This document shows positions 1 through 64,000 of a stretch of DNA of 64,000 nt, piece after piece. The position numbers and the translations under genes are program-made. How positions within the stretch are numbered: position 1 is the first letter of the stretch; every line of letters starts with the position of its first letter. The stretch lies in contig NMRA01000280.1 of the NCBI GenBank assembly GCA_002633005.1, positions 388,080-452,079 of the forward strand. Reading direction: 5' to 3'. This DNA is from Phoronis australis. Lineage: Eukaryota; Animalia; Phoronida. The notes beneath the pieces were generated by a model. That model saw only the letters and a program-made list of their open reading frames with translations, did no database searches and was not told where the DNA came from.

Positions 1-3000
1 GTAGGCTAATTATTGGCATATATCATGGGAATATAAACGAGACTGTCTTAGTTACGTGGAAAAAAATCTGTCAATTTATAAAAAGTGGTCGGTGGGCAAA
101 TATCGTCAGGCTCAACACAGTCAATGATACCGCAAAAAATCTGAACATTTTGATTCAAACACGACTTATTTGTAGCGAATCCTTTATCTGTTGCGAGTGG
201 GCAATAGACCAACAATACAATCCTCTGCTGAAGATTGTCTGATTTATGTTCTGAGTGCATGCACTTAGAATTAATTAATCTTCGTGCCTTACGGATAAAA
301 TGTATGTTTACGTATTGTCAAGTCACGTCTTTCACATAGCTGAGCGATATTAATTAGACACGACCAATTATTTTGCTATGACCTGTAGTGCTAAGACTCG
401 TTATTCGTTCTCTTCCTTGCACGGTGGCTATGCAGTTTCGTTTCCTTTTTCGCCGGGTTGGTTACGTTACACTCCATTGTTGAGTTGGGATTCTGCAGGT
501 AATTGGCAACATCAGAATGTGCGGGGTCCCTGACAGATTCATTTGGGCTGGAGGAAATGGGGGCACGACAAGAAAACTCCGTTGGCGGCAAGCCGTTCTA
601 AATACTTGCGCGGACATTTTTTCTTTGAAAATTGTNCCCGCCCTCCCCCCAATTACGACATCTTAGACCCGCCAGTGACAGAAATAATATGATCATCAAT
701 TTCTTAGTTTGTATGAGGGTCGACATTCCTTCTTGACAACTGTGGTTTAGCTGAGTTGTTGTACTGAACCTTTCAGACTTTAAGTAAAACTATCGTTATT
801 TTTTTACTTTTCTGGGACGAGTCAGTGGCGGCTGTTACACGGTCCTTGTGTCAAGTCTTCCATGTCGATTTTCTGGTCATGCCTCGGCAGCTGAGTTAAA
901 GCTGCCGTCAAACAAAATCGACAGCTCAGAGTTCACGTAATTGATGCCGTGAGTCAATCACTACTGTATAACCCAGACAACTTTAGATGTTCAGCTCGTA
1001 ATTCAGGATACATGTTGGCTCTGATAACCGCTGCCAACATCCGCTAGCCAACTCTGTGTTCCCTGGCACAAAACTGTGTTCGTCATCCAACGAGAAAGAC
1101 GGATTTCCCGAGCTCATCAACTCGCCCATCTTCGTCTTTATATTTGAAGTGGTAGTTGTTATTCACCAATTGGACATTCGATAAAAACCCGTCGAAGTTA
1201 AACAAGTCTCTGTTCATCAAGAAGTTGTACTTGTCGATAGCTTGGGTTTCAACAGCTAGCATAAACGTTGAAAGGTAACGTGACCGTTAAGTTGTAACTT
1301 AACAGGCTATTCGTGATTTTAAAAGTTCATACTAGGTGATGCGTAACAGAGGTAATGACTATTCGGTTTTGTCTCATTTCACGTTATTTCACAAATACCA
1401 TGGATTTTCAGCATATGTTAGTGAACGAATATGTGTTTACATTACCCCCGGCGAAGCATGCTTCTTATATAATGCTGTTTTTAATGACAGAGCTTAATTG
1501 CATTTAAGGCTATATACTTATAGATGATTAAAAATATTTTCTAGCGAACTAACGCCGTGACGGGTACCTTTACCAGTTGTACTGCGTGCCAACTGCAATA
1601 TGGACGCACTTGTGTTATTGATGATGATTTATCGTGAATTTCGTTCATATGATGCAATGTTGCAGAGGCTTTTAGTAAAATGAAACACGACACCCTTTTA
1701 TAGGCCTTATGTGTTTGAGGCACTCTGCGCAGATCAGCACTGAATAGTTCTCAGAAAAAGGAGGGGATTATACGCATTTCCCCCGACTGTAATCTTAATT
1801 TCAACCGTAATCCACCATAAGTTGTTACCCTCCAGCAAGTGAACCGAAATGCAGTCCATAATTTTTTACTTATCTGCGGAATGAATGGCTATCACATGAA
1901 ATATTTTTAGAAACTTCCGTTAGGTTCATGAAATTCTAGCATACGTCGTCTTGTTTACATTTTTACGTCAGAGAGACCTGAGTGCTTTGAGATTTCAAGA
2001 ATCTCCGTCGGGCAAGCTTACAAAAAGCGGGGAGACGGGTCAGAGTGAGTCATTTATGAGTGAAACGAAACGAGAAACAAAACCTAGGTCGCGAAAGTAT
2101 TCAGGTTACATACTCAATGTAAACACGTACCCGGCCACTTGAAAATCGAAACCTCATGACTCATTTTGCTACCTGGTGTTCAGGAATGATTTCCGCTGTG
2201 TTCGTAAGGTGAATGAAGTATTGCGCCTGGACACAGAGGCCATGTTGCTAAACACACTGAAGTAGTCGTCGCTGTCGCGGTTGTTTTTGGCGATGTTTGT
2301 GATTCAGCAAGGGTTTTGATTGACATTTATAGAACACGGTAACAAAGTTGTGTATTGGTAAGTAATATACTTAAAAACTTTCACTTGAGTGTGTGTGCTC
2401 TCAATCCAGATGGTGAGCATCCGAAGAAAGTGTTTTCGTTGTTAACTGCGTTGTGTCAAATTTTATAAGTAGATACCGCGTGGCTTACGAACAGTAATTC
2501 GGGCGTCATGTGAATTTGTCATCGTACATTACCCTGTGGTTTGGGGGCAAAATAAACAAAGTCAACACCGAACCAGTGTAGGCTGTCAGTTCGAGGTCTG
2601 CCAATTTACTCTTTTCAGATGTGGTTGCTCATGCGAGCCACAGCGCGATACTGCTGAGTTTAAAATTAAAACCAACAAAATCAAGCAAACTTACTTTGAT
2701 ACTTGTATCAAAGTTCTGAATTGTGACCAAAGCTGAATTTCTTCTAACATACGCCATGCTACGAATAAAATGTGGTAATATTGTCACATGTCATTTTAAG
2801 GTGATTCCACAGTATGTTTTCCCTCCGTTATAAAAAAATATCGACTAATCCATTATCCGTTGACCATGCCATGATGCGTCTACCGCAAGTTTTAATAGTT
2901 TTATTTATTTAAACAGCAACCTGTTACGTATGTAGTTAATAGGAAATGACTTCACACTGTACGGACAATAATGACGCGTGGGATAATAAGCGAAACGTTG

Positions 3001-3119
3001 TTATCAAGTTTTTGTTGAAAGGGATGTAAGTCATCAGACCAAGTTACGTATTGTTCTTGTTGTATAAGTCTGGTCTAACTGCAGCTGAGGGCCGATGGGT
3101 TTCATGAAGTTGCCTACGA

Positions 3120-3420
3120 ACCCGCCTCCTGTCAAAACTAACACTTGATTTGAACCAGTTACTGTTATGAAAGTGAACTCAGATTATCTGCTTTTTACTT
3201 TAGAAGTGATCTCTGGACTTGGCAAGAAGTGACAATTCGTTGTGCTCCGCAACAACTTCAATTAGTTGACTTCAACCCGGGGGTTATTTATGTTCCGAGC
3301 TCAGCCCTGGGTAATAAAGAGTTGTCAACCCCCAAGCCTAAAAATCACTCCTAAGCGGAGACCATTTTTATGACTATAAGTGATCCAAATCAAATGCTAG
3401 TCTTCTGTCAGAAGGCGGGT
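3120..3420. mobile_element. Small inverted-repeat element (MITE-like)
   Basis: acccgcctcctgtcaaaacta (~3120) is an imperfect reverse complement of tagtcttctgtcagaaggcgggt (~3398-3420); no ORF. Confidence 0.35.
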
Positions 3421-4804
3421 CCATCAGTGTTAATATCTGCTCAATTACTCTGCTTAAACAAATCTTCTAGAAGAAAGTAGTTGTTGGCATTTTCAAGGTA
3501 GGGTCACCTAAACAGTGTTTTGAAATGCCATGGCATACGATAAAACAATCAAGCTCCGTTGACATTACGTGCTATTTTCTGGCCGAGTTCATTTTCACAG
3601 AAAACTGCGAGAATGAGAAAACAAAACAATACGAATTAATCTTGTTTGCTTTGTAGAGCACGATGGGGGTAAAATAACTACGACCTTAAGAGGGAAGTTT
3701 TCAGAATTAAAGATTTGGCAGGAGGACCTATTTTGATATATTTTGAGACGTCGTTTTGTGTCGGAGCTGTTGTTTAGCTTAGAATAAGCAGTTTGTGGCT
3801 TAGGACATATCTGGTTCGATGGTGGTATCGACTGGCTTAATGACAGGTCATCTGAGTACTGCGGGGCCGGGGGGCACGGCAAGTTGCGCTTAGAGTAAGT
3901 GCCCGTCTGGACTCGTGGTGAGTAAAAGGAATAAAAATCAAATCCGATTATTAATTAGTCTCTTACAACTAAAACATAATCATTGTAGCCCTGGAATCTT
4001 CATTAGCGGCTTTGCCTAACCTATGAATTTAGTTTCTGATTTGTTTTTTTTTTCTGTTAATTTTAATTAGAAAGATAAAAACAGTCCCCGAAAACCACAT
4101 ATTACGTCGTGTAGTTAGGTGAATACTGTAAAGGGTGATAGACTGCAGCGCTGCTTCACGTGATATCAATCCCTATGGAATGAGTCACGCGGCATGGGAT
4201 GGAATTCACATGCAGAGTTACTCAACATCCCAGCTGAAGGTCGCAGATAAACACTGAAGTGGCTATCGATTGCTTGTTCTGTCCGTCACTGGTCAACGTA
4301 AAAGATTTTCCCGACTTCAGAAGTGAAGGGTAATTATTGATGGTTCGATATAAACCGTGTTCTCATTTCACAACGAACATTTGTCGTACTACTTTGCTCA
4401 GCCAAGCGTCGGAGGTTTACTAGAATGACACCGAGTTCCCAATAAATTCGGAATTAACAATCGAGTCAATATAATTACTTGTTTTTGTCACCACGTGGTG
4501 AGATCGGTTCGTCCGTGATCATGCAATTCCGCTCACCAAACAACACGTGGAACACAATTCCACTAAAAAATTGTTCGGCAAAGAGAGTTTTTGAGTAAGG
4601 AAAGCTGAAGCAATGAAGCTTGGTTCTCAAAATACGAATTGGTCGCTTGGCATTGTTTTTGATGCTTGATATTGCATAATAATGTCTGAAAATACCGACA
4701 AAATATCAGTTGGCTTACGAAGTAAATGACTTTATCCACTTGGAATGTTTGTAGAATCATCGTTAAGAGATGAAAATGATAGTGTACTAATAGACCAGCC
4801 TCCC

Positions 4805-4941
4805 GTTCAGTAACGCTAGGACCTCGCTAAAAAGCAAGACTTCGCGAGATAACGTGAGATATTGCCGTGTATTTTAAATGAGATCACCTGACTTTGGCTA
4901 GATTTTAGCTAGGTCCTAGCGTAGGTCCTAGCGTCAATGAA
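4805..4941. mobile_element. Short palindromic MITE-like element
   Basis: gttcagtaacgctaggacct at the left pairs with aggtcctagcgtcaatgaac at the right, where aggtcctagcgt is tandemly repeated. Confidence 0.45.
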
Positions 4942-5028
4942 CACACGCCAGACCTGTACCGATAGCCTGTTGTCCATGAAAATGCATAGTTATGTATAGT
5001 TCTATGAGTAATATCTCTTCGCTTGGGA

Positions 5029-5250
5029 GGAGGCCGTGTGGCCTAGTGGGATAAGCGTTCCCTTCCTTTACTCAAAGTCGTGGGTTCAAGTCCCACTGCG
5101 GCACACTGATAGACCACGGGGTCAGGTCTCAACTCCTCAGCTCGGCTTTAACTATATATGTTAAAAAGACATAAAAATGGTTCCAGGTGATCAGTGCAAT
5201 CAGGGCCCACCCGAGCGACCTGGGCACGTCTGGTGCAACGTGTACCAGAA
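5029..5250 (+). mobile_element. tRNA-derived SINE (or tRNA pseudogene) head plus body
   Basis: Pol III A box TGGCCTAGTGG (~5039) and B box GGTTCAAGTCC (~5083) at tRNA spacing; anticodon arm not convincing; 3' extent approximate. Confidence 0.55.
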
Positions 5251-7496
5251 CGCTTGCAATTATTTTTTTTGATTTTGAACTAGGAACCAATATGTTAGCT
5301 TTCATATCGTATTATATTTATTGTGCGTGAATAGAAAATGATTGCGGCTCACGATTTGTTTAATATTTATTTATTTCACTTGTGATAAGGATGAGCAAGC
5401 TACGAATGTTTGCGCTGTAACACACAAAACTATAGAACTACCAGCCTAGTTGTATTGAGTGGTGATCATTTTTTGGGCGAATAAAATGTTTATTGTGGAC
5501 TATTCACCATACAACCCGTTTCTGCTGCTGTTGGACAAAGGTTGTCGTCACTATCTAGCATTTCACATCTGCTGGCCTATATTGCATGTTCGAGTATCTG
5601 GCAAATGACAATGTCTCAGTACACTCTTCTTGTTTGGAATACAAACTTGGTATGAGTTCGTTTAACAATATTTGAGCGTTCTCTTTGTTCTTGTCTTTGT
5701 GAGAGGCGACAATGATATCTTTGAATAACTCCACATGCTCGGTAAAGAGTTCACAATGTATGGCGATATCCGCTTATTCAGGCCCACAATTGGTCCAATT
5801 GTTGTTTTGATTACCAACGGAAATACCATAACTGTCTTTAAAACGTAATATTTATAAGAGACCCAAAACACTGATAATTTGGTGATCAGCACGTGTTATA
5901 AGGTTGGGTTATTGGAAATCGTCGGATACCGACACTCGATTATGTGTATTTTGAATCTTTAGGTAAATTGTAAGTTCCGAAAATAGTAAAATTATCACAT
6001 ATACCGATACCTCTTCGCATACTTTTATGTACACTAATGAATGAGCGAAGCGGATACGTTCGAGAAGTTTTTATAACAGGTTAACTTACCCAGAATTTTG
6101 ACTATAACGCTTATGTGTTATGTAGTAAAGTGATGTTTACGAAAGTATTAGAACTCGTTCGCCTGATCTAAATATTGACATGTTGTAGATGTGCATAGGG
6201 TGTCTAGAGTTATGGTAGTAGTTGCAACGCTGCAGTTCTAAACTTTTTTCGGATTAAGTTTGCGATATGTTTTACATGTCATTTATAAATATACGACAGT
6301 GGTGGCTCAAGTAGTCATTAAATTGAAAATCGGCGAAATCAACGATAGTGAACTTACATGTAAAGGGGCAATTACTATAAATTCTGAATAGATCCCTGTT
6401 AGATGGATATTTATCAGGGCATCGTTTTTTATGATTGGTTTAAAAAGGAAATGCCAAACAGGTTAAACTAGTCACTTAAACTGTTCTCTCACCAACCACA
6501 TCATTAACAGGTCAGTCGCACTCAGTCACGTGGTTCTTCTCTAGGGTCATTTCTCCCTACTGCCGTATTGCCTCACGACAATATGTCACCAAGACATCAA
6601 CAGTTCCGGATTTTACTGCTTCTACCTGTTTCTAAGTAACATTCATGCATAAATGTAAGGGCCAAATTGTACAAGTATGCACAAGTCTAAACAACTAGTT
6701 CTTGAACTCCGTGACTTACCAGCCGTGATCGTGCTACATCGTGACGAGAACATTCTTGTAGTTCCCGTTACGAAATAGATTAGCGCGTTAACGAGTCAAG
6801 CGTGCACACGTTAATGTGTAAAGCTTGAACACGTTAACCAATGACACAGGGTTTCGGGCTTGGAATTCCATACCCAACTTGTACGCTACAGAACAAAATA
6901 AGCGCAATATTTTCTGCGCGCTCAGTGGCACTCATTTAGGTACCCTTCGCCTCTTCACAAAATGGCAGTTGATTCTCGTACTTCAAAACTGATGTTCTGG
7001 AATGACTGGCGCGTGCGTATAATCTTGTGAGAGACGACAATTTGACTTTTAGTAAAGGTGTTCAACTACCGTGTGCTGGTAAATTATGCCAATTTGTCTG
7101 TTTGTCAATTTGTTATCGCGCTAAAGGAACTCTCAAACGACAGACAGCAGATTCCAAATAGTCAGGGTGAACGACCGAAGAAGAAATATACGTGACATAC
7201 GCACATGATCTAAGTTTTTGTGTATTTGAAAATTCAGATGTTGAAGTCAACTACATATGCATACTATTCTTTTACAGGTGTCAAAATGACTTCGGCTGCA
7301 AACTGGAACCAGGTACTTGAACACATTTCCGGACAAGAGATCTGATTTCCTAATAATGTGAAATTTCCTGTATCTGAAAGCTTTTATACGCGTCGTTTGC
7401 TTCCGCTGCGTCAGTGTTTCATTTGAGATTTAAAAGCTTCATTACACTGCCATTGCCTGCAAACTTAGTGATAAAGTACTTGTTGTTTATATCGTC

Positions 7497-8675
7497 ATGG
7501 GGGAGAATATGGAAAACTGGAGACTGTCCCGGATTCAGGAGGAATTGGAGAATCTCGCGGTATTTGAGAACCCTTATGCTTTCATTGGTGACGATGTCAA
7601 TAGTAGTGTTAGTGAAGAAGATGCACTGATTACTTCTACGCCTCTCAAAGGAAATAAACCAACCGCTGCGGTGAGTCCAGCGAAAAGACCATCTTCACCC
7701 GTTAATGTGGTTTCAGAAGCAGGAACGCTGGATTGCAACACTGGAATTTGCAAAACAATGGATGACAACGAACAGCCCATTTATGTGGTTGTTTCAAACA
7801 ATGTCACGTATGAGGAAATTCCCGGTGGGAAATTGGACGCTAAGCAAGAATTGGAGGCAGCAGAAAGAATTGCGAAGAAGTACGATTCCTTGCAGCGCCA
7901 CCTTCACCCGTCTTCGGGAAGTTTATACACGTCACCGTCTGAATACTCGTGTTCTGATGGAGCGTACAGCGGAGATAGTATGTGTGATGAATCGGTAACT
8001 TATACCAGCACTTCGGCTGAACCGGCGATTCCGTATGATATGTCTCCGCTCACTGACGATGATGTGCAACAAATTGAAGGATTCTACCGTAGTCTCGGTA
8101 CAGACGTGTTTGCCGCGCATGGAATGGTCAGTTTATACTTTAGTGAAATCTCTTGTGACCAGTGGGAGTTCTCTAGCGTTGGAGTACCATTATTTGTTCT
8201 GGATACAGGCGAGAGCAGACGACGTCGCAAGCTGCATTTGGTGATCGCGGAACGAGGTACTGGGTTTGTTTTATGGAGAGACACGATAGATCATTTATCA
8301 AACTATAGAGCTACTCAAGACACTTTCCATACGATAAGTTTATCAACCGACCACAGTCGAATGGCCGGTCTATGCTTTATGGACAGTTCAAACGCTCAAG
8401 AATTCTTAAGGACCTTTACACATTTGACCTCTAACCCCGAGGATGATTTGCTAAATGTCAGCAAGAAAAGTAAGAAGAAAAAGAAGGATAAAACTAAAGT
8501 CAAGAAGGTCAAACCAAAGAAGACGGATATCTCTCAGCCGTGTTGTTTCTCGCATGTCATAAAAATAGATCGAAACGATGCGGAACGTATTCCAGCTTTG
8601 CCTAGCATGAATGAAAGCGTATCTAACACAACCAGCAATTCTGAGGTTTCCTTAGCCCATACTGTTTCAAGCTAA
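7497..8675 (+). CDS. WH1/EVH1-like domain protein with polybasic stretch and CRIB-like motif (392 aa, single coding exon)
   Basis: Acidic/Ser-rich N-half, then a WH1-like block (W..SSVGVPLFVLDTG...IAERGTGFVLWRD.ID..SNY....FH......MAGLCF....AQEF), KKSKKKKKDKTKVKKVKPKK, and DISQPCCFSHV resembling CRIB ISxPxxFxH. Recalled similarity to insect MESR3-like proteins is unverified. Candidate 5'UTR donors at 2358 and 7313; AATAAA at ~9749. Confidence 0.8.
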   Translation: MGENMENWRLSRIQEELENLAVFENPYAFIGDDVNSSVSEEDALITSTPLKGNKPTAAVSPAKRPSSPVNVVSEAGTLDCNTGICKTMDDNEQPIYVVVSNNVTYEEIPGGKLDAKQELEAAERIAKKYDSLQRHLHPSSGSLYTSPSEYSCSDGAYSGDSMCDESVTYTSTSAEPAIPYDMSPLTDDDVQQIEGFYRSLGTDVFAAHGMVSLYFSEISCDQWEFSSVGVPLFVLDTGESRRRRKLHLVIAERGTGFVLWRDTIDHLSNYRATQDTFHTISLSTDHSRMAGLCFMDSSNAQEFLRTFTHLTSNPEDDLLNVSKKSKKKKKDKTKVKKVKPKKTDISQPCCFSHVIKIDRNDAERIPALPSMNESVSNTTSNSEVSLAHTVSS

Positions 8676-9293
8676 CACGAATTTGCATTTATTTGCAAAT
8701 TGTCAATTTGCAATAACTCATTACACAGATAACTGCATTGATTATCCTCTCTGTATTTCGCTGTAATTATTGCAGTCACTTGTATATGTGATAACTATGA
8801 CGCAAGCAAGGCTACCGCCACGGAGTTGAGGCATTGCGACCAACAGGGACCAGAGCACATCAGAAATACTCTCAATTAAAAAGTCTGCATTTCTAAAATT
8901 ATTCTAGTCACTGATACTGTTTGAAATTGAGATGTTATATACAGAGTATTCTAATATTATTACTTTTTGTTGTGAATGAAATGGGAATTTTCAAGGCGTA
9001 AAGTTTCAGTGCTATCGTCCTTTAGACGTTGTCAGGGTCGTGCAAGCCCCGTGTAACATTTTGCAGTAAATTGGGTGTAAAAATTGACTTCATATCTGTT
9101 ATCCTACGCCGCAATGGAGTTAGCTGCTCATGTAGAAGTCTGTAAACGTGCCCAGAAAATAAAAACGTGAGGCTTAGTGGTGTCTAAATCAAAGCATGTT
9201 TGCTTCTTGAAAGCATTATACCATTTGTTACTGGTTTCCCTGAAGGGGACACTATCATCGGTGTCCATCACTGGAATGCTTTTCACTGTCCTG

Positions 9294-9518
9294 GGGCCCG
9301 TTCCAAGAAAACTGACTTAGCTAAGACAAATCTTAAATTTAAATCAATTTTAAGAAAAAACTTTCAGTCGGTTCCAAATAGTGATATTAGGTTTGACGTA
9401 AGTTTTTGTCATAAGTTCGACTAACTTACCGGATGTGGAAGTTTCAAAGTTTAGAAGTTTAAACCAATCTTGAACTTAGGTCAAAAATGAACTTAAGTCA
9501 GTTTCTTGGAACGGGTCC
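9294..9518. mobile_element. MITE with ~25 bp terminal inverted repeats
   Basis: ggcccgttccaagaaaactgactta ... taagtcagtttcttggaacgggtcc; lies in the presumed 3'UTR of the WH1 gene. Confidence 0.7.
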
Positions 9519-10310
9519 TTGTTGGTGTTCAAAGGGTCTGAATGCAAATACTTCTGAATCATATTTGGGGCGTTCCCCAGTCTTCTCAGAAAGTAATGTA
9601 TTTTGCAATAATTATCTACAATAAGCGTTTGATACGTTGTTAGTTGAACTTCATTATCGTTATAATGGCTTGTTTCATAACTTTGCTTTGATATTGTTGT
9701 TATGCATTTTTGCCACTCAAGCGGGTGAATTCAATAGTTGAATTTTTTAAATAAAACTTCGTGCAAATCGAATATTGTTTGCGTTATCTTCTACTCGTGT
9801 AAAATACAGTTTTGTTGAGATAACAGAGAATACCAAGTGATTCGTGAAATTAATGTTATCGTAGCATCAATATAAACAGCTCCGATACTAGCAAACAAAG
9901 TTTTTCTTAAGCGTATACAGATGTCTACATGGAAATGAGGCAATTAGCACATAATTGGATCCGGTACGTTTAGTGATCGGCAGTTGTTACATATATGCAA
10001 AACCTTCCCGGTTGACACAATATTTCTAATGACAACTACCAAAAACTAATAATCTGTCTAGGCTACACGGGAGAATGCCGTCGCTATTCAGACATATTAC
10101 GGTACTGACGCGACTGTCGTCGTAATCATGAATGCACGAATTTCATCGTATTTTCAAGCTTCTTAGTCTAGCTCATTATCTGAAACTAAGTTTACATGAA
10201 TGCAGTTCACCAGCACCGCAAAAAAAAAACTTGCGGCTACGTGCACTTCTATATTAAACATTTCCAGCAGCTTGTATTTTTTTCTAATTCCGATTCAAGT
10301 AAATCATAGG

Positions 10311-13300
10311 TTATTTGACTTGATGTAACATGACGTTGTTATTCATTTCCGACACGACCTCCATATCAACGAGCGCAAGCTGAGAAATGTTAACGTTGTT
10401 TCCCGAACTATCACGTTTCCTTATCACACCATTCACTTCAGACAACTTCCCTGTGCTAGTTTTCATATTCTGAATAACCTTTTCACTGCACTTGGGTTCG
10501 TCTCTCAGACTGGTAATGTCGGTATCGTTGACTTCATGGAACACTTTGCAATAAATCAGCATAAAAATGAAGTAAATCCAAATAGAGCAGGGGGCGAAAA
10601 TGCTTGCGCTTATCGGCATAATCGAGGCCAGATCTGATTCAGGTTGTGGCAACGCAAATTTGATAAGGACTATCGAAATGTCAGCGTTCTGAATGGCAGT
10701 TTCGATCATGACAATTTTGACTATCTTCCATTTGTAACAGAAAGCTGCCGTCAAAAGACCGCTGAATGAGAATCCAGAAACAGAAGTCACTAGTCCAGCA
10801 ATCAGAACCCAAGGATCTCGAAGAAGTTGAAAGATGTAAAGATTTGATATCAGCCAATAATGCATATACAAGAAGGGAAAACGGCTTCAAGAGACGTTGT
10901 ATCTTGTCGGCAATTTCCGGCTTGAATCGGCGTATCAGTAGTCCACAAACGGCGGGAATGACGAGCAACGCCAACGATGTGATTATATTGAGAACAGGAA
11001 TGGAGAGGTCGCTGATGCGAGCTGTTAGTAACCAAAGTGGCATCATTCCAGCAAAACAAAATGTTGGTTAGCGCCATATTTGTGAAAAAAAGCAACGTGC
11101 TGACGATCGTGATGTATGAAATTATATACAACATTGAGATGGGTGCAAAACACAGCTCCGTCAAAGTTAAGCAGCTGAGTGAACATGTTTTTTCTGCAAG
11201 ATAGTCTGATGCAGGGTGGTAACACTTAGGTGTGTGAAGCTCGACCTTGGAACAAAAAAAAAAATCAGATACGTTGTTACAGTTTCCGCAATTATTCTTT
11301 CAATTATGTTATTATAGTTTTTCATAAAGAGCCCGAAGTTTTCACAGGTTCTTGTAACAAAACGGAGCATTTTGAAAACAATTCCTCGCTACGTTTTAAA
11401 CATCACCAAAGAACAACATTTGAAAGTTTCATTTGAATCTGATTAGTTATTTCCGATATAAATCATATTTCGAAGTTAGCCTAATGGGGGCCGCGGGGGA
11501 GAAGCCATTTTTCGCGGACGGTAACGGCGGATAGTTTGAGGTCAAGGGGTGGTACGTGCTCTGGGTGTCACATCTATAGGGACGCGAAAACAAAAATTGT
11601 GCCGAGGTGATGAAAATTGCGCGCAACTGAAGGGGATGCAATTTCAGGGTAATTGCAACCCGCCACGAGGCGCCGGAAGTTGAGAGGTTACACCCCATGG
11701 GTGGTCCGCCCTCCCTGAACTTGACCCCACTAAAAAAACTGATTTCAAGTTTAGAGGATAAGCCATGGATTAAGATTTTTCAATCTACGGTCTAGTTTAT
11801 CATGCATCTCATCTGCTAAATTCGCAACAAGGAAACGTGCAAGCTCAGTTGGTTTGCCCTATACGCATTCATTTACGATTGAAGGAGACAGACATTCAGA
11901 TTACACTCAACATGAGAGACAACAGGTTCGGATCCAGTATTTTGAGTTGNNNNNTCCGCCACTGGACAATGTCCTGTTTGTGGTCAGCTTAACATTGTGT
12001 CTGAGTTTCGCTTTTGGTAGAATGTCCCTTTTTACAGTGATTTAAGATAATATGCGACACCACGTGTAGATGAAGTTATAAACGTGTTGCGACTGGAAAA
12101 CCAAACTGAAGAGAAGTGTAGCGTACTTTTAAATTTATTTGTTATGCATTTTAAAGGAGATGCGAACAGTATTCCGTTTTCACATAAGTACACTCTTTTG
12201 CCGTCTTAAAGTGGTTGATTGAAAGCTATTTACTTGTAGTTAATATGTATACACATGTGTTGACTGTTAATAAAGTTTGCTTATAAACCGCATTTCTTTT
12301 TATTTCATACCCCATATTCTTCTAAAATTCGTTTAAAAACGCCCCCACTTCCCCAAAAAATTTTGAGAACACAACATTTTTAACTTCAGATTTCTTCGGA
12401 AAAACGTCACAACAGGTTCCGTAAAAGGGACGTGACCCGATCATTGCCGAGTCTGTCCACAGTGTCCATTGCTGTGTGTCAAGAGGAGTACTTTTGTTTT
12501 TTCAAATTTAGACGGGTTTTTAGATTTAAACTGGAGTAAATATTTGAAGAATAATGCCTGACCGTTGTGTAGTTGGAGGTTGTGGCAATACGCCAAAGGC
12601 TGGGGTATCTTATTTTGGTAAAAGATTAGATCATTTTGGCTTACATATCAACTTTACTGTACTGAGATTATTTCAGTTTTGACTTATGTACAGTAGATGT
12701 AACCTTCAACTACCTTGAAAGTCTTTCACTGTAGAAACCAAATATATAATTCTGACTGAAAGCACTAATTGATTTTAATTTGAACTGTGGATTGAATGAT
12801 AATCGTCCTCTGATTTGTTCTTTCATTTCTATGACTCAGTGACCAAAGCATGATAGAATTAGCTTGCCACAATGAACGCCTGAAGTAATATGTTCACTGG
12901 CATCTTCAGGTAATATTTCTTGATGCCTTGGGTTTATTATTATTTCTGAATCAATAGAATAACACATGAATTTAAAAAACCAAGTTCAGAAGACTTCCAT
13001 TTCAAGTGTTCTTGTAATTCTGTCAATGAGATTGCCACCTCCACTCAAATTTCAATTATATATGTGGCTAAATTAAAAGGTGACATCCTTCCTATTCACT
13101 GCTGAAAATGAAAAAAATGAAAACTGTAATATTTTGTATTAGGCTTTATTATCTGTGATACACTGGTCTTTATATCTCGTTGGCAAAAACAATTTAGTTA
13201 TGCCAACAAATGGAATTGAAAGGAATTATCATATGAAGCAAGCCAAATTTTGGAGAGTTGACTGCCAAAAACCATTGCAATACATAGCTGTCTGGCTGAT

Positions 13301-15869
13301 CTGACATCAGAGACGTTTATGTAACCACATATGCCTGTTCTCAGAATTGACTCGGCTGAAGTCGGATAAGGTCATCACTGCTGGGCTTTTCTAATTAACC
13401 AAGCTGTGCGGACAAGAACTGCCCTGTGCAACAGATTCACACAATGGTGTTATTTGTGTTGAAAAGCAGTTGTTTTAGTGTGAAACTATGTCTTTAATTT
13501 TATTCCGTAACGCTTTGTAACAAGGGCCGGTCACCAGGTGGCGAGACCATCCACGAGCTCACCAGCAAACGCGCCCCCAGTCCAGCCGCTAGGTAGCGAG
13601 ACCGTCTGGTCCACGAATCGCCAGACCTCAGAACCGTACGTCAAACAACAAAAAGCGGAAATCATTTCGCGAGTGCGCTCAAAGGGACAATTTACCATAA
13701 AGGAAAGTAAAATTGGTCGCTCAACATTGCTTTTGATGTCAGATAGTACAAGCTAATATCGGGCGTAATATTGAGGCTACATCAGTTTGTGGCCTGTTTG
13801 ACAAAGTTTGAGGTTTCTTCAGTGTATTTGGTTTAATTTTTTTATCAAAAACTATGTCTGGGCGATAAACTTTGTGGTGTTGTTTTGAAACTTTTCCCGA
13901 GGCACTCTGTATTCTGTGTTACCATGTCTAAAGTTGATCGATGATTGACAGGTCAGCACTGTAACCTGCATCGGCTATCACGAGCCCCGAGACAAAAAGT
14001 TAGGCCTTAGATGACGAAATCGGTTCACTGTCCTGCTGCAGTTTTCCATAGTTTGTAACCTACTCAAAAATCCGGTCCGTTTATACGGTAATCGTTATGT
14101 TGAAACAGAGATAAACAACGTACATAAAATAAAACCAAAAATGCCGCGGGTTCAGTGATGACGACGGCGGACAAGACTTTATGATGCCCAACTCGCAGAA
14201 GGACTAACAAACAAAATCGAAAAATGATCTTGACGTGCCCTTCAACTACTGACACTGCCGCGCTAGAACGTTTATCTTTCAAAGTTTATCCCTTTGCGTA
14301 TTCTTAAAAATCTGTTACCGGGATATTGGTCTGAAACGGGATGTATACAATCCAAGGATATTTGCCCGGGAAAACCCGTTCGCAATTCAGCATGCCTTTC
14401 ACGAATGTCATGGAACTGCCAATCGGTTAAACATAATTGGTAGCAATTTTTGACAAGAAATGACAAAAATCTGAAGTTAAATGTCAGACGGATCGTAAAT
14501 ATGAAAGTCGTGATAATTTCTTCCATACCAGGTCTTTCGATTTACCTCAGAACGGAAAAGTATCGTGTATGAACGCCGGCACTAACACCGCTGCCGCCTA
14601 CTAAACGTTCAACGGAATCTGCGTTTATCTCTGTTCTTGTTTTCGGCATACCTGTTATGAGATTTTGTTATTTCTCGTTAACTGGTTATTTTCAAAATTT
14701 TTGTGTTCATGTGCCATCAATGCGTCCACTTAGTTTTCTGCGTCTTATATCGACTGTTAAAGTTAGAATTGGCGACACCTCTGTTTTAAAACATATCGAC
14801 GAGTAACGTTGCTAAAATGAAAGCGGGACCAAACCGGTGAAGACAACCAAATCCATCCAATTGCTCACCTAGTGCGCCCAGGGTATTGATGAACGTCATT
14901 GTTATACTGAGACTGATCTCGCCCTCGACCAGAAATGTGTACATGTTGCTGCTGCCCCTTCCCGGGCTACACCCAATGGCCACATGAACAGCCCTAGAGC
15001 TAAGTCGGGACTGATGGGCAGGAGATACAACATCCCGTATGCGATCTGGAGAAGAACAATAATTAGTATATTACACATTACAGAATAGATCAACGACATG
15101 TTTGTTTTCAGGGTACAGTAAAGATAGACATACAACAACCATTTTTATAAAAGTTTACCAGAAATCCGTTTGATAGCTCAGCACATTCAAAAATTATTTT
15201 TATTAATTAACAATGTAGCACAAGGCAGTTTATTCGGATTGGTTGCCCAAGTGGTCCCAACATAGGGAGTGATGGACAACACTTTCCCTCCCCCCACACA
15301 CACAAACACAAACATACCGACTAAAAGAACTTACCGCTGGCATGAATCCGAACTGGCTGACGAATCCGATTAAAAGTGGCAAAGGCCTCTTAAGATACTT
15401 CTTAAGAAGATCTATATTCATTGCACAGCCACAGCCAATGGTGTTTAATACAACCAACACCGAAACACTGGCAGTAAAAACGTCGTCGATGGGGCTGCTT
15501 TGTCGGAGAACATTTATTCCATGGATTTGATCCACCTGCTTTGAGCCTGTGACGTTGCCATCTGGTGTGACTTTGAGGAGTGAAATGTTGAGAAACGTTT
15601 TTCCCAAAAAGTACCCACGGACTGCAAAAGTTATGTTGCACACATCGCAACTCGAGCCATTGCGGTCGATTGGCACCGATGACGGCTCTATAAACGTGAA
15701 AGCAAGTGGTATTAAACACTACACCATGTGCTTTGTATTCGAGTTTTCCTGTCATATACTCTGAAAGACCACATGCTCTTGTATAGGCACGCGATGCAAA
15801 ACAACTGTCCGATATTCATCCAAAAATGAAGAGAACAAAAGCACATAATTTGCACTTAACACCCATCAT
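10311..15869 (-). pseudogene. SLC10 family (ileal bile acid:Na+ cotransporter-like) gene, apparently pseudogenised; exons ~15869-15335, 15045-14869, 11048-10311
   Basis: SLC10 motifs IGFVSQFGFMPA, GCSPG.GSSN.YTFLVEG.ISLSITMT, GMMPLWL, IETAIQN with GT donors at 15334 and 14868. Lesions: TGA at 15818-15816, frameshift ~14983, exon 3 acceptor CTG instead of CAG (11051-11049), frameshifts ~10852-10865. Confidence 0.8.
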
Positions 15870-18800
15870 CGTTAGAAGTGCGAAATCTTAAACGACTGAG
15901 GGGAAAACGTATAGAAAGGTGTGATAGACTACAACGGTGTAGGAGAAGACTGTGAGTGAGCTCGAATCCGCAGAAGCTAGTCTAATGTTTAATACCACTT
16001 GGTTACACAAAAATTTGCTGACAACTTACACAAATCTATGAAAGGTGTGTGAACAGTTTAAATTTAGAGCAAGTGACCACCATTGGTCACTCAAACTGTC
16101 AATCAAACATAACTAACGTGTGATTGGTTCAGTGTATTGCAATTCCGTGGAAAAAGTTCATGAAAACGTCAACGATCTTCTCAAAACTATACCATTTTGC
16201 TCTCACCAACTTTAAAATTGAGACAGTTGTCATTATGTTCTGATAAGACTCTTGGTGGTTCTTCACTGCGACTGCCAATTGTCTATTTAAAGTGGAACTT
16301 GCTCGCTAATTTCATATCTCTGTGATTGCTTGGTCAACGATGTGAATAGGAAGTACGTTGAAAATTGCCAAATGTTTTTAAAAACGAATTATGTGTCGAA
16401 AATGATCCTCCTTAAATCCGACTCAACCGTGTCCAGTAAGTATCGTGACGTGATGTTGGGTAAAAACACTGCATGATGCTGGCTACGTGTGACCCCAATG
16501 AAAGTCATTAGTGCAAAAGTCACATATTTGCAGAATTTTTGTTTTCACATTTACAAGTTGTCGATGAACACACCTGCACTTTGTTCAGCGTAGATGATGT
16601 TCAAATAGCATTTAGTTCCTGCTAGTTAGGAGCATGCAAATACATCTTTAAAGTAATCGATTTGTGCTGGCTTGAGCATTTTCCTTCTATCTGCTTCATT
16701 TCAGAAAAAAAGTCATTTTATCGAATTTTAACTCGCAAGTCAAAAATGCGACGGTGCGTTCTCAGTATTTGCGTGAGGCAGATTACATGTGTGTTATCTA
16801 CTGTCTCAGGGTTGAACGTTAGGAAAGTCGATAGCGTCAATAGGTCACAATACAATTATGAAAATGTATGCAGGCCTATTTTTGTGTTAAAATAATATAC
16901 AAAATGTTCTTATTTTAGTGACATCCTTCCAAATTTATCAAAACAAAGGAAATGGTGAATTTAAAACAACAAAATAACATTGTTTGTACGATGCCTAATG
17001 CAATAGACAATACAAAACTGTGTGTTCAATACACTTAATTGGTCATTAACGAAGGGCTAAAATCTCACACCGTCTCTTATACACGAAGTTACTTTTCTTA
17101 AAAGATGTACTACTGACCCAAAACAGAAGCGACGTGTTGATCACAGATAAACGCTTGTATTCGTAACTCATTTCTGCCATTGCAGCCTGAAATGTTGCAA
17201 CTTAACCCCACTGTCATCTTAACCTGTTGGTTTTCCGTGATGGTAGTGACGTTTTCCTGAAACCACACCGAAAGGCTTGGCAGAGTCTCTTTGTTGTAGT
17301 AATTAGCCAGAGTGCATAAGTCTTTTGTGGCTGTTTAGCTGCTGATATCAATGTCAATATCTGTGCGAGCGATGCCAGTGAAGACAAGCGTGCCATCGAA
17401 ATGAACTTCAAAAACAACGGGGTGCAAAGGAACTCGTGTCGTAAGACAGAATGATTCCGTAAAACTGTCGATCAACAAAATGACGTCTTTTATGACTACT
17501 TAAGAGCAATAAAAATATGGAGTAACTGTATTTATTATGAGCAGGTTTGTCAATTGCCTGGCAATAATAAACTTGGCAAACCCATTCAGACTCAACTTTG
17601 TGTGTGTTCACCAAGTGCGCGATTTTGAATGGTTTTGGAACAAAAACAGTGAAAAAACTCTATCATGAAGAAAGTTGCCTCAGATTATCAACCATTGGTT
17701 GAAGACTTCGAAGTGCATCCCAGACCTTGAATGACATAGGTCTCCAATTGTTTAATAATTTAGTGGACAAAAACGTAACTTTGAGCATTAAGATAAAGAA
17801 GCTAGAGTGTGAGTTAAAATGTCCTTAGTTCGGGTTTCACTCAATGTTCTAAAAACATAAGATTTTATAATTGGTTCCGACGACTCTGGTCTGTATACGA
17901 TATTGTCTCCTTTTCTGGGACTTTTGTTTCTCTGTGGCGCACCTTTTTGCCCACTTCGCCAAATTAATGGGGGGGGGGGGGCTCGGGGGGCGAGCCCCAT
18001 TTTGGGATTCGAATTGTATGGGACAGACTTCTTGAAGTTACTAGCTTGAGCAGAGCGAAAACAACAAAATAAACAGTTGTGCTTTCCTGACTTACTAGAA
18101 ATCACCGCCGTTGTATGCCAGATGTTCGCTGAAATCAAGGCCGATGAAGTTACCCATTAAATTCTTTTAATACCTTGTCATTTATGGAATGGAGTTAAGC
18201 TCCGACTACAAAGCGCCGGGCTCATTTGCGACTGTGGCGGCTGTGAGTTCCGATTTCGAGTTGGGGTTGATCTCAGAAAACCACTTTCTCGCCGACAACT
18301 TGATGTCACTTTAAATACTTCTTTCTTGAAATCCATTTAGTACCCGACTAGTCTTTCGGAGATCCTGGATTCGTTTCCTGCTAAATCGGGACAGGCGAAA
18401 TTTGTCAGACTGGCAACCAAAGCCGATATGTAATTAGCAAAAAATACAATGCTTTCCATAAATAATTTTTATCCACTGGAAACTTTTGCTCTGTAAACAA
18501 ATATGTCATCGAGTAATATTCACTGTACTACTTTTCTTGCATGACTGGACTCAATCCGGCCATGGTCTTGACACCTTACTGGTCAAAATGCCCGGCTGCT
18601 GGTCAGAAGATCCGGCTGAGTGCTATTCCTAGATCGGTACAAGCAACTTTAACTGTAGTGATAAACGTAAAGGTATGCATATGCCTGAATCACAGCGTAT
18701 CATCTTCAATACAGATTTTATAAAATACAATGAAAGCGCCTAATATGGGACCCATCTTTTGTTTTGATTTACTAGTGTATTTTAATTTGACGCCGTGTCC

Positions 18801-19971
18801 ATTGTCTTTGATCCTTCCAGCAAGGGAACATCTATTTACTCAATTTTTCACCCCAACTAATTATCCCCGACCTACTTTTTTCGTACCAGTAAGTTCTCCG
18901 CGCTTTCCCGTTCCGCGTTTACATGTCCCCCTTTTCAATTATTGTTTATTTGTAGTTCCTTTTCATTCTCTCTGCTGGTTCTCCAATTAGCGCGTTCCCT
19001 AATTGTTACGCGTTGTGTTGCTTACAGTTGGCGGTTTTCGCCCACCTCTTCGCATTATATTTCTTTGCACCTCATATATCTATGTCAGCTGCCGTTATTA
19101 ATAAACGACATTTACCCAACCTTCCTTGCGGCTTCCTTTATTGCAAACTAGCTTCAAATCTCACTATATGTAAATGTGAACGACATCATTACAGACACAA
19201 CAACTTGACACTTTTTGCGGTGGCGCCGGGTTTTACACTAAACCCAAATTATTCTAGAATATCGATGCTCACGGAACATCTGATACTCAACGCCAGAAAT
19301 TTGTAACATGCACTACTGCGCATGCGCTAAATCTTGCCAGCAGCCCTCCATAAGAAATACACAAGAGCAGGCAAAAATCAGGAATTTATAAGCAAGGGGA
19401 GATAACTACACAATTTGCCGATAGCCTGCCACATACAGTGTATGTTAAGACATGTTACCGCCAAATATCAGCGCCAATGGTGAAAATTTTTCCACGTCTC
19501 TTGAAGTTTGAAGGTTTCCCCGTTCAGGCCTATGTTAACGATCGTCCGGAAGCCACTATTTGAGCGCATAGCTCATTTTGAAGTCAAGTTTGTGGCTGAA
19601 TTCCTTTTGCCATCGGATTTGCCGATAGCCTAGGTGACTACCAGGAGTACTCAGAGGTTGCTGATCCAAATTTCATGTTGTTTCTTGAAAATTTTTCCAC
19701 GTCTCTTGTGTTCAGAAAATGGATCGGCGTACAGTGCTGTCAGTGAGATGAAATGTTGCCGATCGCCTGGCTGTCGACTCTTTGCAATGGAATTTGCACT
19801 CTGTAGATGAGAGATTAGCGTAGAATCGGTAAGAAACTGATTTGTTCATTTTCTCATCCGGTATGAGTTCAGAAATACTTTCGAAGTCGGATTTTGTACA
19901 GTCATTATGCAAGTTTCGCCTGTGAGTAGGCCTATATAGTTGATATACTAGTAATCTTCAAAATGTTATTT

Positions 19972-20205
19972 NNNNNNNNNNNNNNNNNNNNNNNNNNNNN
20001 NNNNNNNNNNNNNNNNNNNNNNNNNNNNNNNNNNNNNNNNNNNNNNNNNNNNNNNNNNNNNNNNNNNNNNNNNNNNNNNNNNNNNNNNNNNNNNNNNNNN
20101 NNNNNNNNNNNNNNNNNNNNNNNNNNNNNNNNNNNNNNNNNNNNNNNNNNNNNNNNNNNNNNNNNNNNNNNNNNNNNNNNNNNNNNNNNNNNNNNNNNNN
20201 NNNNN
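19972..20205. other. Assembly gap (N run)
   Basis: Run of n, flanked on the right by a (GT)n microsatellite. Confidence 0.98.
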
Positions 20206-20640
20206 GTGTGCGTGTGTGTGTGTGTGTGTGCATGAGTAATGTGTCTGTGTAACAACCCAGACTGTATATTGTTATTCGTGATGGAGAATGTGCTTAAATC
20301 ATAGTAAATGAGCATCTAAGAACTTTTTCCTGTAATATCTTGAAAGTCCAGTAGGTGTAACAGTGATTTGCTGTGATTTTTTTGTAATATGGAGCCTTGA
20401 ATGCATACAGGATTGTTATTGCGAGATGCAACAATACAATTTTCTAAGAGACCTGGTGAACGAAATTTTAATTGTTCTGTTGTTTTGGTTTTGATAGCAA
20501 ATGAAATTGTTTTAAATAGTAATGTGGAAGTTGTTTGTGTGGAAACTTGCAATAAATTTTCAAGCAGGAAGAGTTCCTTCAAGCACATGTTTGCCGTATG
20601 GACAAACTAGTGCGAATTCAATTTTTGTTAAAGCTAATTT
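20206..20640 (-). repeat. Dispersed repeat, probable decayed LINE 3' end with (CA)n tail; related copy at 42330-42860
   Basis: Shares atgagtaatgtgtct, gtgcttaaatcatagtaaa, ctggtgaacgaaattttaattgttctgttgttttgg and tatggacaaa with 42330-42860. Confidence 0.65.
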
Positions 20641-21009
20641 CTGAAGGAGATGTATTAAATAGGCCATATTTTGACACCAAAAATTATGTGAGTATAGATC
20701 AATTAGTAAGCTAGTAAATGAGGCAATGTGATGGGAACGCCATTAGAGAGAGTAAAATGCCTACTTCGATTTCCATTTTCAATGTAGACGTTATCGTGTA
20801 TTGGACACCTTCGACAGTTTGTCTATGATACAGAAATGAGGCAATGCTACGAACATTGTGGGACTAACGTAACCACATATCTGTTTAACTTTCGGCACAC
20901 GCTGTATCCTTCAAATTTAAAAGCACTCGCCTCAAGAGGTCGCTGAGACATGGTAACTCTTTTTTGCGAAGACGCAAAATGATATCTCCAAGGTCCCGGA
21001 TTAAACAAC

Positions 21010-23784
21010 ATGAGTTCTCCAGAAAGTGGATTGTATTTTGAAGCAGAAGAAGCTGTAAAAGAATGTGCTTTTGCAGTAGACTTTGTGGAGTTATCGAAAA
21101 AATTGATGCACACACCCCAAGCTGTCTTTATCAACATGAAGACAAAAGAAAAGATTTGTTATTGCGTCGAACTTTCATCAAATGGATTCAAGGTTAGATA
21201 ATATAGATTAGATTACACGCTGAGAACAGTTCAACAACAATACCGCACTCGTACAGTAGAATTGACTAGAACTCCTAAGTACACAACTCCAGAACACAGT
21301 TCGCCAGCCATTTAGTTTTATATTTGCTACTGTAAGATGTGGGTTAAAAACTGAGGAAATACCAAAGCCAAGTTCATTCTTTCTGAGGTCAACTCAACAG
21401 GGTCGCGTCAAGGCCAGGGCCTCTCCATTTACTGTAGACAGTGACCACCTTCTCTACTTAAACTACAGGCGGTGGAGCTCCTATAGGTGCTTCATACGGT
21501 GAATTATGCCTCATACTGATTAAAACACCAAAATCACGTTGTTATAAATACCTTTTGCATTAAAGGGACACCATAGGTTAGGAGGCCGTCGATGTTTTTA
21601 ATTCCTGCCAACTTCAACAAATACTCCTGTTCTCAAACTTTTTCTTCAAGAAATCCGTCGTTCAGTTCCTAAAATTGGCAACTTGTCATTTTTACTCCAC
21701 TCATGCCAGGGGATATGACGTCATACCACCTGCCACACGCAGTCGACTTGTAGTCAAGAATTAAGAATGAAGAATCTTTATTTAATGTCATTCGGAGAAC
21801 ACGTGTCAGTTATTTGCACACCCTGATATCTCCTCTTATGTGACTGGGGAACAACTTGAATCCAATTTCATAATGTTGAAGAGGAGGAATTTTAATTCAT
21901 CACTTTTCAGTGAATGAATCATGAATTAGTTGAAAAAAATGGAATGTCAGTTCTTGCAATGTCTCTGACGCACTTCTATGTTATAGCTGTTCTAAGTGAG
22001 ACACTTTCTTCTGATAAATATGTGAAGGAGTAACATTTTAAATTAAACTAAAGTGAAACCAACTTGTGTAATGTGTTGTGTACTGAAGAGAGAACAGTGT
22101 AGTGAAGAATTGGCGATATAAAGAAATTAACCAGTAAGTTGTGCCCAATATCATGGTGCTCAAAGATGATGCTGAGGATCGCGCTACAAATTACTTGGTG
22201 ATAGTCAATTATGCAGTTCCTACATTTTTTTTGAGCAGCATTTTTCTCCACTGAATAACGGGCATCAAACTGCTACTCAAAATTTGGGACCAGAAAATGG
22301 TTTTGTTTACTCAGGGCAGAGTTATGTAAATTTTATGGTATTCAGTTTTGTTAGACTTAAGTTCACTCACTTTTTACTGATGTCTATTCAAACCTTTGTA
22401 TCTGTATTGATCAGCTTCATATCAAGGCTACGTCTCAGTTTGACTGGTCCTCCAGTAGGATGTTTTAGTAGGGAAGTGCTGTCGTCTCCAGTGGATAGTT
22501 TGCTTGGGTGTGCATTTTGGCATTGTAGCTTTGCCATATTGTCTCTAATGGTTTTGTGGTGACTGGAGAAACTAGCGTAACTGCAGTGAAAGTGGTAATG
22601 TTTTGCATTCAGTTTTTGTCCATTATCTATTTTCCCAGGTTCTAAGGTATTGCATTGGGTATCAACTTCACCTATTATTTGTAAGAGAACATCCGCTTTG
22701 AGCTGGTCCCCTGTCTGTGTTGCCACCCTCGTCGCTCGCTCACAGATGGGATGCTGCCTTACATTTACAAGTTCGCCCCTTTTTATTGTGAGCTCTGATA
22801 AAGAGGTTGTTTTAACTCGTGTATATGACACTCTTGGGAGAGTTTAAAACATAGATTGCCTTCGGGCGATTCACTCTATACACTTAGTGATTTTGGTAGT
22901 CATGGTGTACTTGTTTCAAAAGCTTCTGATGTACAAGGCTAGTTGAACCTTAGGTATGGGTGTTTGCTAGTATTGAAATGATTGTAAACTGCCATAAGTT
23001 GCATAAACTAACTTAGGAACATTATGGAATCAGTCTCAAAGTGTTCTTTAGTCAAATTAGCGGTGATTTCCAGGTTATGAAAAACTTACTACATCATTGC
23101 TTGAGACCTGACTCCGCATGTTGGCTTGTCACTTGGTTCATTTTATGCACAGAGCATTGTCCAAAGTGTTACTTAACTGTCAGTTTTTAAATTGATTAAA
23201 TCTGTTTTCTGTCCTAGTCCACGAACTACTTTTCACCTGAGTGAGGAATAATGCGGGATCAGTTAATTATACAGGTGTTGATAATCTGCGATGGAAAATT
23301 ATTTTCAGTGATGGAATTACATTTTATAGCTATGTTAACAAGGATTTGAACTTAGTGTCAATGACCATGTCTATGGAGTTAGAAAATTTTTTACATTCTA
23401 CTATTTTAATATTTGATTTTGTGTTTGATATGACAATGTGTAATAATTATTGCAATTAATATAGTGAAGTGTTTCTTATTCAACTTTTACATACAATCTC
23501 AACTTTTAGGTCCAAAAAAGGCAAAGTGAATAATGTCACCTTGCAACTCGGCATGTAAATTTTTGAAAATCATTTGCATAGTGCAAAGAAACTGAAGCTA
23601 TGGTTTTTTCATCTTCTACTTCCAGATTGTGGGCCAGACCTTTGATCATGTTACAAGTCGTGATTCGCCATGCTACGAGACCTTAGGAAGTCTGTTGAAT
23701 CAAGTCAGCCCGCTGTATGTAGAGCTGTTTGGTAATGCTCTAGTAGACAAACTGTCACAGTTGAAACAAGATAGTCCGGGATGA
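21010..23784 (+). CDS. GSKIP: GSK3-beta interaction protein (DUF727), 113 aa; exons 21010-21192 and 23626-23784
   Basis: EAEEAVKECAFAV...FINMKTKE..YCVELSSNGFK|IVGQTFDH....YETLGSLLNQVSPLYVELFGNALVDKLSQLK matches the GSKIP signature; phase-0 intron AAG|gttaga...ttccag|ATT; 342 nt in frame. Confidence 0.92.
21987..23020 (-). mobile_element. Degraded DNA-transposon-like insertion in the GSKIP intron, carrying ORF remnant 22388-22831
   Basis: Imperfect inverted ends (gttctaagtgag / ctaacttaggaac); ORF has a YH.HC-like segment reminiscent of invertebrate transposon-derived ORFs; family not identifiable. Confidence 0.3.
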
Positions 23785-25089
23785 GGAGTGCTGCTGAACA
23801 TGTTTTTTCTGTTTTGTTGAGTTTTACGCTGGAGAGTGTTCCTTAGACCTATTTTCTTGCGAGAAAAGCTAGACTGCAAAGTCACATGTGTGAATGGCAG
23901 TTTGCGTGTATACTCAGGAGCTTAGTTAAACCTATCCTTGCAAAATGACAGCCACTGATTGGTTGGAGAGGTTAGAATGTTGAATTATGGGATTGAATTC
24001 AGTATTTCTTCACCACATGTGCAAGCTAATTTTCTTGTAGTCAACAGAACTCAACCCGGGACAGCAACAGTTGAGTTAAAGAGGCATCGACCGCGAGAGC
24101 TCGTCAGAAATATCTTTTAAACAATTCCTGATGAAAGTACCTTCTCGCAACTTCAACTACAGGGTTATTCACTTTCCCCTGTGAGGGTATTTCCAGAAAA
24201 AAATTACAATATTCCCGATTTTTGAAATACAGGCGAACGAAAAAGTCTTTAGTCACTGCAGAGTTACTAATCTCCTTCCCACTTATGATAAATGTGCACA
24301 TCTGCTCACAAACAGCTGACTGACAAGATGGATTGTAACGACAAATTATGTGTGACTGCATTAAAGTTGAGGTGACAGCACAGCATAAGGCAAGCCAGTG
24401 AAGCAATTTTCCAAAAATCATTCCAAGTGCATTTTAGAATATAGGAATGCTACGATATCCTTCTAACTAATTTTAAACAGTCAGGAGTTATATCAATTGC
24501 CACTTAATTGCACTGGCTGTTGCTTGAAGTTTTCTTCACATCAAAGGGCAAAGGTCACACTTCCCATATAAGGAAATGTGTTACCTCCATGTCTTGCCAT
24601 ACCAAATAAAGAGAGGTGCTGTACCTTGTGGGAGAAAAATCCATGAAGTGATGAGCAGACAGGTTGTTTTTTGAAATTTGAAACTATATAACAAAAATGC
24701 TTTGACATCAACAGAAATTCAAAATCTTTACAAACAAACTGTAAAAATACCTGGTGAGCAGGTTGAATTCTTTTTCAGTGAGAGTGAACCACTTTCAATA
24801 TTGCAATTTAGTCTGTTTTACAGGGTCCAGGCCTCTTTAAACATGGATATGATGTCATTTAATAAACCTATGTAGCAGGGGGAAAGGTTCTTTAAAGTTT
24901 TACATAACCTGTGGTACATGACAATGATTTGGTGTGATGTTCAACTCAAGACTGCAGACTTCAGTGTCTTGAGAAACTTGTGCATGTTCTGGAATTTGAA
25001 AATAAATTCATGTGCAGAAGCAGCAAAGTTTTGTTCCAGTCTGGAATTAGTATCCTAGGTGTCTCTGAAGAGTAATTCTTTATTCCATT

Positions 25090-25345
25090 AGTTTGCACAA
25101 ACATAGTTGCCAAAATTTTATATTTTTCAACACCTGATTGAAATCTTGCTGCATACAACGGAAAATGTACCAAATGTTGTTATATGATGTATACACAACA
25201 CAAATCTGATATTCTATATTTTCTTAATATGTATGTTTCCGAGAAATTTGATAAAATTTCCCTTCATAATGTAGGTGAAAATTTATCATATTTTGTTGAA
25301 AAGCTAGGTTCTGATGGTTTTGGAAGTGTTTTTCATTATGACCAA
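25090..25345. repeat. Dispersed repeat also present at ~42980-43250
   Basis: Shared ttgcacaaa..ttgccaaa.ttttatattttt, gaaatcttgctg, aacggaaaat, ttcttaatatgtat, ttctgatggttttg. Confidence 0.7.
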
Positions 25346-25507
25346 AATTAGTGTCTTTCAAGGTGAACGATAAATAGTTAAGGCATATTCCGAAAAGGAC
25401 AGGGAAAAATGTTTTTAGTTTATCTTCATCAGGATTCGTGTGAAAATTACATACAATAATTGGTTGCCATTTTGATGTGCTCAACAAACTTGTGCATGTA
25501 GTGGAAT

Positions 25508-27025
25508 TTATTTTGATATTGTAGATGCACACAACTTTGTTTTCATTTTCTGGCGAATACCTGGACATAAAGTGAAAATAAGTGCATCAATACATGGTAT
25601 CAAATATACTGACAGCCATGACAGCTGTTTTGTCATTAATGACGGTTGATTTGTCACATGGTGGAGATCGACTCTCATGATGTACTGAGGAAACCGGAAG
25701 AGAGCGTGCAGGAGCGTTAGCATCACGCAGACAATCATGGCGCCTCGATTAGTCCACACTGTTTCAGTAATATGAATTGCTATAGCGATTTTAGACCTTG
25801 TTTTGACTTCTGTATACATTGACTGTTGAGCAGAAAGAGAATTAATCGCTGGCTTTGCCGCCGTATGTCCAGATAGTGTTGCTATGCAGGCAGTTTCTAC
25901 TTTCATGGAAAAGTTGCATTCCCGGCTCTTTGAATCTGTGTTAAGTGTAGGTTTGGAGAAATCAGCGTTGCTACGTTCTAAACTCGGTTGAGTGGTCAAG
26001 TCGTTTGGCTTTGGAGTGTGTATTTCAACTCTTGCCATTGCTGTTTTTTCGTCAATTTTTGTTTGGTTGTTGTAATTTGGTAACGCTGGCATATTATTGC
26101 TGTCACTGTCCAGCTGTCCAGAGGATGATGTGGTTTGCCTTTGTTCAATGTTGCCTCCCGTCGCTTCCAGTTGCCCGCTCCTATTTGTCTCAGTAGACAT
26201 CGGTACAGCTATTATGTGCTTAATGGGCGTTCCGTTACTGTCCAAGTTGTCGTTCACCACACTCAACAAGGAGCTCGTCAGTATTCTGTCACTATCGTGA
26301 ACAAACACAAAGCCACGATGACCAATGCCGGCATGTAAGGCACTTCTTTTGACTGACACGGCAGTCCTGTGCGGTAGCACCGCGTAGATACAAGCCACGA
26401 TGGATAGCAGCATTATTATGGTGGAGGCCACTATCTCTAAAATCTGAATCGCTCCGTTCGCGGCTATGTAATCTTTATGTATTCCACAGTGATTGAATAC
26501 TTGACCAGAGCCAAAATTCACGGTGCTACTTGCTGTTCTAGTTAACAGCGTTAATCTGATGGCGTAGAGCGAAGAGACAATCCACATTGCTATAATAATG
26601 CGTTTGCAGCATGTTGCGGTAGTCATGAATGTATTGGAGTTTCTTGCGTTGCGTGCAAACGTCAGAGCCGCAGCTGCAATGGACATTAAGTGTATGCAAT
26701 CGACGAGGGAGTTGAACGATTCAGTCAACGAGCAGGTGGCTGGTGTTGTCACGAAGACGGAAACGACACCTAGTGTGAGGACTACATGAGAAAGCAGGAG
26801 ATTAGAGCAAGTCAGTGACGTGATGTACCAATCTAGTGTCCCGTAGATGTAGACGTTTTCTTGTTTCCGTGGAGTCACAACGTAAAGAATTAGCCAGTTG
26901 AGAATTAAACTCCATATTATACATGCTATGTAATACGTTACAATGCACGCCATTCCAGTTGTAGAAAGAAGCGCTGACCACTCAAACACTGCAACGGTTT
27001 CATTTGCAGTACTGTTACTCGACAT
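25508..27025 (-). CDS. Orphan, divergent rhodopsin-like 7TM receptor (505 aa, intronless) with very long third intracellular loop
   Basis: N-terminal sequons NST/NET, seven hydrophobic segments, TM1 Asn (LILNWLILYVV), TM2 SLTCSNLL, Cys atop TM3 and in ECL2, TM4 Trp, TM6 FP, TM7 IDALIF then helix-8-like PGIRQKMK; no DRY motif. Confidence 0.75.
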   Translation of the reverse strand: MSSNSTANETVAVFEWSALLSTTGMACIVTYYIACIIWSLILNWLILYVVTPRKQENVYIYGTLDWYITSLTCSNLLLSHVVLTLGVVSVFVTTPATCSLTESFNSLVDCIHLMSIAAAALTFARNARNSNTFMTTATCCKRIIIAMWIVSSLYAIRLTLLTRTASSTVNFGSGQVFNHCGIHKDYIAANGAIQILEIVASTIIMLLSIVACIYAVLPHRTAVSVKRSALHAGIGHRGFVFVHDSDRILTSSLLSVVNDNLDSNGTPIKHIIAVPMSTETNRSGQLEATGGNIEQRQTTSSSGQLDSDSNNMPALPNYNNQTKIDEKTAMARVEIHTPKPNDLTTQPSLERSNADFSKPTLNTDSKSRECNFSMKVETACIATLSGHTAAKPAINSLSAQQSMYTEVKTRSKIAIAIHITETVWTNRGAMIVCVMLTLLHALFRFPQYIMRVDLHHVTNQPSLMTKQLSWLSVYLIPCIDALIFTLCPGIRQKMKTKLCASTISK

Positions 27026-28296
27026 TTTTCACAAGGTCATGTTGTTCCCACTCATATAAGCATCATCAATATTTGTTATTCACAGTATATCTCAATGAGC
27101 GTGCAAATAATGAATAGTTGTTGTTTGCAATATATACTATCGCGTGCTTGGAAATTCATGATTTGAAATTTCTTGATTTGGTAAAAAGCTATTGAAAACT
27201 ATCGATGTGCCACGTCGTCGTTGTCGTGTTCGTAATTTGTGACCACGTGATACTCCCCGCGAAATTTTTGCTGTAGGATGCGGTGAGCTCCATGACCAAA
27301 CACAGGACGGAGTTACTGCAACACGCAGACGATACCAGGGTCGTATTCAGGAGTCACACGATCCCGAGGAGTGTCGCCACAGACAGTGCATGCGAAATTG
27401 TCTACAAAAATTTGCATTTTCTGGTTCAAGTCATTTCAATTGGTATCACTTTAGAAGTTGTTGAAACAAAAAGTCAATGACAGTCGCAAATCCCAATCAC
27501 TCAACCACTACATGAAGCATATAGGTTGGACACTGAAAACTTTGCAGAATTGTTTCAAATCCAAATAAAATTTACGTGCACCTCCCATAGACTGTCAGCA
27601 CGCAATCCTCCCAAGCATTGTCTTCCTTTGATCGAATTAAATTGTCCTTGTCGTTGGCAATTTGGCGACAAAATTTCCGAAGCAAACACACAACTCTCTA
27701 TTTGTGGTCACATATTTTTTCTGTCGTGTCGGACATAACTTGTGCTTCAATTTTATTTCAGATGTGTGCCTCACGTTCGTTTTTTGCAATTATAATGCGA
27801 TAAGAATTCCTTGCGCCAAACCCGTTTTCAGTTTTCCTCAACTCTGTTGTAGTGCGGTGTGAGTGCCTTAAAATCGACCAAGAAACAAAAAACAGAAGAA
27901 ATTGTTTGTTATTTGCTATTTTGGTATACTTGGTGGTATAATATGATACGGTGCAGGTATTTTCAAATTTCGAATTGAAAGTGATCGCCAAATGACTGTT
28001 GTTCATTCAGTGTGTGCGTTTCCATTCTTTTAAATCTAGTACACGCCGACGGTAAGTTCATTACGGGCAGTCCTCCGTCGCTGCTTAAACAAAAACCAGA
28101 CATTTAACTACCGTGTGTTCTTGCACTTAGAAAACCTGGCGAGCATGTTCAAAACATTAAGGAAAAGTTGGTCTAAGTAGACCTAACAAAAACTCTGGTC
28201 AATGAAGAAAGTATTCTTTTGTCAATCAGTGTCAATGGTACACAACCTCGCAGACTTCATACCAGCAACGAATTTGATGGGAAAGATTTCCAAAGC

Positions 28297-29022
28297 TACA
28301 TGTCACTATTCCGAAGGTTCACCACTCCGAAAGTCCATGTAGAATTGCTAGTGATTAGTCACGAAAAAATGACACACTTCGGCGAAAAATTTTGATAAAT
28401 CGCTATTGATCAGTCACGAAAAACCTGTACGCTGTCTCTGTTTCTATAGGCTGGTGTTCCTTCCGCGTGTTGTTTTCACCCTCTCTGATTGTATCCCCCT
28501 CTTCCACTGTCACGTGTATTTCACTGTTTATTTCGCTTCGTACATGTTCGTTTCACTTATGCCGAGACATACAGTCTCGAAATACAACTGCTGTTTTAGT
28601 TTATTTGTTACATGTCTCGGTGTTTTCTACATAGCTGCACACTTGATGAAGACAGGAGATCGGTTCAACAGTACAAGCGAAACTGTATCAAGTTTTCAAT
28701 AAAAAAAATGTGTCGTGTTTTCAGCGAAGTTTGTGTCAACGAATGCTGCTACCGAACTATACTGATTTAAGTAAAAAATGCAAGAACGTACTCATTTTTC
28801 CGTATTCGTGAGAAATTCGAGCAATTTCGTATGGGAATGAAATCAATAGTACTCGGACGTTGTTTTCGGTACAAAGTAGGTACACTTCTCAGCCCATATA
28901 ATAACCGAAGTATCGTTTACTTTTCATGCAAAAGCATCAAAATGAAACCTGAGTTCAAAATTTTAGATATTTTTGGAGTAGTGAACCTTCGGAGTAGTGA
29001 ACCTTCGGAATAGTGAACCTTT
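28297..29022. mobile_element. MITE-like element with 16-bp subterminal tandem repeats
   Basis: Left cactattccgaaggttcaccactccgaa is the reverse complement of right (gtgaaccttcggaata/gta)n at 28975-29022; the same right end recurs at 43380-43427. Confidence 0.6.
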
Positions 29023-29506
29023 ATAATAGTTGCCTGCTCCTATTTCCAGCAATGTAAGTAACACGCACAAATAAAACCTGATAAAAAAATTCGTCAAGTC
29101 ATTCTCAGTCTAAAAAATTCCGTCCAAGTTTGTAATGAGGTGTAATCAATCATTTAAGCATGCCTGATTTGCAAGCTAGGCGGAAGGTAACGGGAGAACG
29201 TTCTCCTTCTGGACCACGTTACATATCCGAATTTGAGTCCCATTCCTTACGAGCAACCGTCACGGCATCCTCATTTCAGGAACATAGAGCTGAGAGTCAT
29301 CGTTGCGTATACAGATCTCCCTTTCCCTTAATTAAGCTCCGTCAAGGGCCTTACTGAAAACTTTACAATGTCGACTTTTGCAAAATTTCAAAGGTCCACC
29401 GTTCCAGGCTACGGGCCTGTGATTAGCGTGTTTGCAGAGGTTTTATCAGTGTTGCACTTCATTATATTCAAAGTATCACATGAACTCCAAATACAACGTT
29501 ACTACT

Positions 29507-32500
29507 TCAATGTTCAAGTATATTTACTTCTGGACAATCGTCATAGCAATCGATTGGTTTATCCAAAAACTCCCAAGTAGGAGCTACATTTGGACCGGTC
29601 GATGAATCCACCAGTGGATCGATTGGTGTCGCAACCATTCTTGATCCTTTTACAAGTAGTGTTTCCATTAGACCGACGCAATGTTTCATCGCGTCGGGGT
29701 TTCCGTTAAATGAGGTATGCAAACACTTAAGCATTTTTGTGTATACGTTATTAAATGAGTTGGACAGTCGGCGAGCCACCGAATTGTATTGATATTTGTT
29801 GGTTTTTGGATTGTCCATAATTGGCCAGACGCCATCTTCATAAAATGGAATCTTACTTCCGTCATATGCGTACGTCACATTGCACATCATTAGCTTTGCC
29901 TCTCCGCACACATACCTGTCTTGTTCGTGCACAAAAGGAACGTCACGAGCGGTGTAATATCTTTTGGTACGATGTAACGAATTCACACATTGTTCAGCGT
30001 TTTCAACGCGCAGATACTGGCCGTGTACAATTTGTGAGAACTTATAATAATGTGATAACAATCTCGCTTGAGATGTTTTTGAGGAGACCAGTGGATTGCA
30101 AGCGTCAGAACCTTCACCTTCTTGGGAAATTTGCTCTATCGCACGCGTAGCATCAGATATGCCAGAAATTTTAAATGGTTTGTCAACAACCCTAGTGTAC
30201 CAATGAGAAACTCCAATCTGTCGAAGAGGATCACCGTTGAATATCGTTCCACCCTTCTTCCTTGCTTTGTCCTCAAGTTCAACCAACGCCTTCAACACCA
30301 AGAAAAAGTGGAGAACATGAATTCAACACTGCAAGTATCAAGTACAAGTATACAACTGCCAAACTTGGCAACAATTGCATGTTCACCTTCCCCTTTCATG
30401 CACAGAATTGTGAATTTTAGCAAAAACTTGGTGTTGTAAGTTTTTGTCACCGGCATTCAATCACACTGCATGAGTACCTGTATTTTATTTGTTGGAGAAA
30501 AGGTAAAAATCACCGAGTGGCTCAAAAAGCATGAAAACGTTGTATAGGTCCTTTGGACTCGTGCTTCGGAATCTACGCCAACATGTTTGTAGTGCAAAAG
30601 GCGCGGCCAGAACTCACTGCCCTAACTAACCCTCCGCCTCAGTGAGTAGCATTGGGGAACATTGTGTGATCACATGTATCCAGTCGGAGCATCCGGGCAT
30701 TCATTGAATAACGACCCGTTTGATCATTCGGGCAGGATACGTACTGTGCCCGGCTAGTAAAAGCGTTTTACTTACGTTCTGTATTGTTTTGTAAAATTGA
30801 CCAATTGTCTTCGGGTAGTGCTCCTTTTCACAGCGTGATCTCTCACTTACTCGTTTACACCGGCTTACAATGACATCTTCTGGTTGCTCTATTTCCATGA
30901 AAACGTTTTGAATGTAGTCCACAGTGAGTTTTTCCAAAGTGATCACCAAGTCTGGCCTCAGCCCCCCTGGAAGACCATATGAGGGATATACCGGTGTCCA
31001 TTTAGACTCATTAAGGACAGGCTTGCCTCCAATGGCGTTTAGAATGTTCGCCACTAAGGTCATATGACTCATCTCTTGAACAGCGATGACTTTCAGAATA
31101 TCATACACCTCCCTGTTTCTACCCGGTTTAATGGACATTAGTCCAGTGAGATACGGTGGGATAGTCGAAAGCTCCACGAACAGTGCTTTCTGTAACATAA
31201 CTTCAAGGTCAACTTTTGCCGGGTGTTCTGGTACACCAAGTTGTGGATTGACCAACCAGTTGTTGATCGTTTGCAGGGTGTATCTGGATACATCACGTGA
31301 TACTGGCATGTAGTTGCCATCAGAAACGGGTAGGTTCATAGACATGCGTATTTTGGGGATGTTTTCCACGACACTGTTGTACTCCGCCAGGTTGACAATA
31401 GGTCTCATAACTGGATACATTGCGGCGTATCGAGAGAATATAGGCTTGATGTCTTTGTGCCATGTCGGGTGTTGTATCACCTTTTCCTTGAAGAACAGAT
31501 AAATTACAATGCAGGCATCTCCGCTGAGCACAAAACGTTGAGACTCGGGGCTCTTGTAGCGCACTAACAACCAGTAAATCTAGCAGAAAAACAACAAAGA
31601 AATCAGGTTGGTACAAGAATCACTATAGAAATAGCTCGTTCTTTTAAATATAGACCCTCACTGTTTTTATCAGTTTGCAACCCAAGAGCTTCATGAATAA
31701 ACCCTACATTTCATAAAACATAGCTTTTAGGGTGAATGTGGTTTTGTTACTTTCAAAAAATTAAGAGCTGGCGTTTATTTCATTTCTTTTGCTTTTACTT
31801 AAGTCTATGATGTAATATGAAATGGCATGGAATGAAAAGATCATCGTTCCCAGTATGAAATGGAACTAAACAGAACAGGCGCAAATTTAGAAATAACTGA
31901 CACAAAAAGTAATGCGTTTCGGACGGTAATGCTTCTTTATTAAAAAACGGTCTACTTAAGGACAACTCTTCTAAACATATGAATTTCGTTTTGAATTTCC
32001 CTAAGAGACTTTTGTCATTTTTATATTGTTTATTTTTCTTTACCAGTCGGCATTCTGTTTAGTTATATTTTGGTGTGTTTTGTGATAAAAGGATTCTTCG
32101 TGAAACAATTTCCAGTTCCATACCTGGGCATTTGGCAGCTGGTTTGTTGTCCTATTTGAGTTTGGTTTCTTCCCAGGATCTCCAGCTCTGAACGCTATGC
32201 TCGCTTCCCCTCTTTCGTCAGTGACGCCATCAGTGAAGTGCAGCGCTCCTTTGGGTTCATTGATCACTCCATCACCATCGGCAAACTCATTAGACATTGA
32301 GAAGGTTACGTTTTTATTTTTGTCTTCCTTCGAAGCAAAATTTAAACTGATGTGGACATCTTTTAATGGTCTCCCAAACTGGTAAGCATAGAACGTGACA
32401 TTCCATTCGTCGTCCGGGTGTTTGTAAAACGTGTAGTTATGTTGTACTCCAACAACTATGCCGTCAGCCGATTCTTCAAGAAGTATGTCATCCATATTCC

Positions 32501-35500
32501 TAACAACGCCTAGAGGACTAGATTGAATTAGTGGAAGCATAGTTTCTTTCACCTCAAAAGGTTGGACACCCGACGTCGCTCTGTACCACTTATCTCGCTT
32601 GTAATCAAGATGCCCAACACGGATCATTCCACTTTTTGTCAAAATAGTTAAATACAATTTACCATTGTCCATATAGTCTGACGCAAAGCGCCCCCTAATG
32701 TCACATTTTAGACTGTTTCCAAAATCAACTATTACTAGCTTTCGATCTTCGTCGACAATAAATGGCGCATCAAAGTATTTGCTGTGCTTTGGTCCCAATT
32801 TGTTTCTCATTACACGTGCAACCTTAAACATGTGACACGAATCCTCGCCATGCGGTCCTATAATACCAGCTACACGTCCGTGCTTGTAATTAACGTCCTT
32901 TTTGTTCTTGTTAAACAAATCTACATTAAATTTAATAGATAACGTGGGCGCGGTTGACACTCCAGCGGTAACATTCATGAGCTCGTGAACGAAACGGGAT
33001 TTGCGCAGTCTTTTCTTTATTGATTTCTTCCACTTTATGTTGGTGAGAGTTGACTTAAAAAATCCACCGAGTCTGGAATCAAAGATTTGATCTGGCACCT
33101 TAAGCCAACCGTGCTGATAGGCAGCCACTGCAAACCGACCGGTGAGTACATCTCCCAGTGTTATGGTCCAGCCCCAAATTTGAGACATGCTCATAACTGA
33201 GGTATCCATGTCCACTAATTTAGGATTACTTAGATGTGTTCCTACAAAGACAATATTATTTCAGTTCGAAGGGACAAAAACCTTGTTTTATCATGACTAG
33301 ACAACTCAATTGTTAACAAGAATGTGCCATAAAGCCCCGCAATTAGGCGTCTAATTATGTGACCGCGCCTAGTTGCGGCCATAGGCGCGTGGCTTTATAT
33401 GTGGGGCACTTGAGTAGAGCTTGCATTAATTACGGTGCTCCAGATATAGGTGCACCTTCGATGCTTCAAAAAACACCCTTAGTTTGCACGTGGATTTTAG
33501 TGCAAATTCTTTTCTGATGACATACTGCCGACGAAACTGCAGTGCTTGTTTTTCTGGCCAAGAAAACAAGTCTATGGCAGTTTCAGTCCCCGTAGCTCTT
33601 CTTGACCACATTGGTCCTCGATCTGTGACCCTCGCTTGTACCTCTCTTCCCATATCCAACCAATGAGCTAAATACTGAATTTAGCTCATTGATCCAACCA
33701 TCTGTAAACTATCCTTGTCAGGTTAAACAATCGATTGCAGTTAAAACGTTGTAGCAGTGAAGTTTATTCTTTCGAAGAGGAGATGAACCAAATGTTATTT
33801 TATACGTAAATCGTTATTGAAAATAAAACTTGTAATGAGTTTTAAATTTTATATCTTTAGAATTTAACTGTTCCTGTAGTCACCCAGAGGGTCACTAACG
33901 CCACACGCTGTGTGAAATAAAAAGCATTTAGTGTATTTTTTAAAATCATTCAAGGCGCGTCTATGACCGGCGCAAGCGCCTATACGCGGGACATTTGATT
34001 AAAAAATCTTGCGAAAAAAGGAAGTGGTTCTCATATAGGTGCACACGCCTAACTGAGGGGCTATACGGCAACGGCGTGAACCTTTGAAAGTCTAGGCCAT
34101 TAAGCGTAACCAAAACGTCGTGTTCAACACAACACGTCTTTATCTATCTATCTGTCCGTCCATCCGTCCGACCGAACGTCCGTCTGTTTGTCTACATCTA
34201 TATCTATGTCTATATATGTATATATTTTTCATAGCGTATTTTTCTTTAGAAATCGTAATTTTACTTTCGTAAATTAAAGTGATATACTTGTCTCGACCGC
34301 CTCAGTTGATACATATACTTTGACTATTACCTACCGGCCACAGCTTGCCCTATGAGTGCATCAGATTTTGGATTTGAGGTGCACGTTGCGTCACTGTAAC
34401 ATACTCTGGTAACAACGACATCCACAAAGTCCCAGTTGTTTCCACCCTGACAAAGATTTTGAAAGGACGTTAGTCCAACGAACATCTCTCAAAGAATAAA
34501 ATAGGGCAAGCTTGCTCCATTATATTTCTCAGAAGATTCGATGCTTTGACAATAATCATTAGTTTTCATATCAAGTCCCTCCAACTTTGGATTTTCGTGC
34601 GTTCAATACTTGTCAGTCCTTATAAATATGACAGGTTACAAAGAAATCCTATGCCCGCGGTCTAACCTCTGCACTTTAAAAGGTTACTAAACCATGTTTT
34701 GATGATGTCAACCAATCCTCGTTCTATCACCTGCTGATGTAACCATGGCGTCAGTCTTGAAAGATAAAAGCAGAATAAAAAAACTCATACCACCTATTTC
34801 GCAAATTGCACATTACAGTCCTTGATAGGTGGTATTTTCCCACAGTTGCCGTGTAATTCGCTAAAAGCGTAGGTCAACCTTTAGTCTACTTTCACATTTA
34901 GCAGATTTTTTAGGGTTGTCGAGGGTTTCGGAGTATTAGTTGGTTTCAGAGAACTAGACGGGAAAGTCGTTTTTAGTATCTGTTCATAGGTCAAAACCAG
35001 GTTTGGTATCCTTTTAAACAATACCAAGACTATGACTGGCGGACAAGAGAACTTGGTCGTAGCTGTTATCCTCCCTTTTTGAGAAGATAGCTAGACTTGA
35101 TCATTGGTGATCTAACTGTTTGATTTTTAAAAAAAAACATTATCAGCGTTCTTACAAAATATCTTTCGGCTTTGTAATCACTTTCAATGACTAAACCGCA
35201 TTATCAGAAGTTTAAATTCCACGTTGAACTGAATGCCTTTTCAGTAGTCTGTACAGGTTCCACCTATGGAACGGAAATTTCAACGTCCATGCAAGGAGCG
35301 GTTTGTATTTGAAGAACGTCTTGGACAACATAGACTACATCACGACTTTGACTTACTTCGTAATGGCAAACCATGTCGACGATGTCCCCTACGCCGTTGC
35401 ACAGGGTATGCTGACTGAAGTTTCCCATGTCGTAATTTTTAGCGTGGTTGTTAGCTGTAGTGAAGTCGGAATAAAATTTACCGGCGAAGTGCAGTCTAGG

Positions 35501-37084
35501 AAAATCCAGATAGGAAGATACAGTGAAGCCTGGGCGCAGAACACACGAATCTGGAACATAGGCATTATTGGAAGCATACATGTTTTGAAAACGCAGATTG
35601 TGCAGTAAAAATTAACATTTCCCCCTTGTACGCATTCAAGTCCATGGTAAGGTCCAGAAAACTAGTTTTCAAAAACCAATAATTGCAAATTGCCAATTCA
35701 CTTCTCTCCAACCCGGTCACGATAAAAAATTGAAATATGGGATCTAATACCACAGATTGTCCGTTGTGGGGGAAAATGGTGGTTTAAAACTCGAGCCCGA
35801 AAAGTATATTTGCGCCAGTAATTTACGAACCTAATTTACGGGCGACACTTTTAGCCCTGACCCAGGGGGAAAGCTTAGACCGCGACTCGAATTTAGAGGT
35901 GCTCCCATGGAAACATGACCCTGTGCCTGGAGATTGATGATCGTGTTTGGTCGATGAGTGGGTGGAATTTCGGGGTGCGTGTCTAGGGAATGGAGATTCA
36001 AGGGATACTGGCTGAAATTTAGACGCTCGATTATGGAATTGTTTCCACCTAATACAATATCTCTCAATCTTTGACATTCATCATCTGGTAATTTCCATTC
36101 TGATCGAAATGATTTCAAGAGGAAGTAATGCAAATTCAGTAACCAATGCTTCAAATCTTTCTTAAGCAAAACTACCGTGGCTCATAGTCTACAAATCCCA
36201 ACCACATATCTACAGTACCTGTTCATGTACTTGAGTGATATAACTTTTCATAAACAAGACAATGCGATACTCCATTTTTGTGGATAATACACGTTTAATC
36301 ACCTTCGTCACTCTTGTCCGGGCAGTCAATATGTCCATCACAAATCTTACTAGAATCTACACAGGTGTAGTCTTTACAAAGAAATCCTGAACACTTTTGG
36401 CTTGGCTGCGTTGACGTTTCTACAATATTAGGTTTTGCTGAAAAGAAATTTGTATACCCTTTAAAATATTTGTGCAAGTCCCAGTAAAACCGAAGTAGTG
36501 ACAAAACAGTGTATCCATAATTGAGGGAGACCCAGATGGACATATAAGTGTCTTAGCCTTCATCATCTGGGTGAAAAACTTTTCTCTCTGGCTGGAAAAT
36601 TTACCACCCAAGTGATAAACATTTCTACCTTGGATTAGAGTAATTCGCACGCGGACGGTAACGCATTTACACCCAGGCAGAAATGTTTTCCAATCGAGTG
36701 GTAAAAGACAACGATACAAAAGACTTGAAATAGTCACAAGATTGAATGTCATTTTTGGACCACCGTATTGATTAAGTAAAGTAAGAAATTCATTGCTGCT
36801 GTCCCGCATTCTCTCCTGGTAGATGACACACGATTGGCAAAACATCGCTCGTATTATAGCACCTCTCTCGAACACGCATGTTTCTTTCAAACAATCCTCT
36901 TATCAGACGTACAATTTTTCCTGTTGCCGGCTTTGAATAACTGCTGAATCTTTAGATGGAGGCCTTCTTCTCCCTGGCTAACCACGGCGAAGAGTATGAG
37001 GGTGGACACTTGTAAGAGGAACACAAGGCATAATAACACGTGAATCCATGTGTGTGTCTCGTATTCCTTGTCTCTTCGTTCCAT
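29507..37084 (-). CDS. Signal anchor + LDLa + VioB/RebD-like (iminophenyl-pyruvate dimer synthase-like, C-terminal ferritin-like) fusion protein, paralog 1, 1105 aa; exons 37084-36913, 36437-36303, 35550-35357, 34446-34335, 33241-32124, 31579-30776, 30289-29507
   Basis: All six introns GT-AG with compatible phases (1,1,0,1,0,0); 3318 nt open. Motifs: SYLDFPRLHFAGKF...TANN (VioB-type start), KLVDMD....SQIWG, PTW.KDI.PIF..Y..MYPVM...YMPVSRD.S, LQKALFVELSTIPPYL, QEMSHM....NILNAIGG.P, FMEIEQP, TIGQFY, EGEG, SHYYKF; six-Cys LDLa ending SDEDSC. Confidence 0.88.
33324..34070. mobile_element. MITE in intron 4 of paralog 1 (orthologous copy 50082-50833 in paralog 2)
   Basis: tgccataaagccccgcaattaggcg ... 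cgcctaactgagggggctatacggca inverted termini with repeated cgcctaattgc units. Confidence 0.65.
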
Positions 37085-38040
37085 GGCCTGCGTCTAAATG
37101 GAAAAATTTGATGAGTGAACATTATTTACTTATCGATTTCCTAATCAGATGCATCAATTTTATCAACAATTATGAATTACCCCAAGTCAATAGATGTATT
37201 TCAATCACAAAGAACAGATCCGAAAGTTCAAATAATCTAACTTCATTTGCTTATTGACTTAAGGTCGCATTAATGTCATTGCAATCGGTAGCAGTACGTG
37301 TTTGGACGTTTCTGACACGAGAGACCATCAGGCAGCATCCGGGTGTTCTATCCACTTTATTTGAACTTGCTTACCAATTCTATATCAAAAAGACCAAAAA
37401 TAACCCCACCAGTCGATCATCTGTCAACACCCGGAATCACTATCTGTCGATATGTTAATTGACCTATCCCAAGCTCCGCCTCCTTTCGTAATGTCGACTA
37501 ACAAACTATAAGTTTTACCCGGCAACGTGTTGTTTGTTGGGTAAAACGGCGGCTTGGAAACGAAGGTGGGCCAATAATGCTGCGTTCTACATGGTCAGTT
37601 AAGCCGTCACTCAAAATCCTGGCGATAGGTCAATTAGCTTATCTCGAATTACGAACATTTATTGGTAGATTCAAACTCCATACAATCGAGACAACAAATG
37701 GGGGTGGGCTCCAGTGATCATTTTGAAGAATAATATTAGATTGAATCTGTCCTTCCAATCTTCAATACGGGGTTCCCCAAGGTGTAAGAACCCTAGAAAT
37801 GTCATTGAAAGTTTGAAAAGATTATAAAAATAATATTCAACTTCATATGAAGCACTTTAACTGTCGTGAGGTCTTTGACAGCCAGCCTTTAATTCCCCGC
37901 CTTGTGCAAGTAAAGTTGCTTACCACGTTTTTCATGATCTACGTCTGACCAAATTATTTCTTTAATAGCTTTTACAATTACCGAAGGTATTCAAGGTATT
38001 CAAAGGGAATTTTTGTATCGCTGTCAAAGATACTATACTA

Positions 38041-40740
38041 GGCACAAGATGTTTTGTAGCAAATGCACGCGAACGCATTTCGAGGACAACTGTCCTACCA
38101 AAGGCAAAACATGTCACGCTTGTGGAACTTTTGGCCATTTTTGAGACAGCAACACCACTATCAAAAGCAGAGACGAGGACTATCCCGATGGCACCAAGGA
38201 GGACACAAAAATGTGCATAGAACTGAGGAGGACCATATGGCAACAGATATGATGGAACAATGCAGTATTAAAGATGTGTTCTGTATAAATTGTATCCCAT
38301 ACGCGTTGAATCTATCGAGGGAAATACGGCCATGTAATAAAGTTTTCCGTATTCACCTCCCACACTACTTCAACATTGACCTCTGACATGGAAGTTCAAA
38401 AGGTAGGTCAATATCGACTCGACGTCGATAGCCGATTCGATCACCAAACTTTCGGCAATTAGTTTAAAGTAATACAATTATAGCAGTGTAAATAACGCTC
38501 AACATACCATCAGGTCTCAATCGTAACATCTGGAACAGGACTATTAATTAAATGGCAGTTCTGTCTCAGTTTTAATTTGCTAAATATTTTATCGTCTGTA
38601 ACTCAGGCGCCGATTGCTCGGTAACTACAATATCAAATATTGTTGTTATTTAACAATTTTCAGGAGATGTTACAAGTTCAATGAAAAGTTATCCTTGTTT
38701 CCATCTTCATTGTCTCTTTTCAAGTAATAAATCGTCACATTTAAAACTGTTTCTTCGACTATACAAAACTTGCAGCCTAACGCGCAAGTACATACATATA
38801 GGATGTAGTGATCCGTCAGGTGAACAGTCTGAGTGAAGTATTAAAAATATCTGCCGAAAAATGAAAGAAACATAAGCATTCGAAGCGTATGGAATAAATA
38901 CAAAACGTACCTTGATTGCGGTCTCGGTCGATACGCAGAATAATGTTTCGTAGGATATTACTTCATGTACGCCACTCTCGGTACGTAATGTGTATTTATC
39001 TACATCATTCGTTATCTTACTTACCTATAATTTCATTCACTCTGTATATTTTGTTAATGCCTATTTTCCACTTCGTCGATTTGTCTATGTATTTTGTCCC
39101 TATTTCCATATATGTTACTTTTGTATCTTTAGCCTTACATTTTAGTCCAATCCGTTACTGCCACGACAGCAGGGTGAGGTCACACCTGGCAGCTGTTCCA
39201 GCACTTGGGAAAACGTACCTCCAGCTTTGGCCCCTGGAGTTAGGGTTGAATATCCGGCTGACAGCACTCTGTAACATGTGCGCACCCAGCCTTCAAAATG
39301 GAGGGGCTCGAATTCCTGACGTCGTGGACCTTTTGCTACCAAAAGAGCGGGCAGACTAAAAAGAAAAAAATGGGAGCACCCCTGTGTTTCTTTAATGGAC
39401 ATTTGTCCCATTTTCTTGGACTTTTTGTATCTCGGGGGCGGACCGTTTCGCCTAATGGGGGCGCGCATGCAGTTTGTGGAATCTACACAATACCTCCCTT
39501 TCCTTCCTTATTTTTATTTCGGTGCGTCACTGCGGATTGGCATGAGTTGTCTTCACATCTCTTGTGCTCATCTTTCCAGAGATCATTACTTTTTGTTTAC
39601 TTATTATTTTGCTCTCATATTTCATAGTAAATGACCTTTACTTCACCTACTGTATATACGGTCTCCCTTTTATTTCTGTAAACGGAGCTTGCAACGCACC
39701 TATCATTTTTGGGACATACTTTGAACATAAATTCAAGTACAAATTCTGATGTTTGGAATGTCGCAGTACAAGTAGGTAAGTCACACTTATCCTTCACAAT
39801 TAATACTTTTGTAGATTGCAATATATTGTCACTAGCTACACTGAGAAAGTTAGGTAGCGCAATGTTGTGATCAATGGTATTCATGGCAAACCACAGAAAG
39901 CATGTGGTGAAATTGTACCGCCAGTTGTTTATAAGAATAAAAGACACACGCTACATTTGTTAGGACGTGATGACGGTGTGAAACTAAATGTAGTCCAGAG
40001 AGTGTTTGGAGTGAACTCTCAGAACCAAAATGCAAATCATGATGCCTTTATCAGAAAATAAAGTGATGTGTTTGAAGAAACAATTGGCTGTATTCCAGGC
40101 GAATGCGACATTCAGGTAGATTCTTCTATATCGGCAGTAGTTCACCCTCCCAGACCAGTTCCAGCTGCTACCAGAGTGCAGGTAAAAGTGGAATTAGACC
40201 ATCTAGAAAGATGTGGCATTACCGCGAAAGTCACCCAGCCAACACCATGGGTGTCACCACTAGTATGTGTTAGGAAACGCAATAATAGAGTCAGGTTGTA
40301 CATTGATTCCTTTAGCTTAAATAAGGCTATTTTGCCTGAAAACCACCAAATGAGTTCAATTGATGATATTGTACTTAAATTACATGGGAGTAAAGATTTC
40401 AGTGTACGTGTTGCAAACATGGGTTATGACCATATCAGGCTGAGTGAGCAAAGTACTTACTATACAGCATTTAATACCCCATTTGGGCGACACAGGCATC
40501 TTAGACTGCCCATGGGCTTGGAAAGTTCCCCGGGAAATTTATCAAAAGGCTATGCAAAATATGTTTGGCAACATTTCTTTGGGAGTGGAAATTGTGATGA
40601 ACGATATTCTGATTCACGGCAAAACAACCGAAGAGCATGGTGAACGGCTAATAGCTGTAATGGAGATAGCCTGAAAAGGATTATAATTAAATCTAATTAT
40701 AACTAAGATTAGTCAACCTCAAATTAGTTATGTGCGGATG
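38041..40740 (+). mobile_element. Degenerate Ty3/Gypsy LTR retrotransposon (gag zinc knuckle and pol RT fragments, interrupted)
   Basis: 38050-38145 reads CSKCTRTHFEDNCPTKGKTCHACGTFGHF; 40068-40674 has PTPWVSPLVCVRK..NRVRL.ID...LNKAI, TAFNTPFGR...RLPMGL, MNDILIHG.T.EEH; frameshifted. Confidence 0.85.
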
Positions 40741-41939
40741 ATTGAAATTGCTGCAGGTCTTTCCTTTAGAGTGCCCGGCTCAACTGCGCCGTTTTCTTGG
40801 CAAGTCACCTTGCCTGCCCAAATTTTTCTGAGCATTGAAGACATCGGCCTGCTCCTGCGCTAATCAAACTTTTACACGCTACAGAAATGTTACGCCTAAT
40901 TTTATACCATTTCTTAGCACAATTTGTGGCTCTCAAGCATATCCCTAGCCTGCTGTAAGTCTAACGTTATATATTTTGGTAAAAATCGCACACAGCTACA
41001 ATTAGCACTGTCGTAATCGCATTTCTTAATTCCGCCACAGTATGCATACTTGGAAGTTAGTTTTGCTAGGTGTTTTCTCAAATTAATCCACAACAGTTGT
41101 TCATCATTAAATGCCTCAAATCCTCGCGAAGGACATTTCCGTCAACACAAAACGCTCCCTTGGCTTTCTTCAAAATTCTTATATGCGCTTGCTTCGAAGG
41201 ACCCGCATAGTAGCCGTGGCTGGAATGTCGGCAACCACACGACTAAGTCTACAGCTAACTCCTGTTGAAATTCTCTATACTTCAAACTTCTTGTGTGCAG
41301 GTGCTGATAATTGCCTTCAATGGTTTTCACAATAAGAGAAAACAAATCCGAGTTATCACACACGCCCACTGGCCTGCTGCTGCCTTCCATTTTCACTGGC
41401 CACCCTGCTACAGCCGACTTGCACAATAGCCGAATTAGTCAACACATTGGTGGTCACGTGCCGGGTACAGGTCCATGAGACAAGTTGCAGAGACAAACTC
41501 AGTACAAATTCATAAACCCGTTTACACGCACAATTAAATGCGCAAAACTGCTACTGAATTTCTTAAACCTTTTACTTAATGCTCAAGCTATACAACGAGT
41601 CCGTGTTGAAGCACAACCTTGACCTTGGACCACCGATGGACTCCTCGCATCAGGGGCACAGTAAGCGGGCTGAGGGCACGTGTACCAGCAAAAAATTACA
41701 GGCCTCAGGGTCAAACCGTAGCAACCGACAAAGGCGTGGGGCTGGGGAAAGACAAAAAGAAAGACTGCGAATACTGATCAGAGAGAAAATTCAAGAGAAC
41801 ATTTGACAACTCAATATCAGTGTATGGTTTACCCTTTGAATGTCCTGGCCAGGACATTTGTTAGTGTCTTCGTCGAAGTGGAAACGACTAACCTACAATC
41901 ACCAAGCAAGCCGAAGAACATAATTTGAAATCAGCAGCA

Positions 41940-42135
41940 GTACAATACAATACAGTACAATTCAATACAATACATTGCAATACAAAACAATACAATGTAA
42001 TGCAATGCAATTCGATACCATACAATACAATACAATCCAGTACAGTGCAGTACTGTAGAGTACAGTAAAGTGCAATACAATACAAAAAATGCAATACTAT
42101 GATACAATACAATATACTGATACAATACAAGTAAA
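41940..42135. repeat. (TACAA)n pentanucleotide microsatellite, imperfect
   Basis: tacaatacaatacagtacaattcaatacaatac... visible directly. Confidence 0.9.
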
Positions 42136-42329
42136 CAATACTGAGAAGGAAATTATTATATACTATTCATACATTGTACAAAGTGGTGCCATTTATCAAC
42201 ACTCAACAGAATACAACATGTTGAACAAATTGTCAATGCGTAAGTGACTACATTTTGTATATCTACTTGTGTGTGCGTGTGGTCGAGTATGTGCGTATGC
42301 GTAAGTGACTACATTTTGTATATCTACTT

Positions 42330-42860
42330 GTGTGTGCGTGTGGTCGAGTATGTGCGTGCGTGTGAGTGCGCGTATAAATGAGTAATGTGTCTATGTAATA
42401 ACGCAGTCTGTATATGGTTATTCGTGATGGAGAAGGTGCTTAAATCATAGTAAAAACTTAATCCTGCCATATGTTGAAAGTCCAGTAGGTGCGTTTGTGT
42501 GTTTATCTTATCTAGAGCTGAAGAGGGTATTTCATTTTCATGGATGCTTCTGGTAATATGAAAAGCGTAACTCAGTGAGTTGCCTTGATTGTTTTGTAAA
42601 ATGGAGTCTTGAGTACATGCAGGATTGTATAATTGCGAGGCACAACAATACAATTTCGTAGAAGGACTGGTGAACGAAATTTTAATTGTTCTGTTGTTTT
42701 GGTTGTGGTAACGTATGAATTTAATTGTTTTAAAGTAATGTGGAAGTTGGTTGTGTGGAAACTTGTAATCAAGCATTAAGTGTGTATTCAAGGATATGTA
42801 TTTTAGAAATTGGATTTGTATGGACAAAGTAGTACGAATTGATTTTTTTTATTAAAGCTC
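42330..42860 (-). repeat. Dispersed repeat, probable LINE 3' end; related to 20206-20640
   Basis: Similarity to 20206-20640 with (GT)-rich tail; adjacent ~60 bp local tandem duplication at 42237-42355. Confidence 0.65.
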
Positions 42861-43881
42861 GTTTCTTGAATTAACGACTGCAGACTACATTGTTTTAAAT
42901 CATGTGCGGAAGCCCGCAAAGTTTTACTCCACTTTGGTAGAAGTATCCTAGATGGCTCTCAACAGTAATTCTTCATTCGATTAGCTTGCACAAAAATATT
43001 TGCCAAAGTTTTATATTTTTCAACGCCTAATGGAAATCTTGCTGGAAACAACGGAAAATTTACCAAATGTTTTTATATGATGTAGACACAATACAAAGTT
43101 GATATTCTACATTTTCTTAATATGTATATTTCGGAGAAATTTGATCAAATTGTCCCTCGTAATTAGGTGAAAATTTAACATATTTTGTAAAAAAGTCAGG
43201 TTCTGATGGTTTTGCAAATGTTTTTCAGTGTGACGAAAATTAGTGTTTTTCATAAGTACTGGGACGTTGTTTTTGGTATAAGTACACCTATCGGCATTTC
43301 TAATTGCCGAAGTATCGTTTACTTTTGCACGCAAAAGCATAAACATTAAACCTGAGTTCGAAATTTTAGATATTTTCGGAGTATTGAACCTTCGGAATAG
43401 TGAACCTTCGGAATAGTGAACCTGTAGAATAGTTGCCTGCACCTATTTCCAGCAATGTAAGTAACACGCACCAATACAACCAGATAAAAAATTTCGTCAA
43501 GTCATTCTCAGCCTAAAAAATTCCGTCCGAGTTTGTAATGAGGTGTAATCAATCATTTACGCACGCCTGATTTGAAAGTTTGGCGGAAGGTAACGCGAGA
43601 ACGTTCTGTTTCTGGACCACATTACATGTCCGAATCTGAGTCCCATTCTTTACGAGTAACCCTTCACGACATCCTCATTTCAGTCAAGCTCCGTCAAGGG
43701 CCTTAAGGAAATCTCTTCAGTGTCGACCTTTGCAAAATAGCAAAGGTCCACCGTTACAGAAATTCGAACCACCCCTTGCGCAATGTTGGCAACGGGCCTG
43801 CAATAGGCGCGTTCGCAGAGATTTTATTCTTGCACTTCATTATATTCAAAGTATCACATGAACTCCAAATACGTTACTACT

Positions 43882-46800
43882 TCAATAATCCAGCATATTC
43901 AATTCTGGACAATCGTCATAGCAATCGATTGGTTTATCCAAAAACTCCCAAGTAGGAGCTACATTTGGACCTGTTGATGAATCCACCAGTGGATCGATTG
44001 GTGTCGCAACCATTCTTGATCCTTTTACAAGTAGTGTTTCCATTAGACCGACGCAATGTTTCATCGCGTCGGGGTTTCCGTTAAATGAGGTATGCAAACA
44101 CTTAAGCATTTTTGTGTATACGACATTAAATGAGTTGGACAGTCGGCGAGCCACTGAATTGAATTGATATTTGTTGGTTTTTGGATTGTCCATAATTGGC
44201 CAGACGCCATCTTCATAAAATGGAATCTTACTTCCGTCATATGCGTACGTTACATTGCACGTCATTAGCTTTGCCTCTCCGCACACATACCTGTCTTGTT
44301 CGTGCACAAAAGGAACGTCACGAGCGGTGTAATATCTTTTGGTACGATGTAACGACTTCACACATTGTTCAGCGTTTTCAACGCGCAGATACTGGCCGTG
44401 TACAATTTGTGAGAACTTATAATAATGTGATAACAATCTCGCTTGAGATGTTTTTGAGGAGACCAATGGATTGCAAGCGTCAGAACCTTCACCTTCTTGA
44501 GAAATTTGCTCTATCGCACGCGTAGCATCAGATATGCCAGAAATTTTAAATGGTTTGTCAACAACCGTAGTGTACCAATGAGAAACTCCAATCTGTCGAA
44601 GAGGATCACCGTTGAATATCGTTCCACCCTTCTTCCTTGCTTTGTCCTCAAGTTCAACCAACGCCTTCAACCAAGAAAAAGGAGAGAACATGAATTCACC
44701 ACTGCACGTATCAAGTACAAGTATACAACTGCCAAACTTGGCAACAATTGCATGTTCACCTTCCCCTTTCATGCACAGAATTGTGAATTTTAGCAAAAAC
44801 TTGGTGTTGTAAGTTTTTGTCACCGGCATTCAATCACACTGCATGAGTACCTGTAATTTATTTGTTGGAGAAAAGGTAAAAATCATCGAGTGGCTCAAAA
44901 AGCATGAAAGCGTTCTATAGGTCCTTTGGACTCGTGCTTTGGAATCTACGCCAACATGTTTGTAGTGCAAAAGGCGCGGCCAGAACTCACTGTCCTAACT
45001 AACCCTCCGCCTCAGTGAGTAGCATTCGTGAACATTGTGTGACCGCTTGTATTCAATGAGAGCATCCGGGCATTCATTGAATAACGACCCGTTTGATCAT
45101 TCGGGTAGGATACGTACTGTGCCCGGCTGACAGTTTCCCCTGAAATTGTTTCTGGCCTGTATAAGGTTTTGAGATTGAACATTTATTTTTCATATTGCAA
45201 TCAAATGTCACGCTGCAATCAGTGTAGGAGCATGCTTTTGTTTTTTGCGGTTAGGATTCAAATGCCCAGCTAGTAAAAGCGTTTTACTTACGTTCTGTAT
45301 TTTTTTGTAAAATTCACCAATTGTCTTCGGATAGTGCTCCTTTTCACAGCGTGATCTCTCACTTACTCGTTTACACCGGCTTACAATGACATCTTCTGGT
45401 TGCTCTATTTCCATGAAAACGTTCTGAATGTAGTCCACAGTGAGTTTCTCCAAAGTGATCACCAAGTCTGGCCTCAGCCCCCCTGGAAGACCATATGATG
45501 GATATACCGGTGTCCATTTAGACTCATTAAGGACAGGCTGGCCTCCAATGGCGTTTAGAATGTTCGCCACTAAGGTCATATGACTCATCTCTTGAACAGC
45601 AATGACTTTCAGAATATCATACACCTCCTTGTTTCTACCCGGTTTAATGGACATTAGTCCAGTGAGATACGGTGGGATAGTCGAAAGCTCCACGAACAGT
45701 GCTTTCTGTAACATAACTTCAAGGTCAACTTTTGCCGGGTGTTCTGGTACACCAAGTTGTGGATTGTCCAACCAGTTGTTGATCGTTTGCAGGGTGTATC
45801 TGGATATATCACGGGACACTGGCATGTAGTTGCCATCAGAAACGGGTAGGTTCATAGACATGCGTATTTTGGGGATGTTTTCCACGACACTGTTGTACTC
45901 CGCCAAGTTGACTATAGGTCTCATAACTGGATACATTGCAGCGTATCGAGAAAATATAGGCTCGATGTCTTTGTGCCACGTCGGGTGTTGTATCACCTTT
46001 TCCTTGAAGAACAAATAAATTACAATGCAGGCATCTCCGCTGAGCACAAAACGTTGAGACTCGGGGCTCTTGTAGCGCACTAACAACCAGTAAATCTAGG
46101 AGAAAAACAGAAATCAGTTTGGTACAGGAATCACTCTAGAATAGCTCATTCTTTTAAATATAGACCCTCTCTGTTTTGATCAGTTTGCAACCCAAGCGCT
46201 TCATGAATAAACCCTACATTTCATAAAACATACCTTTTAGGGTGGATCTGGTTTTGTTACTTTCAAAAAATTAAGAACTGGCGTTTTTTCATTTCTGTTG
46301 TTTTTACCCTAGTATATGATGTAATATGAAATGGCATGGAATGAAAAGATCATCGTTCCCAGTATGAAATGGAGTAAACAGATCACGCGCAAATCTAGGT
46401 ATAACTGACACAAAAAGTAATGCGTTTCGGATGGTAATGCTTCGTTATCAAAAAGGCGGTCTTCTGAAGTATAACTGTTCTAAACATCTGGATTTCTTTA
46501 TTTTGAACTTGTGACTTTTATATAGCCCATGATGACATTGATGATGCTCTTGATGCATTGTACAAGTTATTTAACAGTATTTTAAACGAATATGCTCCAT
46601 GGAAAACTAGACGTGTGAAGAGATTACGTCAGCCTGAATGGTTCAGTGATAACATTTTTGAAGCTACAAAGCTCAGGGATAGTTTTCGTAAGTGCGGAAA
46701 TTATGAGGTCTAGAAATCAGAGCGAAATCATGTTGTAACAATGATTAAAAAGGCTAAGAGTGACTATTACTCTTCACTGATCAGTAGTAATCTCAAAAAT

Positions 46801-48751
46801 TCCAAAGTGTTATGGAAAGTCATCAGACAAGTTGCTCTTAAAGAAAAAAATCCTCATCACCTGCCATATTAAAGACTGATGAGAAGTGTGTTCATGATAA
46901 ATTTCAGATTGCCAATAATTTTAACAAATTTTTTACTGACATAGCTAGCAAACTTACTCGTGATCTTAAAGATGCACACGACACTCATAAAGATTTGATT
47001 GACTTTGTTAGTTCCAGAGTTGAAAATGACATAGGTTATGATATTCCTCTGGTAAATATGGAATTTGTAAATAAGTTCTTAAATGGTCTTATTCTAAATA
47101 AAGCCACTGGAATGGATGATGTCATCTCCAAAGTTTTGAAACTAGGTCATGAGGAGCTGACACCATCCATCACCTTTCTTTTAAACCATAGCATTAAAAC
47201 TTCCAAGTTTCCTAGTTTGTGGAAACTTGCAAAAGTACCCCTTTACACAAAGGCGGTGCTACTGACAATGTAAACAATTACAGACCAATTTCAATTTTAC
47301 CGGTCTTGTCTAAATTGTTGAAAAAGCATCTTCACAATACCTTTTATTCATTTTTGACTGAGCATGATTTAGTAGTTGCATCTCAGTCCGGTTTCAGAAG
47401 TGACTACTCATGTGAAACTGCCCTCATTAATATTGTTAACGGCTGGGCTCAGGGTGTATATAGTGGTCACAATGTTGTTGTAGTATTTTTAGATTTTAAA
47501 AAGGCTTTTGATCTCGTTGATCATAATATTTTCTAAGCAAATTGTTAATTTACAAGGTGGGCAAGGTCTCCCTAGACTGATTTAAATCATATCTCTGAGA
47601 GAGGTGCCAGGTTGTATCCCTTGGTGGACATCTGTCTGAGTCCCGAGGTATCACACACGGTGTTCCCCAGGGATCCGTCCTGGGACCTCTGCTGTTTTTA
47701 CTTTTTATAAATGATCTCTCTTCAGTCTGCGAAAACACGGTTGACATGTATGCAGATGATACTACTGTTGTGGCGAACTCGCTGATCGCTGTAAAGGACA
47801 GACTCCAGTCTGATCTGAATAAGGTTGCTACCTGGTGTACTGATAATAAAATGGTAATTAATGCTGAAAAAACAAAATGTACGAGTATTGCCTCAGAGCA
47901 ACGGCATAGTAGAAGTAATCGTGAGCTTAACCTTGCTATTTCCAATGTACGCCTCAAATATGTTGACTGAAAAGTTATTAGGTGTTACTGTAGACAAGAC
48001 CCTCAGCTGGTCTAGCCATATAAATGGGACTGTGTCCAAAATTAGGCAGCGCCTTGGTCTTCTCCGGCGTATATCACCATTTCTTCCCACAGAAGGGCGT
48101 CTGCAATATTTCAGCGCTTGTGTATTCCCTCTGTTCGTTTATTGTAGTACAGTGTGGTCAGGATGTAATGCAAAATTAGTTTCCTCATATGTTTAACAGA
48201 CTGGGGTGGCTCCCTATTGAGAAATATTTTATTTATAGGCGTCTGTGTATGATGCATAGGTGCTTTCACGGTAATGTACGGACTTATCTATCTCGTAATC
48301 TCGTACTTGTTCGAAATAGCCACCAGATCAGGACAAGATTTTCTGCCTCAAACACTTTGGTTTTGTCCAGACACAGAGCATCGTTTTATTCCAAGTCCTT
48401 CTTTATTCAGACCATCAAACAGTAGAACAATTTGCCTAATAGTCTTAAGGATTCTGACTGTTATGATAACGTCAGACACCACCTCGTGGTCGTCATAGAT
48501 GTCCCTTCTTTTTGTCTTTCCAATATATTTACCAAAATTTTTTTATTTATTTATTTATCTTTAATTCAATTTGTTTATCCAATTTGTAAATACTATTTTA
48601 TTTAATGTATCTTATTTTATCTTAATTTAATCTGTTTATCTAATTTAATTTTAATTAATTTAATTTCTTGCTGCAGAGGACCATGCTGGATATTAGCCTT
48701 TGGCTAAAGCATGTTTTACATTTATTGTATTTTTATCCTCTTTAAATAAAG

Positions 48752-48784
<33 letters not shown>

Positions 48785-51700
48785 GTTCATTTTCCTTAGC
48801 CAGTCGACATTCTGTTTAGTTCTATCTTCGTGTGTTTTGCTATGAAAGGATTCTTCGTGAAACAATTTCCAATTCCATACCTGAGCATTTGGCAGCTGGT
48901 TGGTTGTCCTATTTGAGTTTGGTTTCTTCCCAGGATCTCCAGCTCTGAACGCTATGCTCGCTTCCCCTCTTTCGTCAGTGACGCCATCAGTGAAGTGCAG
49001 CGCTCCTTTGGGTTCATTGATCACTCCATCACCATCGGCAAACTCAGTAGACATTGAGAAGGTTACGTTTTTATTTTTGTCCTCTTTCGAAGCAAAATTC
49101 AAACTGATGTGGACATCTTTTACTGGTTTCCCAAACTGATAAGCATAGAACGTGACATTCCATTCATCGTCCGGGTGTTTGTAAAACATGTATTTATGTT
49201 GTACTCCAACAACTATGCCGTCAGCCGATTCTTCAAGAAGTATGTCATCCATATTCCTAACAACGCCTAGAGGATTGGATTGAATTAGAGGAAGCATAGT
49301 TTCTTTCACCACAAAAGGTTGGATACCCGACGTCGCTCTGTACCACTTATCCTGCTTGTATTCAAGATGCCCAACACGGATTATTCCACTTTTTGTCAAA
49401 ACAGTTAAATACAGGTTACCATTGTCCATATAATCTGAAGCAAAGTGCCCCGTAATGTCACATTTTAGACTGTTTCCAAAATCAACTATTACTAGCTTTC
49501 GATCTTCGTCGACAATAAATGGCGCATCAAAGTATTTACTGTGTTGTATTCCCAATTTGTTTCTCATTACACGTGCAACCTTAAACATGTGACACGAATC
49601 CTCACCATGCGGTCCTATAATACCAGCTACTCGTCCGTGCTTGTAATTAACGTCCTTTTTGTTCTTGTTAAACAAATCTACATTAAACTTAATAGATAAC
49701 GTGGGCGCGGTAGACACTCCAGTGGTAACATTCATGAGCTCGTGAACGAAACGAGATTTGCGCAGTCTTTTCTTCCTTGATTCCTGCCACTTTAAGTTGG
49801 TGAGAGTTGACTTAAAAAATCCACCGAGTCTTAAATCAAAAATTTGATCTGGCACCTTAAGCCAACTGTGCTGGTAGGCAGCCACTGCAAACCGACCGGT
49901 GAGTACATCTCCCAGTGTTATGCTCCAGCCCCAAATTTGAGACATGCTCATAACTGAGGTATCCATGTCCACTAATTTAGGATTACTTAGATGTGTTCCT
50001 ACAACGACAATATTATTTCAGTTCGAGGAGACAAAAACCTTGTTTTATCATGACTAGACAACTCAATTGTTAACAAGAATGTGCCATACAACCCCGCAAT
50101 TATGGGCACGTGCCTAATTGCAGGACCACGCCTAATTGCGGGCCTTAGGCGCTTGCCCTAGATGTGGGGCACTTGAGTAGAGCTTGTGTGGGTTATGGTG
50201 TTCCGGATATAGGCGCACCTTCGATGTTTAAACAACACTACTAGTTTGCACGTGGATTATAGTGCAAATTCTTTCTAATGACATACTGAACCTGTATTGC
50301 TTGTTCTTCTGGCCAGGAAAAAAGTCTACGACAATTTCAGTCCCAGTAGCTCTTTTGGACCACATTGGTCTTCGATCTGTGACCCTCGTTTGCACCTCTC
50401 TTCCCATATCCAATCAATGAGTTAAATGTTGTATTTAACTCATTGATCCAACCATCTTTAAACTGTCCTTGTCAGGTTAAACAATCACGACTCGATTGCA
50501 GTTAAAACGTCATAGCAGTTAACTTTATTTTTTCGAAGAGGAGATGAACCAAGTGTTATTTTATACGTAAATCGCTATTGCAAATAAAGGTTGTAATGAA
50601 TTTTACAACTTATCTTTAGAATTTAACTGTTCCTGTAGTCACCCAGAGGGCCACTAACGCCACACGTTATGTGACATAAAATGCATTTAGTGTATTTTTT
50701 AAAATTATTCAAGGCGCGCATATAGCCGGAGCACTTCCTGCGCCTAACTGCGAGACATTTGAGTAAAAAATCTTGCGAAAAAAAGAAGTGGACCGCATAT
50801 AGGTGCATGGGCGTAATTGCGGGGCTATACGGTAATGCGCCAATCTTTGAAAGTCTTGGCCACTAAGTTTAACAAAACGTCGTGTTCAACACAACACGTC
50901 TTTGTCTATCTATCTATCTGTCTGTCCGTCCGTCCGTCCGTCGGTCCGTCCGTCCGACCGAACGTCCGTTTTTTTGTTTTTTTAATGTTTATTACGAAAT
51001 CTTCAGAATACAATGAATATACATAACCCAGAAAGCGCCAAGAGGCATTAGAACTGGGTAAAAAAATACAAATAAGTCTATATATAATGATTATATACAA
51101 ATACATAAATAAAAAAAACTGATGTTAAGAATACAATGATATATGACAACGAATGAAAATAACGTCCGTCTGTTTGTCTATATCTATATCTGTCTATATG
51201 TGTAAATATTTTTCATAGCGTATTTTCTTTAGAAATCGTAATTTTACTTTCGTAAATTAAAGTGATATACTTGTCTCGATCGCCTCAGTTGATACATATA
51301 CTTTGATAATTACCTACCGGCCACAGCTTGCCCAATGAGTGCATCAGATTTTGGATTCGAGGTGCACGTTGCGTCACTGTAACATACTCTGGTAACAACG
51401 ACATCCACAAAGTCCCAGTTGTTTCCACCCTGACAAAGATTTTGAAAGGACGTTAGTCCAACGAACCTCTCTCAAAGAATTAAATAGGGCAAGCTTGCTC
51501 GATTATATTTCTCAGAAGATTCGATGCTTTGACAATAATCATTAGTTTTCATATCAAGTCCCTCCAATTTTGGATTTTCGTGCGTTCAATACTTGTCAGT
51601 CCTTATAAATATGACAGGTTACAATGAAATCCTATGCCCGCGGTCTAACCTCTGCACTTTAAAAGGGTACTAAGCCATGGTTTGATTATTTCAACCAATC

Positions 51701-53833
51701 CTCGTTCTGTCACCTGCTGATGTAACCATGGCGTCAGTCTTGAAAGATAAAAGCAGAACAAAAACTGATACCACCTATTTCGCAAATTGCACATTACAGT
51801 CCTTGGTGGGTGGTATTTTCCCACAGTTGCAGTGTAATTCGCTAAAAGCATAGGTCAACCTTTAGTCTACTTTCACATTTAGCAGATTTTTTAGGGTTGT
51901 CGAGGGTTTCGGAGTATTAGTTGGTTTCAGAGAACTAGACGGGAAAGTCGTTTTTAGTATCTATTCATAGGTCAAAACCGAGTTTGTTATTCTTTTTAAA
52001 CCATACCAAATATAAAGCCCATTGCTGGCAGACAACAAAAGAACTTGGTCCCAGCTGATTTCCCCATAGTGCGACATTGTTCCTTGCGCCATTTGAGAAG
52101 ATAGATAGACTTGAGTATTGGTGATCTTACTGTTCGATTTTTTAAAGCCCATTGTCAGCGTTCCTACAAAATATCTTTCGTCTTTGTAATCACCTTCAAT
52201 GACTGAACTGCATAATAAGAAGTTTAAATTCCACTTTGAACTGTTCGCTCATTCAGTAGGCTCTATAGGTTCCACCTATGAAGCCCGTATGGAATTTTCA
52301 ACGACTATGCAAGGAGCGGTTTGTATTTGAAGAACGTCTGTGACAACATAGACTACATAACGACTTTGACTTACTTCGTAATGGCAAACCATGTCGACGA
52401 TGTCCCCTACGCTGTTGCACAGAGTATGCTGACTGAAGTTTCTCATGTCGTAATTTTTAGCGTGATTGTTGGCTGTGGTGAAGTCGGAATAAAATCTCCC
52501 GGCGAAGTGCAGTCTAGGAAAATCCAGATAGGAAGATACAGTGACGCCTGGGCGCAGAACACACGAATCTGGAACATAGGCATTATTGGAAGCATACATG
52601 TTTTGAAAACGCAAATTGTGCAATAGTAGTTAACATTTCCTCCTTGTACGCATTCAAGTCCATGTTAAGGTCCAGAAAACCAGTTTTCACAAAACCGATA
52701 AGTGCAAATTGCCAATACACTTCTATTCAACCCAGTCACGATAACAAATTGAAATATGGGATCTTAACCACGGATTGTCCGTTGTGGAGGAAAATGGTGG
52801 TTTAACACAAGAGCCAGAAAAGTATATTTGCGCCAGTAATTTACGAACCTAAATTACGTGCGACATTTTTACCCCTGGCCCACGGGGAAAGCTTAGTCCG
52901 CGACTCGAATTTAGAGGTGCTCCCATGGAATCATGACCCTGTGCCTGGGGATTGATGATTGTGTTTGGTCAAGAGAAAGTAATTCAAATTCAGTGAACAA
53001 ATGAATACTTCAATTCTTCCTTAAGCAAAACTACCGTGGCTCATAGTCTACAAATCCCAACCACATGTATACAGTACATGTTCATGTACTTGTATGATAT
53101 AACTTTTCATAATCATGACAATGCGATACCCCCTTTTTGTGGATAATACATGTTGAATCACCTTCGTCACTCTTGTCCTGGCAGTCAATAAGTCCATCAC
53201 AAATCTTACTAGAATCTACACAGGTGTGGTCTTTACAAAGAAATCCTGAACACTTTTGGCTGGGATGCATTGACGTTTCTGCAATACTAGGTTTTGCTGA
53301 AAAGAGATTTGTAAATCCTTTAAAATATAAAACGTTTCGGTCTGGGTGGAAAACATTATTACCCAAATGATAAACATTTCTACCTTGCTGGAGAGTAATT
53401 CGCACCCGGGTGGTAATGCATTTACACCCAGGCAGAAATGTTTTCAATCGAGCGGCAAACTATGACAATACAAAAGACTTGCAAAGTCACAAGATTTAAT
53501 GTGAGTCATCTTTTCACCACCGTATTAATTAAGTAAGAAATTGATTGCTCCTTTCCCACGTTCTCTCTCCCAAATGACACGATTGGCAAAACATCGCTCG
53601 TATTATAGCACCCCTCTCGAACACGCATGTTTCTTTCAAACAATCCTCGTATCAGACGTACAATTTTTGCTGTTGCCGGTTTTGAATAACTGCTGAATCT
53701 TTAGATGGAGGCCTTCTTCTCCCTGGCTAACCACGGCGAAGAGTATGAGGGTGGACACTTGTAAGAGGAACACAAGGCATAATAACACGTGAAGCCATGT
53801 GTGTGTCTCGTATTCCTTGTCTCTTCGTTCCAT
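43882..53833 (-). CDS. Signal anchor + LDLa + VioB/RebD-like ferritin-like fusion protein, paralog 2, 1105 aa; exons 53833-53662, 53296-53162, 52568-52375, 51429-51318, 49998-48881, 46095-45292, 44664-43882
   Basis: Exon lengths (172,135,194,112,1118,804,783) and splice sites match paralog 1; open frame throughout; the same motifs are conserved. Confidence 0.88.
46510..48785 (+). mobile_element. 5'-truncated CR1/L2-group LINE in intron 5 of paralog 2
   Basis: RT motifs NYRPISILPVLSK, QSGFR...SCETAL, LDFKKAFDLVDH, GVPQGSVLGPLLF, MYADDTT; stops and frameshifts; AATAAA plus (TTA)n tail at ~48745-48785; absent from paralog 1. Confidence 0.92.
50082..50833. mobile_element. MITE in intron 4 of paralog 2 (shared with paralog 1)
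   Basis: tgccatacaaccccgcaatta ... taattgcggggctatacggta inverted termini; colinear with 33324-34070. Confidence 0.65.
50970..51160 (-). mobile_element. Short retroposed 3'-end fragment with A-tail and 9-bp target-site duplication
   Basis: Flanked by aacgtccgt (50961 and 51161), single copy in paralog 1; ~75 bp is the reverse complement of 59525-59601. Confidence 0.75.
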
Positions 53834-54146
53834 GGCCTGCGTCGAAATGGAAAGATTTGATGAGTGAATATTATTTACTTATTGATTTCCTAATCAGATG
53901 CATCAATTTTATCAACAATTATGAATTACCCCAAGTCAATAGATGTATTTCAATCACAAAGAACAGATCCGAAAGTTCAAACAATCTAACTTCATTTGCT
54001 TATTGACTTAAGGTCGCATTAATGTCATTGCAATCGGTAGCAGTACGTGTTTGGACGTTTCTGACACGAGAGACCATCAGGCAGCATCCGGGTGGTCTAT
54101 CCACTTTATTCAAACTTCCTTGCCAATGCTATATCAAAAAGATCAA

Positions 54147-56682
54147 AAGTCATTTTGGAAGTTTAATAACTCTTTCTTAAAAAACTCTGAATATATTGCT
54201 GCAGTCAAGGATACTATTAAATTAGTTAAACAATGGTAAATGACTGAAGACATTCAGACAGTTGATAGTACTAGTAATTTAGATTTGCAATTGTCTACAA
54301 ATGATCAACTTTTTGTTGAAACGTTGTTGATGAAGATTCACGGCATAACAATATCCTTTGCTACTTACTTAAAAAGAAAAAAGTGACAGAGCTGAACAGC
54401 AAGTTATCAAAGAAATAAGCTTGTTGGAAAAAGTCTAAGCCTTGATAGGTAACTACTAGAACAAAAAAATAATCAGCTTGCCGAGCTAAGGCAAAATAAG
54501 TTAAGAGGTCTTGTGGAGATCGAGATGGTTTGAAGAGGGTGAAAAACCTTCCAAATATTTTCTTCACTTAGAAAATAGGCATTAAACAAGTAAGTTTATG
54601 CCTTTTTGTGGAAATCTGATAATAGTAAAACCAATAGTGAAGAAGAGGTTATTCAGAAAACCAAAACTTTTTATGAAAATCTACACCAATATAGACATTC
54701 TAACAATACTAAATTAGAAGTTCTTCTTGATAAGGTTTGTGTCTCTACACTGAATGAGACAGAAAAAGAAAAATTAGAAGGTCTTCTTACATATGAAGAA
54801 GCCCCACAATGCTTGAAAATTGAAAAACAACAAGAGCCCAGGCTCTGGTGGTTTTTCAGTGGAATTTTTAAAACTTTTTTTGGATGACATTTGACATTTC
54901 GTTGTTCGCTCACTTAATACTGGTTTTGCTGTTGGCCAGTTATCATCAACTCAGACAGAGGGAGTGATTACCTGCATCCCTAAGGGAGCAGATAAAAGTA
55001 AACATTACTTGAAAAACTGGAGACCCATATCCTTACTCAATGTGACATATAAACTGGCTTTTTCGGCTGTGGCTGAACGGTTAAAATCTGTTTTGGGAAA
55101 ACTAATCAGTAAGGACCAGTCAGGTTTTGTTTCTGGAAGAAATATGAATGAAAATATCTGCGTGCTATGTTTGATGGCCAGGCAGCTAACAAACCAGAAT
55201 TGCTTTTACTGATTGACTCTGAGAAAGCATTTGATTCATTGTCGTGGAATTTTATTAAAAAAAAATTATCTTTCCTTAATTTTGGTTGGTCGTTCAGTAG
55301 GTGGGTTAAAGTCGTTTACAGTAATGTTAAGTCCTGTATTGTCGTAAATGATCACCCATCTTCCTGGTTCAATATTTCGCATGGCTGCATGACCCTTTGT
55401 CTCCCTACATTTTCATATTATACGCGGAGATTTTGGCGTATTTAAAGGAGCATGCCACCCAAAAAACAACCTAATTTGTATCAATTTAGATCGAGTAGTT
55501 CTACTCTATAACGACACGTACGGTTGCGTTACTTGACACCTGACGGCAGACGGAGGTGTTGAAATTATCCAATGACGTGGATCGTTAAGTTTTACAGGCT
55601 ATCAATTCGAACAGGAATACAGTGATGAAGAAATACTAGAGAGGCGCCGTGAACAAGCTCAGACAACGGAACGTATGGAGTTATTTGGTAAGCCGGCATT
55701 CGTCAGGCACTGTCGACGTCTGCAGGCCACAGACACGGAGATGTTTCACGGCCTCATACTTGCTTTTTACAGCGTGCATTTCATTCTTCACTACCCTAAG
55801 CCACTTCCTAAGCATTTCGGACTCTCGAGGAAGTAAAAAAATAACCGCTTTCCTCGCAGCTGCTTAGTTCGTACAAGCGGTATCGATGCACCGCAATTTT
55901 CGCGGCATTCACTCTGTATATGAACCACTGACGTCGCTATGTCGTTTCTCACCTTCCTCACAGGTTAACGCGACACCTCTTGGCAAGGTAAGGTCGACCG
56001 TATGCGAGGTGATGTGGATATAGACCGATTAAGACGGCAAAAAAGACTAATTAAATCGGGTGGCATTCTCCTTTAATCAAGAATAAGAAAAATATTGCTG
56101 GTGTAGTTGCAGGAAATCAGGAATATTTGATTTCGCAACATGCGGACGACACATCAATTACGTTGGATGGGTCCAGTTTGTCATTGACTAGCACATTGAA
56201 TGTACTTCATTTGTTTGCTAGTGTCTCCGGTCTCCAAGTGAATGTGGATAAGTAAAACGGGTAGTGATGACGTTATTCCTACAAAAGAAAGTCTGTCTTG
56301 GTCAAAAAATCTTTTAGATTTTTGGGTGTAGAATTTGACACTCAATTGGATAATATGACGCATAAGAACTTCACTGCAAGAATAAATGAGATTAAGTCAT
56401 TATTAAAAAGTTGGAGTTGACAAAATTTAACGCCTTTTGGTAGAGTAACTGTAATTAAAACTATTTCTAAGCTTACTTTTAGTTGTCAAGTTTACCAAAT
56501 CCAGAAGTACAAGTCTTGGATGAATTAAATACGACATTTTTTATATTTGTATGTCAGGCTGGGAATTTTTATTATTCACGTTTAACTGCATGTAGCAGTT
56601 GTTCACTTTATACGAATAGATGGATGTACTTATTGTTTGTTTTTTGCACTTGTTTATAAATGATAATAAATACCTGAAAAAA
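54147..56682 (+). mobile_element. Degenerate L1/Tx1-like LINE (ORF2 remnant) upstream of paralog 2
   Basis: WKFNNS, RWFEEGEKPSKYF, ITCIPK....KNWRPISLLNVTYK, DQSGFV.GR, EKAFDSLSWNF, ISQHADDT; interrupts sequence contiguous in paralog 1 (37381-37420); imperfect aaaaga(t/c)caaaa duplication at ends. Confidence 0.88.
55446..56072. mobile_element. Non-autonomous TIR transposon with TTAA target duplication (Kolobok-like) nested in the LINE
   Basis: ttaa|aggagcatgccaccc ... gggtggcattctcct|ttaa; removing it restores the RT frame EILAYL-IKNKKN...QHADD. Confidence 0.85.
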
Positions 56683-57389
56683 GGACCAAAAATGACCCCA
56701 GCAGTCGATGAGCTGTCAACACCCGCAATCACTATCTGGCGATATGTTAATTAGCTTATCTCGAGTTACGAGCATTTATTGGTAAATACAAACTACAAAG
56801 AATCAAGACAACTAATGGGGGTGGTCTCCAGTGATCATTTTGAAGAATATTTTTAGGTTGAATCTGCCCTTCCAAGCATCAGTTTAAGGTTCCCCAAGGT
56901 GTAAGAACCCTAGAATTGTCATTGAAAGTGTGGAACGATTATAAAAATAACATTCAACTTCGTATGAAGCACTTTAACTGTCGTGCTGTATTTGACAGCC
57001 AGCCTTTAATTCACAGCCTTGTGCAAGTAAAGTTGCTTACGACGCTTTTTGATGTACGTCTGACCAAATTATTACCTAATAGCTTTTACAACTACCAAAG
57101 GTATTCAAAAGGACTTTTTATATCGCAGTGAGACTGAATCGGAGGTTTAGTTTCGTTGCTACCAGACGTCGAGGCAAGTTCAAGAGTTCATAAGTGTGAC
57201 CTACTTTTGATGCAGTTGAACTGATTCGATGTTTCGGAGATGCGAGTCGCCAAAGCGGTGGTTTAGTCAAAGATACTATAAAATCTTTGATTAAGAGGGT
57301 ATGCTGTCTTTGGTTTTAGAAGGAGAACTGATCATCGCTCGGATTTAGGGATTTTATGAGACCTACAACGCAAGTGCTGTCACTGAAGC

Positions 57390-57821
57390 ATGTATGTATG
57401 TTTACTCTCTTATATCAAGATACATAGCAAACATACCGTATACCTATTGCCAAAATTTACAAGCTCCCTGCAACTGCAATTATTTTTAGATGGATTTACG
57501 AATGTCCTTGTTAAATCAAGCACAGATAATAAAGAACTCATTGTTGCCGGCGATCTCAACATTAATGTTTTAAAAATTATTTATAACCGCAAATTTCAAG
57601 ATTTCTTTGACACAACGTTTAGCCTTCACATACAATCTAAAATCACTTATCCTACCATAGTCAACGAAAAGTCTGCATCACGAATTGATCATATTTATTA
57701 TACATCTCCTGATACCACCAAAATATCTCGCAATGGCATGTTCTCCAGACTATCTGACCATTTTTCTACGTTTATCTCACTGAATGTCAATGTTAATGGC
57801 ACACATCGCAAAAAGAATTAG
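57390..57821 (+). mobile_element. LINE APE-type endonuclease fragment
   Basis: LIVAGDLNIN, YPT.V....SRIDHIY and LSDHF catalytic motifs; no adjoining RT. Confidence 0.75.
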
Positions 57822-57856
57822 AATACAAGTAAATGTTGTGTGGTTTGTACTGGAAC

Positions 57857-58813
57857 ATAGGCGGATTTAGGGGGGGGGGGGGGGGGGGGGGNCTGCCGCA
57901 AACAAAATAGTAACTGCAAGATCGTAGTGAAATATTGTGTTTATTAATACACCCCGGTAATTATCATTATACGGCTGAAACATGATTTAAATGTGTGCAG
58001 TTTTAGTCTGTTTGGGGGCGGGGGCTCAGAACAAATTTCAAGTGTCAGATTCGGACAACTGGCGCAATCGTAATGGAACAATGGCTCAGTAAAGGCTCTC
58101 CCGCGATATCCCAGGTGACCGGCAGTGGCGCTGCGCACTACGACTCCGTTTCCGTCGTCTGCTCCACTGTGCATTTTTTAAAGAAAACGGACTCTGATTG
58201 ACGACGAAAAAACCGAAGCTGCTGGTAAGATGTGAATTTTAATCGAAGCGTAGTGTATCACTCAGAAACTCACAATTCTCTCTTTATCAAATATAAAAAT
58301 TAAGACGATTTCCAAAGCAATCGCTCCATTAATGCCAACTCAAAGAACGGATGTGGTCTTTTGGGCAGTTGAAGACTATTTCAGATACAACAAATTTTGT
58401 TACAAACTGGATGCACAAAATATAAAACGTGTAATAATTATTGCAAAAAGAAGTAGGTTCGAGCGCAAACGCTGTGGACCATAAACAAGTACGTCTCTTA
58501 GGAATGTCTTAAGAGTGAAATCGTTGTGGTGCAGTCGTAAAGCACACGCTCTCTAGCAGCCGGGTCGCGAATTCGAGTCCGTGGTAATTGCGATTTTTCC
58601 AGTTTGACAGGTTCGCCATGTTTTTCATTTTCCTTCTTTTATTTCTTGGATAATACTTCAGAAATCAAGGAAAATGCTTGTTTGTAAGAGGAAAAAACAA
58701 AATATTTTCCTGGGCGACCTCCCCCCATTTGGTGCGCTCTATAGTCGTGCTTTGCGCAAATGTTTACAGACAAAAAGTTGGCCCCCCCTTATGATATCGT
58801 AGATCCGCCACTG
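57857..58813. mobile_element. MITE with GGCGGAT(C/T)TA-type inverted termini and G-rich subterminus
   Basis: aggcggatttagggggg ... cccccttatgatatcgtagatccgccactg; similar right ends at ~662-675 and ~11955-11964; contains a tRNA-like A/B box stretch ~58520-58585. Confidence 0.55.
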
Positions 58814-58814
58814 T

Positions 58815-59465
58815 GGAATTACACTTATATGGAACAATTACTTAGAATGGTTTATTATATAACTCTTGCCAAACAGTTCAACCTATGAAATGTGACTCGT
58901 ATGCATGTGTATTGCAAAAACATGTTGTTGTTCAGGAGTTAGTCAGTTCGCGATAAAATAGTGTTCAGTAAAGACGTCTTCCTCACTCCTCTCTCCACCC
59001 GACATTACATGGTGTTAGGAGTTGGCGATTTTTTCGGCTGTTGATTACAGATCTACACAGTGGCTGCTAAGCTAGACTTGAGCCCGCCAGAACCGAATCT
59101 GACAAAACAGGAGAAAGTTGGAGCCAGTGGCGACAGAAAATGGACATTTAGCCTACCTGGTCGAAAGAAGACTCGAGGATGCGTCAGGTAAACAGAAATT
59201 CAACATTTTACTGCACCGCCTTGGAGCAGAGGGAATCAACTTATTCAACACATTTGATTTGTCGTCGGAGGACAAGTATAATTTAGATGTGGTAATGGCA
59301 CATCTTCACAAACACTATGGGAATAAGAAATACCGCAACATTTGTCGACAAGCTTTCTTAGAGCGTAACAACAAGGCCGGTGAGTTGCTAATGGCTTTTG
59401 TAGCAGATCTTAAGAATGGTGCAGAGACGTGACTACGTACGCTGACATAGAGGACACATTTGTTT
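58815..59465 (+). mobile_element. Gypsy 5' remnant: candidate LTR, primer-binding site and gag N-terminus
   Basis: aca|tggtgttaggagttgg PBS-like at ~59010, then WSQWRQK and ILLHRLGAEGINLFNTF...R.AFLER gag-like peptide; truncated. Confidence 0.7.
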
Positions 59466-60124
59466 GAGAAGACGGTTCTGTGGAAGGGTAACCTGGCTTT
59501 GTGGCCTCCGACGACTTTACCCAGATCTAATGCCTCTTGGCGCTTTCTGGGTTATGTATATTCATTGTATTCTGAAGATTTCGTAATAAACATTAAAAAA
59601 ACGACTTAGTAACTAGATTTGCAGTTTCGCGGCTAATTCACCAAAATAATCAGCGTACACGTTTTTCTTTGGCTCACTGGTATAGTCTCTTCGTGACTGG
59701 AAGTCTAGTTTCCAACTTTGGCTGGTTTATGTTTGTCAGCGATGTCTTCAGTCCGGCCCCGATGGGCCCTCGGGTTCCGAGCCATTGGCCGGAATAGCAA
59801 GCGTTTTATGTGTTTAGAACTGAAAAAATTGCAAGTCTAAAATTACAACACGCAGCTATGTTCTCCTGTCTGTATTTCACGGACGAATAACTTGAATTTA
59901 TCACCGAACAGACCTTGGTAAATAGGCCTACTGAACTTTGTTGGCTACGGTACGTTCAAATACCTAAAAATCCGTAACAGCAAAATAAAATAACATGTTT
60001 GTTCAATTACTTGATGTATTTGTAAGGGTTTTTGTATCAAATGTTGATAATTTATGGGTGTAACATTACAAGTGATAAGCTGACACCAGTAAGCTTGTTG
60101 TGAACTGCTGAACAGACTGCATTC

Positions 60125-60266
60125 GAACATCTGACGTCATCGGTTAATTTCAACACCTCCGTATGCCGTCTGATCTGAGGTACAAGAGCTGTACTTGCTG
60201 TTAACGAGTGGGACTACTCGATCTAAATTGATACAAAATAGATTGTTTTTGGGTGGCATTCTCCTT
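60125..60266 (-). mobile_element. Terminus of a second Kolobok-like element
   Basis: ctactcgatctaaattgatacaaa...ttgtttttgggtggcattctcct|ttaa is the reverse complement of the left end of 55446-56072. Confidence 0.7.
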
Positions 60267-62887
60267 TAAATTGGTTTCTTATAGGATAGTGCATCTGAAT
60301 TTTGATAACTGAATGATAGACGCACTATTCATTGAATGAAACTGGAGATGACGATTTGCAATGAGGCGAGCTACATGTAGAGAAACAGTGAGAACCAATT
60401 ATAGACAGGAGTAACTTGTTCTCAAATCAGGAATCACCACATGCAACTATTGCGACGCTAGAATCGTGTGTGTGACAGTGCCAATTACTCCCACCGAATA
60501 ACAGGTGTTACCAAGAATACAACCAGCTTTGCAGAGCCCCGATTCGTTATATCCAACACCTATCTAGATGAACTAAAAGCAAAAGAATAAATCATTTCCA
60601 CCCCAACATCTAAATATGTGATACAAATTGCAATGTGTATCCACTTTCGACACCTATTTTCTGCTCCCAGGCAAGTTTCGTGTTCACTGAGCTGAGTGAA
60701 CCCATGCTCACTAGATGGCGCGTGTGGGGTTGAGTTGTACTCCAAAAGACTTTTAATCTGAAACAAAATGATATTCTTTCTTCAGCTATGAGGGACTGTA
60801 CTTTGAAAGTGCCTGCAACTCATAGTAGGCATTCTCATTTAGTTTCAGAGTAAAGGCACTCCGTAGTAAAGACCTAGGCTCTCGTGTATCCTTTAACTGA
60901 GGGTTGTCCCTAGCTGTTCGTTAATGTGCTGGCATCAGTGTTTAACCAGCCAAGTACACTGAATAACGCCCGTTACTCAGTGGAAAAAACAGGTTCTGCA
61001 ATAAAAATCAGAGACAAGAAAATTCAGCGTTCACTGAAATCTTTATTACCAAGCGTAGCATTTGTTACAGACATGGACGAACTTGTCGCCCCCCAAGCTG
61101 TCATAGGGACAACTCTTCTTATTGACCTCTGTAAGCATCATGCAAATGTCAGTGACTGGATTGGAGTTGCAAAATGACAAGATGGTAATGACTTATGCAG
61201 TGAGCCTGCAGGTACTTTGAAATACAGATATAAATTAAAGCCACCTTGTTGACTCAAACCAGAAGCCCTTTGATCTGCATGATTGTTATATTTTTGAATT
61301 ATTGCTTTTTGAAAGGGCTGTGTAATTGCCTGCAACTCGTCATGCTGGTACCATGAAGTGTTTCTCACTTTCTAATTGTTAGGGTTTGAGAGACCCACTG
61401 AAATAATTTATAAAGCGGACACAAAGAATAGACAGTCACCACTTTCTGAACTTAGGGCCAGCACACTGAGCCGCTGGCCATAATCCGGAAGAATATGATG
61501 ACTAACTCCTTACAACTCGAACAAATACCGTGTTAAGGAAGATTTCTTTCCAATAGCTCTTTTCATTTTAGCTCTTTTCATTAGTCAGCGATACCATATT
61601 GTCCACGTAGTTCTAGAGGTGTGACCCTGGCGGCCAAGTTTCACGCGACATGAAAATTGACCGAAATGTGCAGAGATGCGATCAAAACAGAAATGGCTTA
61701 GTGCCCGATTCTCAGACACTGAAGGACTATTTAGAAAGAAATGACGACTGCGGGAACATTTGTTTGAGTTGTTGAAAGGATTTAAGACTCCAACTATCTC
61801 CAAATATGTCCATTTCCATATGAGGTAATCTAACTTCGATAATTTGGCCGGAGTTAAGGATAACTCGCAGAACATCTTACCGCCTACAGCCCAGGCGACA
61901 TTTGATTGTGCCGTTGCATACGGTAACTTACGGTAAAAATCGAGTAAACGTGCCGTTACTTATTGAAAACTGGTTCCTGGCAGCTATTTTAAAGCGGGAC
62001 AAGTTCAATCGACTTTTACCGTCGTCTACTAGCTAGCTCTATGATTGGCATAAGAGAGCCTGTTCTGCACTACTACTAGGTATCGCTTCAGAATTTCAGT
62101 GACAGAGTGGGTGGCTGATTTGGATTTGGCCTCCATGACAACTTTGAACACAGGTCACAATTGTAATCAAAACATTCTTTAGAACTCAAAACTTGCATTT
62201 TCCCTCCAACTCTTCCAGTTTACGAGTTTCTGGGGTCCACACAAAGCCAGAGGCTTCATACACTGCATACGAGCTCCTTGAAAATGGCTGCCCAAGAAAG
62301 TCGCGCGGTAAACCACGAGACTTCGTGAAGGCAGTCACGGCTTCGACGGTCACCTGGTCACCATTTACCTTGAAGGTTTTAACGGTATAGCACATGCTAT
62401 AATTTTATAGCATGCGCAGCGATAAAGACCGTTACGGCAACCCTTTCAGTGACAGCTTAAGCCGTGTTACGGCGTGTGGATCGGGTTGTAGGAAAGACAC
62501 TCATTATTGCTACTTCATTTATTGAGCTTTGCGTAACTTAGACCGTGCCACTATGTGACATTTTATTAACAATAATAAAACAGAACAATAATGTGATCAT
62601 ATGCCTGCATGTAGCATGTGCAAACTACAGAGTGTGTACACATATCTAAACTGTACGGGCTGTACACATATCACAAAGAACACGTTGGGAATTTCGGAGG
62701 ATACCTAATTCCAGTATTTAGCTATCTATTATCCTTAAAATTATGGGATCACAAAAGAAACCAAAATATGCTGATTCAGCTTTTGCTGCTAGCATAACAA
62801 ATAATAATAAACAGCAAAATGATTGTTGAATTATATATGTGAGAAAATTCAGTCTCCATTCCGTCTCTCTTTGATTGGCAAGTATCT

Positions 62888-64000
62888 TGTATTTTCGTAA
62901 AGGAAAACTATCCAGATTTGAATGACTATGCAAATGGCGCCCTAAAGCTGTCTCTTATTGCTGTTTGGTTGCATCGACTCATCCAGTGTTATTAAATTTG
63001 TGTTCATGGGGCGGTTTACATTGTAAGCTAATGTATCGCATTTAATTATTCCTGTTGTTTTTTATACCAGTTTTGCTCACTTGTCGACATGTGAACCGAA
63101 CAGAGGATAAGTATAACAAGAAACTCACCAACTCGTTGTATTCTTCACTTGATTTCGAGACTCATTTCTGTAAGTGATGTGCGTGTATTTGCAAAAATTA
63201 CTTATTTAACTGCTACCACAGCAGCTGGTATACGATGCACATTTTCACACGAAGGAAAATTAAACACCTGAAGGAGCACTTTTATCGGGAGTTGCTTAGG
63301 CCATTCTACTTGACAACATCTGCTGGGATCTCCACTGCCAGGTGAATGCAATTCTCTGGTGACCAGCCTCTGTCGGTGGGTCAAAGTTCATCTATCATAT
63401 TGCACCTACTATAGCCTTTATGTGACCGATAGCTGCTCTAAAACTAACAATTTTCCCTAGCTGATCTATGATGTCGCACGGAAGGGCAACCACAATTTTA
63501 GANTGTATTTTCGTAAAGGAAAACTATCCAGATTTGAATGACTATGCAAATGGCGCCCTAAAGCTGTCTCTTATTGCTGTTTGGTTGCATCGACTCATCC
63601 AGTGTTATTAAATTTGTGTTCATGGGGCGGTTTACATTGTAAGCTAATGTATCGCATTTAATTATTCCTGTTGTTTTTTATACCAGTTTTGCTCACTTGT
63701 CGACATGTGAACCGAACAGAGGATAAGTATAACAAGAAACTCACCAACTCGTTGTATTCTTCACTTGATTTCGAGACTCATTTCTGTAAGTGATGTGCGT
63801 GTATTTGCAAAAATCACTTATTTAACTGCTACCACAGCAGCTGGTATACGATGCACATTTTCACACGAAGGAAAATTAAACACCTGAAGGAGCACTTTTA
63901 TCGGGAGTTGCTTAGGCCATTCTACTTGACAACATCTGCTGGGATCTCCACTGCCAGGAGAATGCAATTCTCTGGTGACCAGCCTCTGTCGGCAGGTCAA
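62888..64000. repeat. Near-identical direct duplication (62888-63384 vs 63504-64000) across a single N; likely assembly/haplotype artefact
   Basis: Second copy starts right after the n at 63503 and differs by only a few substitutions. Confidence 0.8.

Follow-up and report, generated by a model that had tools for sequence, protein, structure and literature searches.

What lies at this locus? The window analysed here, a 64-kb stretch of a Phoronis australis contig, carries two copies, A and B, of a seven-exon gene on its reverse strand (Table 1). Their spliced models, each of 3318 nt and 1105 amino acids, contain no internal stops, and all 12 introns of the pair have GT-AG borders. Splicing thus bears out the gene structures, frame length and outer ends given in an initial annotation made from the sequence alone, and every motif quoted there (the N-terminal start, YP.M...YMPVSRD.S, ELSTIPPY, EMSH, EGEG and SHY) is found in the models. 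Between the copies, 110 of 3318 nucleotides and 55 amino acids are different; with a dS of 0.076 and a dN of 0.023 (dN/dS 0.30; synonymous excess p=3e-9), their coding frames are shown to be under purifying selection. In three stranded RNA runs and one contig run bearing the same species label, the spliced transcripts that the annotation had proposed to look for are present: in A as in B, RNA joints are exact at introns 2, 3, 5 and 6, i.e. at four of the six introns, and at introns 1 and 4, where RNA depth is below about 2, no joint is listed. In the stranded runs, the exon reads match the strand of the gene. Integration in the host contig, introns and expression thus occur together, and the window gene is a real, spliced and expressed animal gene; contamination was rejected on the grounds of the introns, the spliced reads and the animal neighbour genes.

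Table 1. Features of the locus, in window coordinates
Feature	Position	Strand	Evidence
Copy A, 7-exon gene, 1105 aa	29507..37084	-	open spliced frame, GT-AG
Copy A exons	37084-36913, 36437-36303, 35550-35357, 34446-34335, 33241-32124, 31579-30776, 30289-29507	-
Copy B, 7-exon gene, 1105 aa	43882..53833	-	open spliced frame, GT-AG
Copy B exons	53833-53662, 53296-53162, 52568-52375, 51429-51318, 49998-48881, 46095-45292, 44664-43882	-
Hydrophobic helix aa 14-36, B (same in exon 1 of A)	53726..53794	-	hydropathy peak 2.8
Exon 2 (phase 1-1), B: stalk and LDL-receptor class A module (A: 36303-36437)	53162..53296	-	PF00057; exon 2-3 joint in RNA
Exons 3-5, B: beta-rich N-half of VioB-like enzyme (aa 115 to ~610, into exon 6), Ig-like domain last	48881..52568	-	HHalign to VioB/StaD N-halves
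Intron 4, B, phase 1 in Gly205, position common with L124 and L136 (A: 33242-34334)	49999..51317	-	predicted joint
Small helical domain aa 612-690, B, predicted cytochrome-c-like, Met635 and Met668	45757..45993	-	invariant columns, structural model
Small helical domain, A	31241..31477	-	same domain as in B
Ferritin-like domain PF12902, B, aa 706-933, divided by intron 6	44401..45711	-	PF12902, 3HL1 structural match
Ferritin-like domain, A	30026..31195	-	identity with B
Duplicated unit	28848..57108	.	28848-37994 matches 43255-57108 at 88-95%
Decayed non-LTR retroelement, intron 5 of B, absent from A	46500..48772	+	gap in A/B homology; RVT_1 at 47216-47967

Both copies belong to a duplicated unit that weaker collinear blocks lengthen leftwards. 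While the description of two intact tandem copies holds for this assembly, the reads of other individuals are a mosaic of A and B letters, and as read counts on A equal those on B, the same reads stand behind both. There is thus a substantial, if lesser, probability that A and B are not fixed paralogues but allelic versions of a single locus placed in tandem by the assembly, or else a recent duplication that is still polymorphic. Compared with A, the transcript contigs of another individual show 11/783, 8/440, 10/601 and 5/214 differences, and compared with B 19/783, 5/440, 27/601 and 3/211, so that the nearer copy switches along the gene. Likewise, 20 of the 32 exonic variants listed on A carry B's letter, as do all 29 variants checked on B that of A (29 among the 40 rows shown, the 11 others, seen in the contig run only, having been omitted). 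Fixed paralogues are favoured, however, by the absence of an N gap between the copies, by about 4 kb of unshared inter-copy sequence, and by the composition of B, into which two retroelements have inserted and which has no counterpart of the receptor-like gene to the left of A.

Protein architecture and candidate cofactor sites

The protein layout proposed initially requires an addition, as it overlooked the hydrophobic helix, either a signal anchor or a long signal peptide, and the LDL-receptor class A (LDLa) module. The latter scores 31.9 bits with PF00057 (cut-off 24.1), has its acidic motif, and places its cysteines at positions 73, 78, 83, 90, 96 and 105, the sixth being encoded by exon 3. 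A hydrophobic N-terminus is found in all 13 named animal proteins but in none of 27 bacterial-type proteins, which begin at the N-terminal motif without a leader; cysteines 189, 981, 1034 and 1049 occur in 12 of 21 animal-type rows as against 0-2 of 79 bacterial rows, and the window proteins hold seven to eight N-glycosylation sequons. On such features, the window protein is predicted to reside at the cell surface or to be secreted; helix and LDLa module set it apart from the soluble, leaderless enzymes VioB, RebD and StaD.

For the remainder, models predict a beta-rich N-terminal half that includes an Ig-like domain, then a cytochrome-c-like domain, and finally a ferritin-like bundle in which Glu and His residues are conserved. 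In the model of a Ptychodera homologue, the Ig-like domain at the end of the N-half is matched with a Z-score of 8.8, and the C-terminal domain matches CC_0557 (PDB 3HL1, PF12902) over 254 residues (Z 27.2, rmsd 2.2), a stand-alone protein of 317 aa without the N-half and the small helical domain of the animal protein. Foldseek matches of the whole model to complement C3 and alpha-2-macroglobulin (TM ~0.1) were dismissed as generic beta-sandwich similarity. PF12902 is recognized in exon 6 with 134.5 and in exon 7 with 44.6 bits (cut-off 22.3). Candidate metal ligands of the ferritin-like domain are E713 and, near-invariant across all three groups compared, E746, H749, E808, E904 and H925.

In 73 small helical domains, those of VioB and StaD-like proteins included, the only invariant columns are M635, M668, P669, R672 and L686. 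A structural search with residues 600-700 against 48,161 chains returned c-type cytochromes as all seven best matches; the best of them is modest (Z 6.5, rmsd 3.1, 78 aligned residues), a Z below 8 being able to reflect a common arrangement. Among these class I cytochromes, PccH (4RLR), FoxE (5MAB) and YhjA (9QDT) reach Z-scores of 6.5, 5.3 and 3.5. For the small domain, Foldseek gave an E of 5.7, a second structural search nothing at a Z of at least 2, and Pfam and PDB profile scans nothing meaningful; the covalent heme motif CxxCH is absent from it. Its late Met-Pro presumably falls where class I c-type cytochromes carry their axial methionine, and, judging from the spacing, the second invariant methionine would lie near their histidine position. 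Met635 and Met668 are a candidate bis-Met heme b site for the whole VioB/RebD/StaD class. PMC9705886 describes VioB as a heme b protein that acts as a catalase and whose structure has not been solved, and the PDB chains searched include no solved structure of a full-length member of the class. As a fully bis-Met heme would not itself bind O2, the catalase activity of VioB would have to stem from the dimetal site or from a labile ligand.

Kinship with VioB, RebD and StaD

The initial annotation had described a full-length VioB/RebD-like enzyme, a view that a lack of VioB-family similarity outside the ferritin-like domain would have contradicted. Such similarity is found: the N-half aligns with the N-halves of VioB and StaD at 99.5% in HHalign (E 4e-23, 401 columns), and 13 of 14 VioB/StaD N-halves match at E 3.3e-8 or better, with reversed controls below 0 bits. 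By sequence comparison, the homology to the VioB/RebD/StaD superfamily is genuine over the entire protein, but it is remote, and the closeness had been overstated: identity to VioB is ~22%, over residues 617-940 only. With the VioB equivalog model TIGR04492 (cut-off 1250 bits), five full-length animal homologues score 11-27 bits, compared with 1908 bits for VioB and 827 for a StaD-like protein; when the window exons are scanned singly, exon 3 yields 10.9 bits and the others nothing. The spliced window protein has no match to an 8-row VioB profile and scores 25.8 bits with a 7-row StaD-like profile, and in IQ-TREE, VioB and StaD lie ~1.8 substitutions per site away from the remaining sequences. 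Shared with VioB, RebD and StaD are thus length, domain order, N-terminal motif, the two invariant methionines and the ferritin-like Glu/His set. In contrast, identity extends over 320-430 residues only, scores are far under the equivalog cut-off, and the window protein adds the hydrophobic leader, the LDLa module, extra cysteines, sequons and introns. No flavin-dependent L-Trp oxidase (VioA/RebO/StaO) was found within the 64-kb window, although pathway genes of animals need not be clustered.

The closest kin of the window protein form a bacterial family that is uncharacterised. It is 32% identical to the window protein over residues 115-1078 (E 1e-148), has nearly all conserved motifs in common with it, and its members are either fused proteins of ~900 aa or split into an N-half and a ferritin-like (PF12902) gene. 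The VioB-like family is distributed over many bacterial phyla, and of the two leading Atlas clusters, one is 89% and the other 100% bacterial. Neighbours of this sister family include ebo genes (21/80 loci), aminotransferases (18/80), P450 enzymes (12/80) and, near one locus, a LodA-type pair; a StaO-like oxidase, present at 8/8 StaD-like loci, was seen at 0/80 (58 of these being at least 15 kb long). Exon 5 retrieved 357 relatives in a full HMMER search, nine in an alignment search and none in a word-indexed search, and it has no match in PDB sequences or in the Atlas.

Distribution and origin of the animal family

Named homologues come from Oscarella, Montipora, Lingula, Ptychodera, Saccoglossus, Glandiceps and two Branchiostoma species, that is, from a sponge, a coral, a brachiopod, hemichordates and amphioxus, five animal groups beyond the window's own; the hemichordates have several paralogues. 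A broad and vertical distribution across eukaryotes had been named as evidence against a transfer; a broad and apparently vertical one is seen across animals but not outside them: all named eukaryotic matches, including both species sourced from EukProt, are animals, with non-animal eukaryotes sampled passively only. FastTree supports the animal group with 99. A tree of 47 chosen rows without outgroup (LG+G4 rather than a mixture model) separates animals from uncharacterised bacteria (SH-aLRT 99) and supports sponge-type (97), cnidarian-type (99) and bilaterian (96) subgroups, in a branching that broadly matches the animal tree. The window groups with Lingula within the bilaterians (96/94 and 98/95, IQ-TREE), and in both trees, with and without outgroup, hemichordates weakly join these two rather than amphioxus. 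With VioB/StaD as outgroup (46 chosen rows, again LG+G4), the animals are unresolved at their base, while an AU test (p 0.46) leaves their monophyly tenable. Rows omitted from the trees were L115 (start motif unmatched), the truncated L093-L108, the partial loci L033, L044, L053, L069, L075 and L079, P0055 (replaced by P0197) and P0073 (same as L012). As animals appear as sister to the sampled bacteria and not nested inside them, with the root position unfixed in these trees, the direction of transfer follows from distribution only.

Gene structure provides a further link. A phase-1 intron five codons past the conserved Gly200 is common to the window and the coral-type locus L136, with a matching acceptor in L124. 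The naive chance of such a shared position is 0.008. The position falls within a loop where a one-residue indel occurs, so that it agrees when counted from the left anchor and is one codon off from the right. With homologues that are broad and apparently vertical in animals, the family is an old one rather than the domesticated transfer of a single animal suggested initially. Of that proposal, the bacterial origin stands as the likeliest history, and we consider a single ancient entry from bacteria before the cnidarian-bilaterian split probable.

A recent, lineage-specific transfer into this animal, followed by intron gain and tandem duplication, would agree with the near-equal full-length identities of the best animal (33%) and bacterial (32%) matches, and with the absence of three of the window's four core introns from coral-type loci. 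It is nevertheless highly improbable and largely refuted already: the gene is not restricted to one animal lineage, the window and Lingula fall inside the bilaterian group, a profile of the 13 named animal proteins outscores one of 79 bacterial rows on the window (899 versus 758 bits), the intron position is shared with coral-type loci, and the GC3 of 0.44 resembles that of adjacent genes. Also improbable, if less so, is an older eukaryotic inheritance that was lost in most lineages, without any transfer into animals. The sister position of the animals under an unplaced root would suit it, as would the PF12902 genes mentioned for fungi in PMC4417212; against it speak the purely animal set of named eukaryotic matches, although the searches were not designed for protist homologues, and the bacterial composition of the top Atlas clusters. 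An ancient entry would join others reported, such as rquA (10.64898/2026.04.08.717022) and the microbial-type enzymes of deuterostomes (PMC4729200), which likewise combine a bacteria-like enzyme, a patchy marine-invertebrate range and intron gain; unlike those, the VioB-like family extends to sponges and corals, and its animal proteins have apparently been rerouted into the secretory pathway.

The animal sequences are already in databases, labelled 'uncharacterized' or by automatic domain, as the initial annotation had anticipated, and it is the synthesis that appears new. Our search, to whose scope most subscription papers were external, found no literature on animal members or on the cytochrome-like heme site. 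There was no match in 12 of the 16 supplementary files of PMC6040629, no mention of ferritin or VioB in the searched parts of a thallusin preprint and PMC5133447, and no naming of a VioB-like animal family, by the terms searched, in the main text and two supplementary files of PMC4729200.

Possible chemistry

VioB-class enzymes begin the synthesis of violacein and staurosporine; it is in bacterial gene clusters that the chemistry of VioB, RebD and StaD is known, and VioB and RebD are heavily used in synthetic biology. What could an exported animal relative do? That it is a secreted oxidase of this superfamily with heme and a dimetal site, old and probably of bacterial descent, has, as a whole, about an even chance in our view, and its part as a coupling oxidase is put forward somewhat more tentatively. 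The enzyme would act extracellularly on small aromatic compounds, coupling or oxidising them: a heme b, bound non-covalently between Met635 and Met668, would serve as electron relay, the dimetal site would activate O2 or H2O2, and an arylpyruvate-, imine- or phenol-type substrate would undergo one-electron oxidation to radicals that join by C-C bonds, as in VioB and RebD. Tryptophan imine is probably not the one fixed substrate, and the pigment or defence chemistry envisaged initially is a possibility.

A non-biosynthetic role is doubtful but deserves consideration, namely that of an extracellular catalase, peroxidase or ferroxidase guarding surfaces or aiding iron uptake. The ferritin-like bundle also matches Dps, bacterioferritin and Mn catalase (Z 9-11), VioB has its catalase activity, and a general function would suit retention from sponges to amphioxus; fungal ferritin-like PF12902 genes adjoin H2O2-producing LodA oxidases, according to PMC4417212, which recalls the LodA-type pair at one sister locus. 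However, the 500-residue N-half, kept in all members, would be superfluous for such chemistry, and the sister genes recur in biosynthetic settings. Strict VioB/RebD-type activity, in which the imine of indole-3-pyruvate or another arylpyruvate, supplied by a secreted L-amino-acid oxidase, is dimerised to chromopyrrolic-acid-type or diarylpyrrole alkaloids or pigments, is unlikely. It could draw on the N-half homology, on every candidate cofactor ligand being common with VioB and StaD, and on the several hemichordate paralogues; moreover, secreted L-amino-acid oxidases occur in animals, and bis-indole and diarylpyrrole alkaloids have been obtained from sponges, hemichordates, ascidians and molluscs. 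The distance to VioB and StaD in the tree, the low equivalog scores and the missing StaO-like oxidase, at the sister loci as in the window, argue against it.

The coupling-oxidase reading has a farther-reaching form: with secreted amino-acid oxidases, a VioB-class enzyme of the marine invertebrates' own, older than the cnidarian-bilaterian split, would build diarylpyrrole or bis-indole alkaloids and pigments that are generally attributed to symbionts; throughout the class, moreover, the heme would sit between two methionines, as heme b, in a cytochrome-c-derived domain that lost its CxxCH. Taken in its entirety, this is a long shot. Still, the VioB-like gene is a concrete candidate for marine invertebrates making some aromatic alkaloids themselves, and likely gives many of them an oxidative chemistry of their own, so far unstudied; if an intron-bearing, exported branch has indeed been kept from sponges to amphioxus, animals possess a very old enzyme family that has been overlooked. 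The two-methionine domain, in turn, makes the location of the heme in VioB and RebD directly testable.

Two spliced genes among animal neighbours

What do the two gene copies, A and B, amount to as genes? The motifs quoted in the initial annotation are all present twice on the minus strand in a six-frame translation, and splicing by coordinates yields the two seven-exon genes that it had proposed, each 3318 nt long and encoding 1105 aa; all 12 introns of the pair are GT-AG. RNA bears this structure out, as three stranded runs and one contig run join the exons exactly at introns 2, 3, 5 and 6. Each joint is covered by 2 to 6 reads with the runs summed, introns 2 and 6 being also spanned by a contig; no joint is listed for introns 1 and 4 in these same runs of low depth. 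The RNA level of the gene is low. Neighbouring genes are of animal type, comprising an SLC10-like fragment, a WH1-like protein and pieces of retroelements (table).

Features of the window around the two gene copies
Feature	Position	Strand	Remarks
Gene copy A	37084-29507	-	aa 1-115 at 37084-35512
Gene copy B	53833-43882	-	aa 1-115 at 53833-52530
Duplicated unit	28848-37994 vs 43255-57108		no gap found between the halves
413-aa open frame	7434-8672	+	weak WH1/EVH1 match, E 0.002
SLC10 bile-acid-symporter-like multi-exon gene fragments	about 10300-15800	-	PF01758, E 4e-5, just under cut-off
Single 506-aa open frame	25511-27028	-	resembles by eye a divergent seven-helix receptor whose third loop is long; Pfam search without a match at E 0.1; not present on the collinear flank of copy B
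Retroelement fragments, lying between the copies and upstream of them	40062-40640, 54149-56678, 57387-57818		RVT_1, endonuclease
Short repeat in intron 3	34680-35020, 51680-52030		many RNA reads on both strands; abundant dispersed element
497-bp tandem duplicate, 99%	62888-64000		across a single N at 63503; likely a scaffold-join artefact

The copies differ by 110 nt and 55 aa (dS 0.076, dN 0.023), with a synonymous excess far from neutral (p 3e-9), and by 4-11% of aligned columns in their introns. The enzyme part holds 47 non-synonymous and 51 synonymous differences, the leader, stalk and LDL-receptor class A (LDLa) module (aa 1-115) 11 and 1 (Fisher p 0.005); taken alone, the substitutions in aa 1-115 are indistinguishable from neutral (p 0.48). 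Because transcripts from other individuals change between A-type and B-type letters along the gene, the pair may represent two alleles or a recent, polymorphic duplication, a reading that we regard as possible rather than probable, and the question leaves the main result unaffected.

Relation to VioB and to a bacterial sister family

The description of the product as a full-length VioB/RebD-like enzyme stands at the level of the superfamily, but not for VioB proper. For comparison, VioB was taken as the proteins scoring above the cut-off of TIGR04492, and the StaD-like set as Streptomyces proteins, for which 8 of 8 loci also encode a P450, a StaO-like oxidase and an FAD monooxygenase. The window protein is about 22% identical to this VioB/StaD set along residues 617-940 (E about 1e-6) and 32% identical to an uncharacterised bacterial sister family along 115-1078. 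The superfamily claim holds since the N-halves are homologous too in profile comparison (99.5%, E 4e-23; 13 of 14 VioB/StaD N-halves match), and the five animal homologues scanned with TIGR04492 fall outside VioB proper.

The sister family is found across many phyla, in fused and split forms. In DNA fetched around 80 of its loci, a StaO-like oxidase occurs in none, EboE in 21, an aminotransferase in 18 and a P450 in 12. The ebo genes adjoin the family in about a quarter of loci (among them L008, L011, L014, L020, L023, L026, L027, L041, L062, L066 and L071). The ebo genes make thallusin, a synthesis in which an oxidative step lacks an assigned enzyme, and the text consulted does not mention the VioB-like family (10.64898/2026.05.21.724671); the bacterial sister family is a candidate for this step. 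An actinomycete subgroup (L022, L029, L040, L047, L049, L050, L059-L061, L063-L065) sits with P450 and aminotransferase genes, in some loci also with glutamate mutase, NRPS and glycosyltransferase genes, possibly representing an arylpyruvate-coupling pathway without an amino-acid oxidase. Genes for LodA/GoxA-type oxidases or LodB-like flavoproteins lie near the family in L001 (1498-4559), L018, L056 and L075.

Animal range, origin and introns

Named homologues occur in Oscarella, Montipora, Lingula, Ptychodera, Saccoglossus, Glandiceps and Branchiostoma. In a FastTree of 125 rows, 15 named-or-window rows and 7 unnamed ones form one group (support 99). An IQ-TREE of 46 rows places 26 uncharacterised bacterial rows on one side (90/99) and recovers the bilaterians (98/95) and the window protein with Lingula and one unnamed row (96/94), the long VioB/StaD branch joining weakly among basal animal rows; constraining the animals together is 0.6 log units worse (AU p 0.46). 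Judged by its place in the tree, the host is probably a spiralian. Without this outgroup, animals and bacteria split with an SH-aLRT of 99, and sponge-type, cnidarian-type and bilaterian subgroups appear. We infer a single origin that predates the cnidarian-bilaterian split and probably the sponges as well. Since the family ranges widely among bacteria and every named eukaryotic match is an animal, we further infer transfer from bacteria to animals; in the trees the animals are not nested among the sampled bacteria.

Several sponge- or cnidarian-type members (P0016, P0017, P0019, P0020, P0022, L146) are each encoded in a single long frame without a break (830-1100 codons), which means that most of the introns arose lineage by lineage. 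At the position of window intron 4, two intron-bearing coral-type metagenome loci have a phase-1 intron, in L136 five codons past Gly200, with the corresponding acceptor in L124. Because the window loop is one residue shorter, the positions coincide when counted from the left and miss by one codon when counted from the right; the naive chance of coincidence is 0.008, a figure that leaves out splice-site preference. Of 149 new proteins from a HMMER search, 18 start no more than 60 residues from the motif that lies just past intron 4 and have no start motif, as expected of exon fragments, and some may be contig ends.

The sequences themselves are already in databases, as uncharacterised animal proteins, one auto-labelled 'iminophenyl-pyruvate dimer synthase domain'. 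A search of the accessible literature turned up no account of the animal proteins or of such a heme site; the family may be listed in the supplements of HGT surveys.

Predicted architecture and chemistry

The protein carries a hydrophobic helix (residues 14-36), an LDLa module encoded by exon 2 and, from residue 115, the enzyme part. As the hydrophobic N-terminus is present in 13 of 13 named animal homologues and 0 of 27 bacterial-type proteins, and several Cys columns are specific to animals, the animal branch is predicted from sequence to be lumenal or extracellular. The LDLa module, carried by 0 of 5 animal homologues scanned, looks like a later addition. AlphaFold models the Ptychodera homologue P0001 (pLDDT 88, pTM 0.81) as a beta-rich N-half closing with an Ig-like domain (Z 8.8), then a small helical domain, and finally a ferritin-like bundle that matches 3HL1 (Z 27.2, rmsd 2.2, 254 residues); of the window protein, the small domain alone was modelled (pLDDT 83.5).

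Across 73 small domains, those of VioB and StaD-like proteins among them, the sole invariant residues are Met635, Met668, Pro669, Arg672 and Leu686. Against 48,161 chains, the top seven matches of its model are c-type cytochromes, with PccH at Z 6.5 (rmsd 3.1, 78 aligned) and FoxE at Z 5.3; CxxCH is absent from the domain. In Foldseek, too, a cytochrome c domain ranks first (E 5.7), and re-examination of the three Foldseek rows yielded nothing. LodA and GoxA structures appear as weak matches (Z 2.7-2.9).

VioB has a heme b cofactor and no solved structure (PMC9705886), and RedD, RebD and StaD are heme proteins coupling two imines (PMC10851217). We propose, as a moderately strong prediction, that a non-covalent bis-Met heme b would serve as a relay beside a ferritin-like dimetal site, with E713, E746, H749, E808, E904 and H925 as candidate ligands. 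Plain peroxide or iron handling is a rival reading that we consider rather unlikely, and true tryptophan-imine coupling is another, somewhat less likely still. By analogy, the animal enzyme would most likely oxidise and couple small aromatic substrates outside the cell, and it may be linked to lamellarin-type or hemichordate alkaloids and to secreted amino-acid oxidases.

Follow-up and report, generated by a model that had tools for sequence, protein, structure and literature searches.

An LDLa exon joined to a bacterial-type ferritin-like protein in two tandem genes of Phoronis australis

A 64,000-nucleotide stretch of Phoronis australis DNA (contig NMRA01000280.1, positions 388,080 to 452,079; hereafter the window) carries two gene copies in which an LDLa module is joined directly to a large bacterial-type enzyme-like protein. 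We propose that in both transcribed copies an LDLa exon of phase 1-1 is spliced to the exon with which this protein begins, and that the upstream exon likely encodes an uncleaved signal anchor, resulting in a type II membrane product; we assign this reading a probability of about 60%. The case is clear, though not without precedent: animal parts have been used to rebuild an ancient gene of bacterial type.

Gene structure and the LDLa junction

Copy A consists of seven exons on the minus strand (29507-37084). Assembly by script yielded a coding sequence of 3318 nt (1105 codons) with no internal stop, in which the phases of the six GT..AG introns match. Copy B (43882-53833, minus strand) is an intact tandem twin of 1105 codons with equal splice sites and structure and a protein identity of 95.0% to copy A. 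Between the copies the exons are 94-98% and the introns 84-96% identical. An earlier sequence-only reading had described three exons. Exons 1-3 stand as described, and the coordinates 35357, 37084, 35581 (the ATG) and 53162/52568 (copy B) are exact, but that account halts before a small exon at 34446-34335, which belongs in the gene model because the frame is kept only with it. An alternative start 5' of exon 2 was rejected, as the in-frame Met of the extended frame in copy A is absent from copy B. The features are as follows.

36913-37084, minus strand: copy A exon 1; ATG, 12-residue charged tail, 23-residue hydrophobic stretch and linker of about 22 residues (from sequence); donor GTACGT, ending in phase 1
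36980-37048, minus strand: hydrophobic segment, codons 13-35; predicted signal anchor or signal-peptide core (Kyte-Doolittle)
36303-36437, minus strand: copy A exon 2, phase 1-1; linker, LDLa cysteines 1-5 and DxSDE calcium-cage motif (PF00057; RNA joint at the donor side); ends in DCPDKSDE plus one base, donor GTGATT
35357-35550, minus strand: copy A exon 3; acceptor TTCCAG, D-S-C, 11-residue linker and start of the bacterial-type N-domain, donor GTAAGT (RNA joints 35550/36303 and 35357/34446; bacterial alignment)
35543-35550, minus strand: exon 3 bases for the rest of the D103 codon, S104 and C105, with which the LDLa module is complete (translation, motif match)
35486-35515, minus strand: SYLDFPRLHF, residues 115-124, equivalent to bacterial residue 2 onward (homologue alignment)
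35579-35581, minus strand: in-frame ATG in intron 2, ten codons 5' of exon 3; candidate leaderless start, kept in copy B (sequence)
34335-34446, minus strand: copy A exon 4, 37 codons; aligns to homologues (RNA joint 34446/35357, one X2 read and three X3 reads)
32124-33241, minus strand: copy A exon 5, bulk of the beta-rich N-domain (HMMER relatives; RNA joint 32124/31579)
30776-31579, minus strand: copy A exon 6, first part of the PF12902 ferritin-like domain (E 2.8e-39; RNA joints at both ends)
29507-30289, minus strand: copy A exon 7, remaining PF12902 (E 3.4e-12), C-terminal helices and stop codon (RNA joint 30289/30776)
53662-53833, minus strand: copy B exon 1 (sequence, comparison with copy A)
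53162-53296, minus strand: copy B exon 2, LDLa cysteines 1-5 (sequence, comparison with copy A)
52375-52568, minus strand: copy B exon 3, D-S-C and bacterial-type start (sequence, comparison with copy A)
51429-51318, 49998-48881, 46095-45292 and 44664-43882, minus strand: copy B exons 4-7 (intact frame, splice sites of copy A)
47599-47970: RVT_1 reverse-transcriptase fragment in copy B intron 5 (domain scan)

The LDLa motif is defined by six spaced cysteines and the acidic cage D-C-x-D-x-S-D-E. Exon 2 alone matches PF00057 with 29.7 bits (gathering cut-off 24.1, E 7.5e-7) over model positions 2-34 of 37, and the final positions, including the sixth cysteine, come from exon 3. Cysteines C73, C78, C83, C90 and C96 are encoded by exon 2 and C105 by exon 3, at canonical spacing, with the motif match covering residues 73-102 plus C105. 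The cage reads DCPDKSDE in copy A and DCQDKSDE in copy B, and both copies keep the six cysteines and the cage. The sequence-only reading had exon 2 end at DKSDE and exon 3 continue with D-S-C and VLRPGFTVS into SYLDFPRLHF; translation of the minus strand and the script assembly reproduce this to the base. The equal join that it placed in the second copy is found between copy B exons 2 and 3, at 53162/52568.

The bacterial homologues P0002, P0009 and P0015 open with MSYLGFPR[IL]HF or MSYVGYPRLNF. This start motif lies at residue 3 or earlier in 72 of the 89 fetched relatives that bear it, and at residue 116 in the window protein. The LDLa motif was found in none of the 178 fetched relatives, and a Pfam scan of 16 homologues revealed in all 16 ferritin-type domains only, or a weak Ig-like match in one bacterial member. 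By this comparison the LDLa exon is a lineage-specific addition, the window lineage alone having an LDLa among the 178 relatives.

RNA evidence and the status of the gene

RNA was placed on copy A at a likeness of at least 97%, and then on 35200-54100 at 92%, which pools both copies; 18-19% of each run was read, X1 consisting of contigs and X2-X4 of reads. Joints with GT..AG ends were found at introns 2, 3, 5 and 6 of copy A (four of the six introns). The fusion junction proposed from the sequence is itself spliced in RNA. The exon 2/3 joint, 35550/36303, has CT..AC ends, equal to GT..AG on the minus strand, and is carried by one X1 contig (depth 11.2, shorter side 50 letters) and two X4 reads sharing one start. 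Joint 30289/30776 was found in an X1 contig, one X2 read and five X3 reads. The first mate of the exon reads in X2-X4 is always on the plus strand, and this holds for exon 1 too, which is transcribed on the same strand and covered at a depth of 0.76-0.97 in these runs. Both variants of a copy-discriminating site (29748-9 in copy A, 44123-4 in copy B) are present in X2 and X3; both copies are transcribed. The exon 1/exon 2 joint (36913/36437; 53662/53296) was not among the joints at 97% or 92% likeness, with 18-19% of the runs read at about 1x coverage, and the intron 4 joint (34335/33241) was likewise not among the joints listed at this coverage. The X1 contig of exon 1 extends about 50 bases beyond the predicted donor in both copies.

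Intron 2 is covered by X3 at a depth of 1.1-1.75 over 35533-36074, compared with 0 in the five other introns, and X1 contigs lie inside it at 35885-36048 and 36063-36214. Therefore, an intron-retaining or internally started transcript exists. If the main transcripts started here, translation from the ATG at 35581 would yield a leaderless cytosolic protein, exon 1 or exons 1-2 would fall outside the main product, and the LDLa form would be a minor isoform. The conservation of this ATG in copy B is consistent with such a start, as are the lack of the exon 2/3 joint in X2 and X3 and that of the exon 1/2 joint in every run at about 1x coverage. However, the exon 2/3 splice is present in two runs, and in each copy exons 1 and 2 are intact with matching phases, exon 1 being 98.3% identical between the copies and intron 1 84%. 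Besides the cysteines of leader and LDLa module, a further 17 are found in the body, whereas bacterial members have 2-5; together with 8 N-x-S/T sites, this is what would be expected if the protein is secreted. In addition, all named animal homologues have leaders, and it is not unusual for chance to place an in-frame ATG this close to an acceptor, within ten codons (about 1 in 10, by estimate). A main start within intron 2 is thus improbable in our judgement.

It could also be argued that there is no working gene, the fusion being mimicked by bacterial contamination, an assembly chimera or a decaying pseudogene pair. In favour of this, the window's own protein is missing from both protein sets searched, and dN/dS between the copies exceeds 1 over the first 105 codons. 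Ten non-synonymous and one synonymous change were counted there, compared with 48 and 51 in the remaining gene (Fisher p 0.009), thus indicating relaxed or diversifying selection on the leader and LDLa part; yet the cysteines and the acidic cage residues are unchanged. Against it stand a whole-gene dN/dS of 0.30, 1105 open codons with canonical splice sites in both copies, spliced strand-consistent RNA in four runs, and a gene tree that matches the animal tree. Fragments of eukaryotic retroelements (RVT_1, endonuclease) were found within an intron and between the two copies, animal genes with introns are located upstream, and the neighbours include an SBF-family gene and a WH1-like gene. G+C is 0.38-0.43 throughout, with the gene like its surroundings. 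The sequence-only reading had argued against bacterial contamination, and the six GT..AG introns (four with RNA joints), the diverged tandem copies, the retroelements and the matching G+C bear it out. Contamination is excluded and this is a resident animal gene; that the locus lacks a working gene is very hard to credit.

Leader and predicted membrane topology

Exon 1 had been described as a short charged tail followed by a hydrophobic segment of about 22 residues, which agrees with the tail of 12 and the stretch of 23 residues found here. The Kyte-Doolittle 19-residue maximum (KD19) is 2.78 at residues 13-35, a single segment of transmembrane length, and the rest of the 1105 residues never exceeds 1.6; hydropathy of this kind does not distinguish between a signal anchor and a long signal peptide that is cleaved. 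The flank charges of the segment nearly balance, being -1 on the N-terminal side (0 including the free amino group) and -1 on the C-terminal side. A hydrophobic N-terminal leader is present in 10 of 10 named animal homologues and in none of four bacterial ones. KD19 of the animal leaders is 1.06-2.22, the window segment being longer and stronger. Exon 1 would be spliced to exon 2, and the hydrophobic segment would stay uncleaved. As exon 1 likely encodes an uncleaved signal anchor, the product is predicted to be type II, and a topology in which both the LDLa module and the enzyme-like body face away from the cytosol is plausible.

Alternatively, the leader might be a cleaved signal peptide. 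The gene and its splicing would be unchanged, and the mature product would be a soluble secreted LDLa plus ferritin-like body, similar to the apparently secreted animal homologues. The ten named homologues have short signal-peptide-like leaders (KD11 2.28-3.05, KD19 mostly below 2), and the S-Q-G/E-E that follows the window segment reads as compatible with the -3/-1 rule. However, the segment follows a highly charged tail, and its 23 residues, with the KD19 given above, exceed the 7-15 residues of the usual signal-peptide core. We regard cleavage as possible but rather unlikely, and retain the uncleaved signal anchor as the preferred reading.

Type II transmembrane serine proteases (matriptase, corin, enteropeptidase, TMPRSS) consist of a short cytoplasmic tail, a signal anchor, an LDLa stem and a C-terminal extracellular catalytic body. 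The window product, with its predicted topology, has a similar layout, which is an architectural analogy and not kinship. The catalytic domain is unrelated, no trypsin family was found in Pfam scans of any window exon, and the window gene has one LDLa only. By analogy with other cell-surface enzymes, the LDLa module might serve as a calcium-dependent tether or stem.

The earlier suggestion that an animal N-terminus re-targeted a cytosolic bacterial-type enzyme holds in part. Leaders mark the animal members and not the bacterial ones, and cysteines are more numerous in animals: 24 in the window protein, all kept in both copies, and 10-31 in animal members, against 2-5 in six bacterial members. 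However, this secretory re-targeting took place long before the fusion with LDLa: the leader occurs in all named animal homologues and the LDLa module in no fetched relative.

The protein family and its history

The enzyme-like body consists of beta-sandwich domains and a PF12902 ferritin-like domain. PF12902 matches exon 6 with 135.7 bits and exon 7 with 47.2 bits (cut-off 22.3), jointly covering model positions 1-220 of 221. At 154 columns, at least 27 of 30 bacterial members agree, and the window protein retains 126 of these, among them E713, E746, H749, E808 and H925. In copies A and B alike, Q replaces E931, one residue of a conserved E..H pair. In a fold model of the Lingula homologue (pLDDT 79.6), only the ferritin-like half matches a convincing structure, PDB 3hl1 (ferritin-like CC_0557 of Caulobacter), which among solved structures comes nearest to the C-terminal half (E 7.1e-6 with exon 6 and 1.6e-21 with the family profile; TM 0.69 on the target). 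Unlike the window protein, CC_0557 has 317 residues and lacks the beta-rich N-terminal half. The likeness of the N-terminal half of the model to complement C3 and adhesins had a TM of at most 0.1 on the query and was not taken as kinship. ESM Atlas matches were PF12902 bacterial clusters only (scores 0.81-0.83). NCBIfam gave no family for four window exon translations (E<=0.1), and Rfam none within the window.

A HMMER search with exon 5 revealed 374 relatives at E<=1e-3, with a best identity of 35%; a word-based search with the same exon among longer proteins gave no match. Bacterial loci numbered 216, from many phyla. The bacterial members, 'ferritin-like domain-containing proteins' of about 900 residues, as in Chitinophaga, Bradyrhizobium, Pseudomonas cichorii and Pilimelia columellifera, are collinear with the window protein from bacterial residue 2 to the end, with PF12902 equally placed. 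Unlike it, they have a Met-Ser start and few cysteines (2-5), without leader, LDLa or introns. Their neighbourhood is not conserved: at 12 loci (33 flanking ORFs scanned of 70 listed), no recurring partner and no VioA-like or amino-acid oxidase gene was found.

The VioB/StaD/RebD iminophenyl-pyruvate dimer (chromopyrrolic acid) synthases (TIGR04492; PF12902) are similar in size (about 1000 residues) and in the place of the ferritin-like domain. VioB performs a haem-dependent coupling of two indole-3-pyruvate imines and is partnered with an L-tryptophan oxidase. Two relatives match the VioB model weakly, at positions 555-653 and 670-833 of 1003, scoring 19.9 bits (P0002) and 17.1 bits (P0023) against a curated cut-off of 1250, and the window exons do not match it. 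With scores this low and no VioA-like neighbour at the 12 bacterial loci, the family is therefore a distant sister family and not an equivalog. By analogy with these distant relatives, the body may be a metal- or haem-dependent oxidase.

The animal homologues compared were those of Lingula anatina (XP_013383910.1, P0179), Ptychodera flava (P0001), Glandiceps talaboti (XP_077992063.1, P0041), Branchiostoma spp. (P0012, P0016, P0178, P0024), Montipora capricornis (P0023) and Oscarella lobularis (XP_065840370.1, P0182). Similar to the window protein, they have a body of about 900 residues that runs from a [Y/C]L.FPR.HF start through PF12902 to the C-terminal helices, a hydrophobic leader and many cysteines. 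They differ in lacking the LDLa module and in their shorter leaders, with 33-38% full-length identity to the window protein. Public annotation calls the animal members 'uncharacterized protein'. In searches of the literature we found no paper treating the family in animals; the supplements of a metazoan HGT compendium (PMC13342648) may list members.

Apart from Oscarella, these homologues form one clade with the window copies: Montipora, hemichordates, amphioxus and (Lingula,(P0131,(winA,winB))), with an SH-aLRT of 98 (98-99 over two trees) and 95 for the lophotrochozoan part. The sponge falls outside this eumetazoan clade, in a separate, weakly placed group. The tree indicates that animals have passed the family on by descent from the common ancestor of cnidarians and bilaterians, at the latest; as the trees are unrooted, the direction of transfer is our inference. 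In the history we propose, a bacterial-type gene would have entered animals before the cnidarian/bilaterian split and gained a secretory leader. Later, in this lophotrochozoan lineage, the LDLa module would have been inserted behind the leader and ahead of the old start, and the tandem duplication would have followed.

On a broader and speculative view, which we think rather doubtful as a whole, marine invertebrates from corals (perhaps sponges) to amphioxus would have undescribed, anciently acquired extracellular VioB/StaD-like ferritin-fold oxidases that make or modify a small molecule, such as an indole- or aromatic-amino-acid-derived pigment or defence compound. In the window lineage, a shuffled module placed exactly at the old bacterial start would have produced a membrane-tethered, LDLa-docked ectoenzyme, with two young copies diverging fastest in the docking part.

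The locus shows cleanly, and at base resolution, how an animal domesticates a cytosolic bacterial-type protein, with the leader and many cysteines first, as in all named animal homologues, and a classical phase 1-1 module later, in one lineage. It also carries a lesson for annotation, that introns and leaders should be checked before bacterial-looking frames in invertebrate assemblies are discarded as contamination. In addition, it draws attention to a family present in coral, sponge, brachiopod, hemichordates and amphioxus. Should the body be an oxidase like VioB/StaD, these animals may perform, outside the cell, chemistry that is commonly attributed to their microbes.

Gene structure and the fusion join

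Copy A was assembled on the minus strand into seven exons with a total of 3318 bases, giving 1105 codons with zero internal stops. All six introns have GT..AG ends, and their phases are compatible throughout. The positions 35357 and 37084, the ATG at 35581 and the second-copy join at 53162/52568, all taken from the sequence-only reading, were exact on re-reading of the strand. Downstream of the exon 3 of that reading, the RNA joint of intron 3 uncovered an exon of 37 codons, exon 4 (34446-34335), which belongs in the gene because the reading frame is kept only with it.

Exons of copy A in the assembled gene model
37084-36913, minus strand, exon 1
36437-36303, minus strand, exon 2
35550-35357, minus strand, exon 3
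34446-34335, minus strand, exon 4
33241-32124, minus strand, exon 5
31579-30776, minus strand, exon 6
30289-29507, minus strand, exon 7

The product of exon 1 starts with a 12-residue tail (7 of 12 residues charged), followed by a 23-residue hydrophobic stretch and a linker, in agreement with the charged tail and hydrophobic segment described earlier from the sequence. Exon 1 ends in phase 1 at the donor GTACGT. The phase 1-1 exon 2 encodes a linker and the LDLa cysteines 1-5 and terminates with ...DCPDKSDE plus one base, and exon 3 finishes the Asp codon, adds Ser-Cys (the sixth LDLa cysteine) and continues through VLRPGFTVS into SYLDFPRLHFAG... Exon 2 alone matches PF00057 (LDLa) with 29.7 bits against the Pfam threshold of 24.1, and exons 2 and 3 together contain the complete six-cysteine LDLa pattern with the acidic cage.

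Four sequencing runs were mapped to the locus: X1, coded and of uncertain type, was kept as contigs, and X2-X4 are stranded-looking RNA-seq with the same species label. Reads were mapped to copy A at a likeness of at least 97%, with 18-19% of each run read, and a second mapping to 35200-54100 at 92% likeness was aimed at pooling both copies. RNA joints were found for four of the six introns (2, 3, 5 and 6), with CT..AC ends on the plus strand.

RNA joints of copy A
30289/30776, intron 6: X1 contig; X2 1 read; X3 5 reads; X4 0
31579/32124, intron 5: X1 none; X2 1 read; X3 1 read; X4 3 reads
34446/35357, intron 3: X1 none; X2 1 read; X3 3 reads; X4 0
35550/36303, intron 2, the fusion join: X1 contig (depth 11.2; shorter side 50 letters); X2 0; X3 0; X4 2 reads with one start

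The first mate of the exon reads in X2-X4 lies on the plus strand in every case, which would fit minus-strand RNA in usual stranded libraries. That exon 3 closes the LDLa module and then runs into the bacterial-type start is confirmed by the sequence together with the RNA joint 35550/36303; the LDLa/bacterial-type fusion is genuine, and its exon 2/3 splice is present in RNA. The transcript expected across exons 1-3 was thus recovered in part: the exon 2/3 splice is present in the X1 contig and the two X4 reads, and no exon 1/2 joint was seen in either mapping at a coverage of only about 1x over exons 1-3, from 18-19% of the runs. No intron 4 joint was seen in either mapping (97% on copy A; 92% on 35200-54100; 18-19% of the runs).

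RNA was also found beyond the predicted splice sites. The X1 contig over exon 1 extends about 50 bases past the predicted donor, and it is closer to copy B (3 other letters) than to copy A (5). Intron 2 shows an X3 depth of 1.1-1.75 over 35533-36074 and two X1 contigs, whereas the X3 depth in the other five introns is 0. Therefore, unspliced or internally started transcripts exist. The ATG at 35581 inside intron 2, which is in frame and also kept in copy B, could give rise to a leaderless product. By blastn blocks, about 160 bases of copy A intron 2 (35953-36114) are without counterpart in copy B; X1 contigs cross both borders of this stretch, indicating that intron-containing RNA specifically from copy A exists.

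Two stretches attract RNA from both strands. A 39-base element in intron 3 (34837-34875 in copy A, 51818-51856 in copy B, 2 mismatches between them) collects many reads with flanks unlike the window and with loose ends at 34835-34840 and 34874-34876 (at most 38 reads per row). It matches no Rfam family and resembles the conserved core of a repeat that is dispersed and transcribed. Directly upstream of copy A exon 1, 37093-37723 has an RNA depth of 19-32 per strand in X2-X4, with loose ends numbering in the hundreds at 37592-37594 and 37635-37636, which points to another transcribed repeat family beside the presumed promoter.

The tandem copy and the neighbourhood

Comparison of the copy A locus with the rest of the window by blastn revealed a tandem twin at 43.9-53.8 kb. 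Copy B, with its exons mapped from copy A, has the same seven exons, identical splice signals and 1105 open codons, and the second-copy join of the sequence-only reading is thereby upheld. The two proteins are 95.0% identical; identity is 94.1-98.3% over the exons (98.3% in DNA for exon 1) and 84-96% over the introns. Intron 5 is 2785 bases long in copy B versus 544 in copy A, owing to a retroelement insertion (46842-48196). The dN/dS over the whole gene is 0.30, and 24 of 24 cysteines are retained in both copies. Codons 1-105 (leader, linker and LDLa) carry 10 non-synonymous changes and 1 synonymous change, in contrast to 48 and 51 in the remaining codons (Fisher p 0.009). These changes sit in the linker and at variable LDLa positions, leaving the cysteines and cage residues unchanged. 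The pattern may stem from diversifying selection acting on the docking part, or else from local gene conversion. At the copy-distinguishing site 29748-9 versus 44123-4, both variants were read in X2 and X3, so both copies, or two alleles, are expressed.

The G+C content is even across the window (0.34-0.43), and long open frames are scattered and interrupted. Fragments of reverse transcriptase and LINE-type endonuclease are present, with a WH1-like gene and an intron-bearing gene of the SBF family upstream.

Retroelement fragments (RVT_1, E down to 2.6e-16; LINE-type endonuclease PF03372)
46842-48196, in copy B intron 5
40062-40643
54895-55445
57387-57821

The window is eukaryotic. Bacterial contamination is excluded by the introns, the spliced RNA, the eukaryotic retroelements and the intron-bearing neighbours, and the earlier argument against it is borne out by spliced RNA from an intron-bearing animal gene.

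Other features of the window were as follows. Several open frames at 10311-15815 (minus strand) are parts of an intron-bearing sodium/bile-acid symporter family gene, one piece of which matches PF01758 with E 4.2e-5, just below the Pfam cut-off. No Pfam family matches the 413-codon open frame at 7434-8675 (plus strand), whose relatives carry the names 'WH1 domain-containing' or 'misexpression suppressor of ras'; its matches are best with Lingula anatina (37%, 89% coverage) and molluscs, in agreement with a lophotrochozoan host. The unbroken open frame of 506 codons that follows shortly downstream of copy A (25508-27028, minus strand) matches no Pfam family at E<=0.001. At about 19960-20230 the assembly has a gap, a run of N that reads as X in all six frames, with CA/TG dinucleotide repeat on its flanks.

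The bacterial-type body and its descent

PF12902 'Ferritin-like' was matched by exon 6 (E 2.8e-39) and exon 7 (E 3.4e-12), covering model positions 1-220 of 221, and no Pfam or NCBIfam family was matched by exons 3-5. Exon 5, as the query of an all-against-all HMMER search, gave 374 relatives at E<=1e-3, with a top identity of 35%. Exon 6, used in a word-based search, brought up 29 long proteins, among them bacterial ones near 900 aa in length and animal ones of 970-1080 aa. The bacterial homologues start with MSYLGFPR[IL]HF and align with the window protein from there through the C-terminus. This motif lies at residue 3 or earlier in 72 of the 89 fetched relatives that have it, and at residue 116 in the window protein. 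Of 154 near-invariant columns, in which 27 or more of 30 bacterial members share one residue, the window protein keeps 126. Among those kept are glutamates and histidines in the ferritin-like helices, with the exception of E931, which is changed to Q.

Two relatives reached 17-20 bits with the VioB equivalog model, whose cut-off is 1250, and the window exons gave zero matches to it, making VioB a distant relative only. For the Lingula homologue, an AlphaFold model (pLDDT 79.6, pTM 0.72) predicts that the N-terminal half is all-beta and the C-terminal half helical, and a solved relative, the ferritin-like protein 3hl1, is convincing for the C-terminal half only. No gene neighbour is conserved across 12 bacterial loci. 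Going by family and fold, the body would be an oxidase like VioB/StaD. Literature listings and the opening parts of abstracts yielded no paper treating this PF12902 family in animals; PF12902 is mentioned for fungal genes adjoining lodA-like genes (PMC4417212).

The family has 216 confirmed loci in many bacterial phyla, and its occurrence in animals is patchy: Montipora (coral), Oscarella (sponge), Lingula (brachiopod), Ptychodera and Glandiceps (hemichordates) and Branchiostoma. Two unrooted trees were built by a quick method with SH-aLRT support only, the first from 44 rows, leaving out proteins below 800 aa and the homologue P0024, and the second from 30 rows (both window copies, 13 eukaryote-like and 15 chosen bacterial sequences). 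The eumetazoan sequences form one clade in both (support 99 and 98, respectively). Its inner order in the 30-row tree matches the animal tree: Montipora; hemichordates; amphioxus; (Lingula,(P0131,(winA,winB))), where P0131 is the nearest relative of the window protein, winA and winB are copies A and B, and the last group has a support of 95. The sponge group stands apart, with a weak placement (support 73). The gene is therefore an old resident of animal genomes; its descent has been vertical from the cnidarian-bilaterian ancestor or earlier, and it was lost many times. The breadth of distribution suggests a bacterial origin, the trees being unrooted.

The leader and the gain of the LDLa module

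A hydrophobic N-terminal leader was found in 10 of 10 named animal homologues (maximum Kyte-Doolittle hydropathy over 11 residues 2.28-3.05) and in none of four bacterial members (0.54 or less). Among four unnamed sequences of the sponge clade, three are without a leader and may be mis-started. In addition, animal members have 10-31 cysteines versus 2-5 in six bacterial ones, and the window protein has 8 sequons. Leaders and cysteines thus indicate that secretory re-targeting is an old feature common to the family. The proposal that an animal N-terminus re-targeted a bacterial-type protein therefore holds, but the re-targeting is ancient and family-wide and did not come from the LDLa fusion.

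The window leader exceeds all others of the set in length and hydrophobicity (19-residue maximum 2.78 versus 1.06-2.22), which favours a signal anchor with putative type II topology; the protein has no other hydrophobic segment. That this leader is instead a long signal peptide removed by cleavage is less likely. The nearest layout analogy is with the type II transmembrane serine proteases, whose catalytic body is unrelated.

The LDLa motif is absent from all 178 fetched relatives, and PF00057 from 16 of 16 homologues scanned with Pfam. P0131, which is encoded on a 70-kb contig, is truncated at its N-terminus, so the age of the LDLa gain is not bracketed. LDLa modules are classical phase 1-1 shuffling units. 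Intron 2 sits two residues ahead of the sixth cysteine, so that exon 2 holds an incomplete module, and exon 3 must then be a chimaera, in which D-S-C and perhaps also the linker come from the donor and the former start of the body follows. A genomic piece consisting of the LDLa exon, its intron and the opening bases of the following exon might have been inserted between leader and body; alternatively, an intronless LDLa segment might have been inserted and the intron gained later.

The sequence-only interpretation was right in kind, with the corrections that the re-targeting is ancient, that both the join of exons 1 and 2 and the type II topology are predictions, and that a leaderless isoform starting in intron 2 may exist. 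Among the homologous sequences compared, the LDLa insertion is the lineage-specific novelty.
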